Positions 1 through 64,000 of a stretch of DNA of 64,000 nt are shown here, one piece after another. The notes under the pieces were generated by a model. That model searched no databases, was not told the DNA's origin, and worked only from the letters and a program-made list of their open reading frames with translations. The DNA is from Protoeuglena noctilucae (Eukaryota), in assembly GCA_958009085.1 (NCBI GenBank), contig OY253681.1, positions 806,001 through 870,000 of the forward strand, in the 5' to 3' direction. How positions within the stretch are numbered: the first letter of the stretch is position 1; the number at the start of each line of letters is the position of its first letter. Position numbers and translations under genes: made by a program.

Positions 1-6
1 GGCGGA

Positions 7-900
7 GTGTACTCGGTGGCCTTCTCCGCGGACGGGCGGTTTTTGGCGAGTGTGTCTGGGGACAAGACGGTCAAGCTGTGGAACGCGGCGAGGAGGGAGC
101 CTATATGCACTCTGTCCGGGCACTCAAAGTCGATTACCTCGGTGGCCTGCTCCCCCGACAGGCGGTGGATAGCCAGCGCGTCCGACGACAGCAAGGTCAA
201 CCTGTGGAATGCGGCAACGGGGGAGCTTGTGCGCACGCTGTCTGGGCACTTGGACTGGGTGCGCTCGGTGGTTATCGCCCCTGACGGGCAGTGGGTGGCG
301 AGCGGATCCGATGACAGGACGGTCAAGCTGTGGAGCGCGGAGACGGGGGAGCTCGTGCGCACGCTGTCTGGGCACTCGTTGTCGGTGACCTCGGTGGCCT
401 TCTCCCCCGATGGGCAGTGGGTGGCGAGCGGGTCGTGGGACCACACGGTCAAGCTGTGGAACGCAGCGACGGGCCAGCTCGTGCGCACGCTGTCCGGGCA
501 CTCGGGCGGGGTGAAGTCAGTGGCGTTCTCCCCTGACGGGCGGTGGGTGGCGAGCGGTTCCGATGACAGGACGGTCAAGCTGTGGAACGCGGGGACTGGG
601 GCAACTAGCTGGTGGTGGTACTGGGCAGTCAAGCTGTGGAATGCGGCGACGGGGGGGCTCCTGCGCACGCTGTCTGGGCACTCTGAGTGGGTGCACACGG
701 TGGCCTTCTCACCCGACGGGCAGTGGGTGGCGAGCGAGTCTGGGGACAACACGGTCAAGCTGTGGAACGCCGCGACGGGGCAGCTCGTGCGCACGCTGTC
801 TGGGCACTCGCTGTCGGTGACCTCAGTGGCTCTCTCCCCCGACGGGCGGTGGGTGGCGAGCGGGCCATGGGACAACACAACCGAGATCTGGGGGCCGTGA
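7..900 (+). CDS. WD40-repeat protein, C-terminal part (5' end lies outside the window), with highly similar ~42-aa repeats
   Basis: About seven repeats of GH..V.SVAFSPDG.WVASGS.D.TVKLWNA.TG.LVRTLS. No intron seen; TGA at 898-900. Confidence 0.9.
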   Translation: MYSVAFSADGRFLASVSGDKTVKLWNAARREPICTLSGHSKSITSVACSPDRRWIASASDDSKVNLWNAATGELVRTLSGHLDWVRSVVIAPDGQWVASGSDDRTVKLWSAETGELVRTLSGHSLSVTSVAFSPDGQWVASGSWDHTVKLWNAATGQLVRTLSGHSGGVKSVAFSPDGRWVASGSDDRTVKLWNAGTGATSWWWYWAVKLWNAATGGLLRTLSGHSEWVHTVAFSPDGQWVASESGDNTVKLWNAATGQLVRTLSGHSLSVTSVALSPDGRWVASGPWDNTTEIWGP

Positions 901-1242
901 TGAGTGGACAGGAAGCCCCTGCTGCGTTTGTTCGATCCCTGTGCTGCTACGGCGCTGCCTCTTCATAAGCAAGCGGTCGCCCAACTGTGCAGAGCAAACT
1001 CCTTCTCACAGCCATAGGGGTCCGTTGAACCGCACCGCGGCTCGCATCGCAACGCCACCAACCATTAACAAAGAGCCACCGAACAACCGCAACCGCACCA
1101 GCCTTACACGCACGCACACAGGTTCCATGTGCCGTGCATGTGCCGTGCCCTCTCGAGCGCAAAGCACGCGCGCCCGGCGTCATCCCTCTCCGCGCATTCG
1201 AAACCCCGCTCATCTGCGCCGCCCGCGCAGCGCGGCGCTGCA

Positions 1243-2278
1243 TCAGTGGCTTGAGAGAGCGCCCCCAGTCTGCGCGGTCATGACATCAATCGTGTCCCCT
1301 TCCTCCAACTCCAGGCTGTGGGGGCTATCCGTCGGATTCACGGGCTGCGGGAGATCCAGATTTCTCGGCTTCGTCCCCGGCTCCGCGCGCAGGGCCCGCC
1401 AGCGCCACAGCTGCGCAGCCGCTCTCGCCTGCCCGTCAAACATGAAGCGGACCGTCGATTCCTCCTGAGCCATCTGCTCGCACCACTTCCTGATGATCTT
1501 CGAGAACGGAGTCGAGCGCTTGACCTTGAACGTCAACTCCTTGTTGTCCTGCGGGCGGAAAGAGGGCTCTGAGGTCCCACAAGCCGCGTGAGGTCCCTGC
1601 GCCACGAATCGCATAGTCCAGACGGTAGGTAGCCGCGTGAGGTCCCTGCGCCACGAATCGCAGAGTCCAGACGGTAGGTGCAACATTCAGGCGAGCAGCG
1701 CTGGGCGAAAGCCGGCCCCACGGCGGGAGGAAGCCCCAACGCCTCCCCGCGCCGTGCACGCTTTGCCCCGCAGCGCGACCTTCCACACGTGCGCAAAGCC
1801 AGGCGCGTGCATGCATTCCCGACCACTACGACAATCCACAGGAAGCACGGGATGCTGGGGCGGGTCAGCGCCGGGGTGCTGGAGCCGGGGGCCCGGCGCA
1901 CCGTGCTCCCTGCCCCGCTGGCATCCCAAGCGCCATCCGCGATCCCAAACACACCGAGACACCCAAACACACCGAGAGTCGCTGCCGAAACGAGGGCCCC
2001 AGTCGACGGATCTACGCGGGGATCGGCAGAGCGCAGAAAGCGCGGAGGGAAAATCACCCGAGGGTCGCCGGGGTGAACCAGTGGCTGCCCGACGATCCGA
2101 CGATCGGTAACCTCTCGATCGCATCGCGCAACATCCCGAGAAGATGGTCCTCGCGCGGTAGTGGCCCCGAGCACTCCATCCGTTCTCTGAAGCGCGCAGT
2201 CCAGCTCACCTGGGACTTGACCTTGATCTGAATATGCACCTCGCCGTCGGGTTTCACATCAGGCTTCTCCTCCGCCAT
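1243..2278 (-). CDS. SUMO: Small ubiquitin-like modifier (SUMO), 3 exons
   Basis: Exons MAEEKPDVKPDGEVHIQIKVKSQ | DNKELTFKVKRSTPFSKIIRKWCEQ...VRFMFDGQ | PVNPTDSP..LELEEGDTIDVMTAQTGG-ALSSH, with a di-Gly motif. Introns 2209-1549 (GT-AG) and 1428-1345 (GC-AG). Confidence 0.95.
1582..1679. repeat. 49-bp tandem duplication (2 copies, 1 mismatch) inside SUMO intron 1
   Basis: agccgcgtgaggtccctgcgccacgaatcgca(t/g)agtccagacggtaggt at 1582-1630 and 1631-1679. Confidence 0.95.
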
Positions 2279-2917
2279 CTTGACGCCGCGCGAGCCCCGA
2301 GGATACACCGGCAGCAGCCGCCCAGTACCGCAACGCACAGCGCAGTCAGTGGAATGGCAGTTGGGCCCGCCTGGGCCCCTCCATGGCAGCGCCATGACCT
2401 AGCATGACCTAGTTTCATGCGACTACCTGCCAGCTCCTTTGCGTGTTCTCGCTGCGCACACCCTCGCCAGTTGCTGCCATGGCACTGCGGAACTGTCATC
2501 TTTGCCTCTGTCGCGTACCAGAGCCCTGCACGGCCCCGAAAGCACGGGCCACCTGGCGCCCCGCGATGCGGAGGAACCGCGTGTCAATAAGCCGCTACGA
2601 CCCCTGAAGCGATTACTATAGTTGACCTTAGTTGCATCGCGGCGTCGCGCCCGTCACCGGTGCCGCCCATCGAGCACGGCAGGGTTGCCTGCGACCCACT
2701 GCAGGGTCCCCGCCCCTCGCGCGAGCGGGCTCCCTCGCCTCTCCGGGAATGCCCGCGAACGCTGCCAGCGAGGCCTCCTGGGGCCTGCTGCTGGGAACCC
2801 TCGCATCCACGACGCAGCGGCTGTCGGAGCGAAGGTGAGCCGCAGCTCGCCTGTGAGGGGCGATGCCGCGCGCGATGGGGCCCGTACCATGACCGCGACT
2901 CACCAGATACCTCAATC

Positions 2918-5900
2918 ATGCATAGAGGAAACCGTCACACCTGCGCGCGCCCCCGCAGCACGAGGAAAGCCAGCCTCCCGTCCCCTCCCGCTCCGACCCT
3001 GGAGTCCACCCTCGGCTGGCCCTCTCCGCCCCCCGCGCGGGCCTCCCCGCCGCCGCCGCGCGTCCCGATCGCCGACGCCGCACTCTTCCAGCCCCGTCCC
3101 GTGCGCTCCCACCTGGTCGACGAGCTGGAGGCGTTAAGGCGAGGGCCATGTGGTGTGCACACAGGCCACCCCTTACGGTTCCTGACCCAACCCTTCCCAA
3201 CCAACCTAACACGTTTCACAGGGACGACATGGTCGCCGAGGAGTGGGAGCGTTATCAGTCACAGCTGTTAGAGCAGTCTCAGCGACTGCAGCAGTCGACA
3301 TACCCCGACGCCGCATCGATGGCTGCTGGTGATGTGGTGACGGCGGAGGTGGCCGCACCGGGCATCGTCCGCGTCGAGTTCGGCGCAACGGACGCGCCCG
3401 CAACGTCCAGCCCGCAACGCCACCCGACCCACCCCAAAGAGTGGCCTGCTGCACTGCAACCCGACTCAGGCGCACCTGTCAGGGCAGAGGGTGGCAGTCC
3501 CTCGCGGGTGCGCGTCTCCTACAGCCCCGCTCCGGCGTCGTCCTCCCTGCCCGGCGATGCGACTCGCGGCCTCTCAGCCACCGCTGCCCCTGCCGCTGCT
3601 GCTAAGCGCCTCGCATCTGCAGAGGAGATGCCCCCGCCCCCACCACGCCTCCCCGCCCAAATGCCTGCGTGAGTGTCGCAACCCCGCTCGCTTGCTGCGT
3701 CACGATGCTCTTGCTGTCGGTAACTCCGTCATCACCGTCCATGCCTCACCAAGCATGCTTCAAATTCCCTTATCTCGCTCCCCCGCCGCAGTCAAGGCCC
3801 CGCGGCGCCCGTAGTGCGAGAGCTGTCCTTCTCTGGCGCCGCTCCCTCTGCACACGGTGAGCGTTGAATGGGGTGCATGGGGTGATGACATGTCGTGAGC
3901 GTAGCAGGCCGTCACCCTCACTCGCCCACCACCCCACCCACACCCACACCCTCATCACCACCCCCAGGCACCCCCACCGCATCTCACGCGCACCCCCCGC
4001 CCCTCTCGCCCCGCCAACGCCGCGCCATCGCCTCCGTCCAAGACGCCGTCCTCTCCGCGGTCCACGGGGGCCCATCGCCCTCTCACTCCGCCCACCGCGC
4101 CATCGACGCCATATCATCCAAGGAATATACTGACCCGGCCATTGCTAGAGATCGCCGATCCACGCAACAGGCCACCTCCCCGCGACGACTGCCCCCCGCG
4201 CCTCATCCCCGATCCCCACCCACAGCCGACGCCCCCCCGCGCCACCTCCCCGCCTCCGCCCCCGCCTCCGCCGCCGCCTCCCCCGCTCGGCCCACGCCCC
4301 ACTGGGCTCACCGCCCAGCCCAGGACTGGGGCTCTGACCCGGCAGGTCCCGGATCAAATCCCACCGACGTCGACCGGTCCCTTTTCAGCCCGGCGCACCG
4401 CCCCGTGCTCTCCCCGAGAGCCGCCCGGGACGCCGAGAGGCCTCCAGGCAGCGCCTACGGAGCAGGGCCGCACCCGGGGCCTCACTACACCACCCGCACG
4501 CCCCTTGCTGCCAGCATGACTGCCCACGCGTCCGCCCACACTGCGGCGCCGCTTCCGGACGCAAGCCTGCTCGACTCCCGGCGCCCCGCGTCGCACGGAG
4601 GGGGCCGCTGGACGTTGGGTGCGCCCCCCTCGCCGGTGCGGGGTGCGACGGGTGCGGACGTCGGGGCGCGGTCGCTGCTGGAGACGCCCCGGTGGCGCAT
4701 GGAGAACGTGCGGCGCATTCTGAACGAGATCCGGCGGCGGCCGGGGTCGGGAAGCCACTACGGTGCGACGCCGTCGCGCGGTGGGGCACGGCCGACGTCG
4801 GCACCCACGTCGCCACTCCGGGTGGCAGCGTGGGCACGCGTACGCCTCCCCCCACCCCCCACGCCCGCCACGCCGCTGCTGGACGCGGTCCTGCGCAATG
4901 TGGCGCCCTATGCCACCCCCGGCAGCCACGCCCGCTCAGATGCGTATCTGGGGCATGACGACAACGCACACTCGGCAGTGCCTGTGCCGTCAGCAACTGC
5001 GTCCTTCGATGCGCTGCGCCGGCCGAGGTCGCCGATGGAGTCGCTCGTGGGGCGGGACGTGCGCAGGGATCCCCCGACGCGGCCCGTCGGGGAGATCATT
5101 GAGGTGAGGAGGGTGTGCTTGGATGGGACCACAAGTGGTGTTGCCAGGGGTTGCCACTGACCCATCCCTGCATGCTCTCACGCATCACCCTGCTATCATA
5201 TATATCCATTCTGACCTCTTTCGCACCCTACCTCACCTCCCGCAGGACGGCTACGACTCCCCCAGTCGGTCCGGCGCCCCCCTCGCCTCCCCGCCACCCA
5301 CGGCTGTCCTCCTGCCCCCACCGTCGCCCCAGCAACTCCACCCGTCGTCTCCTGGCCGCTCTTACGACCCCACCAGCCTCGCCGTCGCCTCGCAGCCCCC
5401 CTCGCCACCCTCCGCTTACACTGGCGACCCACGCGCCTTGACCTCGACCCACGACCCGCACCCCACGCAACCAGCCCCGACGTCTCCTGGCTTCCGCCGC
5501 CATCGCGACCTGTTCTCCGTGACCCTGGAGCGCACCGTGGCCGCCGCAACGTCCCCAGTCCGCGTGTCCTACAGCCCCACCGCACCTTTGACAAACACCG
5601 GTTCCGGGGTTGGGTCCGGGGTAGCAGGGGTAGCGGGGGCGGCCTATGCTGGCCCTGGGTCGCCGCGCGCGGCTTACGAGAGCAATAGCACCGCTTGGCG
5701 GGGCTCTGGTTACGGCGCTGTGCCGGCAGCGGGGGTGCCTGGGAGTGCGGCGGTGATGGCGACACCGGGGGCGATGGGGAGAGAGTCGAGAGCACTCTAC
5801 ACCCCCGCTGGCGGTAGTATTGGGGCCGGAACCGGGGTGGCACGGAGCGCGGCGACTGTGGCGATGAGCGCTGCCGATGCGCGTGCGGGGCTGGCGAGCG

Positions 5901-5974
5901 GGCAGTCGCGGATGCGCGTGCTTCGCGACACGCTGGCTGAGATCCGGAGCCCGGTGCGCAGCATACGGCGGTGA
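2918..5974 (+). CDS. Hypothetical Pro/Ser/Ala-rich, largely disordered protein, multi-exon (start uncertain)
   Basis: Open frames are linked by splice sites, e.g. GC-AG intron 3139-3221 joins LEALR|DDMVAEEWERY. Internal repeated motif RVSYSP; TGA at 5972-5974. No recognisable domain. Confidence 0.55.
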
Positions 5975-6375
5975 TGCTGGTGTGTGTTTAGGGACGTAAC
6001 AGCTGATTGGGAAACTAGGATTGATCGCATAGACGTAAGGGCCATGTTTTGAATCCAATAGCTGTCTCAACAGCTTGTGAGGAGTGGCTTATGCTGAGCC
6101 TGGGTGACTGCAATGTGCCGATGAGATGGCTGCCAATGAGCTTGGTGTGACAGAGATGTGCTAGTAAAGTGCAATGCCATATGATAAGCAAAAGGAAACC
6201 CCCACCCCACAACGGAGCGTCGTGATGGGCTGCCCACCACCACAGCACTGGGCTGTCCAATTATCCAATTCCCCCTCGTAGCGACACCTCACATGCACCC
6301 CACCACCTGCTGCACCCACGCCGCACCCTCCCACCCCCTCCCTCCCCACCCCATCCACACCCACTCACTCCCCCC

Positions 6376-7291
6376 TCATGCCACGTAGTCGACATACGGC
6401 GCCCGGTGCACCCACTCCTTCCGGCTGAGCTCCTCAAAGGCGAACTGCGCCAGATCGGCGTAGGAGACGCGCTTGCGGGGCACGTGGCTCACCGCATGGA
6501 GCTTGCCCTGGGGTGCGGCCGGGAGAGCAGGAGGGGTGACAGCAAGGTCGATCCAGGCAAGCGGGCACATTGCGCTGTATGTCCTGTGACATGTTCAGCA
6601 AGTACTAGTACAACTGAGTACATCCCACTCCTCTCCTAACTCCTCTCTGCTCGCCTTCGACCCCAGGTGCGCAGGCCGCCCAGTGCGTAGGGTGGTCCAG
6701 TCGATGTCAGAGCACTCGTTGGTGAGCAGCTGGATGGCCTTGTCGTCATCGGCCACGGCCTCGTCGATGCCCATGAGAGGGGCCACGAGCACCAGAGCCA
6801 CCTTGGCCACCAAAGGGAGGTCCCAGAAACTCTCGTTAGGGCCCGCGCTCAGGGAGCCGGCCTGGAACAGGAACCGCGAACAGCCCACGCGGCGGCAGCA
6901 CTGCACGATCTGCGGGACGATTGAAAAAGCTCGGATCGGATGACCAAGCGGGAGTAGGGGCGCGGCGGGCTTTGTATGGACGCCCTGCCCCTTGCGGCTG
7001 CACCTGCGTCACCAATTCGAGCTTGCTGACGTGACGCTCCTCCTCCTCGTCGCCGGAGAAGTACACGACGGCATCCGTGCCCTCTCGAATGGCATCGCGC
7101 ACCTCCTCGGCGTTCTCCAAGCGAATGGGTTCGCACGACAGCTCGCCCAGGTAGGGATCCCGCAGGCGGCTTTTAAATGCTTCTGGGTCGCGCGCGTACG
7201 CACGCACGTGCCACCTCTTGTCCGCAGCGAGCATCGCAAACTTCGCCGCGGTCTCGGATCCGCAGCCGAGGCAGATGATGGTGCGCTCCAT
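6376..7291 (-). CDS. NAD(P)-binding Rossmann protein, flavin reductase/biliverdin reductase B-like, 3 exons
   Basis: MERTIICLGCGSET...WHVRAYARDP; SDIDWTTLRTG; RVSYADLAQF; EWVHRAPYV. GC donor at 6654. Confidence 0.75.
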
Positions 7292-7756
7292 GCCGCCCGC
7301 TGTACAGAATCGAATAGGAACTGCAATCGCAATGAGTAGTCCTCTATTATGTAGACGAGGCGATCGAAGGGAGGAATGGCGTGTATGGGCGGCGCCAGGC
7401 TGGCCAAGAGAGCGGGCGCGCCCGGCACTGTGACCTGACGCTGCCTGCCAGCTGAGATGCAAGCCCGCGTCTCCTCCGACCTCCACTTCCTGTTGGCTAC
7501 CTCACAGCAATCGCGCACACTGTCGTTGGTCACAACCACGTCACGAACCAGCTCTCACGCAGTGACGGCATCGCAGAGCCGATGCTTGGCCCACGGCCAC
7601 CTGCGGATGCGGCGTTGTGACCCGCGATGCCATGGAGTGGCGCCGGCTCGCAGTCCCTCCAGCAGCGAAGGGGCGCTGCGGCGGTGTCCAAAACCGAGGC
7701 CGGCGGGCGGATGGAGGCGCGCGGGGCTCGCCGAGATCGCGTATCTGACAAGGGAC

Positions 7757-10700
7757 ATGTTGGAAGGTGCGCGACGCATCCCTACGCTTCTGCGCTCGAC
7801 GCGAGGGGCCTCACCCGCGGTTCGGTGACGCAAGCCTTCTTTGCCTCCACGGCGCCATTGAACGCGATGCCACCGCCTCGTTCGCCTCTCGACTCTTTTG
7901 ATGTGCGTGTTGAGTGCTTGTGCGACGACTCCGGCCCGTGGATGGCTTGGGAGAGGGGGCCAGGCAGTCGGGCGTAATCGCGCTCCCTGCGGCGCGCTAC
8001 CCGAGTAACTTTGCCCGGTCCTGGCAAGGCCATTGACATCTTCGCGAGATGCGCTCGCAGGGCATCCAACGGGCGCCGAAGTAGACCCGTCCGGCTGTTC
8101 GCGTGGCTGCACCAGTTCCTCGTCACCGTGCATGCCCTCTGGGCGTCTGTCGTCGGGTGGTTCGTCGACAATGTCATGCGTGAGTGCTCTGCGCTATGTT
8201 CTTCAGCTTCGACGCGAGCGGCGCACCGCGATCCTGCGGGGTTCCGCGCGTCGGCCCTGCCGAACGACACCCCACCATCTTCTGCCCTGTCGGCTTCGCG
8301 GGGATCGTTTCGTGCAGAGCAACTGAACTCACATGTCGCTGATCTTCCCGCAGACTCGGCGGAGGAGTATTCCAAGTCCGTCATGCGCGAGGCGTCGCAC
8401 CAGATGGCCCGCTGGGCCCACAAGGCTTCCTACTGGGCGGGCGCCCTCATGGGCGGCTCCGCCTACTCCGACAAGGTCATGGCGGAGTCCAAGCGACTCG
8501 ACGCGTGGCGCAAGTGGTGGAGCCGGCCCCGGATGTCGACCCTGAACGCTGTCCTCGACCGAGCCACGCCGCCCCACGCCCAACACTCCCGCCCGCCTCC
8601 CGTGCCCGTCCCGCCGCAACTTCCCCGCGACGTGGACCCGGACGACGCCCGTGCTCCCTCCCCAGCCGCGGGCGCGGACCTGTTCGAGCGGTCCGGGTGG
8701 TGGCAGGACCCCGGCAACCCGATGCATTCGCAGCGCTCGGGTCTGCTGGAGGACGTCAGGATCTCTCTGGAGGTGTTTCTCACGCGGGCTTTCCATCGCG
8801 CGCGGCTGCTTGTCCGCGCGCTGGCGCTCGCGCGGGGACAGGGTACCGGTGCGCACGGAGTCGACGATGGGGAGTCGGACGGGTGGACCTTCCCGGCCGA
8901 CGACATCAGCGGCGGCATTACTCCCGAGGCGCCCACGCCCGCGGGGCTCAGCCGCGTCGGGTCGCACCTCAGCCTGGGCCGGGCCAACTCAGGTGCGGCG
9001 GCGCATTGATAGCATCGCGCCATCATTCGAAGCGCAGCGCGCGGATCGGCCCGCCGGTCATTCTCGCGTGTCGCTTATATCTTTCTCCAACTCCTCGTCC
9101 CCCGCTGCGCCCGCAGAGCACGCCCTGCTGGCGCTGGGGATGGGCGGCACGCTCCCGACCAAGCCGCGGGCCTTACCGCAGCACCCTGCGCCCGGCCTGG
9201 CGCTGGACCGGCAGCTGAACCTGACGCGACTGAGCGAGCGCCTGACGCAGCTAAAGGAGGCGGGGGAGGGCAGCAGCGAGGGCAGCGACGCTGCGTCAAA
9301 CGGCGAAGGGGACGGCGCAGTGGGGCTGGCGGGGGCCCCGAGCCTCGCGGAGGCGCTGTTTGGGCTGCGGAGGAGCGGCGGGCAGTCGCAGTCGCGGCCG
9401 GCGGCGACGCCGGAGGGCCGCACGACCCCCACGGCCACGCCCAGAGGCGGACGCCCTGCAGCGACGGGAGCGGGGACGGGGGCGGGGCTGTCCCCCCGGG
9501 GCGCACCGGCGGGGCCGGAGGGGCCGCAGTCCGCAGGTCTGGCTCCGGCGCACTCGGGGCTTGGCGCGCGAGGGGCGGTTGGTGCGGTGCTGGGTGGGGC
9601 GGGCAGCGTGTCGCTGCGACGGAGCAGCAGCTTTGCGCGGGGCATTGGCGGCGGGGTGCCTGGCCGGGGAACGGCGGACGACGGGGCGCTGACGGGGCGG
9701 GAGGCGGCAGCGGGGAGCGTCGGGGGCGTGGGGCGGGGATCCTTGCGACGCACGCGGAGCTTCAGCAAGTTCGAGGCGAGTGTGGGTGTGTGGTTGTGTG
9801 GATGTGGGTATGGGTGGGTGACTGTGCATATGTGTACGTGGCTGTATGGCAAGCAACCTTCCCACCCCCCCCTCCCTGCTCTCACAGGACCTCCAGCGCT
9901 CCCCTCACTTGGCGGGCAAGTCCCCCGGCACCCCCGCCAAGGCTCTGGTGGAGCAAGCGGGTTATCCCTATGAGAGTTACGAGGTGGTGACCAGGGACGG
10001 GTACGTGTTGGCGTTGGAGAGGATCCCAAGGCCAGGGGCCAAGCGAGTGGTGGTGAGCGGCGGTGGGGTGGGGTGGGTGATGAGTGGGGGAGGGTGCTGG
10101 AGGGGTGTTGAGGGGCGGTCGGGAGAGGGGTGCCATGCATGCATGGGTGCGAGTGGGGGGGCTGCATAGTAAGACTATGCTGACTAGCTAACCTCTTGAT
10201 AGTACTAGTGTGCCGTCATGCGCGTCAACACGTGTCCTCGCCCTCCCCCACCAGTTCTTCATGCACGGCGTGATGGACACGTCGGTGGGGTGGGTGGCCA
10301 ACGGGCCCCAGAGGTCCCAGGCACTCGCGGCGTGGGACGAGGGGTACGACGTCTTTTTGGGAAACATGCGTAGCTCGCCCCCCTGGCTCAACGTGCACTA
10401 CTCCTACCGCAGCGCACGGTACTGGGCGTTCAACATCAACCACCTTGCCACGGGTGAGTGGGGAGTGGCACAGTGCATTTTTGGTTTGCGCAATAATGGG
10501 TACTTCATGAGCAAATGGGTTTGTCCCATGATGCCGGGTGCTGTTGCTCATCAAATCGATCCTGATCTTTTCCATCTCTCCCATCGCAGTGGACATGGAG
10601 TGCATGATTGACCGCCTCCACCAGGTCAAGTGCGCGGAGCTGGGCGTCTTGGACGTGGGCGAAGCACGGGCGTTTGAATCCCAACTGTCAGGCCTCTCCA

Positions 10701-13042
10701 CAGCGCCGTCCTGGGCAGCAGAAGCGGTGGGGCTGAAAAACATGGAGAGAGGGGAGGCGGGCGCAGCGGGGCAGCAGGCGCTGAGGGATCTGGGAGCGAG
10801 GGTGGCGGGCGAGGGGGCGGGGGGGGCGAGAAGCAAGGGACAGGGCACGGGGGTTGCAACGGGAGGTGTTACAAGTGGTGCGGCGGGGCAGCGTGCGCCG
10901 CGGCTATCGACACCCACCCCGATGTCCACACCAGCAGGCACCCCCCCACGGTCCCCACTCAAGCCCGGCATTGCGGCACGCGGTCGCGTCGACTCGAGCC
11001 CTCACACCACCCTCCCCGGCGCTGTCGGCGACGCGCGGGGCTCTCTGTGGGCCCCCGCGGGCGGGCAGAGCCTGGGTAGGCGTGGGGCAGGGGCGGCTGA
11101 GCAGGGCCGCGCCTCTGCCGGCGATGGGCACGGATCAACACCCCATGCGGGAGGTGGCGCCGCTTTACCCGCCACGCTCAGCGCGCGCGTGTCCCGCCGA
11201 TCTGGGGACGCCGCGCGAGCCCAGGGGTCGTTTGAGTTCCTGCCAGCCGGGTCCCAGAGTGGGCGCTTGTCTGGGGTGGAGGGGCGCGAGGGTGGCGGGG
11301 AGGGCAATGCGAAGGCCAAGTCGGAGGACTTTACCATGGTCGGGGCGCGGGGGCTGCGGGGCATGCCGCGGCGGGGGTTAGGGGTGCTGTGGGTGGTGGG
11401 GCTGGTGGGGCTGTGGGTGACGGCGGTGTGGGAGGCGGTGTGGGGGTGGGTGGCGGGGGTGCGGCGGTGGCTGGGGCTGGGGTGGGAGCCGGCAGCGAGC
11501 GGGGAAGCGGCAGCGGAGGGGAACGGGGGTGTGCCGACAGGGCAGAGGAAAGGGGTGGGGGTAGGGGCCGGTGGGGATGCGCCGGCACAGCCCTACACGC
11601 TGCAAGCCGTGGCTCACAGGCGAGGGGTGGGGAGGCATGAAGATGCGTCTTTGCTCATCTGCACTGCACGAACTGTGTACTGTGTTTGCTTATGTCCACC
11701 CCACCCCCTCTCTCCTCTGCAGCCTGGGTGGCATGTGCGTGCTCATGTATTGCGTCAACTGCGAGATGGAGGGGCGCCCGCACCGGTTCTCACGGCTGGT
11801 GCTGCTCAGGTGAAGGGCTGATGTGTTATGTCAAGGGTTGGTGCCGACCACCCCACCCCACCTTCCACCATAGCCCTCACCATAGCCCTCCCTTCACCCC
11901 CAATGCCCGCCACCCCATCTTCACCCAATCCCCCCCCATCTCCGCCCCCAGCCCCGCCGGCTTCCACGTCTACCTCAACGGCGGCATGCGCATCCTCCTC
12001 TCCCTCCTCCTCTGGGGCACCTGGTTCCTGCAGAGGGTCCTGCGCCAGAAACCACTCATGGGATTCCGGTGAGGATTCCATGGACATTCAGACTTGTTGG
12101 CAATCCAGTGTTATTTTTCAAATTTTGAGCATTGACGGTTGCACGAGATGCTCTGCAACCCCATAGGGCCGCCGTCATGCTTGCCACCCCACCTCCCCCA
12201 GGCAGTCATGTCGCTGATTCCCTAACAATCCATGCCATTGCCACCGTGTCTCTCACCTCACCTTATCCCCATCCACCTCCCCCGCAGCGTCCCCGCATCG
12301 TTCCTCCGCTCCCTGTTCTTCAAGCTGGCCCTCGACATCCACCGCATGCCCGCACTGCGGGAGCTGGTACGGCTCACGGCGGGGTGGCTGACGGGGAAGG
12401 ACGACTCGGACTGGGAGCGGGCGCTGCTCCTGCCGCACTTCCGGGACACCATGCCCGCCGTCAGGTGCGACGCACAGGAGGTGTTTTGCTAGATTGTGCA
12501 CCCACCCTGCCGTGTCGCCCTGGCCTCTCGTGGACCGCCGCTTGCAGCCACGCGATCCCAGCACTTCTCTCCTCTCTCCGCAGTCTTCTCACGGCCATCC
12601 ACTTCGCCCAGTGCCACCGGTCGAAGAGATTTCAAATGTACGACTACGGTCCCCGCATCAACTTCCAGATCTACGGCCAGCGCACGCCCATCGACGTCGG
12701 AGCGCAGTATTTCCGACTCAAGGTCCCCGTCGACCTCATCGCGGGAACGCGCGACGGCGTCATCACGCGAGAAAACATCCAGGCGAGCGCGACTGCAGTG
12801 ACGACCCAAGCGGTGCAGCAGACGTAATTCCGGCATCCTGCAGCGCGGGGAGAGCTTGGATACCAAGATTATGCTAATATTTGTACTTTCGTGTATCTCC
12901 GCAGGTGCACTTCAACCACATGTGGGAGCAGGGGGTCAAGGTTTCCTACAAGGAGTTTGATTTCGCGCACCTGGACTTCACGTTCGGCCTCAAGGAGGAC
13001 GCACAGCAGTACGTCATGTCGAGATTGAGGCTCTCCTCTTGA
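7757..13042 (+). CDS. Alpha/beta-hydrolase lipase (acid/triacylglycerol lipase family with AB-hydrolase-associated lipase region), multi-exon; start approximate
   Basis: AGYPYESYEVVTRDGYVLALERIP; FFMHGVMDTS.GWV.NG; GYDVFLGN.R; nucleophile motif AH-S-LGG across intron 11620-11722; FQMYDYG; FAHLDFTF. Confidence 0.88.
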
Positions 13043-13635
13043 AACACGCTTCCCTCTTGCCCTTCTTGCCTGCTCTTACCGGCACGCGCTCAGCCCCGAC
13101 GGCGCCCTCCCCCCCGAGCCTTTTTCGGTTTCTTCGGTTACGGGAGAGAGGGCGGCTTGAGGTGACGAACCGCTTCACACCTGCTCCACTTTTTCCTCTT
13201 CAGTGCCCTTTCCACGCCTTCTCTCCCCCCACGGTCCCTTCCCCGCGATTTCTCTGCCTCTGTCGCGCTTAATAGGGGCCCAATATGTCACAATATGTTG
13301 TATCATCTACGTCTGCTGTTGTTCTGCATGCCAAAGCGTTTTGAAGGCCTGTGCTCATGCATCACTGACACCTTCCCCACCAGCACCCCCTCTGGCCCGC
13401 AATTCTAGGGCGCGCCGCCCACTGCCGGTTGCACATCACCTCGTAGTACTGCGTTTGCGCATCCATCGGCCGGGGCCGGACGCTGTGGGCCCCGCTGAGC
13501 GCCCTTGCAAGCCCCGCGTGGATGCCGTCGCGGCGGCTCCTCGCCCTCACTGCGCGCATCTTTCCTTCGCACGCTAATCTGCACGACGCACTGGCTCATC
13601 GGCCGCATCCGCTCGTCGCGCGCGATTTCCCTGCG

Positions 13636-16345
13636 ATGGTGGGCCTTGCCACGCAAGGGAGCGCAGTGTCCGCGCGTCCCGCGCCCCCCGCGCCGCGCTG
13701 CGTGTGCAATGCAGCATTCGGTATCCCCGGCGCCAGTCACGCGCATCGGAGGCGGGCGCTGCGCTCCGCTCGGGACAAAGGTCCGCAGCAGTGGGCTTGG
13801 TCCCCCGCCGGGACCCCGGGCGGGGCATCCGGCGGCCATGCGCCCGTGAGAGACATGCGTTGCTATGCGATAAAGAGCAAGCAGCAGCCCAAGTACGCCT
13901 GCTCCAACTGTGGCCGGCGGTATTTCCAGGTGCGCGTTTGCCTTTGCAAAGCTCCCAGGCGACCCGATCCGCGCAGCCGCGGTCCAATTCCGCTTCTCCT
14001 CGATCCGCAGCATCAAGGTCAGTGCGACGAGTGCGAGCAGTGGGGAACTGTCGAGGAGGCGTTGCCGGAGGAGTCGGAAGGCCGCGGGGGCGGGGGAGCG
14101 GGCAATCGCGCTGCGATGCGCGTGCGGATGAGCACCGCGACCGCCGCGCTGTCTCTGGACGAAGATGAAGACGGCGCGAGCGCAGGCGCGGGCGGTCGGG
14201 CCGGCAACGGCCGCGCGTGGCTGCAGGGTACGGGGCGCGTGCTGAGCTTGAGTGCGGTGTCCGCCACGGCGCGCCCCGCCCGCCGCCTGTCGCTGCCGGG
14301 CGCGGTGGGCGCCGAGGTGGGCCGCGTGCTGGGCGGCGGCGTGGTCCCTGGGGCCTGCGTGTTGATCGGGGGCGACCCGGGAGTGGGCAAGTCGACGTTG
14401 TTGATGCAAGTGGCGGATTTGGTGGCGGGAGTGCCTGGCGATGAGGCCGCGGAGGTGCTGCGGTGCCGGCCCGACAGCCCCGTGTTGTACGTGGTGAGGG
14501 GCTTTTATGTCATGGTGGCATGAGTGGGTGAAGGAGGTGTCGGTGTGTGGCGCTGTGCGTAGTTGTCGCAATAGCGTCTAATGCTGTGCTGTCTTATCAG
14601 GTGCCTCAGCTATCACCCGCACCTTCCCCCTTCTCCTTTCCGTACTCAGAGCGGGGAGGAGAGCGCCGAGCAGATCACCGCCCGGGCCGAGCGCATGGGC
14701 GTGACGCGCGCCTCATCCATCGCCCTCCTCTGCGAGACGGACATGGATGTCGTCCTATCCGCCATGGCATCCCTGCGCCCCCGCTGCGTTATCGTCGACA
14801 GTATCCAGACCATGTATCTGGAGGAGGCGGGGGCGTTTGCGGGGTCCACCACGCAGATACGCGAGTGTGCCAGGGCAGCCAATCGAGTGGCCAAGGAGAC
14901 GGGGGCGCCGGTGTTTCTGGTCGGACACGTGACGAAGGCGAGTGGGGTGGGCGATGGGGTGGATGGGGAAGTGGGCATGGACATTAACCCTCACTGCCAC
15001 CCCTATCACCACCCCCAGTGCCACCCTCACTTCCACCCCCACTACCACCCTCACTGCCACCCTCACTGTCAACCCCACTACCACCCCCACTGCCACCCAG
15101 GCCGGTGAGATTGCGGGCCCTAAGGTCCTGGAACACATGGTGGATGCCGTGGTGTACGTGGAGGGAGAGCGCAACGGCCAGCACCGCGTGTTGCGCACCA
15201 TCAAAAACCGATTCGGTTCCACCGACGAAGTCGCACTATTCGACATGGCTCCCGAGGGACTGCGAGCCGTACCTAATCCCAGCGAGGCTCTGCTGCGCAA
15301 CCGCAAGGCGGGGCTGGCGGAGGGGAAGGGCATTGGGAGCGTGGTGGCGGTGGCGTGCGGGGGCCGGCCGATGTTGGTGGAGATACAGGCACTGGCCACG
15401 CCGGTGCTGGACGCGGGGCAGCCCAGCCACACCTATGTGACGGGTGAGAGGGGGGGGGGGGGGGGGGGGGGGTGAGGGGGTGAAGCAGTGGTGTGGTGGG
15501 GTGTTGGTGATCAGAAGGGAGGGTGTGAGGGTGTGTGCCTGCCTGTTCCCGTCCCTCACCCCATCGCTCACTCCACCCATTCCCCTCATTCCACCCCCAC
15601 CCACCCATCTCCATCCCCTCTCCTTTCCACCCCCAGGCCTGGACGCCCGCCGCCTGTACCTCACACCATCCCCCATTCCACCCCATCCATCTCCCACCCA
15701 CCCCCCTCATCCCACCCCCAGGCCTGGACGCCCGCCGCCTGTACCTCATCCTGCAAGTCCTGCAGAAGCACGCGAGGGTCAAGGCGTTCGGCAGAGACGT
15801 GACGGTCAACGTCGTCGGTGGTTACGACTTCCGTGGCGATCCCTCGTCTGATCTGCCATTGGCGGTCGCGGTGACTTCGTCATTGTATGACAGACCCGTG
15901 GGGCACGAGGTGGCGTGCGTGGGGGGGGTGGGGCTCGCGGGGGAGATACGGGCCGTGCCGGCACTCGCCAGGCGCATCGGTGAGTGGGATGGGGGTGGAG
16001 GTGTGGGTGCGGGTGTGTGGGTGGGTGGGTGTGATGTCATTGTTGTGGGCTTGCAATTGTTCGGTTGTGTTACTACAGGATAGATCGAGTACCCAACACT
16101 CTATCATTGTATTATTGTATTGCCGTAGAATCACTCACTCAATCTTTCATTCTCCCCCCATCGCAGCGGAGGCGGATCGCATGGGCCTTCGTCGCATCAT
16201 CGTCCCCAAGGCGGGTTTCTCTGAGGAAGCGGCGAGGGGTGTGAGGGGGCAGGTGATCCCGGTCAGCAACATACGGCAGGCACTGCAAGCGGCGCTGGGG
16301 GGTGGGGAGGGGGGGGGGGGGTGGAGGGGGAGTGAGGGGGGATAG
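13636..16345 (+). CDS. radA: DNA repair protein RadA/Sms, probably organelle-targeted, multi-exon; start approximate
   Basis: Zn finger YACSNCG...GQCDEC.QWGT; Walker [52 protein letters not shown]; Lon-like C-terminus. Confidence 0.93.
14994..15098 (+). repeat. Degenerate 12-bp tandem repeat (cactgccacccc-like) in the C-rich 3' half of a RadA intron
   Basis: Reads as HCHP-HYHP-QCHP... in the shadow frame; lies in intron 14938-15100. Confidence 0.8.
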
Positions 16346-16530
16346 GGAAGGGGTGCTAGGATGGGTGGGAAGAGAGCGTTGGGTTTCTGATTTAAACACT
16401 GCTTGTGCGTTCAAATAAGGATTTGCGTTGAAGTGGCACGAGCGAGACGATCAGTTAAGAAAAGGACAGGTCCTACCACCCCTCTCGCATCCCACCCCAC
16501 CCCCACTCTGTGTCTGTCTGTCTCAGTTCC

Positions 16531-18174
16531 TCAGTGTTTCGGCCTCCTTGGCTTCGCCGTGTCCCTGGGCATCCCCTTCCCCTTCCCCTTCCCCTTCTTT
16601 GGCTTCAGTGACCACTTGGACGCATCTGCCTGGAGCCTAGCATACTTCTTCTTCCTGAGAAGCACGATAAGCGATGGGGAGTCAGCAATTGTCATGGTAG
16701 CAACTATCACGGTTGCTGTTATTGCTTGCCTGTACTCATCAAGTGGCACGTTCTCATGCACAAAACACCACCCCTCGCCTGTACTGTGCGATGGATGGGT
16801 CGTGCAGGATCTCCTCGGCCAGCGTCCTCTTCCGCTCCTTCTTGGCCATCCTCGCCGAGTGGAACTCCGCGCTGCCCTCCACCACCGTGCCCATCTGGAA
16901 GAACTTGGGGAGCTGAGGGGAGGGGGGAGAGGAGAGGAGTGGGTTGATGATGAATGGTGTGCACAGCACAATGCACCGGCGTGGAAAACGTCGTGGTGAT
17001 GAAGCGCTGCGAGCAGGAGTGACACTGTCACGTCTCCCCCATGCCATCAATCATCACCCCATCTCCAATTACCACTCGCCTTGGTGTCGTCGTGGGACTT
17101 GTAGAACCGCTTGGCGTCGAACGTGCCGCGCAGCTTCAGCACCCGCAGGTCCGTCTTGAGCTCCGGGGTCATCCGGGGCGCGGGGAGGTCAAACCACTTC
17201 GATCCCAGCGTCTCCGGGGCGTCACGCTTCGCCTGCCGGCGCTCCGCCCGGCCGTCCCGCGACCCCAACACCGCCCGCTTGCTCAGCCCACGCTCCTTCC
17301 CGCCCGCGCCGCGCGCCACAAGCGCCTCCCGCGCGGCGCTCGCTCTCTTTAACGCCCCGCGATCCTCCGCGCCGCCCAGCTCCGGCTCCCAGCGCAGCAG
17401 CCCTTCGTCCTCCATGCCACCTCCGCCCCCGCCTTTGCCGCCGAGCCGCAGCACCTCCCCCGGCTGCCCGTTCCCGCCTAGTATCCCCGCCATGCTCGTT
17501 GCCAATGCTCCCAACGCCTCCTCGTCCGACTCGTCCCAATCGCTGCCGGAATTGTCGACATTGTCGTCATCGCCGTCGCCGGCCCCGCTGGGACCCGGCG
17601 CGTCTTCCGCAGAGTCCGCTGCGCTTTTATCAAGTTCTTTTACTGGTGCTTCTTCTATCGCCGCCCCCTTGGCCCTTCCCCGCGCGGTACCGGGGCGGGC
17701 CGCCCTGGGTGTGCGCCCGCCAGCCGCCCGGGGCTCCGCGTCCCCTGCGCGCAGCGCGATGCGCCGTGCGTCTCCGCCATGTGAATATATGACATATAAG
17801 GCATCAGACAGCGCCCGCATCTGCATCAAATAGCCACTCGCCTTCCGATGCGGCCTCGTCCTCCGGGACCGCCTCGAGCGGGCGTGTGGCCGGAGCCTGG
17901 GCCCCGCGCAGCCGCGTGGAGGTTCGCCTCGTCAGTGTCGGCGTCTTTTCTTGCTTGCTCGCGGCCTTTTTGGTCCTGAGAGCGGCGCGGGAGCGACGCC
18001 TGTTTGCGTCTGCAGTCGACTTCAGGCCCGCGGAAAGAACCCTGAGCTTTGCTAAGGCCGCATCCTGGCGCACCTTCGCAAAGTGGACGTCGCGTCATCG
18101 TGCCCGGTCCCCGCGGTGTCCGAGACGTCGGAGGCCGACGCCCCCGCGCTGCTCATGGAACGCGTCAGCACCAT
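16531..18174 (-). CDS. FCF2: Fcf2/DNTTIP2 family pre-rRNA processing protein, multi-exon
   Basis: TLGSKWFDLPAPRMTPELKTDLRVLKLRGTFDAKRFYK | LPKFFQMGTVVEGSAEFHSARMAKKERKRTLAEEIL. GC donors at 17841, 17079 and 16778. Confidence 0.85.
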
Positions 18175-18656
18175 AGCGAACCCCAGCGTCTAATAGCGAA
18201 TGCGGGGTCTCCGCAGCGCAACTGATGATATATAATATGCGCAGAGGTAAAGATATGCAAAGGATAGGACTACCACAGCGCGCCCGTCACTGCGACGGCC
18301 TCGATGCTTTGGGGAGGCGAACTGTGCGGCTTGTGATGAAACAACGGGCCGAGACACCGCTGCCGCGAAGATGAGGTTTGGAAGAAGGCGTTGGGGGCGT
18401 TAACAGGCTCGCGAAGCTCCTTCCAGCGCCCTTAGCGCGCTGACACCTGACGGGGCGTGGCCAGAGGACTTGTTTCAGCTGCAGAGAACACGAATCTGAG
18501 TGCTGGCGTCACGCTGGGCAAAAGACCACATTCAGCGAATCCCTGCTGTCTTGGGAACGCCAGCAGGCATCGCGTACTGCGAGTTGGCTGGCGCTCAAGA
18601 CGAACAGAGCCCGTGCAGTCCAAGGGAGGCCCCCGCTCCTCGTGCCGCATCCGCGC

Positions 18657-21600
18657 ATGGTCAAATCCGCCGTCAGGGTCGTGCTGCGCACCAGGCCCAC
18701 CGCACACTTCAATGCGGACGCCATCAAGGTGACCTGCGCTGCACACAGCGTCGTCGTTCGTTTCCTCGCGCCGAGAAGGACCCCGGCCGCTTGGTGTGTT
18801 TCGCACGTCATGGTTGGAGGGAGAGTAGCTCACATGCGCGACCTGGTTGGCAAAGGAGCGGCGGGCGCTGCGCGCGGGGCTCGCGTCGCCCGCATCGATG
18901 CATGTTGGTCCCCCCAACGTGCCCTGTGGCCCCGCAGATCAGCCCGGGCGGCGACGAAGTGGAGCTGAAGATCAGTAGATCTCACGTAAACACGAGCGCC
19001 GGTGAGCGGCCCTCTGTCGCGCTTGCTCGGCGCTGCCCGACGCTGTTGTGCATCCTCCCGCGCGATTTCGCGCCCTCCCCGCCCGCTTGTCCAGATACCG
19101 CGGAGCGCTATCGCTTCCGCTTCGACGGCGTGCTGCACGAGGCGACCCAGGAGGATGTCTTCTCGGTGTGCGCGGAGGACACGATTGACGCCTTCATGCA
19201 GGGCTTCAACGCCACCGTCCTGTGCTACGGGTGCGCGTTGGGGATGCCAATAGCTACATTGAGAGTGTCTTTATCTGCACATGTGGCTGTACCTGTCGTT
19301 GTGTCCAGGACAGGCACACAAAATCGCATTCACAGTATCCAATTCGCATTCCGCGCGCAGGCAGACGGGCGCCGGCAAGACGTACACGATGCTCGGTGGC
19401 CGCGACAGCTACAAATCCCGCGGCCTCGTCCCGCGCTGCATCTCCCGCGTTTTCGAGGAGATACGCCGCTCCCCCGACCTCACGCGCACCGTCCGGATGT
19501 CTTACGTCGAGATTTACAACGAGCACATCTACGATTTACTGAACCCTGCGCAGGTGAGGTTGCTGGGGCTCTGCGGTGGAAGATCTTGCGAGCAGCACGT
19601 GCGCACGTCACGTTTCGCAACAAGCCGCGCCATGGAAGGGCCAGGGTTTCTTATAGTTCGCATAATCGAACTCACTCGAGCGTTTATCGTACATCCCGCA
19701 GGACCCCGGTGCGATTCAGATCGCGGACGGCCCCCGGGGCTCGGTGCTGGTGCGGGGGGTGTCGTGCCCCGTGGTGATGACGGAGCAGGACGCCCTGCAG
19801 CTCATGTTCGAGGCAAGTCGGTGGTTAGTGATGTGGAAAATAACTGTGCAATATCATTCTTGCAGGATGCTCGCGCTGTGCAGCTCGTGTGTTGCCGGGT
19901 GTCGTGACACGCGCATCCCCCAGCCCCCCTCCCCAATCGCTATATCGTGCTGTCTCGATCGTGCCACAGGGAGAGGAGAACCGCGCGATCGCCGAGCACC
20001 AGCTGAACACGATGTCGTCCCGCTCCCACGCCGTGGTGACGCTCTACCTGGAGACCAGGCGATCGCCCGTCGACCCCCAGAGCATCACCTCCAAGATGCA
20101 TTTAATTGACTTGGCGGGATCCGAGGTAAGAGATGGCATCTCACTGATACTGTCACTGATTCATGGCAGTGATGGGAGAGATGCACCTGATCGACCTCGC
20201 GGGGTCCGAGGTGAGACGTGGCATGTACATGGCATGTCACTAACAGTGATATTGAACCATCACCGACGGTGCTTATTGCCGGTACGATTACAGCCAGCCT
20301 GACAGTGTTAACAAACACCACCCCTGTCCCCCCTTTACCCCCCGCAGCGTCTTCGCAAGACCAAGTCGAGCGGCACGGTGGCCAAGGAGGCGACGTTCAT
20401 CAACAAGTCGCTGTCCTTCTTGGAGCAGGTGGTGGTGGCGCTGGGGGATCGAACCCGCGACCACGTGCCGTACCGGTCCTCCAAGCTCACCCACATGCTC
20501 AAAGACTCCCTGGGGGGGAACTCCAAGACGCTGGTAAGTGAGAGGGAGAGATGGTTGGTGTGACGGTGCTTGGGTGTGACCACCTTTTCCATGCTGTGAC
20601 GTTTCACATCCTCTCACTCTCACTCTCAATCCCACTCTCACCCTCTCACTGTCACTGTCACTCTCTCTTTCACTCACTCTCGTCTCTCATCTTTCATCTC
20701 CCCTCCCCAGATGGTGGCCAACGTGTGGGGCGACCCCGACCACCTGGACGAGACATTGAGCACCTGTCGGTTCGCCCAGCGGATGATGCGAGTGTCGTGT
20801 GACGTGGTGCAGAACGTGGCGGAGGACACGACCGCGCTGGCCAGGGCACTGCAGGCGCAAGTGGCGCAGGTGAGAGGGATGAGGGGTAGTGATAAGTGTA
20901 ACCAGTGATGGGCACTAGCGAGGGCACTGCAGGCGCAAGTGGCGCAGGTGAGGGGGGTTGGGAGTGTACCATTAATTGTTATCATATATCCATTTATTAA
21001 CAACATGTCCTGTGACTCGCAGCTCAAAGAGGAGCTGGCCATGTACGACGCCATGAGCAACCGTGCAGGCGTCACCTACGACCCCTACACCGCCGATCAG
21101 AAGCAGCAGCTCAAAGCGCAGGTGCTGGAGTTCTTTACCAACACCAATGCAGACGTATCTATGGGGTCCATCGAGCCACTTCAGTTCCTGTCCGTGCGTC
21201 ACATGACGGAGACGCTGCTGGTGTGCCGGGAGCTGTACCAGGAAGCGAGGGGGGGAAGGGGAGAGGTGAAGGGGGTGGGTTGAGAGGGGCACTGATGATG
21301 GCAGAGATCGCAGGGCGCATCAAGCCTTTCATTACAACGTGTTACATCACGCTTTCATGCCATTGCAGGGACCTGTGGGGGTGGGTGCAGCGACAGTGGG
21401 GAGCTCAGACAGAGCCCCAGCATCAAACAGTCCATTAAGAAACAACCAGGACGGCGATGGGGGTGATGAGGGCGATGGGGATGGCGACAGGGCAGAGGGG
21501 GCGACGTTGGAGAGGAGCGGGGGTGGGGAGGGAGAGGGTGTGGATGCGAGGGGTGGCGGAGAGGGGGAGGAGAGTGGGGAGGGGTCCGTGGATGGGCGCA

Positions 21601-23066
21601 TGGTGGCACCGGCGGAGTCAAGGCCGGCGCAGGCGAGCAGTGGGGGGATGCTGGGAGTGTGAGCGGGGGTTGGTGGGAGTGTAAGCAAAGGACAGCTGGG
21701 TGGGCCAATGTCATTCCCAACACCACCATCCCCACTGCCACCCCACACTCCTCACCATCTTACCCCTCCCACCCCTCACCGACCACCCCTCCCACCAACC
21801 CCCCCCCCCTCCCCGCAGCCCGGCCCCCGCCCCTCCCGCGCGGTCGCCTTTGAGGAGTTCTCCCGGGGCCCAGGCGCCGAGCTGTCCCTCGCACTGCAGC
21901 ACAACAAGGCAGCGCTGCGCGACTGCAAGACTGCGGCGAAGGCGGCGGGGATGCGTGTGAACGAGGCTAAGAGGGCAATCGACGCTTGCAAGGCTAGAGT
22001 GGAGGAGCTGAGGGGGGCGAGGGGGGACAAGGGGGAGGGGGACGGGGAGGGGGAGGGTGAGGACTAGGAAGGGTGGTGGGTAGAGGTGGTGGGTGGGGCA
22101 AGTGGGGCAAGTGCAGGTTGAGGGATGGGCGAGGGTTGGGATGCATGCATGTAATGTGACAATGATGATTTGATTAGCTGACAGATGAGGATGCCCCGTT
22201 TCTATCTGACTCCCCATCACTCTCACTCTCACTCTCACTAATGTGACCTCTGCACCCCCCCCAGCGTCGGTGATGGGGGAGGACGAATACCGTGCTCTGG
22301 TGGAGCTGCGTGACATGAAGGCGGCTTACAAAGCACGTTTCCAGGAGATGCAGTCGGCGAAGGCGGAGGCCGAGTACGTGGGGAAGCTCGCGGAGCAGTG
22401 CACCAAGGAGCTGATTCTGGCATTCGACGCGTGGTTTCTGGCGACGTACGGTCCCGAGCCAGAAACGGCCAATGCGAGTCCCGGGGATGGCAGCGGGGAC
22501 GAGGGGAATTGGGTGGTGCCGGGGACGGGAACGGCGGTGCGGCTGGGGATGGGAGCGGGCGGGGTGACGGGAGGGGTGGCGTCGGTCACGATGTCATCGG
22601 GGGGTAGCGGGCGGGGCGAGGGAGAGGAGCGGGGGAGCGAGGGGGGTGCTGGGACGGCTGGGAGAAGCGAGACGGGCGGAGGGCGGGGGGCAGCGGCGTT
22701 GCGGGGGCGGGGGCGGGGGGCGGGGGTGACGGGGGTGACGGGGGGCGCGAGTGCGGGTGCGGGTGGGACGGGGGTGAAGCGAGGGACACCCAAGAAAGCC
22801 AAGGGGGCGGAGGTGGCTGTGCCGGAAGACGAGAAGGCGAGAGATATGGGTTTTATCATGTGTACATACAGGGTTGTGCTATGCACATGGCCAGTTGTTC
22901 GATGGTCGTAAGTATGTGATGTGATACTGACATTCTATCGTTGCATTTCTGTGTTATTCAGGACGACCCCGAGGCCCAGGGCTTCTGGAATGCGCGCAAG
23001 CAGCTGCAGCGCAAGATGGAGGCGGGGGCCGTGCAGTTCCACAAGGGGAACCGACACTGGGGGTGA
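18657..23066 (+). CDS. KIF9: Kinesin-9 family motor (KIF9/Chlamydomonas KLP1-like), about 13 exons
   Basis: MVKSAVRVVLRTRPT; YG|QTGAGKTYTM; SYVEIYNE; NTMSSRSH; LIDLAGSE|R; INKSLSFLEQVVVAL; HVPYRSSKLTHMLKDSLGGN; ETLSTCRFAQRM; LKEELAMYD. Confidence 0.92.
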
Positions 23067-23222
23067 AAGGAGAGCGACAGTGGGGTGATACTTTTAACTA
23101 AGTGTTGACAGTAGACAGTTGCTCCCGTGTGGCGACACGGAGTGGACGTGACAGCTCATCGATTGTTGAATCGTGCTTTTTCAATCGCACCACATCGGCT
23201 CATTCAACACCTGTCCATTCAT

Positions 23223-24339
23223 CTACAGTGGCACCCGCACCATGATCTCGTTGGCCCTGGTCTTGAGGGAGAAGAGCGGCCCGTACTGCAGCACCTGGTA
23301 CTGCCCCGCCTGCGCCTCCTCTGCCAACCGCAGCCCCGCCGACTCCACCGCACGCACCAGGCGCGCCCTGGCAGACTCTGCGACACACGGTGGGGAGCAC
23401 TACAATAGATGACGATGCAACTTGTACAACACTGTTGTTCCTGCCACCCTTGTACATTTGTCACGTTCCCCTCCACCGCCACTGCCCGCTCATCTTAACG
23501 CCTTGTTCCCCACTACCTCCGATCTCCCCCACCTCACCTGCCACCCCCTGCGTCACATTCCCCTCCACCACCGCCACCGCCACCGCGCACCCCCCCAGCA
23601 CCTCCAGCCGCACCCCGTCCGCCCCTTGAGGCGCCGGCGGCTGACCCAGCTCCCGGAAACCCCCGTCTGGCGATGGGACGACCGATGGCACGAACACAGA
23701 CATGGTCTTCTGCATATACATGCGCGATACAAAGTCTGATTGGACCAAGAAGCGACGACGGGACAACATGGGATCTGAAAGCAGCCCAGCCCAGCCTATT
23801 CCAGCACACCACATGCACGTGCACAAACATCAACCACCCGTAACCAACCCGCTCACCTCCAGGTCCCCCTTCCCGCCAGGCCCGGGCCGGATGGTGAGGA
23901 ACACCGGCTGCGTCTGCACCAGCTTGATGCCCTCAGCGTTCGCGCCCCCTAGGTACTCTCCCAGCGCCAGGAAGCCCTCGTCGCGCTTTTCGTAGGCGAC
24001 CGACGCGCATATGAAGGGCGGGTAGAATCGGAGCTGGAATCCTTCCGACTCCCGCACCACTTCGCACCTCGGCTGCACCGCCTCCCCGCGCTCTGCGTGC
24101 GGGGACGATTCCAGGATAGCGCAAGGTAGCAGATGCAATGTATGAGGTATTTCGCAGGTTCATATCATACACTGCGGACCTGTGCCGGGGTACGCGGGCT
24201 GCGCAGAGCGGCCAAACAAGTTTCCGATGTGCGCGACCAGGCGGTCGCCGCGCCTGGGCTGCGGCCCCAGTCGCAGGGCGCGTCTTCTGTGCTGGGACGC
24301 GATGGCCCTGTCGAAAGCGCAGCTGAGGGTGGGTGGCAT
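23223..24339 (-). CDS. SOUL/heme-binding family protein with a putative transit peptide, multi-exon
   Basis: QPRCEVVRESEGFQLRFYPP; GFLALGEYLGGANAEG.KL.QTQPV; KTMSVFVP; QYGPLFSLKTRANEIMV. Confidence 0.75.
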
Positions 24340-24751
24340 GGTTGGAAACGGATTGCAAAGGGTCAAGGGGCTGTGCAAGCCAGGCGATTTCAGAGAAGGT
24401 GTTTGCTGCGAGGCTCCGCTCATAAGTGCATCGTCAGGCGACGAAGTGGGAGGTCGTTGGGAAAAGCGTGGCTAGGCAATTGCTCAGAAACGCCGTTGCA
24501 TTCAGGTCTGGCAGGGCAACCCCGGCCAACTGAGGCTTTCCCTGCGCCCTAACCCCGCAGCGCGCCAGTACCTCGTAATCCATCGACCGTGATCCTGTGC
24601 CTCCACGCCCGGCGCACAAGATCGTGGCAAACAGGCAAAGAAAACCTTCCGTCGCGCACAGGAATCCCTCCCCCGCCGCCCTCGGAATCCCGGGATAGGA
24701 TCCGGGCGCTTGTCTGCGTTACATCTCCAGAACAGAAGCGAAGGAGAGAAT

Positions 24752-26880
24752 ATGACGGCGGATGCGAAGCGGGTTTCGCAGGTGGGCTCCATTCCGGTTG
24801 CACGCAATGTATTGGCCCGCGCGTCTGCCTGCGATCGTTTCCCTCGTCAGCCTGCTGTCTCCAGGTCGCTTGCATCCTATCGAACGTCTGCAGCATCGTA
24901 GTCATCCTCCGCGCCCCGCCGATGCCGCGTCCCGGGCGGCCCTGAAATAGCAGCATGCGCGAGCCCCGAACGCAGGCCCAGTTCGATGACGCGGTGCGCG
25001 ACTTCATCGAGTCTCTGGAGCTGGAGCCCTCCGAGGCGGTGCAGACGGCGGTGGAGGAGTTCAAGATGCAGGGGCTCGACATGGCAGGCGTCGACACCGT
25101 TTGGCCCCCCGAGTCGCGCTCCGTGAGCCCCCTCTCCGTCGCGGTCGGGGTCGTCCGCGACCACGTCGTCAACACGGACGTCCCGCTGACCGCGGAGGTC
25201 GTCAAAGCCCTCGCTGCGATTGCAGCCATCATGGCAGGTGCGCTGCGCACGCTGCTGGGCCCCGGGGCCGCCTGGCCGCGCTTGCGTCGCTGCAAGTGCC
25301 CTGAACGATTCACAATCTTCTTAACGCAGCGAAGGAGGGCCGCGAGTCGGCCGCCGCCCTCGCCGGCGACGAGTTTGCGATGACGCACGTGCTGGCGGCA
25401 GCCAAGCGGGCCTCTGCCGCGGGGCAGGAGGCCGCGGCGGTCCAGGTCATGGAGACAGGTGCGATGCGCTGGACATTGGGTGGTGGCTGAGACTTCGATG
25501 ATCACATCAATACTTGGGCTCAGCGACGCCAACCATGATCCCTTCTCACTTACCCTGCCCCGCAGCTCGTTCCCTGATGGCCGCGTCCAAGTCTCTGCGG
25601 CGCGATTTTGCGCGTGACGACGGCGTCGGCGCGTGCCGGCAGCTCCTGCAGGCACACAGGGACGCACCCGCAGTGGTGACCGCGACCGCAAGGGCGTGCG
25701 AGGCAGCCACCCTGAAATGCGAGGCCAACAAGGGAGCGATGGCCGACGAGGAAGTCGCGAAGATCCTCGTCAGCGTCCTCAGCGACGCCAACCTCGGCCC
25801 GGGTGCGACCTTTCTCAGCTGCCGCTGACCCTCCCCATCGCACGATGCGATGCACCCAGTGCGGGTCCTCTCACCAGGCTCCCCGCAACCCATCTCCCAC
25901 CATTCCCTCCCCCACAGCGGCGTTGAGGGCCATCGCGGGCGCCCTGGGCAACGTGTGCAGCAACGACGACGCGGAGGCGGCCGGATCACGTGCCTTTGCC
26001 CTGGGCATCAAACTGGGGAAAGAGCTCGAGATGGGGGCCGCCGTGCTCGCTGCTTTGCGAAAAGAGCTCGCGCGGGCGCCGCCGGCGTCGGCCCAGGGGG
26101 AAGAAGAGGAGCGGGGGGCGGGTGCGGATGTCGACGTCGGCGCCGGGGATCGAACCCGTGACGCGGGGGCGGTGGCGGCGCTCCTGCGCGGCCTGCAGCG
26201 GGTGTCGGTGAACGACGAGCTCTGCGAGCGGGCCTGCGAGGCGGGGGCGTTGGTGGACGCGCTGGGATGTGTGTGCGACCCAGCTGCACCCCCGCGAGTG
26301 GTGGCAGCGGCCCTGCAGCTGCTGGGGCAGCTGGCGGGGAACGACCGCACCCGGTCTGCCCTCGTGGCCGAGGGGTTCTTGGAATCCGTGCCCGGTGTCT
26401 ACGCAAGGCACGCGAGGGACGCTGCGGTGGTGGAGCCCCTGCTGCGCGTGCTGGGCATGGCGCTGCTCCGCAACCCGGCCGCCGCCGAGCGCGCGTTCGG
26501 CTCCGGGTGCCTGGAATCGGTCGCTGACGCCCTGCAGAGCCACGCGGGGACTGGGGCCGTCTGCCGGCAGTGCTGCCAGGTGAAACATGGGGTGGTTGGC
26601 AGGAGGGTGGATGGTCGCAGTGCAGCGAGCGTCTGCTACATGTGAAAGCTTATTGCCCTCTCAGGTGATCCGCAACACGGTGGTGCGCCTGCCCGAGCTG
26701 CGCGCCCCGCTGTTGGCGATGGAGGGGCTGGAGGAGGGAGTGCGGAAGGCGCGGGCGGCGCATCCCGAGTGCCGGGACGTGGGCAGCGCGGCGCTGAGGG
26801 ACCTGGGACTGGAGTACCACGGCGCGACGGAGCAGGAGGGCGAGGGGGCGTCGCTGGACTATTACTACAAGGCGCTGTGA
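24752..26880 (+). CDS. ARMC6: Armadillo repeat-containing protein 6 homolog, multi-exon
   Basis: KRVSQ|AQFDDAVRDFIESLELEPSEAVQTAVEEFKMQGLDM; ARM repeats; C-terminal VGSAALRDLG. Confidence 0.85.
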
Positions 26881-27355
26881 TTCCCCCGGGACCTGACATG
26901 TGAACCTGGCACAGAGTTTTTCCCGACTTTGCTGGGCGCATCCCGGCTATCCTTGCTATGTTATGCGCTAGTTGCACGGCCTCGTGCCGACGTAGGATAA
27001 GTGGTTTACTTCAACGACTTGGGGTCCCCTCAGGTTCTGTTAACGGCTTAGACAGATTCGTCAGTGCAATCACGGCTTCAAGCAACAACATCTCTCGGAC
27101 AAGTTTATCGTTTTAGATCTGTCAAGGTGGGTTGCGTTCAGCACTCCTAGAAAAGGGGGGAGTCGGTCGGAAGGCCTCACATGCACGTGCATGTGGGGCC
27201 TTTGGGAGACATACCGGCGCGTGGCGGTTGCTGCTATGTGCAAAATCTAAGTACTTTCTGTTGTTTCTAACGCAGGAGGAAGCGAGAATCGGCAGATGCC
27301 TCTCCAGCGCCTCCCTGCACAGCATTAGAGTTGGGGAACTACACAGCAACAGAAG

Positions 27356-27955
27356 ATGGGCGACGTTCCCGGCGATGATGAGTTCATCACTGCGCAGGCG
27401 TTCGTTACGGTGACCAACGACTTGGAGCTGGCACCGGGAGGGGGAGGACGACGTCTGCGGGATGGCTTGACACAGCACCTCGTGACACTGAGTCGCGAAC
27501 TTCGAAAAGAGAGATTGTACAATCAGCACTCACCGCACGTGATATGGGTGCCCTACGAAGGGAGAGAACGCGTGAGGCTCCGAGGCATGGCAGCAAATGG
27601 CCTCGCAATTGCGATGATATCCTGGCGAACAATGCGGCCTGTTAACACGCAGGTGCACAAATATCAAGTATGGAAAACGCTGCTGCGGAGGCTGGGGCGG
27701 GAGATGGAGGTGTGGGAGGTCCCAGTGCAGCAGGCACAGGTGCCTGCAGACGAATATTACATGACTGGACCCGAGTTCTTAAACGAGATCAACCGTCAAG
27801 AACTGGCCAATGGCCACAGACTGAACGATAACGTGATCAAGGACCTTCAGGATCTCGGCAGGGAGGGAAGACGCGACGTTCTTCAATCTGATGATGAAGA
27901 TGCGACATGGGTGCCCCACAAAGGAAGGCAGCGTGTGAGGCATCAGCAGCAGTAG
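27356..27955 (+). CDS. Intronless orphan ORF (199 aa) in a lower-GC segment
   Basis: ATG-to-TAG ORF of normal protein complexity, preceded by a branch/acceptor-like ctaacgcag near 27267-27275. No recognisable motif. Confidence 0.45.
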   Translation: MGDVPGDDEFITAQAFVTVTNDLELAPGGGGRRLRDGLTQHLVTLSRELRKERLYNQHSPHVIWVPYEGRERVRLRGMAANGLAIAMISWRTMRPVNTQVHKYQVWKTLLRRLGREMEVWEVPVQQAQVPADEYYMTGPEFLNEINRQELANGHRLNDNVIKDLQDLGREGRRDVLQSDDEDATWVPHKGRQRVRHQQQ

Positions 27956-28665
27956 AGCTTGCACATGCTATGACACAGAGCCTGCACAGGGATTGGTTAA
28001 CCAGATGTCACAACGTTTTTGCAGGTGTACACGTATCAAACATGGAGAGAGCTCTTGGAAATGTTGGAGCAAGACCCACCTGGACCAGTGTGGGTGCCAA
28101 TCGTGCAGTAACATGTATTTGGATTAATGTAGCCATTCGTACGGGAGCATTTTGGAGGGCAGCCTCAGGAGGGCGCGGAGCAGCCGCACGAGGACGAAGA
28201 GGAGCTTTAGGAAGCTGCAGCGCAGCCGACGAGGAGGAGCAGGTGGTTGATGGGTTTGGAGGCACATGAAGGGAAGATAACTCATAGGTTGCATAGCGGT
28301 GCAGGTATCTGCCACACAGCCGCTGCCAGCTGCAGGCAGAATGGCTTAGTGCATACGGCTAAAGCGTAGTGTCCTTGGTTGCAAGTCGATAGCTGCTTCA
28401 CGCGGCCGATGTCCACCTCACAGGTTGAAGCAGTCAGCCCAGCGAGAGACGTGGGCCGCGTCTGCCCACTGGGGCGCACTGCAGCGCGCTGTGGGGTTGT
28501 CGATGGGTGAGCAGAGCAATATAAGAGACCAGGGTTCAGTACGCTTTCAAAAGCCCCGATTGCAGGATGCAGGTGCATGCGGCAAGCACCTCTGGTTGGC
28601 ACGCTCCGCTCGGCCCTCACAACAGCCCATCACACACCCCTCCACACATTGAGGGTACCGCACCC

Positions 28666-30677
28666 TCACATGCTGCTGGCCCCGTCCACCTCCCACCACA
28701 GCGGCGGGGAGTCCGGCAGTCGTGCCGTGAGCACCTCCACCCCCGTCTCTGTCACCAGCAGCTGATGCTCGAACTGCGCAGACCGCTTACCATCCGTGGT
28801 GGTGGACGTCCACCCGTCCGGCCACATCACGTCGCGCCAGCTGCCCTCGTTGATCATCGGCTGCGCGAGTTAAGAGTATGGGGGGGTTTATAGAAGGTAA
28901 GTTGCACTGATACTGTCAGATTGCTCAGTATCAGTAATGTGTAAACGAACAGCAACCCGCAAGTTGTCCTCGCCTCGATGGTGAACACGTGCCCCGGCTT
29001 CATGAGCCCGACTGCCTTGTTCCCCGCATAGTGCGGCACGTTGGGGGCACAGTGGAAGAGGTCGCCCACCCCGTGGCCGCAGTAGGCGCGGACCACGGAG
29101 AAATCCTCCGACTGCGATGGGGAGGTGAGATGAGAGCGTTGGTGTTGGGAGTAGAAGTGTCGAGCTCACAGCGACAGGCTGCCGGGGCCTCTGGTATCAA
29201 CTGCTACAGATACTCTATGTATAACATAGAGTAGAGTTTGACAACCAGCAATGACTGTGTCACTCCTTCACCTGTCACCCACACACCCACTCTCCCCATC
29301 GCCATTCGCACCTTGGCGTGCTGGCTGATGACGTCCCCCACGTCCCGGTACCGCGTGCCCGGCCGCACGATCTGGATGGCCTTCATCAGGCAGTCGTGCG
29401 CGCACTTGATGAGCCGCCGGGACTTGTCGTCCACCTTGCCCACGCAGAACGTCTCGTTAAGGTCCCCGTGGAAGCCGCCGTAATAGACCGTCACGTCGAC
29501 GTTGATGATGTCCCCGTCCTGCAGCTCCCGCCGGTCCGGGATGCCGTGGCAGATGACCTCGTTGACGGAGGTGCAGACGGACTTGGGGAAGTTGAAGTAG
29601 TTGAGAGGGGAGGGGTAGCCCCCGCGCTCGACCACCGCGTCGTGAACCACCCTGTCGATCTCGTCCGTCGTCACGCCCGGGCGCACCGCCCTGTGTGGGG
29701 AGGGGTAATATGTGAGAGTCGCAAGTGTGGAGCATAGCTGGGTGGGTGCGCATGTCATGCGGGGTGGCAACACAGCGCTGCACGCAGGGTCGCCGCTCCA
29801 AGACATGAACCAACCAACGTGCACATCCACATGTTCGTCAGCATCTAACAACCCGATTCCTCACCTATGTGCCTCGTCCAGCACCTCCCTGGCCTTGCGG
29901 CACGTCTGACGGATGGCGTCGACCGCCGCCCCCGACCACTCCGCCACCACGCGCTGCTGCTTCGACTCCATCTCCTTCGCGGGATACCCGTCCGGCCGCA
30001 CCGCGTAGTCTGGCCGAGGGACGCTGTCGGGGACGGTCCGCGGGGGCGCGATGGGGTAGGGGCGTAGCGGGCCACGGTAATCGAAGGCCGGCATCGTCTT
30101 GGCGCGACTTGCACCCCGCTCCATGCTGCGAGCGGTGAGAAGAGAAGCGTATAGCGCACATCGCAGGGAGGCTAGCAAGAAGGAGGGCCGCAGCTGCGGG
30201 GCAGGAAGCGAGGCGGCTCGCAGAGCACTCGCAGTGTTGCATCGCGGACCCTCCGAGCGGTGCGGGTTCGCGGAAGCTCAAAATTTTACACTAAGGTACG
30301 AACGGCATCGAAAAGGACGCACACGGTCGCCCCTGCGAGGCTCGCCAGTACAGCCACGCCTGGGTGGGATCCGTGTGGACGCCCTTGTGCTCTGCCCACC
30401 CGCCCTTGAAGCATTCTTGACTGCAAAAGCTGCTTTTTTCCTCGGGGATGCACACCTGCACAGATATGAGCAGCGGAGGTCGATTAGCTGTCCAAGCCAC
30501 GGCGGCCCCACGACAGCGGCCGACCCAAGCGGTGCTAAGGGGTTCCCATGGCCAGAAAGGCTCGGATTGTTCGCGATGAATGAGCCGCAGCGCCCGCGTC
30601 ACCTCGATGCATTTGGGGCAGCGCAGGGTCGCCTCCTTCCCGCAGCGCACGCACGGCAGCGGCGCCCCCGCCCCCAT
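28666..30677 (-). CDS. MAP1: Methionine aminopeptidase 1 (cytosolic type with N-terminal zinc finger), multi-exon
   Basis: [103 protein letters not shown]. Confidence 0.96.
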
Positions 30678-31195
30678 CGCTGCGCCGCCAGACCCTGCTA
30701 CCTTTGCTGGATGCTGATTGGCTCGGGAGGCTGCGAGTCTGCTAGCAGCCGCCAGAGGGCAGGGCACGAGAGCGAGAAGCAAGCACAGCAGAAGCGTTAC
30801 TCAGTCACGAGGCGTCGCACGAGTCTGCCCGTCACTGTCTGCGATGCAAGGGAGCCAGACCAGTCCTGTAATCACGTGCTTTCGCCAGCGTAGTGCACTG
30901 GCAGCAGCCGCCAGAGGAGCGTGACAGCACGCCGCACGGCAGCGGCGTTGGCATCAAATGCCCGCTCTGCGTTGCCATCGGAACATCCTCAGTCCGCGTG
31001 CCTCGAAAGCCGCCACATCTGCCGCTTATCCGTGAGCATGTGACCTACTCCTTCCTTTCTGTGGAAATTGCCGAAGCTTCACAACCCTTTAGCATTGGAT
31101 AGCTGCCGACATGATTAACATACGCCAGCATATGACATCGGGTCCCTCCGGACGGCTTCCTTCTGAGTGAACGCGACGGACGAAGCGCCGGCATC

Positions 31196-34100
31196 ATGTC
31201 GACCACTGCTGATGGCGCAACTGGCCACGCTAGCCCCATCCCGGCCCTCCTAGAGGTGAGTCTCGACAGATACAAAGGGAATGCAACGCTCCGCGCCGAG
31301 CATCGTCGCAGAAATCGCTGCCCTATCCTGCCGTGACCCGCAGTGGGCAGCGCAGCGTGGTGTGGACGTCAGCCGCGTGCAGCCGCACCCTCACAAGCTC
31401 CGGAGTCTCGTGGCCGCGTGCGACATCCCAGCCAACGACTGTGAGCGGTGTTGGGTCACACATACCCTTTTGCAAGCACGTATCAGAGCCATAGCACTGG
31501 CTCATCACAATGTCACCAATGACGAGCGCTGTTGCTGTGCACGCAGGGTGCATCCAGCTCCCGCAAGAGCTGTTGCTGTGGCAGGCCTCTGCGCTGGACG
31601 ATCCCGCGTGGGGCGCGGACTTTGCGGCGTTGCGGGCGCGTGCATCGGAGGCGGGCGCTCCCCTGGACCAGCGCTTGGTGCTGTGCCTGCTGCTCGTGGT
31701 GATGAAGAGCCGGGTGAGGGATTGGATGGATGCATGATGCCAAACAGTCGTCAATGGCTGCCCTCGTAACTCTGTCTTGTGAGACGAGTATTGTAACAGA
31801 CACTCCATCGTTTGTCTATCATCGTTGCACTTTGCTTCTCTGGGTTTCTCTCTCAGGGCGATGTGGGCCCGTGGGGACCCTACCTGGCCTCTCTGCCCGA
31901 CCGCTACGACGACCCCTGGTGGTGGCCCGACTCAGCGGTGGCTGCCGTCAGAAACACGCGCGTGGGGGCGGCCATCACGGCGCAGGGAGGGAACATCGAC
32001 ATCCTCGAGAAGTGAGAAGTGGCTCGTTGATGTGCTGACATGATATATAAAAGTAACAATGTCACACATGCCACGACTGCCCAAACCATGTGCTGTGCTG
32101 TGAAGATCGTTTGAAGTGGTGGGGACGCATATGTCATGCTTTCTGTCAACTTCAGGTGGAGGGACGAGCTGGCGGCGGTGCACCGGGAGCGCACGGGCGA
32201 CGCGGGGGAGCTGGAGCAGGGAACGTGCTTTGGGGTGCGGGGGTGGGGGATGACCCGGGATGCCGTGCTGTGGGCCAAGTCGACGGTGTGGTCCCGGGCA
32301 TTCAACATCCACCGACTGCAGGCAACAGACGAGTTGGTGCAGCAGTCAATACCTTAAAGCCACTGTGCTGGGATGTGGCCGCCGCTTGCGTATGTTCCCG
32401 TCGTGCTCTGCTTTTCATCTCAACGACAACCTTTCCGCTTTCCCCGCAGCACGCCGGTCGCGTGGTCGATCGCGTGGTGGCGATGGTGCCCGTGGCAGAC
32501 ATGCTCGACCACGACCCCTCGCACAACGCCACGTGGCACACCGGACCCGAAGCACGGAGCGCGTTCGCCATGGTCACTCGCACGGGGCGCAGACGAGGCC
32601 AGGAGCTGTATAACAACTACGGTCGCAAGTCCAATGAGGAGTTTATCCTCGGGTACGGGTTTGCCCTCGCCAGCAACCCTTACGACTTTGTCAGGGTGGC
32701 GCCGGCGGCGCGGGGGGTGTCGGGTCCGGACGCTGCCCGGCGCGACCGACTGCGGACGGAGCTAGGGCTGAACGGGGCGCATTACTTGATGCGCCGGGAC
32801 CCATTGCCGGAGAATCTGCTCAGCGCGGTGCGGGTGATGGTGATGCCGGAGGCGCAGGTGTGCGCGATGCTGCGGGGGGTGGGGGCGGGGGCGGGGGCGG
32901 GTGAGAGTGGGGAGAAAGTCATAGGGGGTGCGGGAGAGGCGAGCGGGGGAGCGGGCGAGGGAGCAGCAGAGGCAGTGGCGGTGGGGGGCAAGCGCAGTGA
33001 CGGTGGCGGCTCTGCTCTGGGCATTGGCGCTGGTGATGATGAGGACTACGCCAATGCAATCAACGCGTTCGCCACTGTGGTGAGCATAGGCGGATGCGGG
33101 TGCTTGCGTCTCGGCCACTTGCACCCTGCCCTCCTCTCCCCATGTGCAGTATTACAATACACAAGAGTGACTTCATGCTTTACCTCTCATCGTTGTCAAC
33201 GCACACTCCCCTCCCCCAGACGGGTGCCGAGGATCCCCATCCCCGGTCGCATGCGTGGACAGAGGCGGAGCTGATGCGGTCAGACGTAAGCACGGAACTG
33301 TCGGTGCTGCGAGCAGTGCAGGCGAGGCTGCGAGGGCGGTGACAGTGAACAATGCGTGTTTGTCTATCTGTTTGATGAGCTGGAGTGCTCAGTCAAGGTA
33401 GTCATGGCGCAGGGTGGCACGGCACGTGCCCCTGACACATCTTGCAGGCAGCATGCAGGTCGATAAGAAGGGGCTCACATATCTTCTTCCCATCTCTCTG
33501 TGTCGCGCGCAGGTGGAGTTGGAGAGGATGCTGCGTGCGATGCCGGGGCCAGAGGACTGGCAATCGGACGCAGAGGCGGCTTGCAATACAGACGAGTTCG
33601 GGATGTTTCAGGCATTGACGTACCGTGCGGCACAGAAGGAGATTCTGACATTGGCACTCGCCGAGGTCAGCCGGAGGGCCGTGGCGATCCTGCGAGCCGT
33701 GGATGACGCATCGCGTGCGTGGATGCGGCGAGCAGAGGAGCATCACAGGGACAGCTCTGAGCAGCGCAGTGGCTCCTGGCCGGGCCCCGTTCAGGTCATC
33801 GACCCTCCCTTCGGTCATACGACTTGCGATGACGGCACCTGTACATCGTGCATCTGCGACCGATGCAGGCCTCTAGGCGATGCCCTGGTGCCCACGCTGC
33901 CCTGTCTGTGCTTCCCCAAGGCTGAGGACCAGGCAAGGCGAGGTCAATGGTGGGACAACTTGCCCACATCCATCGCCCTCGCATGCTGGGATGCCCGGCA
34001 TGCCTGGCAGGGACAAGGGGCGGTGGGAGACAAAGAAAGGTCCCGCGCCCCGCCGTGGCATGGGTGGAGGAGATGGGTGAGAGTTCGCAGGGATTGCGCG

Positions 34101-36086
34101 AGGGGCGAGGCCGTGGGGCGGGTCTCATTGGACGCCTGTGCATCGGCAGCTACGACAGATGACATGGGTGAGGGAGATGGTGCATGGTGCATGCGTGTTG
34201 GTGACAAACAGGAAATGGAGTCCATTTACAATTCCATTGTGGGTCGCATCGACGGTGTGGTTGGTATCAGCTATTGGTCTTTGTGCTTTGCAGTGACGCG
34301 GCTCGCATCGGCGATGGCGGAGGTCTTCTCGGGGCTGCTCTCGGAGTTGCCCAAAGCACAGTCGACGTTGTCGGAGTTAAATATCACTACGATGTCCAGC
34401 AGTCACATCCGCAATGCGGGGGCGAGGCACGGCATACCAACGCCGCTGCTGACGGAGGTGCTTTGCAGCTTTGCCCCCGGTCCCGAGGCGCGGATGCGGC
34501 ACGGGGGCGAGGGGCCACGCCACGCACTCGAGATGCTCAGAGGCGAGTTGTGTGCTAAAGACATGCCATGATAGCATAATATAGGAATATAACATGACAT
34601 GGAGAGAGACCAAAGAAACCTATGCATGCATGACATTACCTAGACATCTCTATCAGTCACGTGACAGTCACTGCCAGTCCCTTTGTCAGCATGGACCCCC
34701 CTTGTGTCGCTGTCGCAGGTACCCCAGCGGGCATCGCCATGGACGGCCTCACCTCCACTCTCTTCGACGCCACACGGGACCTCCGCAAGCGCCTCGCAGA
34801 TACCAACTTGCCAGGCGCAGAGGCGCCGACAGCAGTGCTGGAGTGCTGTGTCTCTTGGGCAGCCACCGTCACTGCGCAGGGGGCGGTCCCAAGCAGCGAT
34901 GTGGCGCATTGGCAGGGGACGCCCGCACTGCTACTCATCCCGGGGGTGTGCCACGTCCCTGCCAAGGCCCGGATCCTGCTTCTGCGAGTACGCTACGCTA
35001 CCGACAGTGCTGGCCCCGCCGCTCTCGTTGTGGAGTGCCGCACCTGCCTGCCCGAAGGCATGCGTGTGACGGAGCTGGCGTGCGTCGCGGGAGGCGACTG
35101 TTCCGATGTAATCACCGCGATGGGGATCGAGGGACTGTGGGCAATGAATGAGTGCTACCGGGCGTGGGCTGCGGAGGGTGCTAGTGCGGCACTGTTGGCC
35201 GTGAGGCAGTGGTCTGAGGTGGCGGTGCCGCTGGACGTGCTCTGCGGGGACGACGGGGGAGAGGGCGATGGGGTGGGCGAGGCAGGGCACGCAGGGGCAG
35301 CCAGTGCAGTGGCAGGCAGTGCGGTGGCTGTCAGCAGTGAGGGAGGGGCGGCAGCAGGGGATGGCGAGGCGAGTGGAGGGTCGTGGGGACGCTTGGAGCT
35401 CCTGGAGGCGGCAGGTGAGGGAGAGAGCGAGGGCAGATGGGGAGAGGACTGTGCCTGTTGATTCGTGCTGCATAAGATGAGGCTTGTGCCTTGTGTCTGC
35501 TGTTGGTTCAATGACTGGACCTTGGCAAATGCAACATCGTGGTGCTATGTCTGGTTGATGATGCAAACGTGTGAACCGACATTGCTTGCTGCGCGCAGGG
35601 TGCGGGGCCTCCTTCGCGCTGCCCGTCGGTGCCTGGGACGACGGCGCTGCGCTCGTGGCGCTGGGCGTGCAGCGGTGCGCGTCTGCGGGTGACCTCGAGA
35701 GCGCCGGGGCGCGTCGACTGCTCGCGGCGGACCGCGCGCGGCGGGACGCGGAGGCGGCGCTGCGTGGCACGGCGCCGACGTCCAAGCCCCAAGAAGAGTT
35801 GGAGCGAGAGGCCGAGGCGACCGCGGAGCAGTGGACCGCGGCCGCGCGACAGTTCGCCGCGACGCTGCTTTCGGGAAAGGGATTCCGCAAGGCAGCGAGG
35901 ACGGCGCTGAAGGGAGAGATCAAGAGTCTGATGGCTGCGGGTGCGGGTGCTGTGGACTGCGGGGAGAAGCACATCGAGTGCGCGGTGTGCAGGGAACTTT
36001 ATGTGGATCGGGTCCACGAGGCGCTGCGCAGTCGGATGTCTGCGCTGAAGGCAGCACCCAAGCGCAAGAGGAGCGACAGCGAGTAG
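31196..36086 (+). CDS. SET-domain lysine methyltransferase (Rubisco-LSMT/SETD3-like) with a long uncharacterised C-terminal extension, multi-exon
   Basis: WGPYLASLP; WAKSTVWSRAF; AMVPVADMLDH; GQELYNNYGRKSNEEFILGYGF. Splice phases link the exons through to the TAG at 36084-36086; the 3' part is less certain. Confidence 0.75.
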
Positions 36087-36443
36087 TTTAACGGACTTCG
36101 TGCTCTGCCAGTGTGTTTGGTCTGACACCGATAGCGACGACTTGAAATGCTCATGCGCATGTAAGTGGATATGCTGGAAACTAATATGCATTTGAAGGCC
36201 TCGCTGGCTGTCCCTTGCTGCACCCGCGGCGCTGAGATCGAGAACCTTGCTCCACCAGCACTGCACCAGCGCTACCAGCGCGTTCCTGGTGACCAGGCTC
36301 ATGGATGGGACGGTACGCGGTCGGTGACTGGCAAAAGAGGGACGCACATGAGCTCTAGCCCGTCCCCTTGCCTGCAGCTTGCAAACTTGTGACGAGCTCT
36401 TCCAGCGTCGGGGAACCGCGCGTCGGGGCGAACGGCAACCATC

Positions 36444-38588
36444 ATGGAGGACACAGATGCTTCGGCTTTGCAGGTGCATACCTGCTGCCCGCGTTCCACG
36501 CCCCGCGTTGCTGCAAAAACCGTTGCAAGTACCATTGACATTGCCAAGCACCACACGCGATTGCTTGGCTCGCAGTCGCTGCTGGACCTCCCAGATGACG
36601 CTCTGCTACGAATACTCGCGCTGACGGACTCGGCGCGGGCCGTGGGGGCCGCTGCGTGCACTTGCCGGGCGCTGCGCGAACTGCTGCTGACGCGGCCGAT
36701 CGGGCTGGTACGGGCGTCGTTCCGAGATGAAAACCTGGTGAACGCGGTAGATGACGCGTTTGTCGCGAGGATGTGCGGCCCGGGGACGGAGATCGCGGAC
36801 CTGTCCGGGTGCTGGCGCGTGACGGACGCGAGCCTCGCGCATTTGGGCCGTTCAGGGACGATTCGCGAGCTCGATCTGTCCGGCTGCAAGAACTTGACGG
36901 ACGCGGGACTCGACCACGTCGAATTCATGGGCCGCGTGGAGCGGGTGGGCCTGGCGGGGACGCTCGTGACGGATGCGGGAGTGCGCAAGGTGGCAGCACT
37001 CGGCTGGGTGCGGTCGATCGACACCTGGGGCTGCCCGCGCGTCGGCGACGCGGCGATCGGGGAGCTGGCGGGCGCGGGCGTGGCGGCGGTGCGGCTGGGG
37101 AAGGGGCTCGCGACCCCGCAGGGGCTGGCGCAGCTGGCGAGGGCGCGTGGATTGCGAAGCCTGGACCTCCAGAGCTTCACGGGTCTCTGCGCCGACGACG
37201 TGGTGGCGCTGGCGGGGCTGAGGGAGCTGGAGAGCCTTTCTTTGGGCCCCCTGGGTGTGTCATATGCCGAGGGTCTGGACTTGGTGGCAGTGGAGGCGTT
37301 GGCGTCGATGCCGGCGCTGCGGGACCTGACCCTGGACGGCGTCTCGCTGCTACAAGCGGGGCCGCTGGCGGCGCTCACGAGCCTGCGCGAGCTCGGGGTA
37401 TCGTTTCGCACCACCGCGCCCGTCGGGCTGGCCGCGTTGGCGAGCCTGCCCCGGCTCACCGCCCTCACGCTCGAGTGCGACTGGGCCGACAACGATCTGG
37501 CAGATCTGTCGGGTCTGCTGGAGCGGCTGGAGTACTTGTCGCTGAAAGTCGCGCCGCCGGACCCAGCCCTGGCGTCTCTGGCTCACGCCACGGCCCTCAC
37601 CTGGCTCGCCCTGGACTGCACACCGGTGTCCAGGGACTTCCTGGAGACGCTGCCACCCCTGCCGGCGCTGCGTGCGGTGGAGCTGAGCCGGGCGTGGGTG
37701 ACGCTGAGGGACCTCGGCCCTTTGGCGCGGTTCCCTGCGTTGCGCGAGGTTCACGTGTGCGACTCGCTGTGGGGCATCGATGGGGGTAATGAGGTGGAAA
37801 GGCTGCCAGCTGGGACTGAGGATGGGTTAGAGAGTGGGGTGGAGGGGCTGCCAGTGGCCCTCGAGGCCTTTTCCTTCGACAAGTACCTGGGGCTTTCGTT
37901 AGCGCCTCTGTCGCATTACACGGGCCTGACGAGGGTCGATGTCACTGCGGTTGGAGAAGCGTGCGACGTGGCGCCCCTCGCATCGCTCACAGCCCTGCGG
38001 ATGCTGTCACTGACGCGCCAGGGCTCCCCAATGTGCACGGGGATGTCGCATCTGTCGGCGCTCACCGCCCTCACCAGCCTGTCGCTGCGCCGCGTAACCG
38101 ACGAGGATATGTGCGATTTCGGGGCTGTTCTCTCTCGCTTGTCTCGCTTAGACCATTTGGCCTTGCACGACTGCAAGCTACGCATCGACCCCACCGCCCT
38201 CGCGTCCCTCACCTCCCTGTGCTCCCTGGCAGTGACCCAATTCGCGCCCGACCTCTCTATCGGCGCTTGCACGGACCAGCACCTGCGCAGCCTGAGCCGC
38301 TTGCCCCGCCTGGAGGAGCTGAGCATATACGGTCTCGATGCGCACCGCGTGTCGAGCGCAGGCATGGCGGCCCTCGCCGAGGTGGTGTCCCTAGAGAAGC
38401 TCGTGCTGTGGTATGCCGAGGGACTGGGCCCCGAGTGTTTTGAGCGATATAGGCATGGTTTGACGAGGCTGACGCACCTGCATGCCGTGGTGCACGGTCC
38501 CAATGCACCCGCCATGCACCAAGCCATGCGGGGGTTTCAGGCAGACAGGGCACGCGACGGCTGGCACTTTGAGTTGCGGGTGCAGTGA
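36444..38588 (+). CDS. F-box/leucine-rich repeat protein, intronless, 714 aa
   Basis: F-box-like LLDLPDDALLRILA followed by LRRs (DLSGCWRVTDASL, LDLSGCKNLTDAGL, LTALTSLSL...). Confidence 0.85.
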   Translation: MEDTDASALQVHTCCPRSTPRVAAKTVASTIDIAKHHTRLLGSQSLLDLPDDALLRILALTDSARAVGAAACTCRALRELLLTRPIGLVRASFRDENLVNAVDDAFVARMCGPGTEIADLSGCWRVTDASLAHLGRSGTIRELDLSGCKNLTDAGLDHVEFMGRVERVGLAGTLVTDAGVRKVAALGWVRSIDTWGCPRVGDAAIGELAGAGVAAVRLGKGLATPQGLAQLARARGLRSLDLQSFTGLCADDVVALAGLRELESLSLGPLGVSYAEGLDLVAVEALASMPALRDLTLDGVSLLQAGPLAALTSLRELGVSFRTTAPVGLAALASLPRLTALTLECDWADNDLADLSGLLERLEYLSLKVAPPDPALASLAHATALTWLALDCTPVSRDFLETLPPLPALRAVELSRAWVTLRDLGPLARFPALREVHVCDSLWGIDGGNEVERLPAGTEDGLESGVEGLPVALEAFSFDKYLGLSLAPLSHYTGLTRVDVTAVGEACDVAPLASLTALRMLSLTRQGSPMCTGMSHLSALTALTSLSLRRVTDEDMCDFGAVLSRLSRLDHLALHDCKLRIDPTALASLTSLCSLAVTQFAPDLSIGACTDQHLRSLSRLPRLEELSIYGLDAHRVSSAGMAALAEVVSLEKLVLWYAEGLGPECFERYRHGLTRLTHLHAVVHGPNAPAMHQAMRGFQADRARDGWHFELRVQ

Positions 38589-38762
38589 GGTGCAGCGGGA
38601 GGGTGGGGGGATGGGGCCACAGTGGCTCTTAGAGTTGCGGGTGCAGTGAGATGGGGCGGCGGTGGCGCTGTGACTGGTTGGTAACTGTTTGGTTCAGCGA
38701 GTTACAATTTGAATCCCCGTCTATAAGGTCTAAAAAGTAGTACTACTATGCAGCGAGTCACA

Positions 38763-41700
38763 TCACGTCACGCCCTCCAATGCCTCCATTGTTGCCCGCA
38801 GCTCCCTCAGCCGCCGCACCGCCGCCTCCGCACGCGGCCTCAGTCTCTCCGCCCTCTCCCCACGCGCACCCTCCCCGCCCCCCACCGCGTCCGCCACCTC
38901 CGCAGCCGCATACTCGCGCAGGGCCCCGTGGATCGACGCCAACTCTGACAGGAGCACCGCTGACAGCGCCGCCATTGCCGCGTCAGACGGCCGTGTCGCG
39001 ACCACACCCCTCGCCTTGCCGCTGCCCGTCTGCTCCCCGGCAGATCCCCGGGCAGTCCCCCGCACGGCCCCGCGCATGCTAGCTTCCCCAGACACCCCTT
39101 GCTTAGCCATGCCGCGACCCGCACCGGACTCGGCTGCAGCTGCGTCGACGGAGAGCGACGCCAGCACGCGGTCGAGCCACGACGCGTCCCGAGGTTGCAA
39201 ACGTTGAGTGGAGTCCCCGATACTACGCAAAGCAGAGGCCTTATCGTTTCTGGCAGAACCACCCCCGTTCCCACTTGCGCCTTTATTATCCCCCCTGTCT
39301 TTGTCACTGCCCCAGCCACCGTGTACGTCCCCGGCTCTGTCACTGCCCGCGACGTCCCCCAAGGGTCCCGGCGCGCTCAGACGCACAGCGTCGCAGCGCT
39401 GGGGTGATGCGTTGACCGCCAGTGCTGATGCGGTCCTCGCCACTGCCTCCGTCAGCCGCGTCGCCAGGCTCCCCAGATCCATAGAGCGGCGGTCGGAGTT
39501 GGCGACGACCGGTGCGGGGGCTGGTAGTGCGGGTCTACCCGCAATCGCAGGGATCGCCGACGGCCATGCATCCGCACCCATTCTGTCTCCAGCCACTTGC
39601 GCCCTAGCTACCCCCATCTCTTGCCCCGGTTCGGCATCATCGCCCCTCAGGTCACTGCAAGGCTCGGCGTCGACAGCACCGCGACCCGCGATGATCGACA
39701 CCCCCACGCGCGACGGGCTGCCCTTCCTCGCCGCCATCACAACCCTGCACCACTCACCCTCCCCCTCGACGCCCCCACCGCTCTCTCTCGCCCCCGCGAC
39801 TGCTGCACCCTGCTCCGCAGCCCCACCGCCCTCGCTGCTATCTGCACCGCCCTCCCTCGCCACTCCCTCCCCACCACCCTCGCTGCTCCCTGCCACAGCC
39901 CCTCTCGCCACCCTCGCCACCGTCTGTGGCACGGTCGGTGGGGTGGCACCCCCACCGCCCACGCCGCCACCGCTACCCACACCCCATCCCCGCTTGGTGG
40001 GGCTACCCATCGGTGTGGCTACCACAGATGCGCCCTTGTGCGACACCTCGCCAGCCGCTGCAGCTCCCACACCCGCATCCGCACTTGGCAAGCTCTCCGC
40101 CACCCCGCGCTGGGTTGAGGACGGCTGGCTGGTCATCGACACCCCTTGTTGGCTGGTGCACTCCGCTTGCGGGCTAGCCAACTCCCCTTGCTCATTCATC
40201 GACTCTCCTTGTTGCGACAACCCTTCTCTCTCCCAGTGGGGATTCCGCGTCGTCTGCGCCTCCGCCCGCGCCCGGCCACGCCGCCACCGCCCCTCTCCAC
40301 CCCACCCGTCCGCATGCCCCACACACCCCACCACCCCTGTCCCATCGGCGCTCCCTGCCGCGTCGTGCCAAGCGCCCGCAGCGCCCGCAGTATCTCCCAC
40401 ACCCTCATATCCAACCGTGCGCCCAACGCCCACCCCACCCCCATCGCCCACATTGCCCCGCTCCCTGCTCGCGATCTCCCCCGCCTCCCGCCGCGCGTCC
40501 ATTGCCAGAAACCCCAGCACCCGGGGCGACAGGGGCCCCGAGGGCCGCATCCCCAGCGGCCCCCACAGCCGCTCCGGCACCCCCAGAGCAGCCGCATCGG
40601 CCTCCGTCACCGCGCCTGCTTGCGTGAGCGTCGCCGAGAGCCAAACGCCGAAGCCCTCTTTGCGCGCGAGGTCCCAATGAAGGGCCCGGGCATCGTCGAT
40701 GCGCCTGGCCTTGGTGTGACGGTACTGGCGGTACCACCTGTAAGGGAGCGATGGAGAAAGGGGTGAGGTGGGGTGGGTGACGAGGACAGGGATGGTGTGA
40801 GGGGAGAAACATGGCAGGTGGGTGCTGTTGAGAGGCGGTGGACGCAGCAGGACGTTACAAACAGTCACGCCATAGCACGAGCTGTCACTCCATAGCATGA
40901 TCTCTATCATTCGATACCGCCCCTCCAATCTCACCGCAGCGCAAGCAGTCCCTTCTCCATCAGGACCCTCCCCCGGTGTGCATTCGCCTCCGCCTCCACG
41001 ACCCGCTCCCACGCGCACTCTCGCGCCCCCTCCATCCACGCGCGCAGTGCCCGCCTCGCCAGCAAGGTGTTGCAGTGCCGATCCGCCGCAGCGCACGCCA
41101 CCGCCTCCGCCGCCGCCTCTGCAGCCCGGTCGCGCCATCTACCCCACGCCCACCGGCAAAGCACGCGGTCACCCATCGCCTGCGATTGACAAAGGCACAT
41201 CTCGTTCACAGAGTTCTGTTCACTTCCTCGACCAATGTTTAGGCATTGTCAGTACTATCCATTGCGATAGGCTTATAGAATGAGTGCAACTGTCGCATCC
41301 CCGTCCGCCCCTCACCTCTGCTGCCGCCTCCCGCATGCGCTCCCGCACTGCGGCCAGGTATCCGCAGCGCAGAGCGTCCCACGCGTGCCGCAGCCGCAGC
41401 GGCCGCAGCGCGCGGACGGCCGCACGCAACGCAGATTCATCTCTCCGCCGCTCGTCTTGCTGTGACTGCGCGCCAACAAGCCCAGTCAGGGTCAATAAGG
41501 GTCGACTGGGATTCGCAGACGTGTGTAACAATGTTACCCCTTGTTGCCTGTGCCTGTGCCGTAATATAAAGGCCCTTTTCTTTCTGATGCCATCATCAGA
41601 CCGCACGCTCACCTGGCGCCACTCCGCCAGCCCAGCCATCGCCCGCGCCGCGAGCGACCGCTCGTGGAACGCCCGCGCCCGCTCCATCGCCCGACGCTCG

Positions 41701-44095
41701 GCCGCGCACTCGCCCGCGACCTCGCGCCACAGCCCCAGCGCCGCCCTTGCCACCCGGCGCCCCCAGAATGCCATCGCCGCCATCTGACGCGCGCGCTTGG
41801 CCCGGGCCATCTGCAGGAACGGACCCCGCCACCTCCCCAGCGCCGCGCGAGCCCGGTGCCGCGCCAGCACCCCCGCCAGTGCCCCCGTGAGTGCGTCGGC
41901 CCGTTCCCGCGCGTCCCGCACCGCCCCCACCCACGCCCGCCACGCCCGCCCGGCAGTGGCCAGGAACAGCCGCCGCCTCGCCATGCGGTTCTGCTCGAAG
42001 CGGAGGCACTTGTGGGCGTACCACTCCCGCCAGGCTGCGGGCGTCGGAACGATGCATGACTGTGAGATATGTAGTGCTAGCAAAGCCATAGATGTGCATG
42101 CATTGCCCGTCCCTGCCCCCTCGCCCCTGCTCTCCCAAAGCAGGTAGTTCCATGCGCACGTAACTATCGCTTCAATGTAAACATACAAGCCATCACCTGC
42201 CATCGCAGTCCCCGCCAGGTGCCCCGCATAGTGCGCGTCCGCCGCCCGCTCCCACTGCGACTCCCGCACCGCATCTCTCCACGAACCCCACGCGCGCCCG
42301 AGCGTTTTCAGCTCCGCGAAACCCTCAGCCACGCACGCATGCTCTGCCTCCCTCAGAGACTCCTCCGCCACCTCGCGCCACGTCCGCATGGCCCTCGCCA
42401 GTGCCGATGACCGCGCGTGGGCGTCAGCCAAAACCTTGGCGCGCTCGCGAGACGCCCGGTGCTCTCGGTACCAGCAGAGCGCGTCCCACGCTGCGGGAGG
42501 AAAACGGCAGGAGGGCCTGCTTTGGGTGCGGCCACGGCTGCACAACTAAGGGTTGACAGAGCGAGGAGGGCAGGCCTAACGAATCGATGTCCCCTACAAG
42601 AAGACAAACCCCGCACAAGCAACCTCGCACAGCACCGCACACACCCATGCCATGTCTTCCACGCACCCTTGCCCAGCAGCGATCGTCGCGCATGTCCCTC
42701 CGCAGCTTCGGTCGCCTCCCGCTTCCTCTGCCGGTGCACCGCGTAGGCGCGCAGGGTCCGGAGACACGCCGCCGTCAGCACGCGCTCCCTCCACGCCCTC
42801 GCCTCGTGCTCTGTCGCCTGCCTGGCCACCGCATGCCACGACACCAGTGCTCTCCGCAGAGTGAAGCGGCGCGGCAGCCCGCACCGGTCTGCCTCCGCCA
42901 GCACCGCGCGTGACTTGGCCTCCAGCGCCGCGCCCGCGCGCCTGCGACGTCGCAAAACACGGGGCACGTTTCGTGCTTTGCACGCCGCAGCATGTAACTT
43001 TAATGAGTGACCTTATCGCTGCACTCCTGACCCACTCGCTACCCCATCAACCAATGCCGCATGACCCCCTTGCCATACAGCTCACCACTGCCGCAGTGCC
43101 CGCCGCATCGCCCCCGCCTGTTCCGCACGCCCCGCGGCCACCCACGCAGCCTCCGCCCTCTCCCGCCCCTCCTCAGCCACCCGCGCCCACTCCCGCACCG
43201 CTGCCGTCAGCACCACCTCGCGCCGGTATGCCCTCGCCTCCTCCGCGATGCCTCGCTTGTAGGCGCGACCCTCCACGTACCACCCCCACCCCGCCAGGCC
43301 CCGCGCCAGCAGCCAACGGCACCGCTGGCCCATCGCGGCCGCGTTCTGCGCCCGCTCCTCCTGCAATAAAGTTCGAGAGAGTCCTCATTCAGGATAACAT
43401 GCACGGCAACCTCTCCACACACACGCGTACGTCGAGTCATGCGTCCCAAAGCAGAGCCAGCCCGCTCAGCCACACATGCGATGCCGGCAGTCAGTCACCG
43501 GCATCAAATTTGCATGCTTGTCGCATGCAGCGCTCGCCTGGGTCATCACGGCCGCGTCACGCCAGGCATGCACGCAGCCCCGCAGGACCACGTGGGCACG
43601 GTGGAGGTCGGCGACGAGCTTCTGCTGGTTCTTCTGAGCGCGGAGCGACGCGTACTCCCGCCAGCCGTCCCACGCACACTGCAGGAGGGCTACTGACCGC
43701 TCCCTTCGCATCGCGTCGGCCTGGGAACGCGCGCGGCGGGTGGCTCTCGCCCGTGCGCGCCAGAAAAGGAAGGCGTCCTGCAGCGCGACGAAGTGTCGGC
43801 GGAGAGCCGCGACCGCCGCGGCGCGCGCACGGGTGCGGGCCGCGCGGACGGCTCCTTGCCAGGCGTCCCAGGCGTGGCGAGGGTGTGCAACAGCGGGCAG
43901 CGGCCTTCGCGGCCCACGAGCGTCCTCGTCCTCGGATTCGCTCGAGGTATCCTCAACGACGACAGCCTTGTCTGCGCCGAAGCGCCCTCCGCGGCGGTCG
44001 TTGGAAGCTCGGCGCAAGAGGGCAAGGGGCGAGGGGCCTGGCGCGAGGTCCTCTGTGCTTGAAACCATCGCATCGGTAGGGGGCATCGATTTCAT
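38763..44095 (-). CDS. SFI1: SFI1-like centrin-binding protein (Trp-spaced Sfi1 repeats), multi-exon; start uncertain
   Basis: Many helical repeats of type A...R..LL...(F/W)..W (LQDAFLFWR, LLQCAWDGWREY, LARAMRTWREV, LAARAMAGLAEWR), followed by a low-complexity C-terminus. Confidence 0.6.
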
Positions 44096-44898
44096 GTCCG
44101 CAGACGTCGTGACTGCGGGGAGCGTGAGGTGAGATGCGCGTGGCTGGTCTCCCTCCGCCGTTACACTGAAGCAGCTCTGCGCGCCGCGTTCCGCTCCCGA
44201 TGTCGGCTCACCCAGCACGGCCCGTACGCGTCCGTTCGGACGCAACTGCTGTGCGCCATATCCGGCGCCCGGCGGGACGGGCACGGTCATCGGCCCTGGG
44301 CGCCCGCGTTACACAGCCACAAGCGGAGGTTCCCGCCAAAACCAGCGCGGGAAGCGCGGGGGCGTTACTGTGGAGCCATCCTCCCGAGCGGCTGCAGACA
44401 CGCGCCCGAGCGTAGCCGCCTGTGAGCGCCAATCAAGAAAGACTCAGGTTTTCGAAATTGGTGAGGCCGCCTCCCCTGCCAGCACGCAGCGATGGTATTT
44501 GAGCAAGTTTGCGTTGTCAGAGACGCCTACGTTCCTTCATGCGGTTCACTGAAGCGGGCGCTGACGCCAGTTTCTGGTGGCATGCCGCACGCAAGAGAAA
44601 GACGCCGGCCTCTGGAGACGCCAGCGTAACCGTGCGGGCCTGCACAACCTAGACGCGGGCGCTCTCTTGCGCTGAGATGTCGCGGAGAGTAGGAGGCGGC
44701 TTTCAGGCCCGCCACGGTAACAAACCGGGGCACGTGCCGCCTGCACCTGCGCCACTGGACGTAGCGACCCCTTCCCTTGCTGTCTTACCCTTGCGAGATT
44801 CCGAGCAGGCCTCTCTGCCTCATCCCGCGGCGCCGGGAAACCAGAGCATCCTCGGCTCTGTGGCCGGGCTGGATGCCGCGAACGACGTTTTAGCGGGA

Positions 44899-45728
44899 AT
44901 GCGAGAGCGTGCCATGCGCGAGAGTAGGGAGCGTTACATGGCGCTGCGAGGGTCGTCGGCCCAGAGTCCCCCGCCCAAGCGCGCGAAAGCTACTGACGAG
45001 GTCGCAGTGCGCACGGCGGGAGCTGCCGAACGCATCCTTCCGTCTGCCGCGGCAGCTGGTCCGCCATCCGAGATGGCGCAGCAACTGGAGGCGCTGGGAG
45101 ATGCTACAGCGTCCCTGGTGGCGAGGACGGCACGCACGTCCAGGTGTGATGGGCTGCGATGCGACATTCAACACTGTTTTGATGTTCCAGCTCGCCAGCG
45201 ATTGTGGAACCCGTGCTCCCGTGGCCACAGGGAGGGCTTGGTGCTGAAGGTAGACACACACGGCCTGACCGTGGGCTCGTTGTCGAGCGGCACTTCGCGC
45301 CCGCTGCTGTGCTTCGGGAATCGGCTCGAGTACAAGTTCCTGCACCCGGACCACAAGACGGTCGACATGGTGATGTACTACGCGGACACGTCCGACGCCC
45401 GGGTCGACGAGCGGAACGCGGCGCTGCGCTTCCACATCGACACGCCACTCGACCTGTTCGCATCTCACTACGGTGCGCCGCTGCGCCGCATCAGCCATTG
45501 CCGGTAACAATATGGCATGATAGCGACTCTCTGTCGCTCCTCTCGCATTGCCATCGATGAAAATCGCGGGCGGCGCGCGGTAACTACCGGCGCGCATTTC
45601 CTGCCCCCGCGCTACCCACAGACTCGTCGGACAGGACCCAGGAGCTCACTGTCAAGTTAAGGAACAGAAAAGACGTGGATGAGGTCGTCGCGCGCGTGCT
45701 CCCGCTTATGCGGGGGAAAGTGCGATGA
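44899..45728 (+). CDS. Hypothetical protein with a possibly beta-rich globular domain, multi-exon; start uncertain
   Basis: GC3-rich exon ...NRLEYKFLHPDHKTVDMVMYYADT...LFASHY spliced to DSSDRTQELTVKL...RGKVR*. Confidence 0.55.
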
Positions 45729-45990
45729 TCGTGTCGATGACGCACCCCAACTGTTCTTTTCACTCTCTCGCCGCCAACTCGGTCGCGAGAGTCATCCCGA
45801 TGGGCACATGATTCGCTCGACTTGGCTTACGTCGCCACACTGACGTGGGATAGCTCCTCCAGGTGCGGATACCGGTGCATGCTGTCCGTGCGATGGACAG
45901 CAATCGCGTTGACGGCGCCCCGGCGCGCCGATGAGCCGCGCCGGCCTCACCACATGTGTGTCATACGCAGTATATGCCAACGCGATTCCC

Positions 45991-47494
45991 ATGGCCCTCA
46001 TCTCCCGCAGATACGCGCGTTGGGCCGCGATGCCGGTCCTCGCCCCCCGCCATGTCGCCTGTCGCGCCGCCGCCCCGTCCGTCCCGCGGGCGCAAGTGAA
46101 GGACGTCGTCCTGCACGGCTTCCCCACGTCGTCCGTCTCTTTCCTGGCCAGGTGTTTGATCTAGATTGCCAGCTGTCCCGCCGTACCCGCCCATTCGTGC
46201 GCTGTGTGTCATGACCAACTGACGCCCCATGATGAGTCTCCCATGACACGCCCGAGTCTCCACATCGCAGGTTCGCGATGAACGTGCGCGGCATCAAGTA
46301 CCGCGAACGCCCGCTGCCGATGATCACGCGCCCCGACGGCCGGCCCGACAGCCGCGGTGTCAAGCCCTACATTGAGGCGGACGGCAAGGTCATCGACAAG
46401 GGCGGCGCCATCTTCAACTTCATCCAGGCGAGCGACGCAACTGGCAGGCTCACAGCTCCCCACTGCAAATCCTCTGCTCCCAGCTACTGCTGCTGCAGTG
46501 ACGTGCTGTCAGGTACAGGCCTAGTTCAATCCGACTGCGCCTAGTTTGGCTCCTGACACAGATCAGCTTGGCTTTCCACTGCGCTCAGACACCTCCCACC
46601 ATAGCACGCACATTCACGCCCCCCATGCCAACCCCACGGACCAGACGCCAGCCCAGTCCTCGCCCCCTCCACTGCAGGAGAACTTCCCAGGCCCTTCGTT
46701 GCTCCCGGAGAGCCTGGAGGCCCGGTCTCGCTCCCGCACCATCGCCACCTTCTGTGCAACCGAGGTGGGTGATGAGCGCAGAGACCAGAGACCGACTACC
46801 CACGTCAACTGCGGCAGTGAGCGTCCCATGCCCCGCTCTTGATCGTCGCTTGCGCTGTACGCTCACTGCCCAGTCACCCCTTCCCCTCTCTCCCCCTCAG
46901 ATGGCCCCGTACGGCTACTTCCGCGTCATCCGCTTCCTCTCCGACGAGCTGGGGGTGAGCCCCGAGGGCGTGCAAAAGTGGCGGGCGCACTGGCTGGAGG
47001 AGGGCCTGCAGGCGGTGGAGGAGATGCTCGAGGACCCGGACGCCATCTGCGTGGCCGACAGTGACGCCGACTGCGTGCCCCCCAAGGCGAGGCTGTCAGA
47101 TGCTTAGGGTGGAACGGTGTTCGCAATGGGTCATCAAGCAGCGCATGGCGAGTGTGCAGCCACTGCGGTGGTGGTGTCGTGGCCCATTCATTGCTCACAT
47201 GACTCAGAGCGTGCATGACCATCATCACCCTCCACCGACCCCACCGGGCTGACACGTCCAACCCTCCACCGCTCTCTGCCCTCCCTGCAGCCCGGCAAGT
47301 TCTGCATCGACGACGCAGTCAGCATGGCGGACGTCTTCTTGCTGCCCCAGGTCCACTGGGCCGTGCACGGGCCTTGCAAGGTCGACCTCGCCCGCAAGTA
47401 CCCGTTGATCAACCACGTGTACCAGAACTGCATGAAACTCGAGGCGTTCCAGAAGGCGCTGCCCGAGAACCAGCCGGACTTTAAGGGGTTTTGA
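45991..47494 (+). CDS. Glutathione S-transferase zeta/maleylacetoacetate isomerase-like, divergent, with N-terminal extension, 5 exons
   Basis: LHGFPTSSVSFLAR|FAMNVRGIKY; FPGPSLLP; W..HWLEEGL.AVE; GKFCIDDAVSMADVFLLPQV; AFQKALPENQPD. Confidence 0.8.
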
Positions 47495-47673
47495 GTCGAG
47501 CAGTGCTTGTGTGAAGGGCTGAGAGTTGCCAGGAGTTGCAACGCAGTGCAGTCGGTCGCATAGCTCGTCCTGTTCAATCACCACCATATCATGTCACCAC
47601 GGGAGTTTCGCATCATAAATGTCGCTAGCAACATGACGGCATGGCGCTCACACACGGCTGCATTTGCAACCAC

Positions 47674-49250
47674 CTATACCCCGCGCCGGCTACCTGCCAG
47701 TCGCTGTGCCGCACGCAGGACCTTGGCAGCGGCGACGGCCGCGCCGAATCCATTGCCGATGTTGACCACGGTGAGGCCGGCAGAGCACGAGTTGAGGGAG
47801 GAGAGGAGGGGCGCCATGCCCTGCAGCGCGGCACCGTAGCCGATGCTGGTGGGGCAGGCAATCACGGGCGCCTCCACCAACCCTGCCACCACGCTGCGTG
47901 CGGAGGGGCGAGCCGCGTCATGCCGGTGCCGGGTTGCAGGCTCAACAAGTACACGAACGCTGTTGTCATGGGTGGCACAAGTGACAGTGGCATGCTAGCA
48001 TTAGTATGTGAGGAGGGTCTGAGCTTCTCAAGACTCTCTCAGAACAACAACCACAGTGCCTGGCTCACCTGGGCAGGGCCCCGTCCATCCCCGCGACCAC
48101 CACCACGACGTCGGCGCCTCGGATGTCGTCCAGGCGGGCCAAGAGGCGGTGCAGCCCTGCCACGCCCACGTCCGCCACCCGCTTCACCTCGCACCCCATC
48201 GCCTGGGCCACCACGCGGCACTCCTGCGGCAAGCTCACCACGCACAAAGACCGGGGCTGCCGATGGTGGCGAGAGGCGGGCAGCTGCTATGTACTGAACA
48301 GTGCCACGTGCAAGTAACTATCCAAGTATTGTGCACAACGGCACCAACAGCAATGCGCACGTGCCCAGGGATGCCCTACCTCAGCGACTGCCAGATCGGC
48401 CGTGCCAGCGGACACGACGACGAGGGTGCCGGGCAGGGAGGGGACCTGGCGGCACCGCTCGGGGTGAGCCGAGCGCAGCGCACATATGCGGGCGACATGG
48501 TGGTACTCGATGCGCGGGTTGATGGCAGAAATGGCTGCGTATGCGTCTGGGCTGACACGCGTGGCCAGGACCAACGGCTCTCGCTCACTGCGACGCAGAT
48601 AAGGGCGGTGGCGGAAGTGCTTGTTCGGGTCGATGCACCATCAGCTGTGTCGTCGGTGCTCTGTGCTCCCAAGCCTGTCAGATGACACGGTCCCACCTTG
48701 GCCTTAGTCCTTCGCCATGCTATCGACCAAGCAGATACCGCAATGAGCAGGTGCAATAGCAAGCTACAGCTGCATTTAAGGTGCAACACACCTCAGGGCC
48801 TCCATAATCGCGCATATCTGCTCGGGAGTCTTGCCCGGGCCCCACACGGCCTCGGGGAAGCCCGTGCGCTCCGCCCTCCGGCTGTCGAGGGCCGCGAAGT
48901 CCTGGACCTGGAGTGCGCGATACAACGAAGACATATGTCAAACACCAGACATGCGGGGATGGGATCCGCAAGATGCTCGGATGCGCGGCGCGGCGCCGCA
49001 CCTGCTGCAGTCCGCTGGCCAGCGCCTGCAGCCTCGCCGCAGCCTGCTCCACGGTCACGGACCCCGCCTGCACCTGGCCAAGCAACGAAATAAGGCTCGG
49101 CTCGGTCCTCGCGGCCCGGCAGGGGGCGGGAGCGGCCCATCGGCGGGGCCGAGGGCAGCTGTCACTTCGGCCGGCCCATCGCGCCGGCCCAAGCCGCCAG
49201 CGCGGGCGCCACTGCAGACGATGGGCTTCTAACGATGCACGGGTGGCCAT
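47674..49250 (-). CDS. larB: LarB/CpmA family (PurE-like; nickel-pincer nucleotide biosynthesis carboxylase/hydrolase homolog), 5 exons
   Basis: [108 protein letters not shown]. Confidence 0.92.
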
Positions 49251-49575
49251 CCAACAGCAACCGAGCCAGGTAAGGCGCCGGCCAAGACAGGAAAGGTGGG
49301 ACGTCTGGGAAACTCAACAGGCTGGACACGGGGACGAAGCAGATGCGGTATCCGTGCCTGCTGCGGGCTACGCATTCACAAGCAGTCCAAATCCGTGCAT
49401 GTGAACGGTGAGAGAAGAAGCTCGGTGAAACCCTGCCAGGGACCCTGAGGGTTTGGTGCTAGGGTTGCCAGGGTTTCGAAAAAAGGAAGCGCGGCGTGCT
49501 TCCATTGTCGTCATCGCGTCACCCGCGAGCTGGTGCGAGCGCCGATTTCCGGCCAGCACTCGACAGGCGCTGAGA

Positions 49576-52505
49576 ATGGCCCGCCACGTCGATCCCGGAG
49601 AGCTGGACGCGCTCTTCGGGGCGCTGAGCACGATCTTCGTGCTGTCCCCCAGCGCCATGGCACTGTCCCTCGACAGCATGCTCCGGGACCAGCTGGTGGA
49701 CGTCAACTCGCTCCCCACCGGGCCGATCGTCGAGCTTTACCTCGGGACCATCGACCGGTGCGCTCTGGACCTTTCGCAGGGCAGGATACCTGGCGACGAC
49801 TTCCGAAGCCAGGCAAGCGCTGCGTTTTTGTCCGGCCTCGGCCCGCGGTCGCGCCCCGCCGGCCCCGCACCCGCTGCATCCCTGCTGGGCCGCAACACGC
49901 CGACGCCCGCACCCACAGGCACACGTCATGCAAATTATGAGAGAGTCTCTCGAGAGCACCCTGTCGGCTGTGTCAAACGTCCCCCGCACGCGCGAGATGA
50001 GCTACCTCCTCGATGCGGTGGCGATGCCGCTCGTCCCCTTGCTCCAGGTGCCGGCGGCCTCGCGATTCACCCGCCCGCGCTGCGTTATGATGTGCGTAAT
50101 TGACTTGGAGGCGCGGGAGTATACGTTGAGCCTCGTTTGCGAGTTTATTCCAGCCTTCCCTCCTCAGGCTCCGCTGGTGAACGCCGTGGCCGTCGCCGAG
50201 GTCGTCTGCCAGGCGCAGGCGGATGTCCAAGATGCTCTGAGGCGCCTGGATGAGTGGTTCAGACCCGGACTGGAGCTCCCCGACCGGATCAGGTGGGTGA
50301 TGGGTCGCAGCCCTAGCTGGCCCTTGTAATCATCGCGCGCGCTCCTCGGCGTCTCTCCTGGTCGCATTCCGCGTGAAACACACATATCATGTACATGCGA
50401 GGTCGAGCGCGCCCGCCCGCGCACGCCTGCGCCGGCAATTTCGAGTTGTGATGGCCTGGGCGTTGCAGCACAGAACTGTGCGCTGTTCCTCACCCGCCCG
50501 CAGCTCCCACGTCCAGCAGCTGCGGCAGAGCCTCGTGGAAGGCACGGGTGTCTCGCCTTCCATGGTCTCCCTCTACAGCGCCGTTGCGCTCGCCAGAGAG
50601 GTGCGGACGACGGTTGCCGGCTTTGTCAACACGCCACTGCAAGCGACACGTGGGGTGCCCAGTTGTTTAACAAACGACTCCATTTGATTCGATCTTGCAT
50701 CGTCGCGTGCAGGCGTCCGATTACGTAGACCGCGCCCGCCGCGCCATCAAGGCAGCGACGTGGCCGTCGCATGCCCAGCCAGGGACTGCCTCTGGTGCCC
50801 CCCCATTGGCCCTCCCCGCCCCCGCACCGCACCCATTCGCAGCTCCCTTCCCGGCGAATCCCATGGCGGCTGCCGTCTCTGCCCCCGCGCCCCACTTCAA
50901 TGGCACACCCTCGCGGCTCGCCCCCGCATCGGCGTCGCATGCCGGGTGCGTGGGGGGCCCATGCCGATTGCCATCCATCCCAGGTGCACAGATGTTGTCG
51001 CCCACCATGGGCGCCTGGTCAGCTGCTTCAAATCTCTTTTGCCCGATGACCCACCTTTTGCTCTTTCATCGCCCTCAGGGTTGCGGCGGCACCGGCGGGG
51101 CTCGAGATGCGCCCCGCTGGTCACGCGGATGCGGCGCCGTGGTTACATATTGTGTGGAACAAGCCGGGGCAGGACAGGGTGGCAGCGGAGGTGAGGGGGG
51201 GGTGCGGTGGGGGCGATAGAGGTGGTAATACTATGCCGCAGGTGCAAGGGTGAAGAGGATCAAGCAGGGTCAAGCAGGGTAAGGAGCCATCATTCACAGC
51301 TGTTCAATGCAATGTATTTCTCCTCATCAACCCCACACAGGGCACCACTCCCGGCACGTCGCGGGCAGTCAAGCGCAGGCGCATCGATGCGGGGGTGGCG
51401 GGGCATGGGGAGGAGGATCCGATCGAGGATGCCGGTAAGCTGCGGGCTTTTTTTAGTAACAGTAATGATATGTGTCGATGCTGTCTGTGTGGGCATATGG
51501 GTAACCCTTCCACGTGGTGTTGGTGAGCCTCACTTCGAAACACGCAGCTGCTTGACACACAACAGACGCCGCCCACCCTTCGCAACCCCCCGCAGGGCCC
51601 TCCCAGGTGCCCGCGGATGTGCGGGAGTTGCGGGAGATGAGCCGCGCTTTGGCGCAGGGCGTCCCGGGGGCGGGGGAGGGCCGGGTGGCGGCAGGGCAGC
51701 GTGTGGCAGAGACGTGGGGCAATGAAATGGGGGAGGTGGGGGGTGACAGGGAGGGTGGGAGGGGCGGGGGGGATGAGGCGAATGGTGGGGTTGGTCAAGA
51801 TGGTCAGGGTGGTCACATGGAGCTGCCTCACCACCGCAAGCAGAGAATCGCGCCTCTGAGGGACGGCGGGCAGCCTGGTCGGGACATCCCCCCTCGCGAG
51901 CCGGTCACTCCCGATGACGAGCCGCTGATGCTCGCGGCGGAGGCGAGGGCCAGAGCGAGGGCAGGGATGGGTGCTGGGGCGGGTGCAGGTGCGGGTGCGG
52001 GTGCGGGTGCGGGTGCGGGTGGGAGCATGCAAGGGGGGTCGTCGGTGCAGCGGCGGGAGCAGGGGCAGGAACTGGCAGGGTCAGGCCGAGCCTCGCCGGC
52101 CCCGCACCAAGCTGCCCCCGCGCCTGCCTCCCCCGCGGCGGGGTATGGTGGGTCGGGGCCGCGCAAGCCCCGCGTGATGTGGACCCAAACGGAGACCGAC
52201 CTGCTCGTCTCTCTGCACAACCAGTACGGCAACCAGGTGGGTGGGTGGTGCGGGATCACTCGCATGGTGGGTGGCTCATTTAGGTACAAGGTCACACCAC
52301 GTAGGTCATTAGGATGACAGCGGTTCCCATGGCTGGTGCGTGTGTTCTGTGCCCTTTCCTGGCGCAGTTGACCACGCGGCGTCGTTTCCGGTGCCCGCAG
52401 TGGGCGCAAATCCTGGAGAAGGGCGCGGATGGCTTCCAGAAGTGCCGGACTTCGATCGATCTGAAGGACAAGTGGCGCAACCTGCTCAAGGCCGGGCGCG
52501 TCTGA
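49576..52505 (+). CDS. Protein with a C-terminal telobox-type Myb domain (TRF-like), multi-exon
   Basis: RKPRVMWTQTETDLLVSLHNQYGNQ|WAQIL...RTSIDLKDKWRNL. The N-terminal helical region is linked by splice sites, including a GC donor at 49813. Confidence 0.75.
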
Positions 52506-52769
52506 ACGAGTGTGGATCATTCACGACTCAGCGCTTGAAATGCATCGCCTGTTTTGAATTCGGTCACGAACGCACAAGTCGCCGCGCCTGTGAGCCGGGA
52601 TGGATTCGCGCCGCGCGGCGCATCCGCGGTGTCGGTGACACGCCGTTGCCCTGGCACGGCCGACCGACGAAAGGATCACTCTTGTACGCGGAGGGGACTG
52701 AATTCGCGTCATCTATCAACATCCGGCATTCATCGTTGCACCATCCAGGATCCAGGGAGCCCTTGCGTG

Positions 52770-54274
52770 ATGCTCGGGGCCCGTCTGTCGCTGCTGCCGC
52801 AGAAGATCGGTGTCCGTGAGTCGGGGGCGTCTCGATGCGTCGCTGCGATTTCTCCCTTCGCGGTCGCGTATCGCGATTCGTCCGGCGCGCGGTGCCTACG
52901 AGCTTACATCGTCCCCGCGCCCTAGGCCACTTCCTTCCCTCCCGCGCAGGCGTCCCCGCGCGTCCATCCAGCCGCGTCGTCAGGATGGCGTCGCTCCCTG
53001 AACTCACGATCTGGGTGAAAGGCAATCCGAGCAAGGGCGAGCGCGGAGACTGCCCCTTCAGCCACAAGGCGCTGCTGTCGCTCGCGAACAAGGGCGTGCA
53101 GTATCGCGAGGTCTATCTCGATCTGAACGCGAAGCCCGAGGTGCGTGATGCGAATATCAAGCCATCGGCTCTCCCCCGGGCCCGCTCTAGCCCATCTCGT
53201 CGCGCCTCACCTCACCTCGCTGCGCTCATCACCTCATCGCCCGTGAGTCTGAGGCTGTGTGCGAGAGAATGAGAATGACAGTAAAGATAAGAGTGTAAGT
53301 GCCCCGCAGTGGTACGCCGCGACGATCAACGCCAAGGGCTCCGTGCCTACGCTCATCGTGGGCGGACCCGTGGACGCCGAGGGTCGCCCCGCGGACGGCT
53401 TCTCCGGCGAGCTGATCGGCGACTCGGGTCTGGTGGTGGAGTGGGCGGAGCGGGAGGTGCCCGTGCCACCGCTGCAGCCGCGGAGCGATGAAGAGGCGAA
53501 GCTGGGGGAGGGGTTTATGGGGGCTTTCAGGGACTTCCTGCTGTGCAAGGACGGGGAGGTGGAGGAGAAGGCGAGGGGGAGGCGATGGGGGGGAGTGTGG
53601 GGTGGTTGTTTTAATTTGTCGTTGGATCGGCGCACCGGCCCTCGTTCGCATCACGCGCCCATCTCACCCAACTCATCTTACCCTAGCTCACCACGCCATC
53701 GCCCACCCCACCCACATACCCACCCACACACCCACTCAACCCATCTCCCCTTTGCCCCAGAAATCCGCATTCATCAGTCAGCTCCAGTCCCTGGAGTCCT
53801 TCCTCTCCACCCACGACGGCCCCTTCTTGGGCGGCGACATGATGCGGCAGACAGACTGCCGCCTCGCGCCCCAGCTCTACCACTCCATCGTGGCACTGAA
53901 AGAGTTCCGGGGATTCGATGTGCTGTCTCAATTCCCTCTGCTGACCGAGTACTTCCAGGCGGTGAGGGGCTGGGGGGAGATGTATGGGGTGACGCATGGG
54001 GTGATGTGGGGAATGGGGTGACATGAGCTGTGCACCTACCGCACCTGCTACCGCCGCTCCCATCGCCATGCTACCACTCCCTGCACCCACTGCACCCGCT
54101 ACCGCTCACCTCCCTTGCCACTGCCCCTCTCACTTCTCTCCGTATGTCATCTCTTATTCGTCGTCTTGGTCATCGCAGGTGCAAGGCACGGATGCCTGGC
54201 ACAAGACGCACTACACGCCGGAGGTGATGGTGGCGGGGTGGAGGCCCAAGGTGGAGGCGGCGAGGAAGGCGTGA
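52770..54274 (+). CDS. DHAR: Dehydroascorbate reductase, with a short N-terminal extension, 5 exons
   Basis: IWVKG...GDCPFSHKALLSL..K; KPE|W; GSVP; IGDS; GPFLGG; DCRLAPQLYH; VMVAGWRPKV. Confidence 0.92.
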
Positions 54275-54890
54275 GGGGGGTGGGAGAGGGTGGGGGTTGA
54301 GGGAGATGGGGGTGGTTGGGAGGCAGCCAGGAAGGCCTGAGGGGGGATGGTATGGGAGGGCTGGGTGTGGGCGAGGGTGGCGTGGGAGGGGAATGGCGAG
54401 GGTGGCAGGGAGGATGTGGCTTTGTGGTGGAGGCGGTCAGGAGGGCGTGAGGGGGATGGTATGGGAGGGGGGGTGGATGAGAGATGGGTGAGGGTGGGGG
54501 TGGCTGGGAGATGAGCGAGGGTGGCATGTGAGGGTGGTAAAAGGTGTTGCTGTCGGTGGCAGGGGTGGGGAAGTTAAGATGCAATAGCAGCACTGGCGAT
54601 GGGCACTCCAGAGCGCTGGGTATGGCTGCCAGGGTCACATCATAGCATTTGCACATAGCACACGAGCAACATTGAACCGGCCCTCTTTCAGCTCAGCATC
54701 TTGCTTACAACCATTGACGACTCGCCATTCACCCATCCAATTATCGAGCCTCAGCAAGCCCCGAGCTGTCATGCAATGCCGCAACTGCACAACACCGCAA
54801 CCACCACGCAAGCCGCCACCGCCATGCACAGCACCGCCCTCATACGCGCACGTGTGTTTGAAACTCCGCATGCGTTTTTCAAACTTCCCC

Positions 54891-57800
54891 TCACACGTTC
54901 TCCCGTATGAGCAGCGGCGCCCCCTCGCATCCCCGGCTGTTGTCCACGAAGGACAGCTCCCACATCTCGATGCCCGCCGGCCGCAGGGCCGCCTCAATGC
55001 GACGCAGCGCCTGGGGGGGGGTGAGGGTGTGGTAGAGAGAGTGTGTGGTAGAGATGAGATTGAGAGTGGCAGAGGGGGAGAGAGTGTGGCATAGATGAGG
55101 GTGGAAGAGGGGAGAGTGGCAGAGGGGAGGGAGTGGCAGTGGTGAGAGTGGCAGAGTGGGAGAGGGGAGAGTGAGAGTGGCTGAGAGGGGAATGTGTAAG
55201 AGGGGAGAGTGGCAGTGGCGAGAGTGGCAGAGAAACGGGAGATGGCGAGGGGCACAGACTCCCTCGTCACCACCAATCCCCCTCCCTCGTTACCACCAAT
55301 CTCCCTCCCCCCCTTTCCTCACAACCCACTACACCCTCACCTCCCCTCACCACCCCACCCCCCCCCGCCCCCACCCCTCCTGCTCACCTCCTCATCTTCC
55401 GGCCACTCCCCCGTCCTCGTCCCAATCACCGCCCCGCTGTAGCTGAGCCCAGCCGCGGGTGCCACTCCCTGGTAGTAGAAGACACCGAATGACAGGTCGT
55501 CGGCAGCGTCCAATATGCGCCAGTGCTCCGTGGACGTCACGCCGTTGTCTAACACGCTGCGGGGATGGGGGAGTGGGAGGGGGGTTGGTTATAGGGATGG
55601 AATGGTGATGGTGGTGTTAAAAGCACTGCAGTTGAGAAGCCCCTTGCCACCCCACACTCCACCCCCATCACCTTCACCACCACCCCCTCACCTGAACCAG
55701 AACGCCCCCGGCTCCTCCCCCCTGCGCACCCGGTAGTGCCTCCGACACCACACCTCGCGCCCATCCAACGTCTTCACCCGAAACACGGGGTCATACCACA
55801 GGGTCTTGCCCCCCCTCCCCCGATACCACAGCTGGTACTGGCATGGGAATTGATCGTATGCCGCGTTCTGCCCCGCGGCCACCCGCCAGCTCCAATCGAG
55901 GTCGCCGTTCGAATCCCGCAGATGTCCCAAAAAGATCGCCTCGGCGCTTTCGTGCGTGAGGGGCTGCCCCCGCCAATGGGAGAAAGGGCGCACGGCCGGC
56001 AGCGTGGGTATCGATGCCGATTGGTCCATGCAGTTGTGCTTTTGGAGCACACAGAGGGAGAAGTCGCGGAATTGGGGGGACTCGAAAGACACGATGGCGC
56101 TGGGGGGGGATGGGTGGGAGGGGGGGGGGGATGAGGGTGTGGGGTGGTGTGGGGGGTGAGGAGAGGGGTGGGTGAGTGAGGGGTGAGTTGCTGGGAGTGT
56201 GGGTGGAGAGAATGGGTGATATTATCCTCACTCTCTTATCTCGTCCCCTCCCTCCATCCCCCCTCACCGGTACGCCCCACTGTCTCTCCCATCTCACCTT
56301 TTCTCTCTGATCTCACTTCCAATCCCCTAATTACCATCCCCCCTCACCGGTACGCCCCCACTTGGTCGTTCAGCCCCACGCGCTGCAGCTCATCCAATGC
56401 CTGCCGGCACGAGGGGTTGGCGAAACACGCTGCCACTTCTCTCGTGCAGTAGCGGAGCATGCGGAGGGTGCCTGAGGGAGACATGCCCTGCTTGGGAAGA
56501 AGGGGGACCTGAGAAGGGGGGGGTGAAGTTGGGTGAGTAGGGGTGAGAGGGGGTGAGTGGTGGGGGGGTGGTATGAGGTGGGGGACATGCCCTGCTTGGG
56601 GAGGAGGGGGACCTGGGGGTGGGGGGGGGGGGTTTAGTGGGTGAGAGGGGTGGTGAGAGGTGGGGGACATGCCCTGCTTGGGGAGCAGGGGGACCTGGGA
56701 GGGGGGGGATGGAAGGGGGACGGGTGAGTGAGAGGGTGATGGGTGGGTGGCGAAGGGGGTGGTGGTAAGGCGAGTGGTGGGCGTGGTGGTGCTTGCAAAC
56801 ACGTCGCCTCTGCCACCCCTCTCAGCCTTGCACGCACGCACGTTTCACACGCACCCCCCTCCCCCCCCCCACCACCCCCTTCACTCGCCCGCGTGACGTA
56901 TGCGTCCACCAGCACCAGCGTCAGAAACAGCCAGTCGTCAGAAGTGTCTCTCGCAGCCAGCTCCCGGCACACGTCCCTCGTCTCCCTGCCGGCCGCGCTT
57001 GCCCAGAACACGGGTCCGATCAGGGGCGTGCGGGAGAGGGCGCTCTCCCATCCGGCGACGGTGCGGTCGTCGCTGCCGCGGAAAGCGCCCAGTTGGTCAA
57101 GGGAGGAGGACTGCGGGTGGTGGGGTGTGGGGTGTGGGGTGTGGGGTGTGGGGTGTCGGGTGTGGGGTGTGGACTGCGGGGGTGGGGTGTGGGAGAGGGA
57201 GAGGGAGAGGGAGAGGTGTGAGAGTGAGAGTGGGACAGACAGTGACAGACAGTGAGAGATGGACATCGTCACTAAATGCACACTGCAGCCTCACCAGTGC
57301 GGGGCTGCATCTCAGGCACAGGCGCGTGGGGATGCGGCGGAGGGCATCCGCACGGGCACTGGCAGCGCGGCCGGCGAGTGCCTGAAACGCCGGGGAGGGG
57401 CCCTCGATGCCGACGCACAGGAGCACGTGGGCCGTCTGCGCCGCCTCCGCCAGCGCTGCGCCCTGGGGATGGCATGAAAGGTGGCGGGGCGTCCACAAGC
57501 GACAAATTAATTGCACCGCGTTCGCATCCCGATTGCGCGGTTGACTGCACCTTAATGTCGTGAAATACAAGTATCAATCACCTTCGCGTCGCCGGCTGTG
57601 AGGGAATCGTCCGCAAAGACGTCCACGGCGATGCGCGGGTCCGCCCACTGGATGCGCTTGGCCACGTGGCGCAGGACGCTCTCCCAGGGCGGGCCGAGGG
57701 GACTTGGGCCTTTCGACGCAGTGGGCGTGAGAATGAGCACCCTGCGCGGCGCACCGAATGCCGGATCGAACGAATGGCGGAGACCGGTAGTTGCAGCAGA

Positions 57801-58019
57801 GCAGCGGCCCCGCGCTCGCCTCGCTGACACTTGATCCGGGCGCGATCCTTCCGTTGTCGTCTCGACGACGCTCTCCGGCGCCCTGGTCGCGGATGGCGCG
57901 GCGACGCGCGCGCCGGGGCCGTGCCTCATGTTGCAATTGCAGGGCCGCAGCGCCCGCGATTCGAAGCCTCGACGCGGCGCCGCCAATCCCGCAAGCGCAC
58001 AAGACAGACCAGCTGCCAT
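54891..58019 (-). CDS. VDR: Violaxanthin de-epoxidase-related protein (VDR), multi-exon, transit peptide-like N-terminus
   Basis: CTREVAACFANPSCRQALD; NDQVGAYR|AIVSFES; FSLCVLQKHNC; WRVAAGQNAAYDQFPCQYQLWY; WYDPVFRVKTLDG; SVLDNGVTS.E.WRILD; WELSFVDN. Confidence 0.85.
55079..55232. repeat. Imperfect gagagtggcag tandem repeat in the last VDR intron
   Basis: Repeated gagagtg(t)ggcag/gagtggcagtgg units, pyrimidine-rich on the transcribed (-) strand. Confidence 0.7.
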
Positions 58020-58537
58020 CGCGCCCCCTATGTCCGTCTTATAGCGCGCACTCGCGCGGCTAGACTCTGCGGTAAGCCAGGGGCAGCAACGCGGGACGTA
58101 CTCGATAGAATAGACGATGCGAGGAGCTTGGTCTCAACCATTAGATGCACAGCAGCGATGCTCACTGTGCAATTGTCGTCGAGCTTATGTTCTAGGCCAA
58201 TTCTGGGACCGTTCCGACGCGCGCAAGAATGGGTGGCCTCTGACGGCAGCACTTCGCCCCGCGTCGACCTGAGAGCTTCTACATGTTTGCGATGCCGATT
58301 TTGTTGCGACGCAGCAGTCGTTCGCACTTCAAGGCAAGCCCATCGCAACCACACGCGAACAGCAGGGTCGCACACCCGCCCGAGCAGCCGGGCGGGCACA
58401 TCAGTTCGACCTTCGCAGTCACGACGTGCACTCCTAGTCGCTAGCTTACCGCGTGCCCTGTTCAATCGCCCTATTCTGAGCGCGAGCTCCGAGCGTGCCG
58501 CGCACCACTCCCTCCCCGCCTCGCCGAGCGTCCTGTT

Positions 58538-61500
58538 ATGGTCAAGGTCTGGGGCCCCGAGAGGTACGTGCCGCATGAGTGTGCTCGGTCGTCCCAACGC
58601 GGGACCCTCTGCGTCGTCTCGACTTCGGCTCGTGGTGGCAGGGACGCAGCGGCAGCGTTGCAGGTCCTCAGAGGTCCGAGAAGGCCGAAAGAGCGCTGCT
58701 TCCTATTCCTCGCAGTGACGATGACTCGGTCTCGTCGGGGTCGATCGTCGCGCAGGGCTATGGGGGCGCGGGAGGGCGAGCCGCGGGTCCAGCGGAGCTG
58801 GCGGGCCTGGACTTGGAGGTCCGGGACGCCGCGGAGGTGGAGCGACGAGTGATTGCGGAGCAGGAGGTGTTGCAGCTCGAGGCGGGCGTCGCGGCGGCGC
58901 CCAGGGAGGGTGCAGCTGCCCAAGGGGGGCCAGGATCGGACGACGCGGCCGCTGCGGGCGGGGACGCGGCCGCGAACGCTGCGCGACTGGCGGCGATCCA
59001 AGAGGAGATTGCCGCGCTGGAGGCGCTGAACGCGGACGGCGCCCCGGGCGTTTCCAAGGGCCGGCCGCATGGCAAGCGTGCGCGCCCTGCGGCCCCCGCG
59101 CCGGCCGGCCCCGTCTACACGGCGTCGCCGGGTCCGGACCCTTCTGCAGATGACCTGCAGCGGCGCCTTCGGGAGCAGCGCCTGGCGGATTTGCGCCAGG
59201 AGGCGGAGAAGTTACGCCACGCTGCGCTCGGGGGCCCTGGGCTATCGGCGGCCGATGCCTCGGGTTTAGCTGTATCGACGGAGGCGAACACGACGCGCCG
59301 GCGGGCGACGGGCAGCAGCTGGGGCGCGGTGGCGGGGGCATCGGCCGCAGCCCCCCGTCGCCAGAAACGCAAGAAGCACGTGGTGGTGGAGGACGCCGGG
59401 AGCTCCGAGGACGAGGGCGGGGCCGCTGCTTTGGCCGGCAGGCGAGGGGGAAAGAAGGGGGGGCTTTAGCAGGGCGATTGCCTTGACGCTCACCATCACT
59501 CGTCACTGGGTAGTGCTGTATAGGAAGGAGTCATTGCCACAATATAACACTCTTATGCTTTCATCCATCCCTTCTTCCTCGCCCGCTTGCTTCTCAGATC
59601 CGGCCCAGCCTTGGTGGAGACCACAAGGGACCGCCTGATCCGCACGGGCGTCATCACGCCTTTTGCGGGGGTGCAGGGATTTGAACACGGGGAGAGGGCG
59701 GGGGCCACCAATGGAACGCAGGAGACGGCGGGGGTGGCGGGGGCGGCGGGGGTGGCGGGGGTGGCTGGGGCGAGGGGTGCGGGGGCGGGGAGGGTGGCGG
59801 AGGGGCGGGGGCGGCGAGAGGTGCGTGGGTGGTGTTTGTGCTAACTTTGCTGGTGGCGATGCAAGTGGTATCGTCATTGTCACTTGATTGGGATATGCAT
59901 GACGTCTGCTAGCATGTCCAATCGCACCGCTGACTGTCGGCAAGCACTGCAACCCTTCCCTTGCCCATATCGCTCACAATACCCTGCACTGTCAATCAAT
60001 TCATGAAACTTTGATAACAACCGCAGACGCTCCACGACCGCCTCCGCCGCGCCGCCCGGGCCATCACGGCTGCGAGGGAGGCAGACGCGGATGCGAGGGC
60101 GGTGACGGGGACGTTTGACGATGCTGGGCCGACGGATGCGGATGGGTGGGGGGGTTATGATCACGGGCCGATACCCAGGGGGACGCCCAGCGTTCGATTC
60201 CACGAGTGAGTAGTGAGTGGGGATGTTGGTTGGTTGTTCATTGTGATATGTAGGTGTGGGAATGGGTGTGGGTTGTAGGTAACAGGAAGCATCGGTTGCA
60301 CCATCATCCATGCAGGAAGGGCAAGCCCTTGCGCCCGGTGTTAACCAGGGAGATGCGTACGATGCGCGTGGAGGTGACTGCGGGGAGGGGCCAAGGCAAG
60401 CGGAGGCGGAAGCGCGAGGCTGCGACTGGCGGGGGCGGCAAGGGCGGTGATGGGGATAGCATAAGAGAGCGTGGGGGTGGGAGGGGGGGCAGGGGGGGCG
60501 GGGGCGGTGGGGGCAGGGAGGGGAGTTCGAGTGATGTGGAGGTGGTGGGGGTGCGGGTGGGGGGTGGGGGTGAGGGAGGGGGTGGTGGTGCGGGTGGGGA
60601 GGGGTCAGTGGGAGTAGCTGGGGTGGGAGAGGGGAGAGCGGGGGGGAGTGGGAGGGTGGTGGAAGTGGGGACATCGGACAGTGATGGTGACGGGGGAGAG
60701 TCAAGTGAAGTGGGGTCGGAAGGGACGGGTGGGAGTGGAGGGGATATGGATGATGTGGGTGACGAGGATGGGGATGAGAGTGAAGACACGGAGAGCGATC
60801 CGGACGACCCATACGCGAGGTGTGTGATGGCTGGCTGGCTGATGTTGATTGGGATGGCTGCTAATATATGATGGCAATTGGGATGGTTGTTGCACTCATA
60901 CGCAAGTATCAAGCACCTGTGAGCACCTTTTGGACAATCCCAATCCATTGTTGCATGCGCGTACTCTCCCACTCACTCTCATGCGACTTCTCACTCTCAT
61001 GTGACTGTGCAGGGACGATGCGGTGGAGGCGGACTATGTGGCCAGGTGTCGGCGGGAGCTGAGGAGACAGGAAAGGGAAGAGGAAAGGAGGAGGCGGGAG
61101 AGGGAAGAGGGGAGGAGAAGGGGTGCGGGAAGGGGCAGTGGGGGTGGGGATGGTGGTAGGGATGGGGAGGATGGGGTGGGGGTGGGGGCGAGTGGAGCGA
61201 GTGGTGATGGTGCAGCGGGTGCGGGTGATGGTGGTGGTGGTGGAGAGGGCACGAGTGGGCGTGTAGATGGCAACAACAGTGCGGGTGTTGGCGATGGGTC
61301 CAACGGTGGCGTCGCCCCAGCTGATCCCGATCCCGACGTGACATTCGACGGTGGTCTCTGCGTTCCCCATAACATATGGTCCAGGATGTTTGATTATCAG
61401 CGCACGGGCCTGCAGTGGATGTGGGAGCTGCACACGCAGAGGGTGGGGGGCATCCTGGGGGACGAGATGGGGCTGGGGAAGGTGAGGGGGTGGGTGGGTC

Positions 61501-64000
61501 GGTGGATGGGTGGTGGTGGATGGGGTGGGGTAGCAACCATTCATTAACACCCCATCTTTCATCCCCATCTCTCATCGTCTCTACTCACCCATATGACAGC
61601 ATCTTCATTTTTCATTATCTCTCCTCCTTCACACCGCAGATGGTGCAATTGGTTGCTTCTCATCTCTAGCACTGCTCCCCCCCACCGCAGACGGTGCAGG
61701 TGGCCGCGTTCCTGGGCAGCCTCCACCACTCCGGCCTCTACCGCCCCAGCCTGGTGGTGGCCCCTGCCACCGTGCTGCGTCAGTGGATGAGAGAATTGCA
61801 TCGATGGTACCCGGTGTTCCGCGTCTACGTCATGCACGACTCGATGAGGACGACGGGGGAAGCGACCCGGTGAGTGATATTACTGATAGAGAGTGATGGT
61901 GACTGTCATGCACGACTCGATGAGAGCAAGCGGAGAAGCGAGCTGGTGAGGGATGGGAGATGAGGGAGATTGCGTGAGAGTGAGAGTGAGAGTGTGCGTG
62001 ATGCACGACTCGATGAGAGCGCAGCGCAGTTCATATCCGTTGGCCCCTCCCCTCTCCATCGCCACCCCACCCCACCCCACCCCATCCACCACCCAACCCC
62101 CCCATTCACAGCGAAGCCAAAGAGCGTCTGTTGAGAGACGTTCTGGCAGAGGATTCTGGCATAGTGATTACTACCTACGAGCACGTGAAGCTGTTCGCGG
62201 ACGTGCTGCTCCCCGTCAGCTGGGGCTACGTGGTGTTGGACGAGGGTCACAAGATTCGAAACCCCGACGCGGACGTCACCGTGGTGTGCAAGCAGATGCG
62301 CACGGTGCACAGGTGAGGGCGGAGATGAGAGGGGGCGACACCAGTCAAGTGCACACAGAGATGCTCTTTCACTCACCCTCAACCCCAACCACCCACCCTT
62401 CACCCCCAGGCTCCTCCTCTCCGGCTCCCCCATTCAAAATTCCCTGGTGGAGCTCTGGTCTCTGTTTGACTTCGTCTTCCCCGGCCGGCTGGGCACCCTA
62501 CCCGTGTTCACGCAGCAGTTCGTGGACGCCATACAGGCGAGGAGTGATTAGTTACTAAATAGTGACTATTATCGTTTATATTTACTACTGATTTGCGGGA
62601 TGAGATGGTAACGCTTGCACTCCTCACCACCTTAACCACCCCATCTCCCACCACCCCATCCCTCACCCCCCACCCCTACACACAGAGCGGCGGCTACGTC
62701 AATGCCTCCAAGCTGCAAGTGGCCACCGCCTATCGGTGCGCTGTGGTGCTGCGCGACCTCATCGCCCCCTACCTCTTACGGCGGCTCAAATCGGACGTGT
62801 CGCTGCAGCTGCCCGACAAGACGGAGCACGTGCTCTTCTGCCAGCTCACGCCGGAGCAGAGGGCGCAGTACCTGGGTGAGTTGGATAGCAGCGCTAGTAA
62901 TGGCGATGGCAGTGCTTGGGTGAGTTGAATAGCAGTGATGGCAATACATGGGTGAGACAGTAGCTACATCAACGGTGGCATTTACCACAGCCATCACCGT
63001 CACGCATGCATGTTCCATTATCTTCCCACCCCCCCCCCCCCCCCCCCCCCCAAGCGTACCTGGGCACCTCCGAGGTGGCCCGCATCGTGAGCGGGGAGCT
63101 GCACGCGCTGGCGGGCATCGGGGTGTTGCGCAAGATATGCAACCACCCCGACTTGCTGAGCCGGGTGTCGATGGCGGGGGAGGCTGCGTATGGGGACCCG
63201 GAGAGGTCGGGGAAGCTGAGGGTCACGGCGAGGGTGCTGCAGATGTGGGCGGAGCAGGGGCACAGGTGAGGGGTATGGGTGGGGGTTGGTGCGGTTGGGG
63301 TTGTGACATGAGGGGTGGGGGTGAGATGAGGGGTGTTGTAGATGTGAGCAGAACCTCAATGCATGCACTTACCAGGAAGTGCAAAATGCACAGACCCCAC
63401 CTCTCACTCCCCCTCTCCCCCCCCACCCACGCAGAGCTCTGGTCTTCACGCAGACGCAGCAGATGCTCGACATCTTGGAGAAGGCCACGCAGTCGCTGGG
63501 GCTGCGGTACATGCGCATGGACGGCAACACGGCGGTGCGCGTGCGGGCGAGGATGGTCGACGTGTTTAACAGCGATGAGAGCATGGCGGTGTTCCTGCTC
63601 ACCACGCGCGTGGGGGGGCTGGGGGTCAATCTCACAGGTGAGGGATGGAGAGATGCGGAGATTGTGTATGTATTACTATTGTTATGATTGATATGTTTGA
63701 TACTCGTTGCTGCGGATGGCATCAGATTGGCGGTACAGATTGACACAGCCGCACGAGTCAAGCGCACATTCGCTCTTTTTGCACATGGGACGACTCAAAT
63801 TCCACAACACCATTGTACTTTACGTGTCAGTACACTCTACATGATATGCTATTGTGATATCCCATATCTATCGCAGGTGCCGACCGTGTCCTGCTCTACG
63901 ACCCCGACTGGAACCCCATGACGGACGTGCAGGCGCGGGAGAGGGCGTGGCGCGTGGGGCAGAGGCGGCAGGTCACCATCTACCGACTCATCACGAGCGG
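58538..64000 (+). CDS. ERCC6: SNF2-family ATPase ERCC6/CSB/RAD26 (CHR8-like), multi-exon, runs off the 3' edge
   Basis: [131 protein letters not shown]. Confidence 0.94.

Follow-up and report, generated by a model that had tools for sequence, protein, structure and literature searches.

Ordinary U2-type GC-AG introns account for 1.2% of introns in a survey of 121 plant genomes (PMC6310983). Far higher shares have been published for two groups of algae. In the haptophyte E. huxleyi, which has a genomic GC content of about 65%, GC-AG junctions make up 56-65% of all junctions, and the authors ascribe this excess to the high genomic GC (Feldmesser et al. 2014, PMC4028052). For the pelagophytes, the published shares are 14-17% in Aureococcus anophagefferens and 14% in Pelagomonas calceolata, which are likewise ascribed to GC content (bioRxiv 10.1101/2024.10.30.620910). 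The original prediction for the locus described here assumed a rate of around 1% in most model eukaryotes, which is consistent with the plant survey but overlooks E. huxleyi and the pelagophytes. What is new here, as far as these sources go, is the addition of a green alga; among the literature matches listed, none described a high share of GC-AG introns in a green alga.

The window analysed here is a single stretch of 64 kb, with a GC content of 61-69% in 4-kb steps along its length. Judged by its best protein matches, the host is a chlorophyte: the best named matches of its methionine aminopeptidase 1 (MetAP1) and of a KIF9-like kinesin are green algae, the nearest being Pedinophyceae sp. 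YPF-701, and these matches point to neither a haptophyte nor a pelagophyte. An assignment to the haptophyte E. huxleyi was rejected on the strength of these matches and of a GC-AG share well under 56-65%. A self-trained gene finder with a GC-donor prior of 0.1 predicted 88 GT and 31 GC introns over the whole window after strand masking. Adding by hand the intron with its donor at 1428 brings the GC-AG share to 32 of 120 introns (27%), and removing six dubious GC calls brings it to 26 of 114 (23%, 95% CI 15-32%); the hand estimate was about 25 among 100-110 introns. The high frequency of GC-AG introns is confirmed, with a share of some 20-30% in this one 64-kb window, which may not represent the genome. 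Within the window, a share of at least 10% with a canonical AG acceptor is found both by gene modelling and by RNA (3/10).

As in E. huxleyi, the sequence is GC-rich, GC-AG introns lie far above 1%, the AG acceptor is canonical and genes are mis-modelled by predictors that accept only GT-AG. In contrast to that haptophyte with its GC majority, the putative chlorophyte uses GC at about 23-27% of donors, and the trait would therefore have an independent origin. With the pelagophytes, also GC-rich marine algae, the locus shares the magnitude of the GC-AG share, but those stramenopiles are described as intron-poor (0.2-0.9 introns per gene), whereas the gene models of this window contain about 5-6 introns per gene. 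Ordinary U2-type GC-AG introns resemble the present ones in their AG acceptor and in donor positions that lie nearer to consensus than in GT introns (PMC6310983, PMC2490688); the frequency here is about 20 times higher. Dinoflagellate-type donors comprise both GC and GA. In contrast, GA use beside GC was encountered neither in the gene models, where GA as a third donor class obtained 2 picks and stayed inside the decoy range of 0-5, nor among the 10 RNA junctions (0 GA-AG).

Direct evidence for GC splicing was obtained from RNA contigs matching positions 3000-22999, with samples X1 and X3 belonging to one study. Ten of 27 RNA-only joints were examined, each represented by one X1 and one X3 contig. 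Within the ambiguity of the cut, seven resolve solely as GT-AG and three solely as GC-AG; the probability of at least three GC-AG joints in ten at a rate of 1.2% is 2e-4. The original prediction had flagged 25 donors, and each of these positions reads GC in a donor-like setting on the plus or minus strand. Twelve of them lie within 3000-22999 and three are covered by the joints examined. The RNA check that had been proposed to distinguish GC from GT use found GC at all three of these testable sites, with the neighbouring GT donors unused. The three introns are the following (the slash marks the exon end):

6508-6654, minus strand: GC-AG intron, aag/GCGAGC, flagged donor 6654; X1 and X3 RNA, sole GY-AG solution.
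12783-12904, plus strand: GC-AG intron of a lipase-like gene, cag/GCGAGC, flagged donor 12783; X1 and X3 RNA.
14938-15100, plus strand: GC-AG intron of a RadA-like gene, aag/GCGAGT, flagged donor 14938; X1 and X3 RNA, with the AAA_25 Pfam match stopping at the exon end.

In addition to these three introns, GC splicing is shown for about ten by protein continuity, namely about nine further flagged junctions and the unflagged donor at 30345, by means of homolog alignments and the coordinates of Pfam matches obtained with stop-free ORFs and exons. The homolog alignments exclude GT alternatives at 28973, 30345, 19813, 22837 and 46428, where 5 to 25 residues would be gained or lost, and this speaks against an artefact of modelling. 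The introns with homolog or domain evidence are:

28861-28973, minus strand: GC-AG intron of the MetAP1 gene, flagged donor 28973; the spliced model has no indel across FTIE/PMINEG in 12 of 12 homologs, and a GT-only alternative would lose 5 residues.
30126-30345, minus strand: GC-AG intron of the MetAP1 gene, ctg/GCGAGC, absent from the original list; 9 of 12 homologs align through the junction with no indel, the segment being absent from the other three.
19813-19969, plus strand: GC-AG intron of the KIF9-like kinesin gene, gag/GCAAGT, flagged donor 19813; Kinesin Pfam coordinates run to 145, then resume at 184 after a 37-aa exon, and 9 of 9 homologs show no indel.
22837-22961, plus strand: GC-AG intron of the KIF9-like kinesin gene, flagged donor 22837; alignments to P0124 and P0130, its closest homologs, are free of indels.
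16913-17079, minus strand: GC-AG intron of an Fcf2-domain gene, flagged donor 17079; Fcf2 profile positions 3-45 reach the end of the exon and 48-91 begin with the very first residue of the following one, with a stop 30 nt into the read-through.
16655-16778, minus strand: GC-AG intron of the Fcf2-domain gene, flagged donor 16778; the Fcf2 match reaches the last residue of the exon, and read-through meets a stop after 22 nt.
11620-11722, plus strand: GC-AG intron of the lipase-like gene, flagged donor 11620; gene finder, with the intron interrupting the codon for the nucleophile-elbow serine of the lipase and splicing rebuilding HSLGG.
1345-1428, minus strand: 84-nt in-frame GC-AG intron of a SUMO-like gene, flagged donor 1428; the Rad60-SLD match stops exactly at 1429 (profile position 49 of 72), and the downstream exon ends with a di-glycine tail.
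62537-62685, plus strand: GC-AG intron of an SNF2-family helicase gene, flagged donor 62537; SNF2 profile 157-194, then 200-249, and a read-through stop after 12 nt.
46428-46677, plus strand: GC-AG intron of a GST-zeta-like gene, flagged donor 46428; no indel across the junction against P0122.
47087-47290, plus strand: GC-AG intron of the GST-zeta-like gene, flagged donor 47087; P0122 matches both flanks in a single frame, with the junction in a gapped loop.
53571-53760, plus strand: GC-AG intron of a GST/DHAR-like gene, flagged donor 53571; gene finder, with GST_N in an exon before and GST_C in the exon after.

The SUMO intron was missed by the gene finder, and ORF callers pass through it (P0121), as it is in frame and stop-free. 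A homolog search with the SUMO exon returned as its sole match P0121, the window's own read-through ORF, and the search with the GST exon found one homolog.

Nine flagged donors come from the gene finder alone. At 21633, the downstream exon begins at a conserved segment and the donor side falls into a variable region. The introns predicted by the gene finder are:

21633-21818, plus strand: GC-AG intron of the KIF9-like kinesin gene, flagged donor 21633.
17745-17841, minus strand: GC-AG intron of the Fcf2-domain gene, flagged donor 17841.
9776-9887, plus strand: GC-AG intron, flagged donor 9776.
3139-3221, plus strand: GC-AG intron, flagged donor 3139.
33322-33512, plus strand: GC-AG intron, flagged donor 33322; read-through stop after 18 nt.
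34543-34718, plus strand: GC-AG intron, flagged donor 34543; read-through stop after 26 nt.
43361-43537, minus strand: GC-AG intron, flagged donor 43537.
49813-49918, plus strand: GC-AG intron, cag/GCAAGC, flagged donor 49813.
59442-59597, plus strand: GC-AG intron, flagged donor 59442; read-through stop after 25 nt.
56488-56888, minus strand: candidate GC-AG intron, cgg/GCGAGT, flagged donor 56888; first round of the finder.
33938-34090, plus strand: extra predicted GC-AG intron, aag/GCGAGG, unflagged; weakly supported, 2.9 nats.
57742-57819, minus strand: extra predicted GC-AG intron, gag/GCGAGC, unflagged; weakly supported, 2.7 nats.

Overall, the gene finder called 22 of the 25 flagged donors as GC-AG, and its models agree with nine of the ten RNA junctions. 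Two individual donors were not confirmed: at 32322 the finder favours an in-frame GT at 32286, and at 56888 its later rounds took a frame-equivalent GC donor at 56807. The donor at 56807 and the predicted GC donors at 1752, 33728 and 45710 were set aside for weak context or support. Contigs X1 10842-11264 and X3 10846-11257 follow the genome without a gap, which led to the rejection of the GC introns predicted at 10826-10963 and 11080-11181. Loose ends of X1 and X3 contigs at 19887 fall within the 19813-19969 intron.

When the GC-donor prior was cut to 0.01, the finder still picked 24 GC donors among 116 introns. Compared with a GT-only run, the parse score gained 220 nats when GC donors were allowed. 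The GT-only run yielded 26 gene models instead of 21, broke genes and moved junctions to weak in-frame sites 7-117 nt away, which are unused in the three RNA-tested cases. When a decoy dinucleotide was added as a third option to GT and GC, it obtained 0-5 picks with gains of 1-23 nats, against 31 picks for GC. This control was a repetition, because decoys offered in place of GC had obtained 7-17 picks, a count inflated by decoys that lie 1-2 nt away from a true GC donor and stand in for it. Knocking out single donors lowered the score by a median of 4.6 nats, and by only 1.3 and 2.1 nats at two RNA-proven sites; knock-outs thus discriminate poorly and are used descriptively only.

The expectation that almost all GC donors read AG/GCGAG or AG/GCAAG is borne out at 23 of the 25 flagged sites, 21 having the former motif and two (19813 and 49813) the latter; the other two are CGG/GCGAG (56888) and CAG/GCAACA (32322). 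The homology-supported donor at 30345 follows a non-AG exon end. GT donors are, as had also been noted, more variable: all five scored donor positions are matched in 25 of 32 GC donors compared to 20 of 88 GT donors (Mann-Whitney p = 6e-7), a contrast inflated by ascertainment, because the finder penalises GC donors and is biased to calling them in strong contexts. A at -2 is present in 28/32 GC and 56/88 GT donors, and A at +4 in 29/32 and 54/88, respectively. AG/GYGAG donors comprise 23 GC and 19 GT, whereas other contexts comprise 9 GC and 69 GT, and the resulting odds ratio of 9.3 for C at +2 (p = 7e-7) is inflated by the same bias.

Heptamer counts are free of this bias. AGGCGAG occurs 35 times compared to 13.4 +/- 3.6 in shuffles, a 2.6-fold enrichment that none of 100 shuffles attains. 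The surplus of about 22 copies corresponds to the 23 donors inferred to have this heptamer, and the orientation of AGGCGAG is 29 sense to 5 antisense (p = 4e-5). AGGTGAG is found 35 times against 9.1 expected. In the weaker class, AGGCGCG shows no excess (23 against 22.4 expected) and AGGTGCG occurs 25 times against 15.5. Since C is not in excess in this GYGCG class, relaxed recognition of +2 would be restricted to perfect flanks. Coding repeats confound a test of the -2 position with BGGCGAG (90 copies, 61.9 expected), and coding and intron repeats confound the BGGTGAG count. In other respects GC and GT introns are alike: a CAG acceptor is present in 26/26 GC and 87/88 GT introns, pyrimidine content (0.72) and median length (151 nt) are equal, and the GAG consensus at +3 to +5 is common to both. 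The U12 donor consensus is unlike this GAG.

The most probable explanation, in our view, is that these are ordinary U2-type introns of a GC-rich genome in which a T-to-C change at +2 is nearly neutral when the other donor positions match the consensus. We infer that the cause is pressure from mutation or biased gene conversion combined with compensation by the flanks. In a GC-rich chlorophyte genome, substitution pressure would favour C over T, and C at +2 would be tolerated where all other positions that pair with U1/U6 are consensus (AG/G-GAG). In this class, +2 could drift to about half C, and T would be kept by selection in weaker donor contexts. The observed C share at +2 in perfect context, about half, is close to that of comparable intron-interior sites, with C/(C+T) values of 0.56 for intron interiors and 0.42 for the G_G context. 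Among the causes originally put forward, GC-biased substitution with a conditional tolerance at +2 fits these data, and relaxed +2 recognition does so only with perfect flanks. Metagenome scans for close relatives with orthologous introns returned none with a gene-10 exon, and 80 loci of at most 71% identity, with no close relative, with a MetAP1 exon.

It is unlikely that the GC donors are instead kept by selection as weak sites for regulated intron retention or alternative splicing. In animals, GC donors have been linked to alternative splicing (PMC2490688), and the GC-rich donors of E. huxleyi come with high intron retention (PMC4028052). In the window, the SUMO intron is in frame and stop-free, and one low-depth X2 contig passes 9776-9887 unspliced. 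However, the C share in perfect context equals neutral intron composition, so selection is not needed, and GC introns occur in housekeeping genes of all kinds. Retention is not measurable from contigs, and the X2 contigs, which are unspliced and of low depth over 9308-9964 and 14087-14503, may be DNA or pre-mRNA.

We regard as rather improbable an altered spliceosome with a changed component, whether a variant U1 or U6, as originally put forward, or a protein like Prp8, that tolerates C at +2 or base-pairs with it and makes GC a second canonical donor. GC does equal GT in frequency in the best context, as though +2 were not read there, but AGGCGCG lacks an excess and GT is still in the majority. 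A C-pairing U1 would let GC donors tolerate weaker flanks, and the stronger flanks they demand, with A at -2 and +4, argue against it. Rfam and tRNA scans found no snRNA or tRNA genes in the 64-kb window. We give similarly little credence to the idea that GC became co-canonical independently in a lineage of chlorophytes close to the pedinophytes through changed 5' splice-site recognition, by a U1 variant or relaxed +2 proofreading. If true, the trait would have arisen convergently for a third time, after haptophytes and pelagophytes, and the lineage would be a tractable green-algal model for studying how the spliceosome reads +2. Very improbable, and largely refuted, is the reading that the frames are joinable via nearby GT donors and that GCGAG is just common in GC-rich DNA: sequence so rich in open frames almost always provides another donor in frame, knock-outs are cheap and the finder's introns at 10826 and 11080 are contradicted by colinear contigs, but the RNA, the homolog alignments, the sense-biased AGGCGAG excess and the decoy picks all stand against it.

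Near-neutral exchange at +2 under compensating flanks remains our preferred reading. In practical terms, about one quarter of the introns here would be mis-modelled by gene predictors or RNA aligners built on GT-AG, and public ORF calls already pass through the SUMO intron. The finding supports the view that the GC-AG share is set by base composition rather than by lineage, and the sharp context dependence provides a quantitative handle on how flanking U1/U6 complementarity buffers +2.

Frequent GC-AG introns are confirmed in the window. At all 25 GC donors of the original prediction, a GC with donor-like flanks is present on either the plus or the minus strand, the contexts being AG|GCGAG (21), AG|GCAAG (2), CGG|GCGAG (1, at 56888) and CAG|GCAACA (1, at 32322). 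The GC content is 61-69% in 4-kb steps, gene density is high, and the genes are eukaryotic with short introns. Pfam matches, many in small open frames, include WD40, SUMO-like, RadA-like AAA, Fcf2, kinesin/KIF9, SOUL, methionine aminopeptidase, LRR/F-box, AIR carboxylase, GST, VDE-like and SNF2 helicase pieces; tRNA and Rfam scans of the window returned no tRNA and no Rfam-recognised RNA. Because the top named matches of two conserved proteins, MetAP1 and a KIF9-like kinesin, are green algae, with Pedinophyceae sp. YPF-701 nearest (79% for a MetAP1 exon), the source organism is, judging from sequence, a chlorophyte; a haptophyte origin is rejected. The WD40 gene at 1-900 (+) consists of near-identical tandem repeats, extends past the window start and supplies six TGGCGAG coding matches; its repeat at ~590-640 appears truncated or recombined.

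A run search with 9500-19499 identified four metatranscriptome runs carrying 17-43% of its words, while DNA runs carry all of them. Contigs of three RNA runs (X1, X2, X3) and one DNA run (X5) were aligned to 3000-22999, which revealed at least ten RNA-only joints, each supported by one X1 and one X3 contig from two samples of a single study. The cut of each joint was moved within its reported ambiguity to find the possible junction dinucleotides. Among the ten joints listed, seven fit GT-AG only and three fit GC-AG only; the probability of three or more GC-AG junctions in ten at a rate of 1.2% is 2e-4.

GC-AG introns backed by RNA, none with a GT solution
6508-6654, minus strand: identical to the flagged donor 6654
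12783-12904, plus strand: identical to the flagged donor 12783
14938-15100, plus strand: identical to the flagged donor 14938

The other nine flagged donors in 3000-22999 are absent among the joints listed, and the RNA speaks neither for nor against them. Loose RNA contig ends from X1/X3 and X2/X3 occur at 19887 (X1, X3), inside the 19813-19969 intron, and at 20393, inside a kinesin exon, and an odd RNA joint with four extra letters links 20410 to 14648; possible causes are chimeric contigs or cross-matching between paralogs. On 3000-22999, 209 of the 241 placed X2 contigs are just 95-99% alike, and this sample seems to hold a related strain or species beside the window's own. X5 DNA depth reaches ~359 within 15006-15672, an intron region of the RadA gene, versus ~42-45 nearby, and falls to ~20 across 16340-20341, with contig breaks at 15062-15741 and 20872-20950. 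This pattern suggests a high-copy C-rich intron repeat, perhaps also a haplotype-specific stretch.

Protein-level support extends to several further junctions. In MetAP1, the spliced model across 28973 (FTIE|PMINEG) is indel-free against 12/12 homologs, and an additional GC donor at 30345, absent from the original list, is indel-free against 9/12, the segment being missing in the other three. In the KIF9-like kinesin, the 19813 junction aligns without indel to 9/9 homologs, with Pfam coordinates running to 145, then a 37-residue exon, then from 184; the 22837 junction is indel-free in the two closest homologs and 21633 borders a variable region. The Fcf2 profile brackets the 17079 and 16778 junctions, since positions 3-45 run up to an exon end and 48-91 span the next exon from first to last residue. 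The SNF2 profile continues over 62537 (157-194, then 200-249), and in a lipase-like gene the 11620 intron interrupts a serine codon, with HSLGG restored on splicing. Compared with the GST-zeta-like homolog P0122, the 46428 junction is indel-free and 47087 falls within a gapped loop. The corresponding model, 44914-47494 (+), is fusion-like and aligns to full-length P0122 only from ~residue 221, where P0122 starts; its first 220 residues could belong to a gene of their own. In the SUMO-like gene, the Rad60-SLD match ends exactly at 1429 (profile 49/72) and the tail with its two terminal glycines comes from the next exon. The intervening 84-nt intron, 1345-1428 (-), is in frame and stop-free, which explains why neither the gene finder nor public ORF calls spliced it out; the public call P0121 (123 aa) reads through and thereby carries 28 residues inserted ahead of the di-glycine tail. 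Just upstream of the SUMO-like exon, 1571-1680 is a near-perfect ~50 bp tandem duplication differing in one base.

The intron tally was obtained with a self-trained generalised-HMM gene finder, based on codon log-odds initially trained on Pfam-matched stretches, a single donor matrix common to GT and GC, a GC prior of 0.1 and four self-training rounds. It matched 9/10 RNA junctions, the remaining one being a GT donor shifted from 10053 to 10077, and called 22/25 flagged donors GC-AG, missing 1428, 56888 and 32322. For the candidate 56888 a frame-equivalent GC donor exists at 56807, and an in-frame GT at 32286 competes with the candidate 32322. After masking three places where Pfam puts a gene on the opposite strand, the finder predicted 21 genes with 88 GT and 31 GC introns. 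The GC-AG share is 32/120 with the 1428 intron added manually and 26/114, or 23% (95% CI 15-32%), after dropping six weak GC calls, and the hand estimate of about 25 in 100-110 introns is thus reproduced. Lowering the GC prior to 0.01 still left 24 GC introns among 116. Nine flagged donors placed by the finder alone (3139, 9776, 17841, 33322, 34543, 43537, 49813, 53571 and 59442) are probable. Knocking out GC donors site by site gave modest support (median 4.6 nats), small even at two RNA-proven sites. Two of the six weak GC calls, predicted introns at 10826 and 11080 in the lipase-like gene, are contradicted by colinear RNA contigs (X1 10842-11264, X3 10846-11257); 10826-11181 is a low-complexity stretch, either exon or retained intron.

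GC and GT introns share length, acceptor and pyrimidine tract, and most likely the GC-AG introns are spliced by the ordinary U2-type machinery. The difference lies in the donor flanks: GT donors are G|GTGAG or G|GTGCG, whereas GC donors are nearly all AG|GCGAG.

Donor flanks in the finder models
A at -2: GC donors 28/32; GT donors 56/88
A at +4: GC donors 29/32; GT donors 54/88
G at +5: GC donors 31/32; GT donors 75/88

The perfect context AG|GYGAG holds 23 GC and 19 GT donors, against 9 GC and 69 GT donors in all other contexts (odds ratio 9.3, p = 7e-7), a contrast biased by the finder's GC-donor penalty; heptamer counts are free of that bias and agree.

Heptamer counts
AGGTGAG: observed 35, expected 9.1
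AGGCGAG: observed 35, expected 13.4
AGGTGCG: observed 25, expected 15.5
AGGCGCG: observed 23, expected 22.4

For AGGCGAG, dinucleotide-preserving shuffles, which need no gene model, gave 13.4 +/- 3.6, and 0/100 reached 35. These 35 sites comprise 29 in the sense of gene spans, 5 antisense and 1 intergenic (binomial p = 4e-5), and 23 are inferred donors. A GGGTGAG repeat cluster at 56154-56722, plus-strand copies of C-rich CTCACCC in minus-strand VDE-like gene introns, raises motif counts.

Of the causes originally proposed (relaxed +2 recognition, a variant U1/U6 snRNA, strong GC-biased substitution), composition combined with conditional +2 tolerance is favoured by the tight flanks and by a C share at +2 of ~45-55% in the perfect class, near the C share among pyrimidines of intron interiors (0.56 overall, 0.42 between two Gs). 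T or C at +2 would be near-neutral if every other U1/U6-pairing position is consensus, and a GC-rich substitution regime would then place C at about half of the perfect-context sites. This would be the compensation already described for GC donors (PMC2490688), operating in a genome with C-ward composition; we infer the direction of substitution, the part played by biased gene conversion and how efficient splicing is. It is possible that weak GC donors are selected as putative retention switches. A variant U1/U6 is less likely, because U1 pairing with C would loosen the flank requirement of GC donors, but the requirement observed is stricter. The RNA, the homologs, the excess and strand bias of the motif and a decoy control largely refute the view that the GC donors are purely an artefact of modelling. 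In that control, each of 14 decoy dinucleotides, added to GT and GC as one more donor class, drew 0-5 picks and gained 1-23 nats, compared with 31 picks for GC. Forbidding GC donors cost the parse 220 nats, broke the models into 26 genes and moved each GC donor to a GT site 7-117 nt off that is in frame but weak (e.g., gat|GTACTC); at the three RNA-tested donors, these replacement sites are not the ones in the RNA.

GC-AG introns average 1.2% across 121 plant genomes including algae (PMC6310983), but reach 56-65% of junctions in E. huxleyi (PMC4028052) and 14-17% in Aureococcus and Pelagomonas (bioRxiv 10.1101/2024.10.30.620910), and both latter sources also propose a base-composition cause. 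P. noctilucae resembles these species as a GC-rich alga with an elevated GC-AG share, but belongs to a different, intron-rich lineage. Among the papers listed by our literature searches, none describes a comparably high share in a green alga. Against the textbook figure of 1% the GC-AG share is striking, and it is important for annotation, but high shares have been published before and the explanation is a plain one.

Follow-up and report, generated by a model that had tools for sequence, protein, structure and literature searches.

The 64-kb window analysed here (assembly GCA_958009085.1, contig OY253681.1, forward strand, positions 806,001-870,000) comes from Protoeuglena noctilucae, a GC-rich marine alga, and contains the genes for RadA, KIF9, a SOUL protein, a VDE-related protein (VDR) and the SNF2 protein CSB. 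All positions below are those of the window. Introns of these five genes contain echoes, by which we mean a second copy of an intron's own exon-intron boundary lying inside that same intron. The initial annotation had named nine such introns, and in all nine the copies were recovered both at the sequence level and by scans. They are 16-51 nt long, lie at offsets of 44-186 nt and are direct copies on the same strand, with the true junction as the first copy. The echo-bearing introns measure 153-380 nt and, outside the echoes, bear no sequence relation to the exons.

The exon boundaries are backed by protein profiles and orthologues. For RadA, positions 225-321 of TIGR00416 are followed by positions 333-416, and the exon start at 15722 fits the contiguity of the profile. 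In KIF9 the kinesin profile covers 184-236 and then 237-299 and runs on into the exon at 20348, in agreement with tblastn of orthologues. The SNF2 profile passes through the CSB exons in the segments 31-90, 96-155, 157-197 and 200-249 and is contiguous across the junction at 62865-62958, while the upstream exon of the SOUL gene matches the SOUL Pfam profile. Three of six VDR orthologues (P0125, P0127 and P0128) align through VPLLPKQGMSPS, i.e. the exon-start segment; VDR intron 56509-56888 is probably a GC-AG intron. Our home-made GT-AG model of the window, which gave 69 introns and thereby 138 junctions, misplaced at least one intron, setting the VDR acceptor 37 nt further in. The features are collected in Table 1.

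Table 1 Echoes, the junctions they copy and related duplications in the window (offsets in nt)
Feature	Position	Strand	Remarks
49-nt tandem duplication, intron of SUMO-like gene	1582-1679	-	48/49 identical; 32 nt upstream of 3' splice site
28-nt x3 tandem array	10049-10132	+	begins 4 nt before 5' splice site of intron 10053-10254
RadA 3' echo	15627-15663	+	37/37 identical to 15712-15748; offset 85; inside intron 15444-15721
RadA 3' junction, true (echo source)	15712-15748	+	exon start 15722
KIF9 exon end 1, true (MHLIDLAGSE), with GTAAGA 5' splice site	20094-20139	+	exon ends 20125
KIF9 echo 1 (KIF9-1)	20179-20224	+	36/46 identical; offset 85
KIF9 exon end 2, true (ALARALQAQVAQ), with 5' splice site	20834-20878	+	exon ends 20869
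KIF9 echo 2 (KIF9-2)	20912-20956	+	20921-20956 35/36 identical to 20843-20878; offset 78
SOUL 5' echo	23460-23477	-	17/18 identical to 23552-23569; offset 92; intron 23378-23537
SOUL exon end, true (echo source)	23538-23569	-	5' site
Stop-codon copy, F-box/LRR gene	38623-38650	+	26/28 identical to 38562-38589; 61 nt downstream; 3' UTR
VDR 5' echo	56254-56278	-	25/25 identical to 56334-56358; offset 80; intron 56100-56347
VDR 3' junction and exon start, true (VPLLPKQGMSP)	56476-56522	-	exon starts 56508
VDR 3' echo 1	56580-56626	-	offset 104; 3 synonymous differences over 33 nt of exon origin
VDR 3' echo 2	56662-56708	-	offset 186; 3 synonymous differences
CSB 3' echo	61632-61660	+	61632-61647 vs 61683-61698; offset 51; intron 61482-61690
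CSB 5' junction, true	61828-61848	+	source of echoes at 61904 and 61997
CSB 5' echo 1	61904-61954	+	offset 76; GTGAGG intact
CSB 5' echo 2	61997-62017	+	offset 169; 20/21 identical; without splice site
CSB 5' junction and two more copies	62865-62958	+	62865-62891 vs 62909-62935 (offset 44); third copy ~62945-62958

The copies range from identical to decayed. The RadA echo comprises 10 nt of intron and 27 nt of exon, and the second VDR 3' echo is nearer to the first (57/62) than to the exon (33/36). KIF9-1 has the same ten codons as the exon end and retains GTGAGA; all 7 differences between them are synonymous, which is at odds with neutral decay. Over the intron start, the two copies are identical at 11 of 14 positions. 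In KIF9-2, three additional codons upstream of the near-identical stretch differ at third positions only, again synonymously. The SOUL echo shows one synonymous difference followed by a 5-nt indel, and its GT is now GA. In CSB, the 3' echo matches at 15 of 16 positions over the junction and then shows codon changes, 2 of them synonymous and 4 non-synonymous, as well as a stop codon, and the first 5' echo is identical over 20 nt before showing 2 synonymous and 3 non-synonymous codon changes. The second 5' echo has the change AGA GC in common with the first. The copies at 62865-62958 form an array of 2.5 units of 36-44 nt that begins in the exon, with the GGGTGAG present for a third time.

Short copies beside low-complexity tracts, where assemblers err, might arise as an assembly or haplotype-merge artefact, a reading to which we give almost no credence. 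Two independent de Bruijn contig sets, one from a culture run (X3) and one from a marine metagenome of a different study (X5), reproduce the KIF9-1 pair exactly: X3 contig 16310-20872 and X5 contig 16372-20640 both span it with 0 differences and 0 gaps. The X3 spacer unitigs between exact repeats equal their flanks in depth (107 for 15634-15741 and 132 for 20845-20950, flanks 104-112). Region 53500-63400 was assessed by shares of sampled words, which amounted to 1.00-0.99 in the four organism runs X1-X4 (1.00 in X1), 0.91 in X5 and 0.90 in X6. An artefact is thus contradicted, as neither absence from independent reads nor half depth was found.

We then asked how often a junction recurs in its own intron, using 828 non-cognate comparisons each for 5' and 3' junctions as a null and their 99th percentile as cut-off. 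Thirteen of the 138 junctions exceeded this threshold (8/69 at the 5' and 5/69 at the 3' side) where ~1.4 were expected; two of the 13 are low-complexity matches, and a gapped version of the census returned 9/138. This is more than chance would give, and the clustering of echoes at exon boundaries supports the initial annotation on this point.

Duplication in the window is also seen away from splice junctions. There are 63 rows of tandem repeats, mostly in intron tracts. Head-to-tail units are clear at 62865-62958 and 10049-10132, the latter with a weak junction match in the census; elsewhere 16-51 nt are alike per period of 44-104 nt, and the spacers align weakly and with indels. The duplication at 1582-1679 is wholly intronic, an instance of this process at a distance from any junction. 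The earlier-reported copy behind the stop codon of the F-box/LRR gene is real; it spans the last 8 codons and the stop, and both of its differences are non-synonymous in type. A further item placed at 574 turned out to be a different phenomenon, namely an in-frame 54-nt irregularity within a WD40 repeat array, i.e. a protein repeat. An origin through slippage or template switching where introns are rich in repeats, one of the mechanisms suggested earlier, fits this landscape of tandem-repeat rows, intronic duplication and array.

In the exon-derived parts of three echoes (20181, 20912 and 56580/56662), hereafter the clean echoes, all differences from the exon are synonymous (7, 3 and 3). The synonymous-only pattern claimed for them thus holds, but it is individually significant only for KIF9-1 (7/7; P = 1e-4 to 5.5e-4 in a two-lineage model). 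Pooling 8 echoes gave 17 synonymous and 10 non-synonymous codon changes against an expectation of 9.3 and 18.3 (P = 3e-4; with a threefold higher mutation rate at G/C sites, P = 1.7e-3), and the excess has P = 0.036 when KIF9-1 is left out. The five decayed echoes (three of CSB, the stop-codon copy and SOUL) have 6 synonymous and 10 non-synonymous changes, close to neutral simulation. Across the clean echoes, a set chosen post hoc, the intron-derived flanks differ at 8/37 positions and the strictly non-synonymous sites at 0/63. The initial premise that a neutral copy changes freely at non-synonymous sites is too simple: since the exon copy is confined to synonymous change, about 1/3 of the codon changes in a neutral pair are expected to be synonymous. 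We treat the residue beyond this expectation as a small-sample anomaly that is driven mainly by KIF9-1 and has no explanation in the duplication model set out below.

The differences also have a direction. In each clean pair the GC/AT differences run one way (6/7, 3/3 and 2/3), and in the two pairs with an altered exon every such difference has A/T in the exon copy and G/C in the echo. At the KIF9-1 exon end, the two copies differ at all six A/T sites of the exon where an AT-to-GC transition would be silent and at none of the 10 other A/T sites; in codon usage the echo is normal (92nd percentile), and the exon copy lies in the lowest 5.4 % of 10-codon windows. Identity is moreover mosaic, with 20 identical nt followed by 7/19 differing in the first CSB 5' echo (CSB-2), and 36 near-identical nt beside 3/9 differing in KIF9-2.

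We propose that short stretches of DNA were duplicated locally, by slippage or by break repair with filler, and that the echoes are the scars left behind; we put the probability of this reading at about 0.62. In introns packed with short tandem repeats, replication slippage, or break repair that fills staggered ends, would yield duplications with offsets of 44-186 bp, and repair would often insert filler between both copies. A duplication within an exon would destroy the gene, while one across an exon edge would leave the exon intact and turn the extra copy into intron or 3' UTR sequence; junction-spanning events would therefore be the survivors among recognisable, non-repetitive duplications. 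The inner copy would be silent because the outermost splice site would stay in use. It could subsequently decay, become partially re-homogenised by short gene conversion, as the mosaic identity suggests, or be duplicated anew, which would generate three-copy families. Synonymous-only differences would stem largely from the exon copy, which is limited to synonymous change; the intron copy itself has stayed unchanged in the three clean echoes, and this is part of the residue treated above as an anomaly. Among the matches listed for the RNA runs, which were taken as contigs, no RNA joints at echo introns were present.

We regard it as unlikely that a codon-preserving process is at work instead, i.e. 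copying from a diverged template in slipped break repair or selection that holds splicing elements. If it were, introns would store 'other versions' of exon ends, and junction duplication would be a main route of intron lengthening and splice-site turnover. In the former case, the clean echoes would derive from an allele, homeologue or recent paralogue that evolved under protein constraint and was copied by slipped recombination or by template switching in break repair, leaving a young, undecayed echo that differs from the resident exon at silent sites only. Such a donor would explain the lack of strictly non-synonymous changes beside 13 synonymous differences as well as the KIF9-2 mosaic, and the contrasting codon usage of the KIF9-1 pair gives the two copies the look of separate versions of a single exon end. 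We nevertheless consider it improbable. The X5 environmental contigs list 4 differing letters in ~17 kb and 0 in the 4.3-kb KIF9 piece, nothing in them points to a diverged haplotype, contigs that differ at 90 % identity or more did not turn up, and a search for a relative's DNA found none, the best match having 57 % amino-acid identity. The one-way GC/AT differences fit mutation in one copy better than two alleles equilibrated in codon usage, and a donor that differs at 7/11 silent sites would have to be very deeply diverged, although 11 of 14 positions of the intron start are identical. The diverged allele or haplotype suggested earlier thus received no direct support, the environmental population being almost identical to the reference.

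Selection for working RNA elements, which we judge quite improbable, would act on some echoes as recursive AG|GT splice points, as U1 or 3' sites that serve as decoys or in reserve or, in the case of KIF9-1, as an alternative first exon. The echo bases would then be frozen and only the exon copy would change, giving synonymous-only differences, and the three clean echoes are in such a frozen state. A consensus GT is intact in 7/10 5' echoes and YAG in 4/5 3' echoes, intact 5' echoes end in AG or GG followed by GTGAG (e.g. GAG|GTGAGA at 20208-20216), and KIF9-1 begins with ATG, stays in frame for 30 nt and retains its donor. Against this, other echoes decay freely, with the GT lost in SOUL and in the second CSB echo, and neither the KIF9 region nor either of the two copies folds better than shuffles (z = -1.67, -0.94, +0.59 and -1.30). 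The recursive-site motif, a juxtaposed AG|GT inside the intron, is present, but by itself is no sign of use. Three of the 11 offsets (78, 51 and 186) are divisible by three, and two of these meet a stop codon, so that 1/11 offsets, the 186-nt VDR extension, gives an open in-frame extension; the proposal of selected alternative exon ends is thus unsupported. We consider it very improbable that a mobile intron element, i.e. an introner or small transposon, left the echoes as target-site duplications or as footprints of its excision. Their layout of duplicate, filler and duplicate would suit such an element, and the 8-mer AGTGATGG directly precedes four 5' echoes and is found 7 times in the window, where 2.5 occurrences would be expected. 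It resembles, however, the local 5' splice-site context, hexamers of which are 10x more frequent in the first than in the final third of introns, and we tentatively take it for a decayed splice-site copy. The 25-46 nt duplicates far exceed usual target duplications, and an all-against-all blastn of the 69 window introns detected no introner-type family recurring between genes, giving self-matches and a single other match, 18 nt long and CT-rich.

The gain of introns through tandem duplication of exon segments that carry AGGT is reportedly linked with Gao and Lynch (2009). This route was rejected for the echoes, which lie inside longer introns otherwise unrelated to exons: under the tandem-duplication model a new intron consists wholly of duplicated exon, whereas in the alga the boundary has been copied into introns that already existed, with no new intron position apparent. 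In the Rogers model, short in-gene tandem duplications with AG|GT are described as tolerated because splicing removes the extra copy (PMC3443670), and Drosophila cases of intron gain by tandem duplication are described in PMC2891723. The introners of Micromonas and other algae are described as intron sequence tied to duplicated boundary exon sequence (PMC3879977, PMC9860276, PMC4540971); by these accounts they form families in many introns with short target duplications, unlike anything among the 69 introns of the window. Break repair in the green picoalga Ostreococcus tauri, for which a mechanism is proposed but not proven in the study concerned, likewise gives direct target duplications around fillers, there 55-83 bp long and of unknown origin, in a marine green alga (PMC8002553). 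As reported, those events are transformation-induced, and the single target duplication described measures 518 bp.

A published relative of the echoes, of which the initial annotation knew no description, is the IVS7 minisatellite of human F7, a VNTR of 37-bp units, the first of which lies across the boundary between exon 7 and the intron (Borensztajn et al. 2006, PMC1557585). According to that study, the donor copies further in are identical or nearly so and remain silent, and the outermost site is used; in the algal introns the inner copies are predicted to be silent as well. As described, the F7 case concerns a single locus, where the units follow head to tail in a regular array; the alga has echoes in at least nine of ~69 introns in 64 kb, at donor and acceptor junctions and at a stop codon, most copies being split by an unrelated or decayed spacer. 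In both, the intron contains an exon end and the adjoining donor site in tandem copies, and the echoes, as direct, nearby copies on the same strand with the true junction first, resemble this known type of boundary-spanning tandem duplication.

The echo-bearing genes encode a RadA/Sms homologue (TIGR00416, NCBIfam) and, as judged by profile searches against Pfam and NCBIfam, a KIF6/9-type kinesin (KIF9), a SOUL haem-binding protein, a violaxanthin de-epoxidase-related lipocalin (VDR) and a SNF2/CSB-type helicase (CSB). Echoes, i.e. intronic copies of a gene's own exon-intron boundary, were found in all introns named by the initial annotation, and every listed copy was recovered by repeat scans and read in the sequence. 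The scans comprised a search for local direct repeats (offsets 12-400), a complexity-filtered version and a lower-threshold pass. Donor-side echoes come after the true site in the direction of transcription (KIF9 twice, SOUL, VDR, CSB twice), acceptor-side echoes before it (RadA, VDR twice, CSB), at offsets of 44-186 nt. Outside introns, the copy after a stop codon at 38623 stands; the item at 574 differs in kind, being an in-frame repeat of irregular form within an array of WD40 units. The two acceptor-side VDR echoes are identical at 57/62 positions, closer to each other than either is to the exon, and the two echoes of one CSB donor (CSB-2) have in common a change missing from the exon. Such three-copy families speak for repeated rounds of duplication.

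Echoes, exon boundaries and neighbouring features (window positions; strand where assigned)
Feature	Position	Observation
WD40 array	1-900 (+)	126-nt units; extra in-frame 54-nt partial unit near 574-628
Tandem array	10049	28 nt x3; begins 4 nt before donor site
Weak new junction copies	10053, 31441, 39134	
RadA intron	15444-15721	flanked by TIGR00416 positions 225-321 and 333-416
Exact repeats of at least 31 nt	15627, 20843	break de Bruijn contigs, as expected
X3 unitigs linking first to second copy	15634-15741; 20845-20950	depth 107; depth 132 (flanks 104-112)
KIF9-1 exon end; echo	20094-20139; 20179-20224	
KIF9 exons	ending 20125; from 20348	kinesin profile 184-236; 237-299
KIF9 donor to echo end	20126-20210 (+)	GT first, AG last; long imperfect inverted repeat (GCATCTC...GAGATGC), fold no better than shuffles (z = -1.3)
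KIF9-2 exon end; echo	20834-20878; 20912-20956	
8-mer AGTGATGG	20168, 20904, 61892, 62934 (+)	immediately upstream of donor-side echoes, four in all, from two genes
VDR acceptor junction; echoes	56476-56522 (-); 56580-56626, 56662-56708	
VDR intron	56509-56888 (-)	probably GC-AG type, judging from orthologue alignments
VDR alternative sites	56509-56888 (-)	GT donor 7 nt and acceptor 37 nt downstream; predicted in-frame isoform 30 nt shorter
VDR open frame	56476-56694 (-)	open from second echo through intron into exon (186 nt)
CSB-2 echoes	61904; 61997	
CSB array	62865	2.5-unit minisatellite starting inside exon

The observation is confirmed, and the echoes are not an artefact. For 4500-24499, contigs assembled independently from other read sets were compared with the window. 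A 4563-nt contig from X3, a read set of the organism (16310-20872), and a 4269-nt contig from X5, a marine metagenome (16372-20640), each cover both members of the KIF9-1 pair, exon end and echo, with 0 differing letters and 0 gaps. For the spacers at 15634-15741 and 20845-20950 the evidence comes from X3, because no X5 piece among those listed crosses them. X3 may stem from the same project as the assembly; X5 belongs to a different study. Sampled 31-mers from 53500-63400 were present at 1.00-0.99 in four runs of the organism and at 0.91 and 0.90 in two metagenomes, and the public runs holding window DNA are labelled as one organism or are marine metagenomes. The sampled natural population is nearly identical to the reference. 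The X5 pieces listed for 4500-24499 carry 4 differing letters, all within 4500-6352, and three pieces of 4.2-4.5 kb carry none.

The window has a G+C content of 60-72 % and is dense with intron-rich eukaryotic genes; green algae ranked best among the named relatives in a protein search with one kinesin exon, e.g. a pedinophyte at 84 %. Its spliced proteins were absent from the protein collections searched. The stored protein P0122 is a 134-residue, 100 %-identical match to a single VDR exon and not a spliced protein, and P0121 is an unspliced read-through ORF in which an 11-residue VDR peptide is present twice. Both KIF9 echo introns are bridged by alignments of two orthologues, and four successive CSB exons hold SNF2 positions 31-90, 96-155, 157-197 and 200-249. 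Among the matches listed from the RNA contig sets X9 and X10, no joint was observed at echo introns, and parts not covered carry no weight. The VDR acceptor required closer inspection of the orthologues. A GT-AG-only gene model placed it 37 nt further in, rendering the exon start intronic, in which case the echo would be void. The orthologues contradict this placement: P0125, P0127 and P0128, three of the six among the matches listed, align through VPLLPKQGMSPS (best E=7e-11), and in 5/6 orthologues listed two conserved blocks lie 18-40 residues apart, which fits the originally annotated boundary and not the GT-AG-only model.

That gene model, a small home-made three-periodic Markov/Viterbi restricted to GT-AG, yielded 69 introns of 50-700 nt and recovered three KIF9 junctions known from homology plus one intron seen as an RNA-contig joint (X10 record 3). 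For each junction, 42 nt were scored against the cognate intron and against 12 other introns, giving 828 non-cognate comparisons per side. Cognate scores at or above the 99th percentile of non-cognate ones were obtained for 8/69 donor and 5/69 acceptor junctions, with about 0.7 expected for each; two of these 13 outliers are low-complexity matches, and three weak new cases emerged. The VDR acceptor echo was missed in this count because the model misplaced its intron. When gaps were allowed and 60 nt of exon used, the counts were 6/69 donor and 3/69 acceptor junctions. All counts derive from this single 64-kb window, and the grouping of echoes was made post hoc. A construction of introns throughout from old junction copies was rejected, as cognate scores were unshifted once the outliers were set aside (Mann-Whitney P=0.30, 0.21). 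In a six-frame peptide self-comparison for more diverged echoes, low-complexity matches dominated.

Most probably, the copies arise by an ordinary mutational process that acts unusually often. In the simplest reading, short local duplication would occur often and selection would then filter the copies: a duplication within an exon would be lost, and one reaching from an exon into non-coding DNA would leave the gene intact with a spare copy. Nearly all of the 63 tandem-repeat rows in the window lie within G-rich or C-rich intron tracts. Two duplications involve no splice site: a 49-nt tandem duplication (48/49) is entirely intronic, and the last eight codons of a gene and its stop codon were copied 61 nt into the 3' UTR. 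All-against-all comparison of the 69 introns revealed no family common to different genes, so the echoes are not introners. Published relatives are at hand: the human F7 intron 7 minisatellite has a first unit spanning the exon boundary, and its inner donors are silent (PMC1557585); tandem duplication is a source of intron change (PMC3443670; PMC2891723); and in Ostreococcus tauri the repair of breaks leaves behind duplicated target sequence along with fillers of 55-83 bp (PMC8002553). For junction-spanning copies as such, the statement that no description was known does not hold; a literature search of limited scope turned up no account of frequent junction copies whose differences are purely synonymous.

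The claim that every difference is synonymous holds literally for the clean echoes, i.e. KIF9-1 (7/7 differences in 30 nt), KIF9-2 (3/3 in 36 nt) and VDR (3/3 in 33 nt for each echo). The null attached to it, that few synonymous changes be expected, is wrong, since the exon copy is limited to synonymous change and the echo is free to change anywhere. A simulated null of this kind gives an all-synonymous outcome a probability of 1e-4 to 5.5e-4 (KIF9-1), about 0.06 (VDR) and 0.07-0.10 (KIF9-2). We also pooled the 8 echoes not identical to their exon and compared synonymous to non-synonymous codon changes, which yielded 17 : 10 against 9.3 : 18.3 expected (P=3e-4), or against 10.3 : 17.3 with G/C sites mutating three times faster (P=1.7e-3). 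Without KIF9-1 the ratio was 12 : 10 (expected 7.7 : 14.2; P=0.036), and without both KIF9 echoes 9 : 10 (expected 6.2 : 12.8; P=0.12). As an internal control, intron-derived flanks of the clean echoes differ at 8/37 sites and strictly non-synonymous sites at 0/63 (P=2e-4; 7e-4 with the flank rate halved), in a set picked after the data had been seen. The synonymous pattern comprises one strong case and two weak ones. The five decayed echoes (CSB three times, SOUL and the stop-codon copy), with 6 synonymous and 10 non-synonymous changes, look neutral. The codon-preserving anomaly is real but narrow and stems mostly from KIF9-1.

In KIF9-1 it is the working copy that looks changed and the silent one untouched, because the echo's codons are ordinary (92nd percentile of 7757 ten-codon windows), the exon end is unusual and the contrast runs one way. 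The exon end falls in the lowest 5.4 % of windows and contains TTA (2 % of Leu codons); just 2 of the remaining 42 codons of this exon end in A/T. At six of the seven differences the echo has G/C where the exon has A/T, and at all three in VDR the echoes have C for a T in the exon. This one-directional pattern is better explained by mutation of a single copy than by two alleles long separated, which speaks against an echo copied from a diverged template, as does the near absence of diversity in the environmental contigs. We also considered that the echo is frozen as a functional element. Wherever a donor echo is intact, it restores AG|GT, the motif of recursive sites, and the KIF9-1 echo begins with ATG and is 30 nt long and in frame. 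A structural cause in RNA for the recoded KIF9 exon end was rejected, as no local fold beats shuffles. Chance combined with an imperfect mutation model was considered as well. CpG context was rejected as the cause of the KIF9-1 changes, just 2/7 lying at CpG. Relatives of the KIF9 exon were also sought in metagenomes; of the 34 loci obtained, the best had 57 % amino-acid identity and none was near enough to polarise the silent changes.

Further readings proposed in the initial annotation found no support. Selected alternative exon ends are disfavoured by the offsets, of which 3/11 are multiples of three; two of these reach a stop, and the sole open in-frame extension is the 186 nt in VDR. Intron gain in the sense of Rogers does not agree with introns that are far longer than their echoes and otherwise unrelated to exons, and for intron sliding no shifted junction is in evidence.

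If junction-spanning micro-duplications are as frequent across the genome as in the window (about 1 intron in 7), they would feed both intron length and the stock of spare splice sites, as a mutational input that can be seen and dated, in a marine alga that is wild and abundant; intron evolution would then be open to study as an ongoing process. The codon-preserving KIF9 echo, if general, would indicate a form of repair or selection that has not been described in introns.

The 8-mer AGTGATGG occurs 7 times in the window (2.5 expected), and the related GATGGGAGAG precedes two echoes, KIF9-1 and that of the VDR donor; the motif may be a decayed copy of local donor context. The introns are also strongly polar: G-rich motifs resembling donors mark the 5' end, and C-rich motifs resembling acceptors the 3' end. 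This is the outcome expected of repeated growth from the ends, with exon-derived similarity detectable only in recent copies. The two intron halves could pair with each other. In the sense direction, the 69 modelled introns have a mean GC skew of +0.26 in the first third (52/69 positive) and of -0.37 in the last third (56/69 negative), and hexamers resembling donors, such as GGTGAG, are tenfold enriched in the first third relative to the last (0.60 vs 0.06 per 100 nt).

Follow-up and report, generated by a model that had tools for sequence, protein, structure and literature searches.

Why does the end of one kinesin exon recur 85 nt downstream, inside the following intron, in a copy that differs from it only at silent sites? 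The initial annotation had described such a repeat, and we examined it within the window, by which we mean the whole 64-kb stretch of DNA analyzed. Both copies were confirmed at the spacing claimed, reading ATGCAT..GAG|GTAAGA at 20096-20131 and ATGCAC..GAG|GTGAGA at 20181-20216. Seven out of 30 coding bases differ (30-mer positions 6, 7, 9, 12, 16, 18 and 24) with no residue change, and both copies translate as MHLIDLAGSE. The downstream copy is marked by C6, C7, G9, C12, C16, C18 and G24, and it has the AG and GT flanks described for it, with ag at 20179-20180 and gtgaga directly 3' of 20210. The features of the locus are the following.

19970-20125, + strand: exon 6 of the KIF9-like kinesin gene, running from switch I (SSRSH) to switch II (DLAGSE), with copy 1 as its 3' end (open frame, peptide, Pfam kinesin motor profile 184-236, splice signals)
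20096-20125, + strand: copy 1, the exon-contiguous MHLIDLAGSE codons, with 5 out of 9 degenerate codons ending in G or C (sequence, codon count, translation)
20126-20347, + strand: intron 6 as modelled, 222 nt, GTAAGA...CGCAG, holding copy 2 (gene model; gapless Pfam profile from exon 6 to exon 7)
20094-20178, + strand: first unit of the 85-nt tandem duplication, made up of the last 32 nt of the exon, the donor and roughly 50 nt of intron (repeats D1 and D2; shuffle test of the non-coding parts)
20179-20263, + strand: second unit, all intronic, end approximate, with an 11-nt internal stutter (TGGCATGT twice) (repeat and unit alignments)
20181-20210, + strand: copy 2, an intronic pseudo-exon end with the same peptide as copy 1 and 9 out of 9 degenerate codons ending in G or C (sequence, translation)
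20211-20216, + strand: intact putative decoy donor GTGAGA, a hexamer shared with the donor verified by RNA at 20870 (sequence; RNA joint at exon 8)
20348-20533, + strand: exon 7 (RLRKTKSSG...) (Pfam kinesin profile 237-300)

The assignment of the gene to KIF9 was borne out. Three exon peptides matched the Pfam kinesin motor (PF00225) with E values of 7e-14 to 6e-21, SSRSH and DLAGSE are present, and the best named relatives in protein searches, KIF9 or "kinesin family protein 6/9", shared 58-83% identity over single exons. Judging from its motor-domain exons and nearest named relatives, the gene is a KIF9-type (kinesin-9) motor. The peptides of exons 6 and 7 adjoin at Pfam kinesin profile positions 236/237 with no gap. 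The 9-exon model has an open frame and a GC3 of 87%, calculated from 414 degenerate codons with copy 1 left out, and the gene therefore looks functional. The nearest proteins were P0083 (89% over exon 7) and P0084 (84%); three protein searches returned no annotated protein of the source organism. The source organism is marine, with 60-72% GC, mostly GT donors plus some GC donors, and green algae as its best named matches. Searching metagenome contigs with the exon 6 peptide gave 34 loci, the best at 57% identity. The three loci inspected (L001, L002 and L004) lack an intron at the exon 6/7 position and all belong to distant organisms, and therefore they cannot polarize the changes between copy 1 and copy 2.

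Local repeat comparison defined a core of 46 nt (D1; 20094-20139 versus 20179-20224, 36 out of 46 positions identical, spacing 85) and a second similar stretch 3' of the donor (D2; 20133-20164 versus 20229-20260, 72%, spacing 96). The similarity of the units extends beyond the donor into the intron, through GTRAGANNTGGCAT and then TCACT.A. A degenerate pattern for the peptide plus GT matched exactly twice in the window, at the two copies, versus no match in 100 shuffles. When the non-coding parts of both 85-nt units were aligned together, the score was 25, versus a shuffle mean of 9.3, and none of 500 shuffles reached 25; the part past the first 14 intron bases, taken alone, was matched or beaten by 74 out of 1000 shuffles. 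Each head-to-tail copy carries its own AG|GT junction (GAG|GTAAGA at 20123-20131 and GAG|GTGAGA at 20208-20216). At the exon 6/intron 6 junction of the KIF9-like kinesin gene, 85 nt have been duplicated head to tail, and the repeat forms the core of this duplication. An artefact of assembly or of merged haplotypes has nothing in its favor beyond the general possibility, and we consider its probability negligible: in two marine metagenomes from another study, single DNA contigs (X5 record 11, 4269 nt, covering 16372-20640; X6 record 21, 3498 nt, covering 17375-20872) each bridge both copies with no differences and no gaps, and therefore the duplication does not come from assembly.

RNA data bore on donor choice through a related duplication two exons downstream.

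20843-20874, + strand: exon 8 end plus donor, first copy of an exact 32-mer (repeat; the RNA joint uses this donor)
20921-20952, + strand: second copy, within the intron, of the exon 8 end with GTGAG, at a period of 78

In run X9, an RNA contig has 20869 followed directly by 21023, the 153 nt between them (20870-21022) being skipped as a GT..AG intron. The left side of this joint is 33 nt long and reaches 11 nt upstream of the exon 8 repeat, which shows that the exon-contiguous donor was used and the intronic copy removed. We infer that the upstream donor is used at the focal junction too. Among the RNA joints listed, no spliced contig crosses 20125|20348. The depth of run X9 is almost nil in 19932-20205, and run X10 has a single contig here (211 nt, 20082-20292, depth 3), which is colinear and unspliced. 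Since this contig also resembles the intron-covering contigs of X10 elsewhere, it may derive from DNA or pre-mRNA; these two runs therefore permit no conclusion on which copy is in the mRNA.

The initial annotation had further suggested that copy 2 could act as a 30-nt microexon. Under this explanation, copy 2 would be a microexon or alternative exon end translated in some transcripts, and both copies would be constrained by coding. Its AG/GT flanks, its length as a multiple of three, its intact peptide and typical codons, and the statistical rejection of neutral decay described below all fit. However, its acceptor is poor, with G at -3, no pyrimidine tract and a pyrimidine fraction of 0.35, whereas the modelled acceptors of the gene have C at -3 in 9 out of 9 cases and fractions of 0.60-0.90. 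Inclusion would also insert a second switch II motif between Pfam kinesin profile positions 236 and 237, and the motif is single in all nine homologues read that contain it. Exchanging copy 1 for copy 2 would need a non-canonical 85-nt intron (AT..AG, GA..GA or similar); a direct check of the sequence found no intron of a canonical type (GT-AG, GC-AG or AT-AC) whose excision would take out copy 1 and leave copy 2 in frame. The sister duplication at 20921, moreover, is spliced out and has an in-frame TGA in its 78-nt interval. If only the copy 2 donor were used, the mRNA would gain 85 nt and its reading frame would shift. The string TCCGAG|GTGAGA, a candidate recursive-splicing ratchet point, is present, but its base at -3 is G and its pyrimidine fraction is 0.50. 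Given the poor acceptor, the lack of a canonical swap intron and the single motif in the family, we see no route to translation of copy 2; the microexon is highly improbable, and the proposal of coding constraint on both copies is left without such a route.

Codon usage in the two copies runs opposite to the naive expectation: the translated copy is A/T-shifted and the intronic copy has exon-like codons. The T/A-ending codons of copy 1 had been called atypical, and its contrast with copy 2 stands (5 out of 9 versus 9 out of 9 codons ending in G or C), but copy 1 is not unique in the gene, where 26 out of 431 ten-codon windows are equally A/T-rich at third positions. GC content is 47% in copy 1, 67% in copy 2 and 54% in the intron. 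Only 2 of the 42 codons just upstream in exon 6 end in A or T, indicating that the A/T shift begins at the duplication boundary. Exon 3' ends in general had A/T-ending third positions in 18 out of 88 cases versus 38 out of 335 (p = 0.03); without the focal exon, the counts were 14 out of 79 versus 36 out of 294 (p = 0.20), and these counts therefore show no general rule of A/T-rich exon 3' ends. For donor-region folding, no 60-nt or 40-nt window round either donor differed from its shuffles (z-scores -0.93 to +0.79). The 40-nt fold of copy 1 is weaker than that of copy 2 (-6.7 versus -12.7 kcal/mol); since neither donor fold departs from its shuffles, the idea of accessibility is unsupported.

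That copy 2 looks like ordinary coding sequence of this genome could also mean that another coding homologue, for instance a paralogous kinesin gene or a divergent allele, served as its template during break repair, in which case the differences between the copies would have been filtered by selection elsewhere. Exon ends of the MHLIDLAGSE type do exist in other kinesin genes of other organisms, and the replacements that separate another intronic copy in the window, at 61905, from its exon are conservative (Thr to Ala once and Thr to Ser twice). We nevertheless consider templating improbable, as the similarity runs past the donor into the intron, which is expected of a local duplication and not of an old paralogue.

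Had the intronic copy decayed neutrally, divergence at silent sites alone would be very unlikely. In simulations in which the translated copy was limited to silent changes and copy 2 was free, the probability that the copy 2 peptide stayed intact with at least seven differences was at most 3e-5 at all five divergences simulated; the probability that seven random substitutions leave the peptide unchanged was at most 6e-5. Silent-site divergence is near saturation, with seven changes on about 6-7 synonymous sites, and the adjoining non-coding part of the unit differs by only about 21-28% (11 out of 14 positions identical in the core; 72% in D2). Taken at face value, these figures suggest one of two histories: unusually fast recoding of the translated copy, or an intronic copy held unchanged. 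All they require is that silent sites changed in copy 1 and that copy 2 did not change. A relic decaying in the ordinary way, with differences that are all silent by chance and picked out by eye, would need no further cause: if duplications were as dense throughout the genome as here, at about 10 per 64 kb, there would be thousands of them in tens of Mb, and among these an event of 3e-5 is not negligible. Against this, the expectation within the window, with about 10 duplications, is about 3e-4, and the A/T shift starts exactly at the duplication boundary. We regard chance as quite improbable.

Junction duplications proved frequent in the window. Counting copies of exon ends or exon starts together with splice signals, we found about ten further duplications; they lie in four genes, at nine splice junctions besides the focal one, and mostly have periods of 76-85 nt. 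A local-repeat scan of the window gave 23 hits in 10 loci, versus none in each of 20 block shuffles. Besides the exon 8 pair, the duplications are as follows.

15627/15712: junction duplication, period 85
19874-19890, + strand: decayed intronic copy of the exon 5 end (19791-19807), period 83, with non-synonymous differences; about 0.7% of 300 shuffles scored as high
56254/56334: junction duplication, period 80
56476/56565/56647: triple junction copies, periods 82 and 104
61616/61667: junction duplication, period 51
61829/61905/61998: triple junction copies, periods 76 and 93
62866/62910: junction duplication, period 44

Three introns of the window have almost exactly the length that results when the duplicated units are added to an intron of about 73-75 nt. 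Non-synonymous differences are present in the intronic copies at 19874, 61640, 61905 and 62910, as would be expected of untranslated relics. At three junctions, the exon-end plus donor cores are 100% identical (intronic copies 20921, 32 nt; 15627, 37 nt; 56254, 25 nt), whereas the remainder of the unit is about 84% identical or unalignable; for the 20843/20921 pair, nothing past the core aligns. Identical cores in diverged units hint at homogenization or constraint. Of the intronic donor-type copies inspected, only the third one at 61998 lacks the GT. The 33 coding-derived bases of the three copies at 56476-56708 vary exclusively at third codon positions, and this holds also for the site at which the two intronic copies disagree. 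The 20843/20921 pair may have three more silent differences at its left edge (GCG CTG GCC versus GCA CTA GCG); they may be due to chance, and the sequence there can also be read as a stutter of the beginning of the core.

Such patterns would fit an explanation in which copy 2 is kept by selection other than on its translation, either directly, through a decoy exon or donor role that tunes splicing or retention, or indirectly, through gene conversion. In the indirect version, occasional conversion from copy 2 to the translated copy would make damaging changes in copy 2 costly, a very large population would suffice to purge them, and the decoy GT would be protected too. The peptide and donor of copy 2 are intact despite the diverged flanking duplicated intron, and the identical cores at 20921, 15627 and 56254, the survival of GT in every inspected donor-type copy but 61998, and the third-position-only variation at 56476-56708 all point the same way. 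By contrast, the four intronic copies with non-synonymous changes show no such preservation, conversion between the focal copies should have ceased at 23% divergence, and the faster-diverged flanks consist partly of low-complexity G-rich or C-rich tracts that are quick to mutate. Overall, we view non-translational selection on copy 2 as possible but rather unlikely.

The explanation we favor, and consider somewhat probable, is that copy 2 is a relic of head-to-tail duplication of the junction: an untranslated pseudo-exon end and decoy donor that is removed with the intron. An 85-nt segment over the exon 6/intron 6 junction was duplicated head to tail, and the upstream unit would retain the exon end that is translated and the donor that works (20125|20126). 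As modelled, the downstream unit lies wholly in the intron, and its exon-end copy and GTGAGA would leave with the intron ending at 20347. Duplications that span a junction would be tolerated because one correct splicing path always remains; with introns of 90-220 nt, such events would therefore make up a large share of survivable tandem duplications. All seven differences would be silent because the translated copy allows only silent changes and the coding-derived part of copy 2 presumably stayed unchanged. Our leading guess for the changes in copy 1 is selection on the translated copy after duplication, for example favoring the upstream donor or breaking its identity with the decoy. A stronger version, in which intronic exon-end plus donor copies are held unchanged as working decoys or by conversion-mediated selection and the switch II copy underwent adaptive recoding of almost all its available silent sites so as to lose its match to the decoy, seems unlikely to us and is offered only tentatively.

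The favored relic has partial counterparts in known systems. The 1989 model of Rogers reportedly derives new or shifted introns from the tandem duplication of a segment with a proto-splice site (AG|GY), and the potato RdRp gene is said to be a case of this. Passages of Lehmann et al. (2010; PMC2891723) describe tandem duplication across AG|GY as giving rise to new or shifted introns. As in that system, a short AG|GT-containing segment is doubled head to tail, one coding copy becomes intronic, and the mature mRNA is unaltered, with NMD or splicing removing the extra copy. Here, however, the AG|GT is an existing exon-intron junction, so the intron is lengthened and not created; the GT...AG-bounded unit has a poor acceptor with G at -3; the duplications are dense, with about eleven at ten junctions in 64 kb and periods clustering at 76-85 nt; and the divergence is saturated and purely synonymous, a feature not described for the proto-splice-site system in those passages (PMC2891723).

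According to Gozashti et al. (2022; PMC9860276), introners form families of many dispersed copies, have target-site duplications of 3-9 bp and often carry terminal inverted repeats. Like those of marine algae described there, the present case concerns a marine protist with extra intronic DNA between direct repeats able to supply a splice site; unlike them, its repeats are 25-46 nt of local exon sequence, compared with the 3-9 bp of introners (PMC9860276). We found no interspersed copies of the intervening DNA: blastn of five such introns against the 64-kb window returned only self, local-duplicate and low-complexity matches. The repeats of 25-46 nt and the absence of a repeat family in the window led us to reject an introner or MITE-derived intron. 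Duplicated 5' splice sites can compete, and "decoy exons" can promote intron retention. The focal junction resembles such systems in having two equivalent donors about 80 nt apart and an AG...GT-flanked exon-like piece within the intron; it differs in being known from sequence, and the single RNA joint of this kind among those listed uses the upstream donor.

Junction duplications are frequent in the window, and silent-only divergence sets the focal pair apart from simple decay. The pair is a rare natural experiment in which ten codons occur in one transcript once translated and once not, and it allows us to ask whether silent sites are under splicing-related selection and whether untranslated copies are indirectly constrained. 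Gene finders and read mappers will misplace donors at duplicated junctions. If adaptive recoding were true, this would be a natural case of selection-driven synonymous recoding resulting from splice-junction duplication. If confirmed genome-wide, short junction duplications would be a main route of intron growth in the source alga and a standing source of competing splice sites.

The KIF9-like kinesin gene was modelled as nine exons between 18657 and 21265, and the modelled frame was open over 440 codons with a GC3 of 87%. RNA joints from run X9 confirmed two of the modelled introns (19231-19360 and 20870-21022), and the exon peptides matched the Pfam kinesin motor. Exon 6 covers positions 184-236 of the Pfam kinesin profile and exon 7 covers positions 237-300, so the two exon peptides abut exactly. 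Protein searches returned KIF9 or 'kinesin family protein 6/9' as the best named relatives. No annotated protein of this organism was among the matches; the nearest named ones came from green algae and shared about 80% identity across a single exon. One of the nine modelled donors is GC (19813, intron 5). Separately, an RNA contig revealed a 167-nt minus-strand intron (16913-17079) that starts with GC and ends in AG; thus, GC-AG introns are used by this organism.

The initial annotation reported that the codons for MHLIDLAGSE at the end of the KIF9 switch II exon (exon 6 of our model) occur twice, with only synonymous differences. We found both copies, the exon-contiguous one reading ATG CAT TTA ATT GAC TTG GCG GGA TCC GAG and running into GTAAGA (copy 1; 20096-20131 with these bases) and the intronic one reading ATG CAC CTG ATC GAC CTC GCG GGG TCC GAG, preceded by AG and followed by GTGAGA (copy 2; 20179-20216 with both flanks), and confirmed that their seven differences alter no residue. 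A repeat finder aligned 46 nt (20094-20139 with 20179-20224; identity 36/46, spacing 85) and detected further likeness 3' of the donor (72% over 32 nt, spacing 96). When the window was searched with a degenerate pattern encoding the peptide followed by GT, only these two copies matched, and 100 shuffles gave no match. Beyond the donors, the copies share GTRAGA NN TGGCAT, then TCACT.A. Alignment of the non-coding parts of the units beat 500 out of 500 shuffles; with the first 14 intron bases set aside, the remainder was not significant, its score being reached in 74 out of 1000 shuffles. Copies 1 and 2 form the cores of a head-to-tail pair of units, each about 85 nt long. The unit alignment, together with the similarity past the donor, points to tandem duplication of a segment holding the end of exon 6, its donor and some 50 nt of intronic sequence; the second unit carries a later 11-nt stutter. 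The second exon-end copy now sits within intron 6 as modelled (20126-20347).

All sampled words of the gene were present in runs labelled with the source organism, and 90-94% were present in marine metagenomes from a different study. Single contigs from two of these metagenomes (X5 record 11, 16372-20640; X6 record 21, 17375-20872) each spanned both copies with no differences and no gaps, which rules out an assembly artefact.

Copy 2 had also been proposed to act as a microexon. Among the RNA joints listed, none spanned the focal junction, where the only candidate RNA contig was unspliced, had low depth and may be DNA. At the duplicated exon 8 end of the same gene (20843/20921), an RNA contig (X9) joined 20869 to 21023, removing 153 nt including the intronic copy; its left side reached past the upstream edge of the repeat by 11 nt, which identifies the exon-contiguous donor as the one used. 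At the focal junction, use of the copy 2 donor alone would add 85 nt and shift the frame, and the sequence offers no canonical intron that removes copy 1 yet keeps copy 2. At the AG ahead of copy 2, position -3 is G and the pyrimidine fraction is 0.35; in each of the nine modelled acceptors, position -3 is C and the fraction lies at 0.60-0.90. Inclusion would double switch II where the family profile runs continuous, and the motif occurred once in each of the nine motif-bearing homologues read. A microexon is therefore disfavoured; the frame shift, the lack of a canonical intron, the poor acceptor and the doubling of switch II together leave little choice of splicing.

A search for direct repeats lying close together (offsets 40-160) yielded 23 matches in 10 loci, two of them coding repeats; 20 block shuffles yielded none. 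Among these loci and a set of exact-seed repeats, the features copied at junctions were exon ends with donors, or acceptors with exon starts.

Junction duplications in the window besides the focal pair
19791/19874, plus strand: KIF9-like gene, donor type, period 83, decayed
20843/20921, plus strand: KIF9-like gene, donor type, period 78, exact 32-mer
15712/15627, minus strand: donor type, period 85, exact 37-mer
56334/56254, minus strand: donor type, period 80, exact 25-mer
56647/56565/56476, minus strand: acceptor type, three copies, periods 82 and 104, third-position differences only
61616/61667, plus strand: SNF2/ERCC6-like gene, acceptor type, period 51, diverged
61829/61905/61998, plus strand: donor type, three copies, periods 76 and 93, diverged
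62866/62910, plus strand: donor type, period 44, diverged

Including the focal pair, four genes of the window hold about eleven events, spread over ten junctions. The focal structure is a junction-spanning tandem duplication, a kind common in this genome. The scan also flagged an array at 1-760 of coding repeats 126 nt (42 codons) long, which resemble WD40 blades (..DxTVKLWN..) and are unrelated to the junction duplications.

In intron 5, the copy of the exon 5 end (19791-19807 versus 19874-19890) shows differences of the Leu-to-Val and Met-to-Val type. The exon 8 end plus GTGAG (20843-20874) recurs exactly at 20921-20952 in intron 8; the sequences after these two copies are unrelated to each other, so this event may have been an insertion of core plus filler instead of a clean tandem duplication. 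On the minus strand, the repeat at 15627-15663 and 15712-15748 covers most of a ~42-nt exon and its presumed donor GTGG, and an RNA joint from 15758 to 16138 supports the exon's acceptor at 15758/15759. A 161-nt minus-strand exon (56508 to 56348), which matched no Pfam family, is flanked by duplications at either end: the exon end with GTGAGG repeats exactly 80 nt downstream (56254-56358), and its acceptor plus first 33 nt occurs in three copies (56476-56708), with CTT CTT..TCT in the translated copy versus CTG/CTC CTC..TCC in the intronic ones. The SNF2/ERCC6-like gene carries an acceptor-side copy (61616-61704), a donor-side triplication (61829-62017) and, also on the donor side, an array built of 44-nt units (62866-62951), its intronic copies being A/T-shifted with non-synonymous differences.

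We also saw two further small tandem duplications. At 1582-1679, within what by eye appears to be an intron of a minus-strand gene, a 49-nt unit occurs twice and differs at one position. The other, an exact 19-nt repeat with a spacing of 61, lies at 38571-38650 and ends in GTGCAGTGAG. The motif AGTGATGG occurs seven times in the window against 2.5 expected, a count reached in 1 out of 100 shuffles; four of the seven (20168, 20904, 61892 and 62934, plus strand) precede the first base of an intronic duplicate copy by 3-10 nt, and the motif could mark breakpoints or be typical of introns.

We simulated copy 2 as a free relic and copy 1 with silent changes only, at divergences from 0.26 to 1.2. 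The probability of an intact copy 2 peptide with at least seven differences was at most 3e-5 at every divergence tried, and the peptide survived seven random substitutions in at most 6e-5 of trials. The seven changes fall on 6-7 synonymous sites; the adjoining duplicated intron differs by only about 21-28%. Six of the seven are G/C in copy 2 and A/T in copy 1, and copy 2 shows every silent A/T-to-G/C transition that was open to copy 1. The codons of copy 1 had been called atypical for this genome. They are indeed A/T-shifted from the duplication boundary onward (A/T-ending codons, 4 out of 9 inside versus 2 out of 42 upstream), but equally A/T-rich ten-codon windows occur elsewhere in the gene (26 out of 431). 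Statistically, the translated copy's all-synonymous, A/T-shifted divergence is real. Given the simulated rarity and the silent-site pattern, either the silent sites of copy 1 evolved with unusual speed once the duplication had occurred, or copy 2 was kept unchanged, or copy 2 was derived from another coding template. Exon-end-plus-donor cores are 100% identical in three cases in which the rest of the units diverged, and variation among the three copies at 56476-56708 is confined to third positions, which hints at some force on intronic cores. Against a general force of this kind, four other intronic copies have non-synonymous differences, and some of the fast-diverging flanks are low-complexity tracts.

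Word searches of open-access literature, which cannot prove absence, found neither dense ~80-nt junction duplications described for a marine alga nor a case in which an exon end and its copy in the intron differ by synonymous changes alone. Tandem duplication of an AG|GY proto-splice-site segment, proposed for intron gain and sliding (PMC2891723), is the closest described mechanism; here, however, an existing junction was duplicated, so that an intron is lengthened, not created. Introners differ, being families of dispersed elements flanked by target-site duplications of 3-9 bp (PMC9860276); in the present case none of the intervening sequences recurs elsewhere in the window.

Duplication periods in the window cluster at 76-85 nt. 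After subtraction of the duplicated units, intron 19813-19969 would measure 74 nt (157-83), intron 20870-21022 75 nt (153-78) and intron 61870-62111 about 73 nt (242-169); these three look like short ancestral introns that grew by whole duplicated units. With introns of ~100-200 nt, most survivable 80-nt duplications within a gene would have to straddle a junction, and this simple geometric argument would account for the enrichment of duplications at junctions.

Follow-up and report, generated by a model that had tools for sequence, protein, structure and literature searches.

Three near-identical acceptors in one intron of a VDR-like gene of Protoeuglena noctilucae: a probable case of tandem duplication over exon borders

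How does one intron come to hold three nearly identical acceptors, each followed by the same short run of coding sequence, and which of them makes the protein? Nature seldom provides arrays of near-identical splice sites on which to test how the spliceosome chooses between equally good ones; in the classic case, a human gene, the array is on the donor side. The array considered here is on the acceptor side and lies in 64,000 nucleotides of Protoeuglena noctilucae DNA (GenBank assembly GCA_958009085.1, contig OY253681.1, forward-strand positions 806,001 to 870,000). This whole stretch is called the window, and coordinates count from its first letter. A slash marks a splice junction.

The host gene has seven exons:

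54891..58019, minus strand: VDR-like (VDE-lipocalin) gene, seven exons, 561 amino acids (aa)
58019-57582, 57462-57295, 57110-56889 and 56508-56348, minus strand: exons 1 to 4, placed by colinearity with the protein P0002
56099-55692, 55556-55388 and 55010-54891, minus strand: exons 5 to 7, placed likewise

The spliced coding sequence (CDS) of 1686 nt has its sole stop at the end, and 41% of its codons end in G. Its nearest relative, P0002 (558 aa), is colinear with the model, with 295 identical positions in 586 alignment columns and no gaps across the last ~330 residues; identity over exon 4 is 70%. Exon 5 by itself matches the VDE lipocalin domain (PF07137; E 5.6e-6, 26.4 bits, cut-off 25.7), and exon 6 gives a weak match to its C-terminal part (E 0.075). 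Of 568 candidate proteins, 449 reach E <= 0.001, and the named ones, which come from green algae and plants, are VDE, VDE-related or VDE-lipocalin proteins. Colinearity with VDE-related proteins also takes in a Cys-containing segment upstream of the lipocalin domain. An earlier note had called the host gene a VDR, and the domain match together with the named relatives bears this out at the level of a VDE-lipocalin, VDR-like protein. VDR proteins form a clade apart from true VDE, and the gene is related to photoprotection. Matches in the ESM Atlas were to bacterial PAS proteins below threshold and were disregarded.

The array occupies much of intron 3:

56509..56888, minus strand: intron 3, 380 nt, donor CGG/GCGAGT (a GC-AG intron), acceptor CAG; holds two echo units
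56476..56511, minus strand: functional copy, cag and the first 33 nt of exon 4 (VPLLPKQGMSP), located by 36-mer search and P0002 colinearity
56580..56615, minus strand: echo 2 (middle), cag and 33 exon-type nt, 3 mismatches to the functional copy
56662..56697, minus strand: echo 3 (distal), cag and 33 exon-type nt, 3 mismatches to the functional copy
56476..56765, minus strand: array of three head-to-tail units of ~104, 82 and 104 nt

A search of both strands of the whole window with the 36-mer cag/GTCCCCCTNCTNCCCAAGCAGGGCATGTCNCCC, allowing up to 3 mismatches, gives three matches, all on the minus strand, with 0, 3 and 3 mismatches, and none of 100 dinucleotide-preserving shuffles contains a match. 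The first exon-type bases of the copies, absent from the earlier note, are 56694, 56612 and 56508. A repeat search extends the copies to 62-nt units (56461-56522, 56565-56626 and 56647-56708) spaced 104 and 82 nt apart, the identities of the other two to the middle unit being 74% and 92%. Within each array unit a C-rich spacer containing CTCAC motifs is followed by CAG and the 33-nt exon start; across the alignment of the array mean column identity is 78%, and the core is nearly invariant. The sequence upstream of each CAG/G is 80-92% C+T at -28 to -4, and in all three units a branch-like CTCAC motif places its A at -26 to -36. Past base 33 both echoes run into C-rich low-complexity sequence. 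The array thus agrees with the earlier note, which had placed a triplicated acceptor and VPLLPKQGMSP exon start here, had given each echo its own C-rich tract and CAG, and had described the echoes as apparently good acceptors that end in low-complexity sequence; by tract, CTCAC motif and CAG/G both indeed look competent.

Which copy is functional is indicated by homology. Phase 0 and a colinear alignment to P0002 free of gaps are both obtained with one donor/acceptor pair only (56888/56509), the junction reading ...DAYVTR/VPLLPKQGMSPSG in the spliced model and ...DAFVAP/VPLLPKKGMGPGG in P0002, so that the copy at 56511-56476 is the functional one, as had been proposed. Judged from this colinearity, the conserved VDR-like protein is made through the acceptor adjoining 56508. 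On this model the spliceosome would have to skip both echoes, as the earlier note had it. A general rule from yeast and mammals, described together with AG exclusion zones, anchors 3' splice site choice to the branch point (PMC1431707; PMC11482624). Since the site used is the first AG past the chosen branch point, skipping the echoes would require only that the branch point of the last unit be selected; the ~84 nt upstream of the real CAG hold no AG, and from echo 2 to the real CAG there is none either. The rule would let upstream AGs be ignored in this alga, if it extends to it. A recursive splice site was considered for the echoes and rejected: the sequence after CAG is GTCCCC, unlike the six donors of the gene (GTGATT, GTGAGG, GCGAGT, GTGAGG, GTGAGG and GTGAGC).

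Is the arrangement peculiar to this intron? The other end of the same exon is also duplicated, which the earlier note had missed:

56334..56358, minus strand: end of exon 4 with the functional donor (…GGGGCGTACCG/GTGAGGGGGGATGG), one of a repeat family, 25 of 25 nt identical
56254..56278, minus strand: echo of the exon 4 end and donor, 80 nt into intron 4

If used, this donor echo would add 80 nt and run directly into a stop (aa 54 of 216). Exon 4 therefore has three copies of its acceptor side and two of its donor side, and further echoes lie in neighbouring genes. Past position 900 the window has local direct repeats at 10 loci, two of them low-complexity intron arrays and eight with unique sequence. 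Five of these eight run over an exon-intron junction for which frame or homology gives support (15627/15712, 20843/20921, 56254/56334, 56476-56697 and 61829/61905), two span an apparent CDS end (38562/38623 and 54250/54319/54429), and one, at 1582, has neither assignment. Besides the acceptor triple, the 64-kb window thus contains four exon-border echoes and two coding-sequence-end echoes. Their recurrence in other genes had likewise escaped the earlier note. The exon-border decoys outside the triple would add 85, 78 (with a stop), 80 and 76 nt, and lose the frame. The echo at 61905 appears older: it matches at 38 of 47 bases, and its differences, by reading of the letters, include would-be non-synonymous changes, as expected of unconstrained intron DNA. 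In several other echoes the exon-derived part is 100% identical and the remainder of the unit aligns poorly, which could reflect very recent events with fast slippage of the spacer, or else constraint or gene conversion. Because the same type of echo occurs in other genes of the window, it is not special to the VDR-like gene, and echoes at several nearby borders look like the result of ordinary duplication of local DNA, not like a device peculiar to one gene.

The recurrence also bears on whether the array is real. C-rich low-complexity sequence is hard for assemblers, and a single true copy might have been expanded to three by mis-assembly. Such a stutter would give identical copies, and it is made extremely improbable by the three different bases at position 9 and by spacers that differ in sequence and in length (82 and 104 nt). 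The same architecture at independent loci argues in the same direction. Sequencing run X1 contains 1.00 of 320 31-mers sampled from a 3061-nt stretch and X2-X4 contain 0.97-0.98, these runs being possibly the assembly's own source; two marine metagenome runs contain 0.80-0.84 of the sampled 31-mers, a figure that is gene-wide and not specific to the echo stretch.

The origin that we consider probable is minisatellite-like tandem duplication over exon borders, leaving intronized pseudo-splice sites behind. The duplicated unit, ~80-100 bp, would start within the C-rich stretch towards the 3' end of intron 3 and end 33 nt into exon 4, so that each round copies the branch-like motif, the pyrimidine tract, the CAG and the exon start. 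Two rounds of such short tandem duplication would yield the triplication and about double the intron, from ~194 to 380 nt. Echoes 2 and 3 are each other's closest copies (1 difference in 33 nt and 5 in 62, against 3 in 33 between the functional copy and either echo), which is consistent with one duplication that made an echo unit and a second that copied this unit. As the conserved protein comes solely from the copy joined to the remainder of exon 4, the two upstream copies would have become intron, and we infer that they now lie silent within intron 3 as pseudo-acceptors. The same process may act genome-wide wherever low-complexity sequence rich in G or in C adjoins unique coding sequence. 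Against this origin stands the competent look of all three acceptors: under simple intron definition the favoured site might be the one nearest the donor, echo 3, which would give an in-frame product.

This objection leads to the possibility that the echoes function as alternative 3' splice sites and together tune VDR-like output. Use of the echo 3 acceptor adds 186 nt, in frame and free of stops, and would insert 62 Pro-rich residues, repeating VPLLPKQGMSP, after the N-terminal region and ahead of the Cys-rich/lipocalin part; the open frame, to which the earlier note had not pointed, runs through echo 3 into the real exon (ORF 56344..56844). Use of the echo 2 acceptor adds 104 nt, shifts the frame and, in the test construct, reaches a stop after 90 aa, so that this transcript would be cleared by nonsense-mediated decay. 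The shared CTCAC, pyrimidine tract and CAG/G speak for such use, as does the prediction that the echo 3 tract is unpaired. The open frame of the longer form means little, because the C-rich intron sequence here is open in three of three frames. The spacer within the insert has nearly no G-ending codons, in contrast to the 41% of the CDS, and P0002 has no insert at the exon 3/4 junction. Among transcript-derived protein fragments over this junction, those of 96-2000 aa comprised solely the window's own ORF and P0002, and a search of those of 29-95 aa found none.

The copies themselves offer a further argument for alternative use. The 33-nt exon-type parts of the three copies each encode VPLLPKQGMSP, and the variable sites, positions 9 (T/C/G), 12 (T/C/C) and 30 (T/C/C), are all third-codon and synonymous. 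That the copies differ only synonymously, as had been claimed, is correct; the meaning that the wording implies is weakly supported. Four of four inferred substitutions are synonymous at P ~0.02 under a neutral-decoy model that assumes equal rates, a post hoc value from three variable sites, and the three functional-versus-echo differences by themselves give P ~0.07. Three T-ending codons in 11 are not significant either (P = 0.09; 61 of 551 windows reach 3). The synonymous-only divergence is thus real and statistically weak. Moreover, echo 2 is equally conserved though out of frame relative to echo 3, the decoys elsewhere break the frame, and the echo at 61905 has diverged freely. Alternative use of the echoes therefore seems unlikely to us.

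The echoes might instead have been kept for the structure of the pre-mRNA, the G-rich 5' end of the intron pairing with the C-tract of echo 2 and looping out echo 3:

56852..56879, minus strand: tract rich in G, 5' end of intron 3; predicted pairing partner of the echo 2 C-tract and CAG

Such a fold would bring the donor beside the last unit, and the sites chosen would be the outermost ones, where an intron hairpin has its base. Structure-assisted 3' site recognition is described in yeast (PMC3239191). Both minimum-free-energy and partition-function folds pair 56852-56879 with 56615-56658, the pairing probability of the tract being 0.59 for echo 2 against 0.14 and 0.16 for the other two. The fold of intron 3 beats 100 of 100 shuffles (z -3.0), and introns 4 and 6 are likewise long G/C hairpins (z -2.05 and -2.96). 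These are thermodynamic predictions, however, and pairing between runs of G and runs of C is promiscuous. In the RadA-like intron, another with an acceptor echo, the fold is no more stable than those of shuffled sequences (z +0.99; 173 of 200 shuffles equal or exceed it). In intron 3 itself, echo 3 is left unmasked by the predicted fold. A scan of metagenome contigs for related DNA found 34 loci, none from Protoeuglena noctilucae or the organism of P0002; the best reaches 61% identity, and none is usable for covariation or for a comparison of introns. Retention of the echoes for structure is accordingly a reading that we regard as very improbable.

Tandem duplication over exon borders, the origin favoured here, has a described precedent in intron 7 of human F7, where the first unit of a 37-bp VNTR minisatellite straddles the junction of exon 7 with intron 7; in that gene the pseudo-sites are reported to be silent and the copy number to be polymorphic (PMC1557585). 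In both genes, as far as that account describes F7, the array begins in the exon, head-to-tail units end in one that spans the border, and the authentic site is accompanied by intronic pseudo-sites of the same sequence, which here share CAG/G, the pyrimidine tract and CTCAC. In both, too, the site that yields the normal product is the outermost and is joined to the exon; this product is normal mRNA in F7 and, by homology, the conserved protein here. The direct counterparts of the F7 array are the donor-side echoes at 56254, 20921 and 61905. Unlike the near-identical 37-bp units described for F7, the main array is on the acceptor side and has units of 82-104 nt with variable spacers, in a GC-rich alga. 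With these differences, the acceptor triple appears to belong to the known phenomenon of border-spanning minisatellites with pseudo-splice sites.

Two other routes by which repeats shape introns are related. In Drosophila, introns are described as changing when coding sequence that contains a proto-splice site is tandemly duplicated (PMC2891723), and an intron created by segmental duplication has been reported (PMC3265369). The present case resembles these accounts in that local tandem duplication copies splice signals and a former exon copy turns into intron ('intronization'). It differs in that an existing intron is lengthened and no new position arises, whereas duplication-born introns form from two exonic AGGT copies. 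Intron birth by exonic AGGT duplication was accordingly rejected for intron 3: the donor CGG/GCGAGT at 56888 is unrelated to the echo, and the 5' end of the intron holds no echo copy. Introners, the transposon-derived introns described for example in Micromonas (PMC9860276; PMC3879977), likewise involve repeated intronic sequence in a marine GC-rich alga as a candidate source of intron growth. As described, they form dispersed multi-copy families, and here the repeats are local. Self-comparison of the 64-kb window found no dispersed family: its 17 self-matches, of which 10 lie in coding repeats at 1-880 and one is a local palindrome, are all <=684 nt apart, and an introner or other transposon-derived intron was rejected.

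For the VDR-like gene by itself, the likely consequence is merely a longer intron. A much stronger version can be framed, in which duplication anchored at exon borders is a systematic mode of intron growth that leaves arrays of competent, near-identical sites at perhaps one intron in ten, a frequency that is a rough impression, since two intron-counting heuristics proved noisy and were dropped, one of them missing at least introns 4 and 6 of this gene. The extra VDR-like acceptors would then have been kept working, at which the synonymous-only divergence hints, as a splicing switch between an isoform with a 62-residue linker and one targeted to nonsense-mediated decay. We hold this combination to be distinctly unlikely. 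If the pattern of border echoes itself is genome-wide, Protoeuglena noctilucae would hold many natural experiments in splice-site choice, and would offer a direct view of introns lengthening by swallowing copies of exon ends.

In the VDR-like gene (54891..58019, minus strand), searching the whole window with the 36-mer cag|GTCCCCCTTCTTCCCAAGCAGGGCATGTCTCCC from 56511-56476 (minus strand) recovers that copy and two further minus-strand copies at 56615-56580 and 56697-56662, with 3 mismatches each; 100 dinucleotide-preserving shuffles of the window yielded no match at all. We call such an extra intronic copy of a splice site and the adjoining exon edge an echo, and the splice site inside it a decoy; the middle echo lies at 56580-56615 and the distal echo at 56662-56697. 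A repeat finder delimits the family (D2) as units of 62 nt with spacings of 104 and 82 nt, the other two units being 74% and 92% identical to the middle copy. Head-to-tail alignment shows an almost invariant core of CAG plus 33 nt, and 5' of it a C-rich spacer in which ACC-CTCACC-CTCAC motifs are common to the units, with indels between them. All three 33-nt exon-type parts translate to VPLLPKQGMSP and vary only at sites 9, 12 and 30, all third codon positions. All three sites read CAG|G; positions -28..-4 are 80-92% pyrimidine, and the A of a CTCAC motif falls at -26 to -36. Beyond base 33 the two upstream copies pass into C-rich low-complexity sequence. The triplication is real, and the earlier note's description, including the coordinates, the synonymous-only differences, the C-rich tract and CAG of each echo and the run into low-complexity sequence, is correct in every detail.

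The window (G+C 60-72%) is clearly eukaryotic, with short introns. Minus-strand open frames at 58019-54891 include a VDE lipocalin domain on exon 5 (PF07137, E 5.6e-6), and a search with exon 5 found 449 relatives among 568 candidates. Those that are named come from green algae and land plants and are violaxanthin de-epoxidases or VDE-related (53-64% identity), which agrees with the gene's earlier designation as VDR; the best relative is P0002, an unnamed JGI protein (67% identity). The gene model, built from tblastn of eight relatives against 52001-60000 and from reading of the sequence, has seven exons and a CDS of 1686 nt with one terminal stop, encoding 561 aa. Its alignment with P0002 is gap-free over the last ~330 residues, spanning four intron positions, and the exon 3/4 junction reads DAYVTR|VPLLPKQGMSPSG against DAFVAP|VPLLPKKGMGPGG in P0002. 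Because the alignment is gap-free across this junction, the acceptor before 56508 is, on sequence grounds, the one that makes the conserved protein, and 56511-56476 was rightly singled out as the functional copy. Intron 3 (56888-56509, minus strand; 380 nt in the model) appears to have a GC donor, CGG|GCGAGT at 56887-56888 (minus strand). No GT donor for this intron preserves phase and colinearity together; the gene's five remaining introns have GT donors.

Intron 2 of the gene (57111-57294, minus strand) contains a microsatellite of (CACCCCA)n type (TRF period 7, 11.3 copies, 57115-57193), and a second ccgcag|TCC lies 63 nt upstream of its real acceptor, in frame and with no stop. Among the homologues, P0014, a VDE-related protein of Trebouxia, carries the source name 'Vitamin D3 receptor', in which the abbreviation VDR has evidently been expanded wrongly. 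The nearest relative (P0002, P0123 and P0124; 67-70% identity) is recorded as an unbroken product of 558 aa, with contigs 5.9-11.4 kb long. Should that product have been called with no introns, the relative would have an intron-free gene, against six introns in the VDR-like gene.

All three acceptors look usable by sequence. With the middle echo as acceptor, in-silico splicing lengthens the transcript by 104 nt and then meets a stop; with the distal echo, the gain is 186 nt in frame and stop-free, an insert of 62 mostly Pro, His and Thr residues. The latter open frame is uninformative because the C-rich stretch is open in all three frames. Direct reading finds no AG downstream of the middle echo until the real CAG. 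By an established rule the 3' splice site is the first AG after the branch (compare PMC1431707 and PMC11482624), so that a branch point anywhere in the last unit would lead to the real site. Skipping of two good acceptors by the spliceosome is plausible.

Secondary structure was predicted for four introns, each with a G-rich 5' half, a C-rich 3' half and one long predicted hairpin joining donor and acceptor; three of the four are more stable than composition-matched shuffles.

56509-56888, minus strand: VDR-like intron 3, z -3.0 against shuffles
56100-56347, minus strand: VDR-like intron 4, z -2.05
55011-55387, minus strand: VDR-like intron 6, z -2.96
15444-15721, plus strand: RadA-like intron, z +0.99, not more stable than shuffles

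For intron 3, folding predicts pairing between the G-tract at its 5' end and the C-tract plus CAG of the middle echo, with a pairing probability of 0.59 for the latter tract and 0.14 and 0.16 for the other two, in sequences that pair promiscuously. Such pairing could help to hide the middle decoy and bring the donor near the last unit; it leaves the distal echo unmasked.

The same gene also has a donor-side echo. A second copy of the final 11 nt of exon 4 plus GTGAGGGGGGATGG lies 80 nt deeper in intron 4, identical at 25/25 positions (family D5); the 12th base from the exon end also matches after a one-base gap in a G-run. Local direct repeats were sought in three ways: by exact 16-mers (16 segments, 9 of them in coding repeats at 229-683), by self-blastn with the low-complexity filter on (17 rows), and by unfiltered self-blastn at distances <=500 nt (22 rows, the 15 beyond position 900 forming 10 loci). 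Two of the ten loci, 14987-15098 and 55063-55232, are arrays of low-complexity intron sequence alone; the remaining eight include unique sequence:

1582/1631 (1582-1679): 49-nt tandem, 48/49 identical, lying directly before a SUMO-like exon on the minus strand (Rad60-SLD, E 5.2e-6); ATG in the copy nearer the exon, CTG in the other
15627/15712 (15627-15748), plus strand: acceptor ccacccccag and 27 nt of exon of a RadA/Sms-like gene (RadA/Lon_C-like), copied inside the intron 85 nt upstream, 37/37; decoy use gives a frameshift and a stop
20843/20921 (to 20956), plus strand: 27 nt of exon end and donor GTGAG of a kinesin-like gene, 78 nt apart, 35/36; reading on into the intron towards the decoy donor gives a stop after 12 codons
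38562/38623 (to 38650), plus strand: apparent CDS end, two copies after a gene, 61 nt apart, 26/28
54250/54319/54429 (to 54469), plus strand: apparent CDS end of a GST/DHAR-like gene, three copies 69 and 110 nt apart, 88% (blastn)
56254/56334, minus strand: exon 4 end and donor of the VDR-like gene, 80 nt apart, 25/25; decoy use gives an immediate stop
56476-56697, minus strand: acceptor and 33 nt of exon of the VDR-like gene, 104 and 82 nt apart, each echo 33/36 against the functional copy
61829/61905/62001 (to 62020), plus strand: 41 nt of exon end (…VMHDSMR…) and donor of a SNF2-family gene, echoed twice, 76 and 93 nt apart; the first echo (~61905) matches at 38/47 bases and its use gives an immediate stop, the second (~62001) is without donor

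The Pfam matches of the RadA/Sms-like gene (ChlI, Lon_C) are weak and below cut-offs. In the echoes at 54250-54469 and 38562-38650 the TGA lies inside a GTGAG-like motif, in G-rich 3' flanks; these motifs may be either stop contexts or true donors. Self-blastn of the 64-kb window found no repeat pair more than 684 nt apart, which rules out an introner-type dispersed family within it. Elsewhere in the window, positions 1-880 (plus strand) hold about seven 126-nt (42-codon) coding-type repeats, 76-87% identical, with a DRTVKLW-like motif, which we take to resemble WD40 repeats, and a 32-nt near-perfect palindrome (94%) at 27171-27202 is the only inverted self-match.

The simplest account of the echoes is short tandem duplication of minisatellite type. 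Duplication would arise at the borders of unique coding sequence with low-complexity G- or C-rich stretches (intron ends, 3' flanks), and a unit crossing the exon border would copy the splice site with the exon edge. The mRNA would stay intact only where the exon-attached site is used, so that such arrangements would be the ones seen. Echoes 2 (middle) and 3 (distal) of the VDR-like gene are closer to each other than either is to the functional copy, a relation that suggests a first duplication and then a second one, of the echo unit. Leaving out the two echo units would bring intron 3 to ~194 nt, within the 119-377 nt spanned by the gene's other five introns. That the three copies are a stutter of the assembly is argued against by their differences from one another and their spacers of unequal length. 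A further argument against it is that sequencing run X1, compared by shared 31-mers, contains all sampled words and two marine metagenome runs contain 0.80-0.84 of them; neither comparison is repeat-specific, and the assembly may itself derive from X1.

If changes in the functional lineage must be synonymous and those in echo lineages fall anywhere, a fully synonymous set of three functional-versus-echo differences has a probability of 0.07, or 0.02 with the one echo-echo difference included, both values coming from a post hoc test of three variable sites. At each of these sites the functional copy carries T. In the VDR-like CDS 10% of codons end in T, and finding three such codons among eleven has P = 0.09. 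The differences of the older echo at 61905 include ACG->GCA, ACG->AGC and ACC->AGC, which would be non-synonymous (letters read by eye), so echoes decay without coding constraint. The synonymous-only pattern is a weak hint of function, not evidence.

The process proposed for the VDR-like triple is of a known kind. The closest described case is the human F7 intron 7 VNTR, where, according to PMC1557585, the first 37-bp unit spans the exon border and creates identical donor pseudo-sites, which stay silent as splicing takes the most upstream site. The donor echoes of the window are of this kind, and the VDR-like triple is its acceptor-side mirror image. In Drosophila, PMC2891723 reports that tandem duplication intronizes a copy of coding sequence; unlike the window's echoes, a new intron is born there. 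Introners form dispersed families, unlike these local echoes. No DNA of a close relative was found in the metagenome contig search, and no transcript-derived protein fragment of P. noctilucae in the protein collection searched. No description of echoes as a genome-wide habit of an alga was found in open-access papers and bioRxiv, and their recurrence at several exon borders within 64 kb is a more interesting point than the single triple.
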